Below the pieces are notes generated by a model. The model did no database searches. It was given only the letters and a program-made list of their open reading frames with translations, and was not told where the DNA came from. Positions 1 to 20,000 of a DNA stretch of 20,000 nucleotides are shown piece after piece. Location of the stretch: the IMG/VR virus record IMGVR_UViG_3300037458_001243; one strand, 5' to 3'. Numbering within the stretch: the stretch's first letter is position 1; each line of letters begins with the position of its first letter. This DNA comes from an uncultured virus (IMG/VR IMGVR_UViG_3300037458_001243) (Duplodnaviria > Heunggongvirae > Uroviricota > Caudoviricetes). The position numbers were made by a program, and so were the translations under genes.

Positions 1-641
1 GTAGACACAGGAGAAGGATCAGGAAGTAAGCCAGTGGGTGGAGTAAAATTACTTGTGTATAGGGCTTCTCCTTTTACAACTCTAAAATCCTGCATATACC
101 CATCAAAGTTGGAGCCGATAAATACACCCTCACCTGTGCTAGCTCCTATAGCAAATGATCCAATGTTCTCATCTGTACCAACCTGAGTACCATTAACGAA
201 AAATTTTAAAGTGCTTCCGGTGCGTACAAAAGCTAGGTGATACCAAGTATCAAGACTAGGCTCCCATTCATAGGAAGCACCATTACTAGACCCACCATTA
301 AAAAGCTCAAAATATACACTACCACTAACCTCTGATGTAATTTTTAATCCAGATTCGGTTACTTCATTAAGTTTAAAATATATAAAAGAGCTATTAATTG
401 ACGAACATCTACGCCATAATTCTATAGTAAAATCACCCGATCCAAACTCAAAATCAGAGCTATCATCGGTATTTATGTTAGCACCACCGTTAAAATAACC
501 ACTACTTCCATTCCACTTATACTGAGCAGTGCTGATTATTGCGTCGGAAGAATAAACAGTCCTAGCATATGTTGATGAATCGGTGAATGTGGTGCTGTTA
601 TTCTCACCATTCATGTGCAACAGCAAAACAACGTCAGTCAT
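1..641 (-). CDS. LamG/concanavalin A-like jelly-roll domain virion protein (partial, runs off the left edge)
   Basis: Absent from the ORF track because there is no stop in the window. ATG at 641 overlaps the TGA of the 698-aa gene (ATGA). Manual translation gives MTDVVLLLHMNGENNSTTFTDSS...SDFEFGSGDFTIELW...TWYHLAFVRTGSTLKFFVNGTQVG...FDGYMQDFRVVKGEALYTSNFTPPTGLLPDPSPVS, which has the typical phage LamG motifs (DFTIELW, WYHLAFVR, GYMQDFRV, YTSNFTPP). Confidence 0.9.
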   Translation of the reverse strand, partial: MTDVVLLLHMNGENNSTTFTDSSTYARTVYSSDAIISTAQYKWNGSSGYFNGGANINTDDSSDFEFGSGDFTIELWRRCSSINSSFIYFKLNEVTESGLKITSEVSGSVYFELFNGGSSNGASYEWEPSLDTWYHLAFVRTGSTLKFFVNGTQVGTDENIGSFAIGASTGEGVFIGSNFDGYMQDFRVVKGEALYTSNFTPPTGLLPDPSPVS

Positions 642-2734
642 GGTAATTCCTTTGCTAATCCTATAGGGAATAGTAAAACATTGTCGCCGTCGATAGTATC
701 TACCACATCGGTATCAAAAGTTCCTATATTGCTAAGGTTTATTACTTCTCTGTCAAGAGTTTGATCTACATATACTTCATACCTTTCTGGCCAATCTATT
801 GAGATAATATAATCTTTTTTTATAGATGCTTGGATTCCGTAAGCAAACTGTCTGTTAGCCTCATAAAAGTATGGATAACTGGTTAATTCATTAGTAGTAG
901 AGGACTCTTGCTCCACGCCATCATACGGAGGGAAATATGTGCTTTCTATACTGGAATAAGAAATATCACCAGTAGTAGATACGCTTCTCTCGTAATGACT
1001 ATTACAAAGCAACTCCTCGCCACCTAAATCTAACAGTTTTATTACCCTATCGCAATTACTAACTGAAGAATACGGGTATGACTGAGTTAATGCTCCTCCT
1101 TGATAAAATGACACATTTATACTGTCTACTACATCATTAGGGTATAGCCATGCATAATAAGCAACAAAACGACTGCTATTTATATCAATATGGGCTATTC
1201 CAACTGACGGTAATGGTTTAGCGGATTCTGCTTGATCGAACGTATAATCCATAAGTAGTTGACCTGGATTAACGTATCCATATTTTTTAGCTAAAATATT
1301 TAAACTAACTGGACTTCCTTCAAGAAAGGTTATGGAAGACTCATTTATTTCCATTGATAGCGTTGCCGACCCAGATCCAGAAGCAGTATTAGTTGCAGTT
1401 GCATCATAATCAGACGAACTAACGCGGGCTGTTATATTTGTTTCTGATAACTGGGAATATGCGCCGCTACTTATATAGGTGAGCCAAGCTATAGTTTGTT
1501 CATCATCTTTATTGTAAGTAATCGCAAAAGGAATTCTTTCATACCCTGTATATGGAGATGAACTATTGGTTGTGCTAAAGGTTTGATAGGTTGGCCACGA
1601 CTCATCATATTCTGACCTATAGTAGTTTATTGTTGTTATTTTAAGTTTAACAAAGTAACTTGAGCTTTTATTTAAAATTGAACTAAAACTATCTGTTTCT
1701 TCTGTATAACTAATAACTAATTCCCAAATCTCATAAGAATAGTATTGTGTATCAGATTCGTCTTTATTAACATTTTCTATAATAGTAGAGCATCGGGTTC
1801 CATCACTGTTAAATCGCCACGGCCAGCGCATGGTTAGATATAGTCTTGTAAATACAAAATTATCTGGAACGGTAAATGAATCTATCTCCGTATATGTCCA
1901 TAAGCTTAATTCAGTATCAAATTTTAAATCATAAAGTTTCGCAGTAGTCAGACTCATAATCATTACAATCAATAGGCGAGTATCCGATACTGGATACATC
2001 CCACCAATCATAATTCCATCACGAGAATCGGTATACGGATCAAGCTCCCAAAACACCTCACCGTTACGATATATTTTTGGAATCAACACTGTCCTGTCTG
2101 TTTCAATCTGATCGAACGGTCCTTTCGGATTATTATTATAACCTAACACAGTAAGCGTAATATCCTCGCCCTCCTCTTCTATTTCATATTGGTAACAATA
2201 GGGAGTTCTTATGCAATCGTTAGCACCGCTGGCAAATCCTAAGTATTCCATAACAACAGGACCATCACCTGCCGGAGAGTGCCACCAAGACCAATAATTT
2301 CCATCTTTGAATATGGTTTGGTTTCCGTGGAGTAGAGTTAAATCTCGTAGAAATATATTTCTTCCATTTTCCTTCACGTTGTACGTAGCATTAGAACGCA
2401 AACTTTCATCAATATAATAAATATCAGGACGAACCTCTCTAGTTTCAGTTTCCTCTGAAGGGAACCACCACCCATTAGGCGCAATATCAGAATGTGGGTG
2501 AAATATAAAAACATATCCTCCCTGAATCGCCTCTATCCACACCTTACAAATCCCGGCCAGCGTTCCTCCCAGCGGGAATATGTTCTCAACTCGGATAGTG
2601 ACTCCCGATCCCATCTTATACAGTTTGCTGGCGATTTTAAGGTCGTAGCACGCCCGCGCCAGTTTCTTGGCAATACCAACCCAGGGCGTTGCCGCTCCTG
2701 GGTCGCCAAGAAACAAAACGCGAGGGTGGATCAC
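638..2734 (-). CDS. 698-aa hypothetical protein, probably virion/tail-associated (Tyr/Ser/Thr-rich, beta-rich)
   Basis: Long ORF with 4-nt overlaps to both neighbours. No recognisable catalytic motif. Lies among structural genes. Confidence 0.75.
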   Translation of the reverse strand: MIHPRVLFLGDPGAATPWVGIAKKLARACYDLKIASKLYKMGSGVTIRVENIFPLGGTLAGICKVWIEAIQGGYVFIFHPHSDIAPNGWWFPSEETETREVRPDIYYIDESLRSNATYNVKENGRNIFLRDLTLLHGNQTIFKDGNYWSWWHSPAGDGPVVMEYLGFASGANDCIRTPYCYQYEIEEEGEDITLTVLGYNNNPKGPFDQIETDRTVLIPKIYRNGEVFWELDPYTDSRDGIMIGGMYPVSDTRLLIVMIMSLTTAKLYDLKFDTELSLWTYTEIDSFTVPDNFVFTRLYLTMRWPWRFNSDGTRCSTIIENVNKDESDTQYYSYEIWELVISYTEETDSFSSILNKSSSYFVKLKITTINYYRSEYDESWPTYQTFSTTNSSSPYTGYERIPFAITYNKDDEQTIAWLTYISSGAYSQLSETNITARVSSSDYDATATNTASGSGSATLSMEINESSITFLEGSPVSLNILAKKYGYVNPGQLLMDYTFDQAESAKPLPSVGIAHIDINSSRFVAYYAWLYPNDVVDSINVSFYQGGALTQSYPYSSVSNCDRVIKLLDLGGEELLCNSHYERSVSTTGDISYSSIESTYFPPYDGVEQESSTTNELTSYPYFYEANRQFAYGIQASIKKDYIISIDWPERYEVYVDQTLDREVINLSNIGTFDTDVVDTIDGDNVLLFPIGLAKELP

Positions 2735-3501
2735 GGGAAGGTAATCGTTACGGTGTCGAAGGTCGAAACTCCACCAACGGCCACCGTAGTGTTAGAAGCA
2801 TCCAGTTCCGCGCCGGAGGTGGCAATCCGCATATCAACGCGCGGCAGCGTGGTCGAGACACCCAGATTGTCAGTCGCCGCACCCATCCACCTTACATAGC
2901 CCATAGTGCCAGCCGCGATTCCAACCATCTGCCAGGTCTGCCCGGAGTGCTTGGTAAGGGCACCAGAAGCCGCCACATTCCACATAAGGCCATTAGACAC
3001 CGCATACCCTACTTCAACCGCCGCCGCCGTAGCTGCCGAGCAGTACACTTCAGTCACGGTCTTGAAGGTGTTAGTCGTGTATACTGTGGTGTTATTCGGT
3101 CCCTGCATGTATTCAACAACCGCTTCGTCATCGTCACCAGTACCAGTAATACGGAAGATTTTGGCAGACTCGTTACCAGTTCCATAGATAGAAACATAGT
3201 ACCCGACGCCCAACGTACCTCCTGTTATCCCACCAAGCGCAATAGTACCTGCACCACTCGGAGTCGTGGACAGACAAACCCCATCCCGGTCGGTAGTTTG
3301 GTATGCCCCCCAGGCATAAGTACCGCCGCTAACGGTAATCTTACCCAGTAACGTACCCGTAGCTGCTGCATCAGCAGAGGCTGGCCGGGTGCCACTGTAG
3401 ACATAACCTACTCCGCCCTTCAATGACTTGGCAATAGCGCCATGCCCGCGAACGGAGTTCAAAGCCTGATTTTTCAAGGCGGTAGAAATATTTAAAGCCA
3501 T
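2731..3501 (-). CDS. Phage virion structural protein with an inserted ~100-aa domain
   Basis: GAGG RBS at 3510-3513. Motifs MALNISTALKN, YSGTRPASADAAATGTLL, NGL, GTMGYVR, STTLPRVD and SGAEL match, from memory, a recurrent small phage virion protein family. Gly/Thr/Ala-rich. Confidence 0.75.
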   Translation of the reverse strand: MALNISTALKNQALNSVRGHGAIAKSLKGGVGYVYSGTRPASADAAATGTLLGKITVSGGTYAWGAYQTTDRDGVCLSTTPSGAGTIALGGITGGTLGVGYYVSIYGTGNESAKIFRITGTGDDDEAVVEYMQGPNNTTVYTTNTFKTVTEVYCSAATAAAVEVGYAVSNGLMWNVAASGALTKHSGQTWQMVGIAAGTMGYVRWMGAATDNLGVSTTLPRVDMRIATSGAELDASNTTVAVGGVSTFDTVTITFP

Positions 3502-3516
3502 CGTTAATACCTCGTT

Positions 3517-3531
3517 TCGCCATCACGGCGA
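3517..3531 (-). promoter_or_regulatory. Short hairpin TCGCC-GTGAT-GGCGA immediately 5' of the RBS of the 256-aa gene
   Basis: Perfect 5-bp inverted repeat with a 5-nt loop, 3 nt upstream of GAGG, in one of the few intergenic gaps. Function is inferred only. Confidence 0.3.
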
Positions 3532-3542
3532 TCAAAAAAGAG

Positions 3543-4514
3543 TCAGGTAATTCCCTGTGGGCGTGTTGTAGAAATCGTCATGGCGTCGTAAGGTCTCGCG
3601 CTACGCTTGGTACTTACTGCACCGGTCTGTTGCACCACCGCATAGCGGCTGCCTTGGTAGGCAAGCAACGCCGCCGTTACGGTGTCACGTTCGGTAATTG
3701 CAAACTGCTTGTCGGTCAGATTTTCAAACGGTGCTGCCTTGCACAGCCCGCGTTCCGACCAGAAGAACACCACATCGCGTTCGTCGTAGACCATGCCGTT
3801 TAACGGTACGCCATAATCCGCCACCCGAGTCAGCGGACCCTCGTAAGGGTCCAGATAAATCGCTCGGTCGGTGGCGATAACGAACGCCGAGCTAGTGTCA
3901 GCCAGCAGGGTAATTCGCCCGGCAAACAACTGGTAATCACGTTCCAGCCGGAACTCGTGAGGGTATCCAGGACGACTCAAGTACAGCACGCTCCGATCCC
4001 GTTCGTCTTCCCAAGCCGCTACGGCAATCTGATCGCGGCGGACTCCCAGCAGGTTCCCAGCCGGCGGCGGGTAACTGATAGGATCGCCCACCGGATAAGG
4101 ATCGGTCGGCGCGGCAGGACATAACGATCCCCACGCAATAGCCCGGTCGGGATAGATAGCCCAGCGGGTAGTATCGCTTATCAGGAAGATAGCGTAACCC
4201 AACTCTGCCCACTGAAATGGAGCGCCCGTTATGCCGGTATGCAGCACCGACGAGACCCCCTGATCGTCGATCTGCACCAGCCGGTCGCTGGCGTCAATAG
4301 CCAGTAAACGCCCGTCCCGCGTACCGTGAACGTCCTTTAACCCAGAGCCGGCGAAAGCAGTAAGTCCCGGTCGACGGGTCAGAAAGTTGGCGTCGTCGCA
4401 CAGCACGTTGTCAGCTTGCAGTTGCCATTCCAGCCCCAGTCGAATCGGGTCTATCCGGTTGTTTAAACCCTTGAACCCGTCTACCCTGGGAAACTGGCGA
4501 GATTCCTCAGCCAT
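3543..4514 (-). CDS. Phage virion structural protein (possible head-closure/tail beta-propeller-like protein)
   Basis: 323 aa. The N-terminal GFKGLNN...QADNV...LTRRPG pattern is typical of phage virion stabilisation/tail proteins, followed by repeated short beta-strands. GC-rich coding. Confidence 0.65.
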   Translation of the reverse strand: MAEESRQFPRVDGFKGLNNRIDPIRLGLEWQLQADNVLCDDANFLTRRPGLTAFAGSGLKDVHGTRDGRLLAIDASDRLVQIDDQGVSSVLHTGITGAPFQWAELGYAIFLISDTTRWAIYPDRAIAWGSLCPAAPTDPYPVGDPISYPPPAGNLLGVRRDQIAVAAWEDERDRSVLYLSRPGYPHEFRLERDYQLFAGRITLLADTSSAFVIATDRAIYLDPYEGPLTRVADYGVPLNGMVYDERDVVFFWSERGLCKAAPFENLTDKQFAITERDTVTAALLAYQGSRYAVVQQTGAVSTKRSARPYDAMTISTTRPQGIT

Positions 4515-5466
4515 TGGCTTTCCTCAATTCATTTAACTTTTCCTCAGTCCATCCCGGCACTGGCATAAATTTCTCAACCAGCCATGACACAGGATACTTT
4601 TGTCCCTCAAATCCAGTTTCCCAAAAGAGTTTCTTTACGTTTCGTTTTGTAGTTTGGACACCGTTTAAGGCGTAAGGAAAACTAAAATCCCCGCCCTGGG
4701 TGCGAAACATGTGGGCATACCAAGTAGCGTGATTCACCAGCACTCGCCCACCGGAGAGCCAGGTCTTAGCTGCTACTTCGATTCCCTGATTGCCCCAGTT
4801 ACCAAGGGTTTCGTCGCTTAATTTAAGCCGCCAGTACGCCTCATTCGTACACATGAAGCAGCTACCCTGCAAGCTCATGGTTTCCGTGTACCCATGTTTC
4901 TCAAGCATCGCCTTAGTTTCCGGGCGGTTTTTGTATTCCTGAAAGTATTGAAAATGCGGCTCTGTATCAAAGCAATAAGACCAACTTTGTGGATTTGGCT
5001 TTCCTTGCCATATAATCTTCCGTTTCCACCTATGAGTTTTTCCACACTGCGGACATTCTTTTGGTGTCGGTCCCTGGTACTGTTTGTGCCCACATCCGTG
5101 ACACTTCCAGTCAAATGCCCACAGATTCCTCATGATCGGAACTGAGGTTACATCATCGCCGACCCTGGCGTGAAAGTCCAGCATCTTCCTATCAAAGCCC
5201 TCGTCGAACGCACAGTGCGCGTCCACCTTCATATAGTATCGCCCGGTAGCCAGCCGGGCTGCATAGTTCGTAGCCGCTCGCATCCCAACCGTGTTTCCTG
5301 TGTGGAAAACATGAACGCGAGGATGTTGTGGTATTTCTGGCTTTGCCCACTCCCCATCAAGTACCGCGATGATCTCAGTTTCAGCACGGCTGTTTTTTAA
5401 CGCATCTTCGATAGTTTGCGCCAAGAACATTTCATTGCGGCTCGGGATTAGGATAGAAAGTTCCAT
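4507..5466 (-). CDS. GT-A fold glycosyltransferase (GT2/ppGalNAc-T-like) with inserted zinc ribbon
   Basis: Likely start is MELSILIPSRNE at 5466, because the ORF-track start at 5556 overlaps the upstream gene. Motifs: SILIPSRNE, EIIAVLDG, KVDAHC (DxH), QGSCF, GNWGNQGIEVAAKTWLSGG, AHMFR, plus CHGC...CPQC. Confidence 0.9.
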   Translation of the reverse strand: MELSILIPSRNEMFLAQTIEDALKNSRAETEIIAVLDGEWAKPEIPQHPRVHVFHTGNTVGMRAATNYAARLATGRYYMKVDAHCAFDEGFDRKMLDFHARVGDDVTSVPIMRNLWAFDWKCHGCGHKQYQGPTPKECPQCGKTHRWKRKIIWQGKPNPQSWSYCFDTEPHFQYFQEYKNRPETKAMLEKHGYTETMSLQGSCFMCTNEAYWRLKLSDETLGNWGNQGIEVAAKTWLSGGRVLVNHATWYAHMFRTQGGDFSFPYALNGVQTTKRNVKKLFWETGFEGQKYPVSWLVEKFMPVPGWTEEKLNELRKANG

Positions 5467-5500
5467 ATCGCTTCGTCTATTTATTCGGTAAATGGTATGG

Positions 5501-5863
5501 TTAAGCTTCAAGAACCCATCGGCGCTTAGCTCGCGCAATAGGCTCAATTTGCTCAATCATTGCTGTGAAGCATCCACTTTGATAAAAATCTACCTTGACG
5601 CTCTGGTCATCTAACCGTTCGCAGAAAACGTGATGCCCGTTCGGATAGATGTCGTGTGGGCCATGCCCTGTACCACCTCCATCGTTGGTTGTTTTATAAA
5701 CCACATACTGCCCAGCAAAGTAAGCTAATTTTCCGCCAATTTTAATTTTTCCACGGGTGATTTTGAATGGCCCTTTGTGGTACGAGTAAATTAAATGCTC
5801 TGGCACATCTGCATAGACCTCATGGCCATCTTTCAATTCGATAATATCGCCTTCTTTAAGCAT
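5501..5863 (-). CDS. 120-aa hypothetical protein (His/Gly-rich GGGTGHGPHDIYPNGHH motif)
   Basis: ATG lies 2 nt after the methyltransferase stop. Globular composition. Fills the gap within the operon. Confidence 0.75.
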   Translation of the reverse strand: MLKEGDIIELKDGHEVYADVPEHLIYSYHKGPFKITRGKIKIGGKLAYFAGQYVVYKTTNDGGGTGHGPHDIYPNGHHVFCERLDDQSVKVDFYQSGCFTAMIEQIEPIARAKRRWVLEA

Positions 5864-5865
5864 CG

Positions 5866-6390
5866 TTATTTACCAAAATACCAAGACGGTTGACGATCAT
5901 CCCGAACTGGATTTTCTCTGTCCCATTCGGTTATGTTAAGAACATAGCCGTGTTCTTTTACGTACTCATCTACTGCCTTAATTACTCCCAATTTCCCACT
6001 CGCAGATTCGTAGTAGTCATGCCCCGAGACCATCCCGCCGGGCCTTACTTTTGGAACCCACGCCAGCAGATCATCCCTTACTGCCTCATACGAGTGGTCG
6101 GCGTCGATGAAGACGAAATCCAAAGATCCGTCTTTAACAGATTCCGCTACGTCAACGCTCTTACCACGGATAATCGTTACGTTGGGATAGCGAGAAAGCG
6201 TTTCCACGGCCAGCGGATAAGCACGTTCCCGCCAGGTCTTAATCGCCCACGAGTCGACACAGAGTAGGTTAAGATTCGGTATAGTGTCCAGTAACAGTCT
6301 GGAGTAGTACCCCACATAAACGCCGATCTCAGCGCCTTTTGTATAGCCCCGGCGGGCGAATTCTTTTGCGAGTTCTGTTCTGTTTTTCAT
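5866..6390 (-). CDS. Class I SAM-dependent methyltransferase (Methyltransf_24-like, candidate sugar O-methyltransferase)
   Basis: Motifs GAEIGVYVGYYS, LLCVDSW, LDFVFIDADHSYEAVRDD and VRPGGMVSGHDY. Likely start is MKNRTELAK at 6390 (or 6396). Confidence 0.9.
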   Translation of the reverse strand: MKNRTELAKEFARRGYTKGAEIGVYVGYYSRLLLDTIPNLNLLCVDSWAIKTWRERAYPLAVETLSRYPNVTIIRGKSVDVAESVKDGSLDFVFIDADHSYEAVRDDLLAWVPKVRPGGMVSGHDYYESASGKLGVIKAVDEYVKEHGYVLNITEWDRENPVRDDRQPSWYFGK

Positions 6391-6429
6391 GAGCATTTTG
6401 ATTGCTAAATGCAACACCCCTGATAAGGT

Positions 6430-6458
6430 ATTATAACTAAAATTAATCGGTTTTGCGA
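6430..6458 (-). promoter_or_regulatory. Candidate internal sigma70-type promoter
   Basis: Perfect TATAAT (minus strand 6435-6430) in an AT-rich ~95-bp intergenic gap. The hexamer 17 bp upstream (TCGCAA) is a poor -35 match. Confidence 0.25.
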
Positions 6459-6487
6459 CACCTATACAAGAATACTACTGGCAACAT

Positions 6488-7198
6488 CTAAGACTCAAAA
6501 CAAAAAACTTCTGTACATCGTAACTCTTGCTGAACGAGCCGCCACGGTCTATCCCACCCAGGTAAGTTCTCAATCACGTCTTCTTTCCAATTCTCTGGCT
6601 TACGAACAAAGTCATCATAATTCATCTTTGGCGCAGTCATCGACCGAGTATGCCTTATGTCGATATTTGGGTACGTAGACCTCCATTCTTCCTTTAAAGC
6701 AAACTCCCCTTCTTTATTAAACTTCCCAGGTTCATATCCCATCGACCTAGCCCAAACCGGATTACCAAAAGTAGGGATACTGGCGTAATCCCGTTCTTCG
6801 ATAATCCTTAGCCGGTTCCGATAGAATTCCCGCGCCAGTTTCCGATTCACGCACAGCCCGGACACTGAAGCGTGGTGGTCGTATGTGATTACTTTGCGGG
6901 TATAATAATCCCAGCGCCACACGTTTACGTTGTAGTAAAAAGTATCGTCTGTAAGCGGCACGAACTCAAAGTGCGACGGGTGATATAAAATGTCATGCTC
7001 GCAGAAAAACACGTAAGTTTCTTTGGCACGTTCCAAGCAGTCATAAATCTGCTTGAACATACTCAGCGCACCAATCTTATCAACCACTGTATCATTCACA
7101 GTGATTGGTAAACCTGACTTTTGTAACTGCCGCCAACAACCCTCCTTGATCTCTGGTTTTAATCGGTTTGAAGTGTAGTAGATGATGCCTACGGACAT
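6488..7198 (-). CDS. Divergent GT-A fold glycosyltransferase (EHD metal-binding motif)
   Basis: Likely start is MSVGIIYYTSN at 7198, with GGAGAGG upstream. YVFFCEHDILY is a DxD-equivalent motif, followed by SVSGL, GYEPG and NIDIRH. Embedded among other glycosyltransferases. Confidence 0.7.
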   Translation of the reverse strand: MSVGIIYYTSNRLKPEIKEGCWRQLQKSGLPITVNDTVVDKIGALSMFKQIYDCLERAKETYVFFCEHDILYHPSHFEFVPLTDDTFYYNVNVWRWDYYTRKVITYDHHASVSGLCVNRKLAREFYRNRLRIIEERDYASIPTFGNPVWARSMGYEPGKFNKEGEFALKEEWRSTYPNIDIRHTRSMTAPKMNYDDFVRKPENWKEDVIENLPGWDRPWRLVQQELRCTEVFCFES

Positions 7199-7983
7199 GA
7201 CAACCCAAACCTCTCCATCAGCCACGACAGGTCATGCTTACGCCCTTCCCAGCGATTGTTCAGCCAGTAATCCTTACTGTAGGTATTGCCACGCTTTACG
7301 TCCACCCCTCGCGGCGACACCACCCGCCCGAAGCTGCGATGTTTATGAGCATACCACGCGGCTTTATTAACCATTACCTTGCCGCCGCCGAGCCAGGTTT
7401 TCAATGAAATCTCAGTGCCTTCTTGTGTGAAGGGTCCGTAATTCACCTCATCCAACGGACTAATCCGTTTCCAGTGATCCCTGTGCAGCAAGTAAAACGA
7501 TCCCTGAATCACCATCGTCTCATCAAGCAAAACGTCGGCTCGTTCCTTGCGCCGCGAGCGCCATGTCGCACCACCAATCTTATCAGGGTTGTCGATTACT
7601 AACCGCTCGTAGTCAATAGGCGTAGGATCGCCCTCGTAAATGCACCACTTCACTGGATCAAGTTGATAGCGACGTGGGACTACAACCCAATCCTTTTGTG
7701 CCGATTCCAGTAATACCTCATCCCAACCATCCGACAATATACAGTGATCGTCGATCTTTACGAGCCATTCACCTGAAGCCAGCGACATACCCTTATTGAC
7801 ATTACCACGTAAACCAAGCCGGGTTTCATTCTTAACCACTCGAACGCCGGGAATGTCCACGTCTACAGCATCAGCCATAACAATAACTTCTGGCTTATTT
7901 CTGGTTTTTTCTAAAACTTCCTGCACCGTATTAACCAGTGCAGGATCGTTTACCGTAGGAATAATTACGCTGAGCCAAACCAT
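7189..7983 (-). CDS. GT-A fold glycosyltransferase (GT2/ppGalNAc-T-like)
   Basis: Motifs LSVIIPTVND, VRVVKNETRLGL, KIDDHC (DxH), GWDEVLL, QGSFY, EISLKTWLGGG and AHKHR. Confidence 0.9.
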   Translation of the reverse strand: MVWLSVIIPTVNDPALVNTVQEVLEKTRNKPEVIVMADAVDVDIPGVRVVKNETRLGLRGNVNKGMSLASGEWLVKIDDHCILSDGWDEVLLESAQKDWVVVPRRYQLDPVKWCIYEGDPTPIDYERLVIDNPDKIGGATWRSRRKERADVLLDETMVIQGSFYLLHRDHWKRISPLDEVNYGPFTQEGTEISLKTWLGGGKVMVNKAAWYAHKHRSFGRVVSPRGVDVKRGNTYSKDYWLNNRWEGRKHDLSWLMERFGLSCP

Positions 7984-8756
7984 TTTGGACGAATGACCTC
8001 TTCATAGTAAGGACGCCAAACTTTCAGTGCATAAGCATAACCGTCATCACACCGGGCGGGGTTCTCAGGAGTGCCTTGATTATGGGTACGCCGAAATGAG
8101 ACATGCTTGTGTGCGAACCAGGTCCGTTTATTCACGAGCAGTTTACCGCCTGCTTGCCAAGTTTTAAAGACCATTTCATGAGAATCCTGAATCAGCGGAC
8201 CATAATTCTCATGATCCAGTTCGCCAATTACCTGATCCCACCATGCCTTCCGCATCATCCAGCAAGACCCTTGCATGGACATGGTTTCATCCACTTCCAA
8301 ATGCGCCCGATCTCGCTCCCGCTGCCGCCAGTGCCGCCCCTCAAACTTCCTGTCGCCGCTGATCTCCAGCCGCTCGTAATCCCAGTGAGGTAGCGCCATA
8401 CATTCCCATTTTTCAGGGTCCAGGAAATACCGTCTCGGCGTAACGATAGCGTTTTCTTCACAGGACGATACTAACTCTACATCGTAGCCCTTTGCATACA
8501 TGCAATGCTCATCGGAGCGCATTAAATACTCACCCTTAGCCGCAGCCATACCAGCATTAATAGCGCGGCGCATCCCACGATTTTGCCCCAAGTGTAGATA
8601 CTTAACCCGCTTGTCCGTGTGTACCTTGTCCGCCCAATACCCATCCAGTACCGGAATAACCTCTATATCTCCCGCCGCGCCGTCCAGCAACGACTGGATA
8701 GTTTTATACAAATACGGGTCTTTATAGGATGGTATTACGATAGATACTAAAGCCAT
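7965..8756 (-). CDS. GT-A fold glycosyltransferase (GT2/ppGalNAc-T-like)
   Basis: Motifs VSIVIPSYKD, EVIPVLDG, NRGMRRAINAG, RSDEHC (DxH), QGSCW, EMVFKTWQAGG and AHKH. TAATG-coupled to the upstream adaptor gene. Confidence 0.9.
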   Translation of the reverse strand: MALVSIVIPSYKDPYLYKTIQSLLDGAAGDIEVIPVLDGYWADKVHTDKRVKYLHLGQNRGMRRAINAGMAAAKGEYLMRSDEHCMYAKGYDVELVSSCEENAIVTPRRYFLDPEKWECMALPHWDYERLEISGDRKFEGRHWRQRERDRAHLEVDETMSMQGSCWMMRKAWWDQVIGELDHENYGPLIQDSHEMVFKTWQAGGKLLVNKRTWFAHKHVSFRRTHNQGTPENPARCDDGYAYALKVWRPYYEEVIRPKWFGSA

Positions 8757-9118
8757 TATAGCTCCGCCTTAACCGGAATAACTGCGGTGTGGTCTATGTT
8801 GGTACGGCCTAAGTCTGGTGTGCCAGCTACAGTGCTGGTAATACGATGGGTGATAGTAACCTTAGTAGCACCCGCCGTTACTGAGAACTCTACGCCATAA
8901 CAATTCGTATAAGTATCTCCAAGGCTATCAACCACACTCCCTACGTCAGTACTATCAGTCACAATCGTTCCACCGACGATAGAAGCGTCATGCGTGGTGA
9001 TAGTCTCGTTCGCCCTCAACCAATCTTGGTAAGAAAAGTAAACCCAATCCGTAGAATCAGGGTCTATCGGATCATTTGTGCAAGTAACTATCCTTCGATT
9101 GTTGTGTACGTATGCCAT
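8756..9118 (-). CDS. Putative phage fiber-tail adaptor protein
   Basis: 120 aa with a GAGG RBS. The DPDSTDWVYFSYQDWLRANETI pattern resembles the 'DP....Y.FDW..WL..GETI' small adaptor proteins that follow fibre genes in tailed phages. Confidence 0.6.
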   Translation of the reverse strand: MAYVHNNRRIVTCTNDPIDPDSTDWVYFSYQDWLRANETITTHDASIVGGTIVTDSTDVGSVVDSLGDTYTNCYGVEFSVTAGATKVTITHRITSTVAGTPDLGRTNIDHTAVIPVKAEL

Positions 9119-9132
9119 GCTAAAACCTCATA

Positions 9133-12100
9133 TTAAGCTGCAATTAGGGTAACCCGATCATTGTCATTGATAGCAATAAGCCGTTCACTGCCGTTAATAG
9201 TAATCAGCCTTTCGTTGTCACAAATATTAATAATTATATTATTTTTGTTGATTACATTAATTATCCGTCCGGTAGGAACTTCCGGCGGAGTACTTGGTGA
9301 CGCTGACGGTGACACCGACGGTGAAACCGACGGTGATAGCGACGCCGATGGGCTTACCGATGGGCTTACCGATGGACTAAATGACGCTGACAGCGATGGA
9401 CTAAACGATGGAGATAACGAAGCCGATGGGCTTTCCGACGGCGATTCAGAGGGGCTTTCAGACGGGCTAAACGAAGGGCTAAGCGACGCCGATGGGCTAG
9501 TTGATGGTGACTCAGAGGGGCTAGCCGAAGGTGACTCAGAGGGGCTAGCCGAAGGTGACTCTGATGAACTTAACGACGGCGACTCTGACGGGCTTTCAGA
9601 GGGGCTAAATGACGGCGACAATGAAGCCGACGGAGATTCCGATGGAGATTCGGACGGGCTTTCAGACGGGCTAAACGACGGTGACTCAGACGGACTTTTC
9701 GACGGTGATAGCGACGCCGATGGACTCTCAGACGGCGACAGCGATGCTGACAATGATGGTGACAGCGAAGCCGAAGGCGAAATCGAAGGACTCTCTGACG
9801 GAGATTCTGATGGGCTCTCCGAAGGGCTTAAAGAAGGTGATAGTGAGAGACTAGCCGACGAAGACTCAGATGGACTTAATGAAGGGCTAGCCGACGGAGA
9901 CTGCGAAGGACTTAGCGAAGCCGACGGGCTTTCTGAAGGAGAAAGCGATGGAGACTCTGACGGACTAAAGCTCGGACTATAGGAAGAGCCAATCGACGGC
10001 GATGCCGAGGGTGATATCGACGGACTGATGGATGCCGACGGACTTTCAGACGGAGATTCCGAAGGGGACTCAGATGGACTTAACGAGGGCGACAGCGAAG
10101 CAGAGGGAGATTCCGAAGGGGATAGCGAAGATGACAGCGATGGACTTATAGACGGAGATTCAGAAGGACTTAATGAAGATGACAGTGACGGTGACAGGGA
10201 CGGTGATAGAGACGCCGACGGAGACTCAGAAGGACTAAGTGATGGGCTTAGAGAAGGCGATAACGAAGCTGACGGTGATTCTGAGGGCGATAAAGACGGA
10301 CTAAATGAAGGGCTTATCGACGGTGACTTAGAAGGACTGATCGAGGCCGATAGTGAGGGACTAGCCGATGGGGATTTCGAAGGGCTTAAAGACGGAGAAA
10401 AAGAAGCCGACGGAGACTGCGAAGGCGACAGAGAAGGCGACAGCGACGGACTTAACGATAGGCTTAGCGATGGGCTGAGCGATGGGCTTTCTGACGGGCT
10501 CGCCGAAGGCGACAGCGATGCTGAGGGTGATTCAGACGGCGACAACGACGCCGACAGTGACGGACTCAGCGATGGTGATTCTGAAGGACTAAGTGACGCC
10601 GACAGCGATGGGCTTAATGATGGAGATAGCGAGGCCGACGGAGACTCAGATGGACTAAGTGATGGGCTAGCAGAAGGACTTGCCGAAGGGCTAAGTGATG
10701 GAGACTCAGACGGACTTTTAGAAGGACTTAAAGATGGTGATAGTGAAGCTGATGGAGACTCAGATGGAGACAGCGAAGCCGATAACGACGGACTTAGTGA
10801 TGGACTAAGCGAAGCCGATAACGACGGACTAAGCGAAGCTGACGGACTCTCAGATGGTGACGCCGACGGAGATTCCGAAGGACTTAAACTCGGACTATAT
10901 GAAGAACCAAGCGACGGTGATGCTGATGGTGATATAGATGGGCTTAAAGACGGTGACGCTGATGGGCTAAGCGATGCCGATGGACTCTCAGACGGCGATA
11001 ACGATGGTGATTCAGAGGGTGATATCGACGGGCTCAGCGAGGGTGATAATGACGCCGAAGGCGACTCCGATGGTGAAACCGAAGGAGATAACGAAGGAGA
11101 TTCAGAAGGGCTTTCCGACGGTGATAGCGACGGACTAAAGCTCGGGCTTAATGAGGGTGAAAGCGAAGCCGACGGACTCTCAGACGGACTCAGTGATGGA
11201 GATAATGAAGGACTAATGGACGGTGATTTAGAAGGCGATAATGATGGTGATAAAGATGCCGAAGGGCTTTCAGAGGGGCTAAATGACGGCGACAGCGACG
11301 GACTTAGTGACGCGCTAAGAGATGGAGACAGTGATGGACTAAGCGACGCCGAGGGTGATTCCGAAGGGCTTAATGAAGGACTTAAAGACGGACTTAAAGA
11401 CGGACTTAGAGATGGAGACTCCGATGGACTCAACGACGGGCTTAAAGATGCTGATGGGCTTTCTGATGGACTTAATGATGAAGATAATGATGGCGATAAC
11501 GAAGGGCTAAATGACGGACTTATCGAAGGGCTTAACGATGCCGAGGGTGATTCTGACGCCGATAGCGACGGGCTGAGTGACGGGCTCTTCGACGGAGAAA
11601 TCGAAGGCGACTCCGACGGGCTTAATGACGCCGATGGGGATTCCGAGGGAGAAAGAGACGCTGATAACGACGGGCTTATAGATGGACTAGCTGATGGGCT
11701 AAACGATGGTGACTCTGATGGCGACGCAGACAGACTTAGTGATGGAGACAGCGACGCCGACGGAGACTCAGAAGGCGATAAGGACGGGCTAAGCGACGGG
11801 CTTATAGATGGTGATTCTGACGGACTTAATGAAGGACTTAAAGACGCTGACGGCGATTCAGATGGAGACTCTGAAGGTGATATTGATGGACTAACCGACG
11901 GAGATAGTGAAGGACTTAAAGACGGAGATAGTGACGCCGAAGGAGATTCAGATGGTGACTCAGACGGACTTATAGACGAACTTAGCGATGGGCTTTCTGA
12001 TGGACTTTCTGAGGGAGATAAGGACGCCGATAACGAAGGGCTAAAGGAAGCTGACGGAGATTCTGAGGGGCTTAAAGACGCACTTATTACAGCAGTCCTT

Positions 12101-13497
12101 ACTACAACATCCTCAACATACTGTGTAGGAATTATTGATGGGGATTCAGACGGACTCTCTGACGGAGATTCAGACGGGCTCTCTGACGGAGACGCCGATG
12201 AACTTAATGAGGGACTCAGCGATGGTGATAGTGACGGGCTAAGCGAAGGACTAAATGACGGAGAGCTAGACGGAGACGCCGATGAACTTAATGAGGGACT
12301 CAGCGATGGTGATAGTGACGGGCTAAGCGAAGGACTAAATGACGGAGAGCTAGACGGAGAGATAGATGGCGATAGCGAATATGAAGCGCCACCCGCCGCC
12401 AAGTAAACTTTATTAAGATATAATAAATGAGTATCAGTACCATTGCTAGTATGAATAATTCTTATTCTACAATTTCCTGATGAAAAATAATCCGCACCTG
12501 CCAATAAATAAAATACGTAGTTTTGTTCTACCGCCGATGATGGGAAGTCATTGGTATTACTTGTAACGTCTACCCAAGAAGTGCTTGTATAGTTCCACTG
12601 CTGTAATTTAACAACGTGAGCAGGATTACCTTCATATTTACCTAAAATATAAAGATCGACATTTGTGCTTGGAATATCATCATACTGTCCGAACTCGAAA
12701 TCGTAGGTAAATCCACCACCCGTCGTAGGATTGGTATAAACCCCAGTAACTTCTGTTAATATTAAACTACTCTCAGCGATATTATCCCGATAAACATTCT
12801 TTAGTGCGCCAGAACTTATAGCACCCTTAGTTAGCGTCAAACTCGAAGGATTCCACCAATCGGTCGCTGGCGGCGATACTGATGGCGAAAACGAAGGACT
12901 GGTGGTCGGTGATACCGATGGAGATAAAGAAGGACTAACAGACGGACTTAAAGAAGGACTAACAGACGGACTTAAAGAAGGACTAACAGACGGGGATGAA
13001 GAAGGGCTGATTGATGGACTAAGCGACGCCGACGGATAAGTATAAGTAATCTCTAATCTGACTGAGTAAAGTCTAATCTGCGGGTTAGCATCGGTAGAAT
13101 AAATACCAATAGCCGCTATGCTATTAGCGCTTGCTGCCGACCAGACGGTTTCGTCAACCGGATTGGCAGTCCAGGTAGTGGTATGTAATTCAGTTACGCC
13201 GTTTGTTAAGTTCGATGCACCAGCATTGTAATAACTGGACCCGATCTTAATACGCCCGCCACTATTACAAGTTGAGCCTGACTTATATCGGTAATGATGT
13301 ACTTTAACTGTTATGTTGGTAGCGCCGGTAGGAACCGTAGGAGCGCTGATATTCCAGGTGGCATTGCCAGCGGTCGTACCATGCGTCAGGTAGTTACTAC
13401 TGGAATCAGGATAGTCATTAATCGTGCTGACAGTTGTGGCAGACCACGTACCTGAGCTGGTATCAAAACTGGTAGGGTCGCGGGTTAAAGTAGCCAT
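9133..13497 (-). CDS. 1454-aa mucin-like virion/fibre protein: two beta-rich N-terminal domains, (S-P-S-x)n tracts and a short C-terminal anchor-like segment
   Basis: Continuous ORF, TAATG-coupled to the upstream gene. Unique domains at about aa 1-155 and 211-370. SPSx repeats at about aa 156-210 and 371-1403. C-terminal RIINV..NIIINI..ERLITI..ERLIAI..DRVTLI repeats. No signal peptide. Confidence 0.85.
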   Translation of the reverse strand: MATLTRDPTSFDTSSGTWSATTVSTINDYPDSSSNYLTHGTTAGNATWNISAPTVPTGATNITVKVHHYRYKSGSTCNSGGRIKIGSSYYNAGASNLTNGVTELHTTTWTANPVDETVWSAASANSIAAIGIYSTDANPQIRLYSVRLEITYTYPSASLSPSISPSSSPSVSPSLSPSVSPSLSPSVSPSLSPSVSPTTSPSFSPSVSPPATDWWNPSSLTLTKGAISSGALKNVYRDNIAESSLILTEVTGVYTNPTTGGGFTYDFEFGQYDDIPSTNVDLYILGKYEGNPAHVVKLQQWNYTSTSWVDVTSNTNDFPSSAVEQNYVFYLLAGADYFSSGNCRIRIIHTSNGTDTHLLYLNKVYLAAGGASYSLSPSISPSSSPSFSPSLSPSLSPSLSPSLSSSASPSSSPSFSPSLSPSLSPSLSPSLSSSASPSESPSESPSESPSESPSIIPTQYVEDVVVRTAVISASLSPSESPSASFSPSLSASLSPSESPSESPSLSSSISPSESPSESPSASLSPSLSPSLSPSVSPSISPSESPSESPSASLSPSLSPSESPSISPSLSPSLSPSESPSASLSPSLSLSASPSESPSFSPSASPSISPSLSASLSPSESPSASLSPSESPSISPSKSPSLSPSLSASESPSASLSPSISPSFSPSLSPSLSSSLSPSESPSASLSPSLSPSESPSLSPSLSPSLSPSLSPSESPSASLSPSLSPSLSASLSPSLSPSFSPSESPSASLSPSLSPSKSPSISPSLSPSLSPSESPSASLSPSLSPSFSPSLSPSESPSESPSLSPSVSPSESPSASLSPSLSPSISPSESPSLSPSESPSASLSPSASPSLSPSISPSASPSLGSSYSPSLSPSESPSASPSESPSASLSPSLSASLSPSLSPSLSASLSPSESPSASLSPSLSPSKSPSESPSLSPSASPSASPSLSPSESPSASLSPSLSPSLSASLSPSESPSLSPSLSASLSPSESPSASLSPSASPSESPSLSPSLSLSLSPSLSPSLSPSQSPSASFSPSLSPSKSPSASPSLSASISPSKSPSISPSFSPSLSPSESPSASLSPSLSPSLSPSESPSASLSPSLSPSLSSSLSPSESPSISPSLSSSLSPSESPSASLSPSLSPSESPSESPSESPSASISPSISPSASPSIGSSYSPSFSPSESPSLSPSESPSASLSPSQSPSASPSLSPSESSSASLSLSPSLSPSESPSESPSESPSISPSASLSPSLSASLSPSESPSASLSPSKSPSESPSFSPSESPSESPSESPSASLSPSFSPSESPSESPSLSSSESPSASPSESPSASPSESPSTSPSASLSPSFSPSESPSESPSESPSASLSPSFSPSLSASFSPSVSPSVSPSASLSPSVSPSVSPSASPSTPPEVPTGRIINVINKNNIIINICDNERLITINGSERLIAINDNDRVTLIAA
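9290..12386 (-). repeat. Degenerate 12-bp-period coding repeat, roughly 250 S-P-S-x / S-A-S-L tetrapeptides
   Basis: Translation shows SPSL, SPSE, SPSA, SPSI, SPSF, SPSK and SPSV units. The DNA has 12-bp periodicity with shuffled synonymous codons. Confidence 0.95.
12185..12360. repeat. Perfect 84-bp tandem duplication within the SPSx tract
   Basis: The unit beginning gacggagacgccgatgaacttaatgagg starts at 12185 and again at 12269. A partial third start (gacggaga) is at 12353. Confidence 0.9.
12868..13032 (-). repeat. First SPSx tract (interdomain linker), including a 24-bp tandem repeat of about 2.9 copies
   Basis: taaagaaggactaacagacggact at 12925 and 12949, partial at 12973. Encodes (SPSVSPSL)n. 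Confidence 0.9.
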
Positions 13498-14546
13498 TAC
13501 AAGGTACTCGTTACCTTAATTTGTAAATAACCAAGACTGTCAAATGCCACTGTATAGTCTTGCCACTCTGCTGCTTCGCAGGCTACTAATGTTGCCCCAT
13601 GCCGATAATCCAGATTGATCGTATCGCCTGCTGAATAGACGTTATATTCAATCTTTACCCTAACTGCATCCGTATAAACAACCTCGGAGATCATATACTC
13701 CGTTGCTTCCAAAGCAAGGCGTTCGGTATCGGCGGTGCCAGGATTTTCTATAGCACCCGTTCCCGTCCAGTTATTCTCAAAATTACGTATAACAGACTCC
13801 GATACACCCGTATCGTGTCCCCATACTATAGGGAACCCAGCGGGAGATGAAGATATTGATGGGCTTAATGATGGAGATAATGATGGACTTAATGATGGAG
13901 ATAATGATGGAGATAATGACGGACTAACGGATGGACTTAAAGATGGACTTAAAGATGCTGATGGAGATGCTGATGGACTTAAAGATGCACTTGCTTCATA
14001 TTCAAACGCACCAATATCCCACTGTGCGCCGCTGCCACCACGATCTGTACCAACAATATCAACTTGAAACGGGTAAGTAGCATCGTTGTATAGATTAGTA
14101 CCATAACCCAAAGCTACTGTGTCACTTGAAGCAAGAGCAAAGTTGTCGGCACCTTCATCGACAAAAGCAACACTACCAGTTCTTGAATTTGCGCCAGGAG
14201 CGTTAGACGTAATATCAGAGCAATTATAATCTGATCCAGTCCCCCAGCGCCACCCTGCAACAAACCCTTCGTTACAATCCTGTACTATACAATTTTTAAC
14301 TACTGTCTGATTTGCGTCAGACACGCCGTCATCAGGCAAATAAAATCCATAATAGCAGTTATGTGCAGTATTGTTGAACCACCGTTGACCTATAAAGCCA
14401 TTTTGTTTGCTAATTCCTAGGCCCCGGCTGGCTGTACCTACGTCGTAGACCACACAATTCACACAAACACTATTATCACCACCTATCTGACACCCTTCTG
14501 GATAGTCTCCAGCAGATCGGGTGCCTCTAAGAATACAAGATGACAA
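13497..14546 (-). CDS. C-terminal part of a beta-helix-like virion protein, with SPSx linker and C-terminal beta-sandwich (probably joined to 14483-14977 by a -1 frameshift)
   Basis: TTG start with no evident RBS. Beta-helix-type repeats (CVNCVVYD, FNNTAHNCYYG, VKNCIVQDC) and the DIVGTDR...WDIGAFEY motif, then an SPSx tract and a unique ~110-aa domain. Confidence 0.75.
   Translation of the reverse strand: MSSCILRGTRSAGDYPEGCQIGGDNSVCVNCVVYDVGTASRGLGISKQNGFIGQRWFNNTAHNCYYGFYLPDDGVSDANQTVVKNCIVQDCNEGFVAGWRWGTGSDYNCSDITSNAPGANSRTGSVAFVDEGADNFALASSDTVALGYGTNLYNDATYPFQVDIVGTDRGGSGAQWDIGAFEYEASASLSPSASPSASLSPSLSPSVSPSLSPSLSPSLSPSLSPSLSPSISSSPAGFPIVWGHDTGVSESVIRNFENNWTGTGAIENPGTADTERLALEATEYMISEVVYTDAVRVKIEYNVYSAGDTINLDYRHGATLVACEAAEWQDYTVAFDSLGYLQIKVTSTL
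13843..13995 (-). repeat. SPSx linker tract in the beta-helix protein
   Basis: Encodes ASASLSPSASPSASLSPSLSPSVSPSL...ISSSP. AT-rich 12-bp units such as gatggagataat and gatggacttaaa. Confidence 0.9.
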
Positions 14547-14977
14547 TAAAAACCAGCAGTACCAGAACCAGCAAGGCGTATTAACCCTGGATGGTAGTCA
14601 CCTGTTGAAGTTGTGGTATTATAAATCTGTAATCCGATTACCTGTGTGTAAGACTCAGTACTTTCCAGTAGGAAACCATCGGCTCTCGACAACGCAAGTC
14701 TATATTTATTGCCAGTCTGATAAGTGCCATCGTGCCGGTAAGATTCAGCCGGATCAGTCCAAATCTTGACGTATTGTGTGGCAGATGTTGTCCATCCATC
14801 AACTAAAACCGCTGTACTATCTGCTGTCCCTCCTGTACAACGGCATTTTGCTACTGCGATTTCATTTCGTACACCAGTTAGATCACCCTGTTCTCCAGCT
14901 TCCCAATCGTACAGCGAATCATAATCGTAACCAGACCCCATATCGGGGTCTACAACATGAACGACCTCAGTAGCCAT
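14483..14977 (-). CDS. N-terminal part of the beta-helix-like virion protein
   Basis: ATG lies 1 nt after the upstream stop. Motifs DYDSLYDWEA, DGWTTSATQYVKIW, RHDG and YTQVIGLQI are typical of the N-terminal cap of phage beta-helix virion proteins. Overlaps the downstream ORF by 64 nt in a different frame. Confidence 0.75.
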   Translation of the reverse strand: MATEVVHVVDPDMGSGYDYDSLYDWEAGEQGDLTGVRNEIAVAKCRCTGGTADSTAVLVDGWTTSATQYVKIWTDPAESYRHDGTYQTGNKYRLALSRADGFLLESTESYTQVIGLQIYNTTTSTGDYHPGLIRLAGSGTAGFYCHLVFLEAPDLLETIQKGVR

Positions 14978-14978
14978 T

Positions 14979-15794
14979 TTAGACTACCTGATGATCTATT
15001 ACGGCAGCAAGTAGTTGTGCCTTTGTATAAGTCACCACACCACCTGCCGCGATAATGGCATCCACCGCAGCGGATGAAATTGAATAGCGATGTCGTTTGT
15101 ACACCTTCTCCAATGCATGTTTCACGTCAGAACGAAATTTGGCTAGTACCACTGACCTCTCCAAATTAAACCGCACAGTAGTTGCTGTTGTTTCTATAAC
15201 AGTGCCGCCTTGCTGAACTACACGTTGCGACACAGCAGCTACCTTAGTAGATTCATTAACTATAGTTACTGTAATATCTGCTACACCAGTTGTCGCATTG
15301 TAGTTATTGAGGACAAATGCAGCTTTTGCGGATATATTGTCAACATCCCAAAAGCCTTCACTCTGTGCGGCTTGCCACAACCGAAAATCAAATTGTACAG
15401 AATTAGTAGTTGCGGAGATATTGTTACATCCCCACTTTACTAACCACGCCTGAACTTTATTAAGCGTTATTTGATTCTGATTAGAAGCACCTGCATTTTT
15501 CTCAAAAACCCGTACTGTATACCGCCCTTGAGCGGCATTACTACCTAAGATTTCATAATCAAAATCATCGCGCCACGCCCGACGATAATCGGCAGTTGCC
15601 GCTTCCTCAAAAGAAATCCCTGGGCATTTCACTACGACAAACTTAACCGGATATTGTGACTGTGCCCAACCTGGTGTGTCACTCCAACCATCAGGTTTGT
15701 AATTAACAAAATCCCCTTTCTTATGCACCCCACGCCGGTCTTTATCGGAGTCTGTATGAGCATAGTCACTACGCTTGAAAATAAATTCGCTCAT
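14979..15794 (-). CDS. 271-aa hypothetical protein
   Basis: Operonic spacing on both sides. Possible weak internal duplication (DYEILGSNAAQGRYTVRV...SVQFDF vs AFVLNNYNATTGVADITV...TVRFNL). Confidence 0.75.
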   Translation of the reverse strand: MSEFIFKRSDYAHTDSDKDRRGVHKKGDFVNYKPDGWSDTPGWAQSQYPVKFVVVKCPGISFEEAATADYRRAWRDDFDYEILGSNAAQGRYTVRVFEKNAGASNQNQITLNKVQAWLVKWGCNNISATTNSVQFDFRLWQAAQSEGFWDVDNISAKAAFVLNNYNATTGVADITVTIVNESTKVAAVSQRVVQQGGTVIETTATTVRFNLERSVVLAKFRSDVKHALEKVYKRHRYSISSAAVDAIIAAGGVVTYTKAQLLAAVIDHQVV

Positions 15795-15797
15795 AGT

Positions 15798-16067
15798 TCA
15801 CTTTCTCACGTGCACATACTTTTTACAATCCAGCAAAGGAAGTCCCGATTGCTGGAATCCAATGCTGTGCGTGGCAAGTAAGTTTTGGAACTCGCACAAT
15901 TCAACCCCATCATAAGCAGTAAACCGTGGCCCGGCGTTTACAAACGCCTCCAGCTTTTCCTGCTGCGCTATGCTGATTCGATGGTCGTTGTACCACCAGC
16001 CGAAACCTAATGCGCCAATAGCAGCAAAGATAATAATAAAAATGATACGGTTTACCATTATCGCCAA
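15798..16067 (-). CDS. Small N-terminally membrane-anchored protein (possible lysis accessory)
   Basis: IIFIIIFAAIGALGFGWWY transmembrane segment followed by a soluble domain with two Cys. Confidence 0.65.
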   Translation of the reverse strand: MAIMVNRIIFIIIFAAIGALGFGWWYNDHRISIAQQEKLEAFVNAGPRFTAYDGVELCEFQNLLATHSIGFQQSGLPLLDCKKYVHVRK

Positions 16068-16450
16068 CCAAAATAGCTCTTTATAACAATCACAATCGAG
16101 GTTCCAATAATACCCGCCATCGTTGCCAACATTGCGTAAAAACCTTTTTTAGCTGCATCCCGAAACAACCCACCAAAAGTAAGATCATCCCGAAAACCTT
16201 GAAGTTGCTTTGGGTCATTTACATCAACACCAAGAAGCCCAAAAGCCTGCTTCACAGCCATATCAACTGCCTGATGAGCAACTTTCATCTCGCTAGCTTC
16301 TAACCGCCTCTCGATCCTGTGATCTAACCCAATTAGCTCACTTTCTACCCGCTGCGCCAAATCATCCAACCGCGAATGAAGTAAATCCAATTCCCGGCGA
16401 TGTGACCGTTCAAGCTCATGACGTAGCGAGTTAGGGTCGTCATTTGGCAT
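16058..16450 (-). CDS. Coiled-coil protein with C-terminal transmembrane helix (holin-like/membrane protein)
   Basis: N-terminal heptad-like charged helix, LLGVDVNDP motif, and hydrophobic GFYAMLATMAGIIGTSIVIVI C-terminus. Confidence 0.7.
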   Translation of the reverse strand: MPNDDPNSLRHELERSHRRELDLLHSRLDDLAQRVESELIGLDHRIERRLEASEMKVAHQAVDMAVKQAFGLLGVDVNDPKQLQGFRDDLTFGGLFRDAAKKGFYAMLATMAGIIGTSIVIVIKSYFGWR

Positions 16451-16649
16451 TTAAAACCTTCAAACACATTTTGCACTTACTCTCGTCATCTCTAGCACGG
16501 CGCAATAACGACAGCTCGCGCAGCTTGAACCGGCACAGTGAAACAGCCATGCCATTAGGTCGGTAGTCAAAAATATGAGCCACCGTACTATTTGGTGTCA
16601 TCGACCATTCTTGAGCGAGAAATGGATTCTCGCTACTGTTTTTCATCAT
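16440..16649 (-). CDS. Small hypothetical protein, possible zinc-binding (H...C...CxxC)
   Basis: AHIF...SLC...KCKMC. Overlaps both neighbours. Confidence 0.55.
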   Translation of the reverse strand: MMKNSSENPFLAQEWSMTPNSTVAHIFDYRPNGMAVSLCRFKLRELSLLRRARDDESKCKMCLKVLNAK

Positions 16650-16869
16650 CTTCGGCTAATCTAGCCAATGACAACTCTATTAGCGCCTTAACGATAAACC
16701 GTTTCGCACCATTTAAAGCCGGGAATATCTGTTCGATAACAGCATTGCGTTTAGCTTTCCCTTCCATTTCAGAGCTTGCCATGGTGGCAACTAGATTCTG
16801 AACTTCCCTAATTTGATATGCTTTAACAAACACCCGGAAAGCCAAAAAAATCCAATCATAACGATTCAT
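16633..16869 (-). CDS. 78-aa hypothetical protein
   Basis: GAGG upstream of the ATG, overlaps with neighbours, amphipathic helical sequence. Confidence 0.6.
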   Translation of the reverse strand: MNRYDWIFLAFRVFVKAYQIREVQNLVATMASSEMEGKAKRNAVIEQIFPALNGAKRFIVKALIELSLARLAEDDEKQ

Positions 16870-17089
16870 TGTTTACCTCGCGGTAGCGTATCTCACGCCG
16901 CAACCCCAAGTCGCGCATCACCCGCCGACTTAAAGGCTCTTTTCCCTCAATCATGGCCACCAATCTACTCTCCGGTATATGCAATCGTTCCGCCATCGCC
17001 GGCAGGGTTTCCTGACGAGCCTTCATAGCAAGCATGGCACCTGCATCTACCGCTGGAATAGGGTAATCAGTTAGATCGCCCACCGGCAT
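16856..17089 (-). CDS. Small helix-turn-helix (Cro/XRE-like) protein
   Basis: TLPAMAERLHIPESRLVAMIEGKEPLSRRVMRDLGL fits an XRE-type HTH pattern. Confidence 0.6.
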   Translation of the reverse strand: MPVGDLTDYPIPAVDAGAMLAMKARQETLPAMAERLHIPESRLVAMIEGKEPLSRRVMRDLGLRREIRYREVNNESL

Positions 17090-17101
17090 ACCACGCCTAT
17101 A

Positions 17102-17452
17102 TCATTTATCCCCAAATCCGTGCCCGTCGATTTTGGGGTCAAACTCGGTCGGCAGGGATTCGCGCAGCCGGTCAGGAGTACGATTAACAGGATCAGACGG
17201 CTTAGTAACTGTGGCATGATTCAAAATCTCGTTTACGATCTCTTTTCCATCTGGTGCCCGCCGCTTCTTGTCCCGCACCAGAATCAGGATCAGCGAGGCC
17301 ACCGCAATCCCGACTTCCTGCCACGCCTGCCATTCCAGAGCATCCGAAGAGCCAAATCCAAAATATCCGGTTAGCAGCCCGATAGCTGCCCACGTCCAGC
17401 GGTCGTCGAACCAATCCGCGACTTTTTCCAGGAACGCCTTAAACTTTTCCAT
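17102..17452 (-). CDS. Putative holin (two transmembrane segments, charged C-terminal tail)
   Basis: WTWAAIGLLTGYFGFG and VGIAVASLILILV followed by RDKKRR. Lies near the endolysin. Confidence 0.6.
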   Translation of the reverse strand: MEKFKAFLEKVADWFDDRWTWAAIGLLTGYFGFGSSDALEWQAWQEVGIAVASLILILVRDKKRRAPDGKEIVNEILNHATVTKPSDPVNRTPDRLRESLPTEFDPKIDGHGFGDK

Positions 17453-17600
17453 GACTGGTGTCGGTTAGTGTCTTGTACGCACCCCAAATCGGCAGTGCTA
17501 CCAGCAGGCCAATTACCGCTACTGACAGCACGATCCCAGCAGCAGGCGCGATCAGCAGCAGGATCAGGCAGATTATCAGAACTTTCAGGGATTCAGGCAT
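17439..17600 (-). CDS. 53-aa very hydrophobic membrane protein (not in ORF track)
   Basis: GGAG RBS 5-6 nt before ATG 17600. Translation MPESLKVLIICLILLLIAPAAGIVLSVAVIGLLVALPIWGAYKTLTDTSHGKV*. Fills the gap and overlaps both neighbours. Confidence 0.75.
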   Translation of the reverse strand: MPESLKVLIICLILLLIAPAAGIVLSVAVIGLLVALPIWGAYKTLTDTSHGKV

Positions 17601-17791
17601 TTTGTCTCCAGTTTCGCCAGTCTCCGGTATACTTCATCCATATCCTCGTGATAAGCGGCTTCCATCAATCGGAATTTGGCCTCTATCGATGGAGCCTTAC
17701 AAAACTCACAATTCCCTACATGCTTGTGTGGCTTAACGATGGTACGTAAAACACCCGTCAATTCCCGTATAGCCTCAACTAATGTTTTCAC
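17585..17791 (-). CDS. 68-aa hypothetical protein (CxxC, C-terminal coiled coil)
   Basis: GTG at 17791 overlaps the endolysin TGA (GTGA), which is preferred over the ORF-track start at 17866. HKHVGNCEFC motif. Confidence 0.6.
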   Translation of the reverse strand: MKTLVEAIRELTGVLRTIVKPHKHVGNCEFCKAPSIEAKFRLMEAAYHEDMDEVYRRLAKLETKCLNP

Positions 17792-18228
17792 TGCAATCCA
17801 ATCTTGTAAAACAAATGACTGCCTAACCGCTTTCCAATCCGTTTCTCTGCCCACGCCGGAGGCCATTTTCTTACCCCCTCTGGTCGCAAAATCGTGTGGT
17901 AATGGTCTGCACCTTCCGTCGGATCAGGAATTTCATCATCAAGCACAGCATAAGCTAATTGATACAGCTCCCCAAGCTGCTCTCTCGTTCTCGTCCTTAC
18001 CCGCGATGCTTGCTTATCCCACCAGCATGTAAACTGGTCACGATCCAAACATACCGCTTCTATCGTATCGTCTGGGATCCCATCCCGCTGGCGACTCCAC
18101 CAGCCCGGATTCTCAGCACGATTCCGAATCACCCAAGCTACTGCAATTTGCCCATCACGAGGTTCACCTCGACATTCACCCCATAGCGTCCTTGCCATGG
18201 CTAACACATCTTCAGGCCGGTACTTCAC
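17788..18228 (-). CDS. Cell wall hydrolase, SleB/Hydrolase_2 family (putative endolysin)
   Basis: MARTLWGECRGE (catalytic Glu), GQIAVAWVIRNR, QFTCW, DPTEGADHYH, PAWA and GSHLFY. Confidence 0.93.
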   Translation of the reverse strand: MKYRPEDVLAMARTLWGECRGEPRDGQIAVAWVIRNRAENPGWWSRQRDGIPDDTIEAVCLDRDQFTCWWDKQASRVRTRTREQLGELYQLAYAVLDDEIPDPTEGADHYHTILRPEGVRKWPPAWAEKRIGKRLGSHLFYKIGLQ

Positions 18229-18412
18229 TCAAACGCTCCAAAGTTTCAGCTTGCTTCAATTCGTAGGCCAGGCATAACCCAGGGAACTCTGGATGATCCT
18301 GCGTACAGTAATACACATCTGGATCATCACCTACGAAATTCGCACATTTACTACAGGCAAGTTGCGAAGGCTCTATTCGTTTAGCAATAAAGCCTTTCAC
18401 AGTTCCCCTCAC
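18212..18412 (-). CDS. 66-aa Cys-rich putative zinc-binding protein
   Basis: CSKC...YYC...H...LC. GTGA overlap with the upstream gene stop. Confidence 0.6.
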   Translation of the reverse strand: MRGTVKGFIAKRIEPSQLACSKCANFVGDDPDVYYCTQDHPEFPGLCLAYELKQAETLERLSEVPA

Positions 18413-18801
18413 CCACCTTCAGACGGTGAAGCCGACGGTGAAATCGATGGGCTTGCTGACCGGCTCGCTGACGGGCTAGTCGAAGGGCTCGCCGAAGGAC
18501 TAATTGAAGGACTTAAAGACGGACTCGCCGATGGACTCAACGATGGACTCCTGGATGGGCTTGCCGAAGGACTTGCAGATGGACTCAACGAAGCCGATGG
18601 CGAAGCTGATGGAGAAGCCGACGGAGAGATTGAAGCCGATGGCGAAGCTGATGGAGAAGCCGACGGGGAGATCGATGGCGAAGCTGATGGAGAAGCCGAT
18701 GGTGAAAATGATGGTGAAGCCGATGGCGAGGCCGACGGCGAAGTCGACGGAAACGCATAGGCTGGCAGGTCAAAGATACGAACTAAGCCGGATTCGCTCA
18801 T
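18409..18801 (-). CDS. 130-aa mucin-like protein: 17-aa unique leader plus almost pure (S-P-S-x)n
   Basis: ATGA overlap with the upstream gene and GTGA overlap with the downstream gene. MSESGLVRIFDLPAYAF followed by about 27 SPSA/SPSI/SPSL units, ending SEGG. Confidence 0.8.
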   Translation of the reverse strand: MSESGLVRIFDLPAYAFPSTSPSASPSASPSFSPSASPSASPSISPSASPSASPSASISPSASPSASPSASLSPSASPSASPSRSPSLSPSASPSLSPSISPSASPSTSPSASRSASPSISPSASPSEGG

Positions 18802-19436
18802 AAGTGGGACTCCACGACTCGTAGGGTAGCCGTACCACCTTCAAACGAGTTAATCTTCAGTCGAATCAATGGGTATGGTACAACAGCCCCAACGCCGGCA
18901 CTTACAGCCTTAGCTGTCAAGGTACCATCCGCTAAGGCTAAAATAGCGGTATCTGCTTCGCCGCCAGTTAAAGCCCGTACACCGTACTGCACCTCATAAG
19001 TAAACTTTGCCCCGGTAGACAACTCAACTGAAATTCCTTTCATCGAGTAATTCGTGTCTAGTGGTAACCAAGCGGTCTCCATACCGTGGTAATTCCCAAC
19101 CGTGACATTAGTCGATACCACCCCATCGACAGCAACTCTAGTCACCGTTTTAAAGTTGGCGCTAGTCTTTACTGTAGTCGCATTCGGGCCGGCAATATCT
19201 TCAGAAATCGAACGACCGAACCTGGAAGTACCGTATACAGTGAAAGTCAGCGCACTAAGGTCACCGGCACTATATAACGTAACCCGTTGCTGCTCACCAA
19301 ACGTAGCGACTCCGCCTGACGCCAAGGCGCCATTAATCACCAAGTCACCAACTTCGGCTACGGTCTGTGCTTGGCAAACCCCGTCAGCATCAGGAGCTGT
19401 CGGGGCTGCTATATAGCTGATAGGGGTTCTGTTCAT
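18798..19436 (-). CDS. Phage virion structural protein (decoration-like domain plus C-terminal beta-sandwich)
   Basis: 212 aa. DADGVCQAQT...FTVYGT...EDIAGPNATTVKTSANFKTVTRV domain. Ala/Gly/Thr/Val-rich. Confidence 0.7.
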   Translation of the reverse strand: MNRTPISYIAAPTAPDADGVCQAQTVAEVGDLVINGALASGGVATFGEQQRVTLYSAGDLSALTFTVYGTSRFGRSISEDIAGPNATTVKTSANFKTVTRVAVDGVVSTNVTVGNYHGMETAWLPLDTNYSMKGISVELSTGAKFTYEVQYGVRALTGGEADTAILALADGTLTAKAVSAGVGAVVPYPLIRLKINSFEGGTATLRVVESHL

Positions 19437-19442
19437 CGGTGT

Positions 19443-20000
19443 TTAACCGTCGTATTGAGTAATACCAACGAGGCCAGCTTCAGTACTGGGCGCAGTAACG
19501 TGGTAATAAGCAACGACCGCACCACCGTCACAAGCGGAGTTCAGATCGATGGTACCGCGCACGTCGCCGGTAGTGGCAGTAGCAGGGGAAGTGGCATCGG
19601 CCTTCACTACGGTCGGATGAGTAGCTTCGCGAACGCCGGCCAGCGACGCTTGGATGAAATCACCTGTGCCGGTCAGCACGTAGGGCAGGCCCAACACGTC
19701 GCCGGTACCGACCTTAACCGTATCAGTGGTGATGTTGCCGGCTGAGTAGATAGCTATAGACTCAACATACTTAAACGCCTTCTTACCAGCGCCCGTACTA
19801 TCTCCTAGCCCGATGGTGACCTGCTCGACCATCTTAGCCATGTAGATGTCGTAGCCGGTAATCGTAAATACCGTAGCGGCGGCGGCAGTAGAGGTAGCGA
19901 AAATCAGATTGCGAGCCGCGTCCAGAGTCCAAACGGAGGCAGTAGCGCCAGTGTTAGTAGTGATGGTGGCAGCGGCGGTGATACTGGCGTTATTACAAGG
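19443..20000 (-). CDS. Putative capsid decoration/minor head protein (partial, starts beyond the right edge)
   Basis: The frame stays open from 19841 to 20000 (PCNNASITAAATITTNTGATASVWTLDAARNLIFATSTAAAATVFTITGYDIY-MAKMVEQ), so the ORF-track start is internal. GKKAFKYV, GTGDVLGLP and TATTGDVRGT motifs are typical of proteins encoded after major capsid genes. Confidence 0.7.
   Translation of the reverse strand, partial: PCNNASITAAATITTNTGATASVWTLDAARNLIFATSTAAAATVFTITGYDIYMAKMVEQVTIGLGDSTGAGKKAFKYVESIAIYSAGNITTDTVKVGTGDVLGLPYVLTGTGDFIQASLAGVREATHPTVVKADATSPATATTGDVRGTIDLNSACDGGAVVAYYHVTAPSTEAGLVGITQYDG

Follow-up and report, generated by a model that had tools for sequence, protein, structure and literature searches.

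Serine/Proline-Repeat Tract Proteins beside a Putative O-Glycosylation Cassette in the Structural Operon of an Uncultured Tailed Phage

Tract Proteins and Enzymes of the Locus

The window analyzed here, a stretch of 20,000 nucleotides from the uncultured virus record IMGVR_UViG_3300037458_001243, covers part of a tailed phage's late structural operon. One minus-strand gene run encodes three proteins with (S-P-S-x)n tracts, in which 626 of the 1,263 tract residues are serines and the longest tract spans 934 aa. The genes directly downstream encode three soluble glycosyltransferases with a DxH motif, a conserved protein that is an unproven fourth glycosyltransferase, and a Methyltransf_24 enzyme (table 1). 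Tracts were delimited by a fixed rule (24-aa windows with S+T of at least 11, P of at least 3, and S+T+P of at least 17). The open reading frames and this rule confirm the three tract proteins that an earlier note on this DNA had described; the first, short tract of the giant carrier had escaped it.

Table 1. Features of the Window
Feature	Position	Strand	Description
Giant carrier, 1454 aa	9133..13497	-	ORF and translation
Giant-carrier tract 1, aa 150-219	12841-13050	-	Fixed tract rule
Giant-carrier tract 2, aa 370-459	12121-12390	-	Fixed tract rule
Giant-carrier tract 3 (longest), aa 476-1409	9271..12072	-	934 aa, 470 Ser, 199 Pro; candidate main acceptor
Second carrier, 349 aa as called	13497..14546	-	Beta-helix-like N-terminal part, SPSx linker, C-terminal domain
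SPSx linker of second carrier, aa 186-239	13830-13991	-	Fixed tract rule
164-aa ORF	14483..14977	-	Probable N-terminal part of second carrier
Small carrier, 130 aa	18409..18801	-	14 N-terminal residues, then 115-aa SPSx tract
Small-carrier tract, aa 15-129	18415-18759	-	55 Ser, 26 Pro
LamG-domain fibre or baseplate protein	3..641	-	Pfam Laminin_G_3; PHROG baseplate or structural families; possible fourth carrier
Glycosyltransferase 1, 263 aa	7965..8756	-	GT-A fold, DxH (D-E-H); Pfam GT2 68.2 bits
Glycosyltransferase 2, 264 aa	7189..7983	-	GT-A fold, DxH (D-D-H); Pfam GT2 61.2 bits
Glycosyltransferase 3, 319 aa from Met31 of listed ORF	4507..5466	-	DxH (D-A-H)
Conserved cassette protein, 245 aa as listed, likely start residue 10	6488..7225	-	No family; putative, unproven divergent glycosyltransferase
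SAM-dependent methyltransferase, 183 aa	5866..6417	-	Methyltransf_24, Pfam 72.2 bits
120-aa protein after giant carrier	8756..9118	-	No family match; homologues in L002 and L003
120-aa protein, phrog_7702	5501..5863	-	Within enzyme run; probably outside the system

The giant carrier has two non-repeat domains (aa 1-149 and 220-369), both N-terminal, and ends in a short motif, PPxVPTGR(I/L)I...DNERLI, that recurs in the carriers of two related loci (L002 and L003); its N-terminal domain resembles only unnamed viral clusters. Its tracts hold 545 serines, and the order of residues within them is more than a matter of composition: residues 366-1390 contain 211 SPS triplets versus 52.9 +/- 6.1 (maximum 76) in 1000 shuffles, and over the whole protein 174 of 243 Pro-Pro spacings are exactly 4. 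All six serine codons are in use. Because the tract DNA shows only short, imperfect local arrays, apart from one exact 84-bp duplication, the pattern is kept at the protein level. Contigs from three further runs agree with the tract DNA at 99% or better (30 of 30 bins for X2, 28 for X3, and 22 for X4), which shows that it is not an assembly artefact. Other samples hold in-frame length variants, one with a copy fewer of an 84-nt unit (12185-12268) and one in which 189 nt (10016-10204) are replaced by 3.

The second carrier gives weak parallel-beta-helix and choice-of-anchor-Q matches and probably forms one gene with the 164-aa ORF: the two frames overlap at a T5 run (14548-14552), where one extra base in an X4 contig brings both into a single frame. 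G002, the closest relative genome, carries two unrelated genes in place of the small carrier. The LamG protein is cut by the window edge just where its sequence becomes rich in Pro and Ser, and its positional counterpart in G002, an 811-aa protein, has a LamG-like domain between two tracts.

The earlier note had counted four glycosyltransferases; three of these pass the Pfam Glycos_transf_2 cut-off, and the fourth, the conserved cassette protein, has no match in Pfam, NCBIfam, or PDB. Animal ppGalNAc-transferases (GT27) are the nearest solved relatives of the three, as judged from sequence matches and a predicted structure. They make up 3 of the 5 PDB matches of glycosyltransferase 1 in single-sequence searches (including the best, 4e-4), all 14 of glycosyltransferase 2 (best 3.2e-7), and all 8 of glycosyltransferase 3, for which 14 of 15 profile matches are also ppGalNAc-Ts. 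The likeness is remote, with 13-19% identity and TM of 0.53-0.66 in the structure search with glycosyltransferase 3. The DxH motif and a later His are invariant across the enzyme family alignments (70/70 and 38/38), the former count being that of D, H, and downstream His in the family of glycosyltransferase 1. Glycosyltransferase 3 has, in addition, a WGNQGIE..TWLSGG motif, a downstream His-x-F-R, and an inserted CxxC...CxxC zinc ribbon; its start is placed at Met31 because homologues cover 87-92% of the long ORF, as they do in all but one of the 120 matches listed. The best 50 Foldseek matches in PDB to its AF2 model (pLDDT 81.5) are all ppGalNAc-Ts (rank-1 E-value 1.5e-14), and it is the most ppGalNAc-T-like of the cassette enzymes. 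Sequence supports the earlier note's description “ppGalNAc-T-like” for three enzymes, and predicted fold supports it for one.

The family of the conserved cassette protein has 73 copies in 60 loci with an E-x-D invariant in 70/70, its Atlas neighbors are viral clusters, one of them auto-named glycosyltransferase, and hhalign against the GT349 family gives a probability of 0.4. The methyltransferase, previously recognized as such, has 51 copies in related loci and is presumed to O-methylate the glycan. The 120-aa protein that follows the giant carrier has no family match, Pfam included; its homologues in L002 (77% identity) and L003 (67%) come after tract proteins that are unrelated but share the C-terminal motif of the giant carrier, and an “adaptor” role is unproven. 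The phrog_7702 protein has no counterpart in G002, where nothing aligns across window positions 5468-5866, and an 89-base part of its gene is 79.8% identical to DNA of E. coli and Klebsiella phages.

Recurrence of Cassette and Tracts in Other Phages

We retrieved the cassette in 66 loci on unrelated phage backbones, for example with a Mu-like portal (L018) or a P22-like portal (L013). The co-occurrence of SPSx tracts and DxH glycosyltransferases that the earlier note had proposed to examine is positive, both from enzyme to tract and within two lineages. Strict [ST]P[ST]x runs occur in 42 of 56 viral loci found via enzyme 1, all on the enzyme strand. Under the looser tract rule, tracts are present in 55 of 66 cassette loci versus 2 of 20 loci without the cassette, a background that, L058 aside, comprises only 19 loci (177 kb in all), short and mostly from relatives of the window phage. 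Of the two tract-bearing exceptions, one had been chosen because of its tract; in the other, the tract measures 27 aa and runs on the opposite strand. The 11 tract-less cassette loci are incomplete views: nine are contigs ending within or soon after the cassette, one (L008) was taken only to about 3 kb past enzyme 1 on a contig that continues, and one (L059) is the G002 contig, whose retrieved part stops short of its tract gene. Retrieval in the reverse direction, by tract, gave two loci, of which one has a cassette enzyme; the other, L058, is a 14%-complete fragment that lacks such an enzyme and carries 911-aa and 308-aa tracts.

Of 89 tract ORFs, 87 share the strand of the enzymes, and a tract is found within four genes upstream of the cassette in 31 of 53 loci and downstream in 22 of 30. 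The 72 carriers fall into 51 clusters by their non-tract sequence; the common factor is the tract, not a protein family. Among 141 accessory proteins encoded in relatives' cassettes, 57 have Pfam matches, which comprise methyltransferases, nucleotide-sugar enzymes, radical SAM-SPASM enzymes, a nitroreductase, and homing endonucleases.

Cassette and tracts co-vary tightly within two lineages. In that of the window, both cassette-bearing genomes, the window and G002 (rated complete), have tracts, and none of five cassette-less relatives does (L060, L067, L068, L071, and L072). The genes that flank the cassette are adjacent in the first four of these, and upstream of p323 in L072 there is no enzyme. 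L060, which lacks the cassette, has a protein without a tract that is homologous to the C-terminal part of the G002 carrier. The second lineage was retrieved via its capsid gene, with five truncated contigs left out; a tract lies between capsid and cassette in 9/9 cassette contigs versus 0/5 without the cassette. On the capsid tree the cassette label needs five changes, at least three of them forced by well-supported branches. In three phages of this lineage, the tract is an insertion of about 205 aa that interrupts a single loop of a conserved beta-sandwich protein (160 aa), which elsewhere has no tract. The cassette-negative contigs are fragments, and a cassette could lie elsewhere in those genomes.

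Such a pairing might also arise if cassette and tract genes were not enzyme and substrate but one mobile block, or shared a host lineage or habitat, which we regard as quite improbable. Consistent with this, an approximately 7-kb stretch of the window (8756-15794) holds two carriers adjoining the cassette and is missing from G002, homing endonucleases lie at 7 of 141 accessory positions, and several enzyme-bearing contigs are binned to the same candidate phyla. Hitch-hiking is harder to reconcile with carriers from 51 unrelated families, with a tract inserted into a resident core gene rather than brought as a neighbor gene, with the retention of the cassette in G002 at a distance of four genes from its carrier, or with a pairing kept through at least three independent gains or losses.

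Putative Modification of Virion Fibres

Based on these sequence comparisons, we consider it likely that the phage O-glycosylates and methylates serines of its virion fibres in the host cytoplasm, and the interpretation of the earlier note is partly supported. The substrates would be the fibre-like proteins, whose globular domains are connected to, or hang from, long tracts in which every other residue is Ser and every fourth is Pro. ppGalNAc-Ts favor Pro near the acceptor (-1, +1, +3), and every second Ser of SPSx offers this placement. We posit that, in the cytoplasm of the infected cell, tract serines receive O-linked sugars from the three Mn-type DxH GT-A transferases, which would also lengthen these glycans and draw on host nucleotide sugars. 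Glycosyltransferase 3 would be the best candidate for the initiator, the conserved cassette protein may perform a further step, and the methyltransferase may cap the glycan. This would give the virion a mucin-like stalk or coat that is stiff, extended, and resistant to proteases, with the N-terminal beta-rich domains of the giant carrier held far out and its conserved C-terminal motif anchored near the 120-aa neighbor.

An unlikely alternative is that the tracts are unmodified flexible fibre spacers and the cassette acts on host envelope glycans (e.g., in serotype conversion or superinfection exclusion), free polysaccharide, or phage DNA. Pro/Ser/Thr linkers between domains are common in general, and the link between enzymes and tracts is predicted from sequence. 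The best-known roles of phage glycosyltransferases are DNA glucosylation and serotype conversion (PMC12619734). A spacer role by itself, however, predicts no loss of tracts where the cassette is absent, as seen in two lineages (0/5 and 0/5). The cassette lies inside the structural operon, adjoining tract genes, and the nearest solved relatives of its enzymes act on polypeptides. It includes no membrane protein, flippase, polymerase, or lipid-carrier transferase and no hydroxymethylase or other DNA-modification enzyme; likewise, the 57 Pfam-matched accessory proteins of relatives (141 in total) include no flippase, polymerase, lipid-carrier transferase, prolyl hydroxylase, or DNA-base-modifying enzyme.

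The place of the window tract proteins in the structural operon and the LamG and beta-helix domains suggest that they are in the virion. It is very unlikely that they are modified as proposed but released or exported, for example as decoys or matrix-binding proteins. Signal-peptide-like hydrophobic N-termini do occur on two carriers of related loci (L002, 912 aa; L003, 1424 aa), but no cassette or carrier protein of the window has a hydrophobic membrane or signal-peptide-type segment (Kyte-Doolittle 19-aa maximum of at most 1.23), in agreement with the absence of signal peptides reported earlier. Moreover, the window carriers sit between lysis genes and structural or baseplate-like genes and bear LamG or beta-helix-like domains typical of fibres, and in other backbones tracts directly follow head genes.

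The earlier note knew of no precedent in a phage, and our literature searches found no description of phage SPSx-tract proteins paired with such enzymes. Self-encoded virion glycosylation itself is known, with the nearest example in mycobacteriophages (Che8, Corndog, and Myrna; Freeman et al. 2023), which are reported to use enzymes of their own to glycosylate capsid and tail-tube subunits in C-terminal parts (PMC12619734, PMC12363180). Terminal extensions of structural proteins are the targets there and the putative targets here, and Che8 gp108 combines GT2 and Methyltransf_24 domains, the same two Pfam families as the window cassette. The mycobacteriophage enzymes nevertheless lack detectable homology to those of the window: for Che8 gp110 and gp109, hhalign with the window enzyme family yields probabilities of 0.07 and 0.16, enzyme 3 has no tblastn match in 50,697 GenBank phage records, and the 11 weak matches of enzyme 1 include no mycobacteriophage. 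Furthermore, gp110 belongs to GT25, gp108 has DxD where the window enzymes have DxH, and the Che8 enzymes lie at the right end of the genome, whereas those of the window lie inside the structural operon beside their putative acceptors, which, unlike the mycobacteriophage targets, form periodic SPSx tracts that reach 934 aa.

With the GT27 ppGalNAc-Ts, the initiators of mucin-type glycosylation, the window enzymes share the GT-A fold, DxH with a later His, a WGxxxxE...W.CGG-like motif (in enzyme 3), and Ser/Pro-rich tandem repeats, here encoded by neighboring genes, as likely acceptors. They differ in the low identity given above, in being viral and predicted to be cytoplasmic, in the zinc-ribbon insertion, and in having no ricin-type lectin domain, membrane anchor, or stem. 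Serine-rich repeat adhesin systems rely on GtfA/GtfB of the GT4 type and on export by an accessory Sec route; in the window, Pfam detects no Glycos_transf_1/GT4-type domain or Sec component. These Gram-positive adhesins are reported to have dedicated glycosyltransferases encoded by adjoining genes and very long Ser-rich repeats that are O-glycosylated in the cytoplasm (PMC6973325), a combination that is putative in the window, where the tract proteins belong instead to a phage structural module.

Gene run and Ser-Pro-Ser-x tracts of the window

The substantial genes of the window all lie on the minus strand (see table), and neighboring genes adjoin each other or share a few bases. A scan of the window gave no excess of promoter-like sites (17 versus 20.8 in shuffles) or terminator-like sites (14 versus 14.9), which, together with the spacing of the genes, fits one late operon. 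Three proteins of the run are carriers, that is, proteins with an (S-P-S-x)n tract; under a fixed rule (24-aa windows with S+T≥11, P≥3, and S+T+P≥17) the tracts of the window total 1,263 residues, 626 of them serine, and the longest spans 934 residues with 470 serines and 199 prolines. Because SPS triplets number 211 versus 52.9 +/- 6.1 in 1000 shuffles and the Pro-Pro spacing is exactly 4 in 174 of 243 intervals, the order of the tracts is not a by-product of their composition. All six serine codons are in use in the tract DNA, and, apart from one exact 84-bp duplication, Tandem Repeats Finder reports only arrays that are short and imperfect, so the repeat is kept up at the protein level. Contigs from three other sequencing runs match the tract region at ≥99% identity, and two in-frame variants fall inside the giant tract: in run X3, 189 nt (10016-10204) are replaced by 3, and in run X4 one copy fewer of the exact 84-nt unit is present (12185-12268). 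The tract is therefore real DNA with natural length variation that leaves the frame intact. The earlier note had described a minus-strand run with three SPSx-tract proteins, and the tract counts, the shuffles, and the contigs of other runs bear this out.

Features of the window and of the loop-insertion protein in related phages
Feature	Coordinates	Strand	Family
Two structural-type proteins	19443-20000, 18798-19436	minus	no family name
130-aa protein, nearly all Ser-Pro-Ser-x	18409-18801	minus	
Endolysin, in a lysis block with two small membrane proteins	17788-18228	minus	Hydrolase_2 (Pfam)
271-aa protein, after the lysis block in transcription order		minus	
164-aa protein, next in transcription order	14483-14977	minus	
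349-aa protein with an SPSx linker	13497-14546	minus	
Giant carrier, 1454 aa, about three-quarters SPSx	9133-13497	minus	
120-aa protein directly after the giant carrier		minus	
Glycosyltransferase, enzyme 1	7965-8756	minus	GT2 (Pfam)
Glycosyltransferase, enzyme 2	7189-7983	minus	GT2 (Pfam)
Conserved protein among the glycosyltransferases	6488-7225	minus	no family
Methyltransferase	5866-6417	minus	Methyltransf_24 (Pfam)
Small protein	5501-5863	minus	phrog_7702
Glycosyltransferase, enzyme 3	4507-5556	minus	GT2 (Pfam)
Structural and baseplate-like genes at the end of the run, among them a LamG protein truncated at the window edge		minus	
160-aa protein with tract in a loop, cassette phages	L095:13077-14183, L098:12096-13187, L099:7867-8955		
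Same 160-aa protein without tract, relatives	e.g. L101:12401-12883		

Long plus-strand ORFs at 10028-12406, 9161-9982, 13735-14067, and 18293-18760 were rejected as genes, being Asp/Gly/Glu-rich antisense shadows of the Ser-Pro repeats. The ORFs of the 164-aa protein and the 349-aa tract protein overlap at 14483-14546 in frames one base apart, and the shift falls at a T5 run (14548-14552, minus strand) where one X4 contig (depth 4.85) has an extra base that joins the two in one ~510-aa frame; a genuine frameshift, slippage, or an assembly error may account for the split. Three short contigs of RNA library X6 are identical to carrier genes, an identity that does not imply transcription. The phrog_7702 gene lies within the cassette and is missing from the genome of the closest relative. 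It has 79.8% DNA identity over 89 bases to E. coli phage vB_EcoM_KWBSE43-6 and a Klebsiella phage, and we take it as a probable unrelated insertion. In the first 2000 nt of the window, G+C is 0.35-0.38 over the genes for a 698-aa protein and the LamG protein versus 0.44-0.54 elsewhere, and the 698-aa protein is only 32% identical to its counterpart in the closest relative, which suggests a swapped distal-fibre module.

Cassette enzymes and their remote likeness to GT27

We refer to the three glycosyltransferases, the methyltransferase, and the conserved protein at 6488-7225 as the cassette. All three glycosyltransferases score above the curated PF00535 (Glycos_transf_2) cut-off of 23.3 bits (68.2, 61.2, and 52.2 bits for enzymes 1, 2, and 3). 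In single-sequence searches of the PDB, ppGalNAc-Ts account for 3 of 5 matches of enzyme 1, 14 of 14 of enzyme 2, and 8 of 8 of enzyme 3, the remaining two, both of enzyme 1, being putative bacterial glycosyltransferases; with a profile of 26 relatives of enzyme 3, 14 of 15 PDB matches are ppGalNAc-Ts. An AlphaFold (AF2) model of enzyme 3 (4507-5466, from Met31 of the listed ORF) has a pLDDT of 81.5, and the rows listed for ranks 1-50 of a Foldseek search of the PDB are all ppGalNAc-Ts (rank-1 E-value 1.5e-14; TM 0.53-0.66; 13-19% identity), in alignments that span just the catalytic part of the 430-540-residue targets. The ppGalNAc-T-like assignment made earlier from the sequence thus agrees with the PDB matches of all three enzymes and with the fold of enzyme 3.

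A DxH metal motif with a downstream histidine is one mark of GT27. The motif reads D-E-H in enzyme 1, D-D-H in enzyme 2, and D-A-H in enzyme 3; its D and H and the later His are invariant in 70/70 and 38/38 family members and align to the same motifs of ppGalNAc-Ts, as the WGNQGIE...TWLSGG segment of enzyme 3 aligns with the corresponding motif of the animal enzymes. Residues 122-141 of enzyme 3 form an invariant CxxC...CxxC, zinc-ribbon-like insertion in the GT-A fold, with weak matches to rubredoxin and zinc-ribbon families. The GT-A catalytic fold, the DxH motif, and the later His are thus common to GT27 and the window enzymes, whereas the ricin-type lectin domain (no Pfam match in these 263-319-aa proteins) and the type II membrane anchor belong to GT27 only. 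The Kyte-Doolittle 19-aa maximum of the cassette proteins is 0.57-1.23, and membrane-type segments are absent from all cassette and carrier proteins, in keeping with the earlier remark that signal peptides are lacking. We regard the three enzymes as putative remote relatives of GT27, likened to it in action and not classed among its members. Enzyme 3 has 5,878 relatives at E≤1e-5 among metagenome proteins and none in 50,697 GenBank phage records.

Of the four glycosyltransferases originally proposed, these three stand; the fourth, the protein at 6488-7225, has no match in Pfam or NCBIfam, or in a PDB profile search at E≤1. Its family has 73 copies in 60 loci with an invariant E-x-D (70/70), and hhalign against the family of enzyme 3 gave a probability of 0.4; it is at most a putative glycosyltransferase. 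The methyltransferase expected downstream is confirmed by Pfam.

Related cassettes carry accessory genes. De-duplication reduced their 174 accessory proteins to 167, and of the 141 examined, 57 could be assigned to a Pfam family. These comprise 19 methyltransferases, 10 radical SAM-SPASM enzymes, five NAD-dependent epimerases or dehydratases, two each of DegT aminotransferases, GNAT acetyltransferases, UDP-glucose dehydrogenases, and Asn-synthase-like enzymes, one each of GT1, a TOD1/MUCI70-like transferase, a sulfotransferase, a carbamoyltransferase, and a nitroreductase, a cytidylyltransferase-kinase-isomerase trio, and seven homing endonucleases. The 141 include no flippase, polymerase, lipid-carrier transferase, prolyl hydroxylase, or DNA-base-modification enzyme. 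Judged by its predicted families, the accessory set is the toolkit of a soluble pathway for a tailored, methylated glycan. Homing endonuclease genes (HNH, GIY-YIG, NUMOD3) lie between cassette genes in L006, L016, L030, L038, and L045, and the radical SAM-SPASM enzymes occur in the cassettes of L005, L008, L010, L014, L026, L028, L032, L038, L043, and L050, with none in the window.

Association of cassette and tracts across viral loci

A search with enzyme 1 retrieved 56 viral loci (50-94% identity) in which the enzyme set is conserved: enzyme 1, copies of the 6488-7225-type protein and the methyltransferase, and enzyme 3 last. The flanks are not conserved, the structural genes of the window being common to only one locus, and the cassette recurs in many uncultured phages of unrelated backbones. 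Metagenome-assembled genome (MAG) labels of related contigs name Gammaproteobacteria, Patescibacteria, and Levybacteria, possibly as a result of mis-binning of phage contigs.

Strict [ST]P[ST]x runs are present in 42 of the 56 loci, always on the enzyme strand. Under a looser rule, tracts are found in 55 of 66 cassette loci, a set that includes the window, six MAG contigs found via enzyme 3, and three views of one contig, and 87 of 89 tract ORFs share the strand of the enzymes. The 11 tract-less cassette loci are seen only in part: nine lie on contigs that stop inside the cassette or shortly beyond it, the view of L008 ends ~3 kb past enzyme 1 while its contig continues, and L059 is the contig of the closest relative genome, viewed short of its tract gene. 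Among cassette-less loci, a small and mostly related background of contig fragments, tracts occur in 2 of 20 (190 kb), one chosen for its tract and the other a 27-aa stretch on the opposite strand. This background came from queries with the endolysin (11 loci, nearly all close relatives), LamG (7, short), and a flanking structural protein (5), and is fit for within-lineage comparison, not a random sample. The co-occurrence proposed in the earlier note is thus upheld when followed from enzymes to tracts. From the 130-aa protein, at least 613 stretches were matched and two loci confirmed, one with a cassette enzyme and one without. The latter, L058, is a 14% fragment with giant tracts, and its 23.6 kb of visible sequence lacks a cassette.

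A tract ORF lies at most four genes upstream in 31/53 loci and at most four genes downstream in 22/30. By non-tract sequence, 72 carriers fall into 51 clusters; the common feature of cassette neighbors is the tract itself.

Two lineages allow a comparison with and without the cassette. In four relatives of the window (L060, L067, L068, L071) the two genes that flank its cassette adjoin each other, and in a fifth (L072) one of these genes has no enzyme upstream of it; in their visible sequence, all five lack a tract. The closest relative, a 67.9-kb genome rated complete with ~80% DNA identity to the window, carries the cassette. Its one real tract protein is a LamG-like fibre protein of 811 aa, in which two tracts are present and whose C-terminal part has a tract-less homologue in cassette-less L060; a further 30-aa stretch flagged by the rule lies in an ORF on the strand opposite to the surrounding genes. 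By comparison with this genome, the window has gained two further carriers in a block of ~7 kb, and the 130-aa carrier as well. The same genome has a single 4037-aa ORF (7814-19924, minus strand) outside the region common with the window.

The second backbone has a P22-like portal and was retrieved via its capsid gene and a 160-aa protein. With five truncated contigs left out, a tract lies between the capsid gene and the cassette in 9/9 cassette contigs, and tracts occur in 0/5 cassette-less contigs (Fisher's exact test, by hand: 1 in 2002, or 1 in 1287 if two identical-capsid contigs count once); an alignment of the 160-aa protein contributed one countable contig. On the capsid tree the cassette label needs five changes, at least three of them forced by well-supported branches, so the pairing of cassette and tracts survived several independent gains or losses. 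That both merely hitch-hike in a mobile block is a reading to which the ~7-kb gain in the window lends itself, and which, given the pairing on this tree, we consider quite unlikely. In three cassette phages a ~205-aa SxSP tract is inserted in one hairpin loop of the conserved 160-aa beta-sandwich structural protein, whose fold has no Foldseek PDB match at E≤0.001 and weak jelly-roll and tail-tip rows only. The capsid gene of L018, used as a query for a third lineage, matched only itself.

Proposed glycosylation pathway and known systems

What is observed comprises the tracts, the families and fold of the enzymes, their solubility, gene adjacency, and the co-variation. As the likeliest mechanism, we propose that the DxH enzymes would start and extend O-glycans on tract serines in the infected cytoplasm, with enzyme 3 the best candidate initiator and the methyltransferase a putative capping enzyme; the product would be a stiff, extended, protease-resistant stalk or coat. 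The interpretation advanced earlier is supported in part, by the enzyme families and fold and by the cassette-tract co-variation, and its glycosylation step and virion site are steps we infer. That the tracts are plain linkers and the enzymes aimed at other targets is a reading that would not predict this co-variation, and we consider it unlikely.

The tracts sit on structural-operon proteins with LamG or beta-helix-like domains and, in other backbones, just after the head genes. The tract proteins are candidate virion parts, and it is very unlikely, in our estimation, that they are modified without belonging to the virion. The C-terminal motif PPxVPTGR(I/L)I...DNERLI of the giant carrier recurs on two otherwise unrelated carriers, both followed by a homologue of the 120-aa protein, from which we would guess that the C-terminal end serves for anchoring and the N-terminal domains for display; when the 120-aa protein and the C-terminal 70 residues of the carrier were modeled as a complex, the score was 0.27.

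Serine-rich repeat adhesin systems with accessory Sec export are defined by a GT4-type GtfA/GtfB pair and SecA2/SecY2 genes beside the repeat protein. In contrast, Pfam identifies no Glycos_transf_1/GT4-type domain or Sec protein among 27 window proteins, and these components have no counterpart in the window. Self-glycosylation of phage particles is, to our knowledge, documented so far in a few mycobacteriophages only. Going by excerpts of two reports (PMC12619734, PMC12363180), mycobacteriophage virion glycosylation is the closest known system. The enzymes of mycobacteriophage Che8 are gp108, a GT2-Methyltransf_24 fusion, gp109, a weak GT2, and gp110, a GT25; the window transferases have no detectable homology to gp108-110, and the two systems have only the methyltransferase Pfam family in common (weak pairwise match, E 0.004). 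We therefore place the window, putatively, with self-glycosylating phages, from which it would differ by its GT27-like enzymes and far larger periodic acceptor tracts. The earlier note knew of no phage with dedicated mucin-domain acceptors and paired enzymes; our searches of the full-text literature gave no account of phages that pair GT27-like enzymes with Ser-Pro tracts, and self-glycosylating phages as such were already known.

If the proposal is true, phages would make mucin-like glycoproteins in the bacterial cytoplasm, which would widen the known composition of virions, offer a possible explanation for long "low-complexity" genes in viromes, provide, for dense O-glycosylation of proteins in bacteria, enzymes that are soluble and a short tag (SPSx) that can be genetically encoded, and raise the origin of animal mucin-type enzymes as a question. 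At ~0.25-0.3 nm per residue, the 934-residue tract would give a stalk of about a quarter micrometre. A bolder reading, which we find conceivable and somewhat doubtful, is that viral, possibly bacterial, relatives of the animal enzymes perform genuine mucin-type initiation (HexNAc-O-Ser) in the cytoplasm of bacteria, at hundreds of serines on each chain, that glycan-brush stalks of this length hold binding domains far out, and that this widespread kit of uncultured phages is the prokaryotic-world sister or source of eukaryotic GT27. The 130-aa protein and the five enzymes form a compact system, open to direct testing. A signal-peptide-like hydrophobic N-terminus, unlike the N-termini of the window's carriers, is present in a 912-aa tract carrier (L002:4191-6926) and likewise in a 1424-aa tract-less neighbor of carriers (L003:4119-8390).
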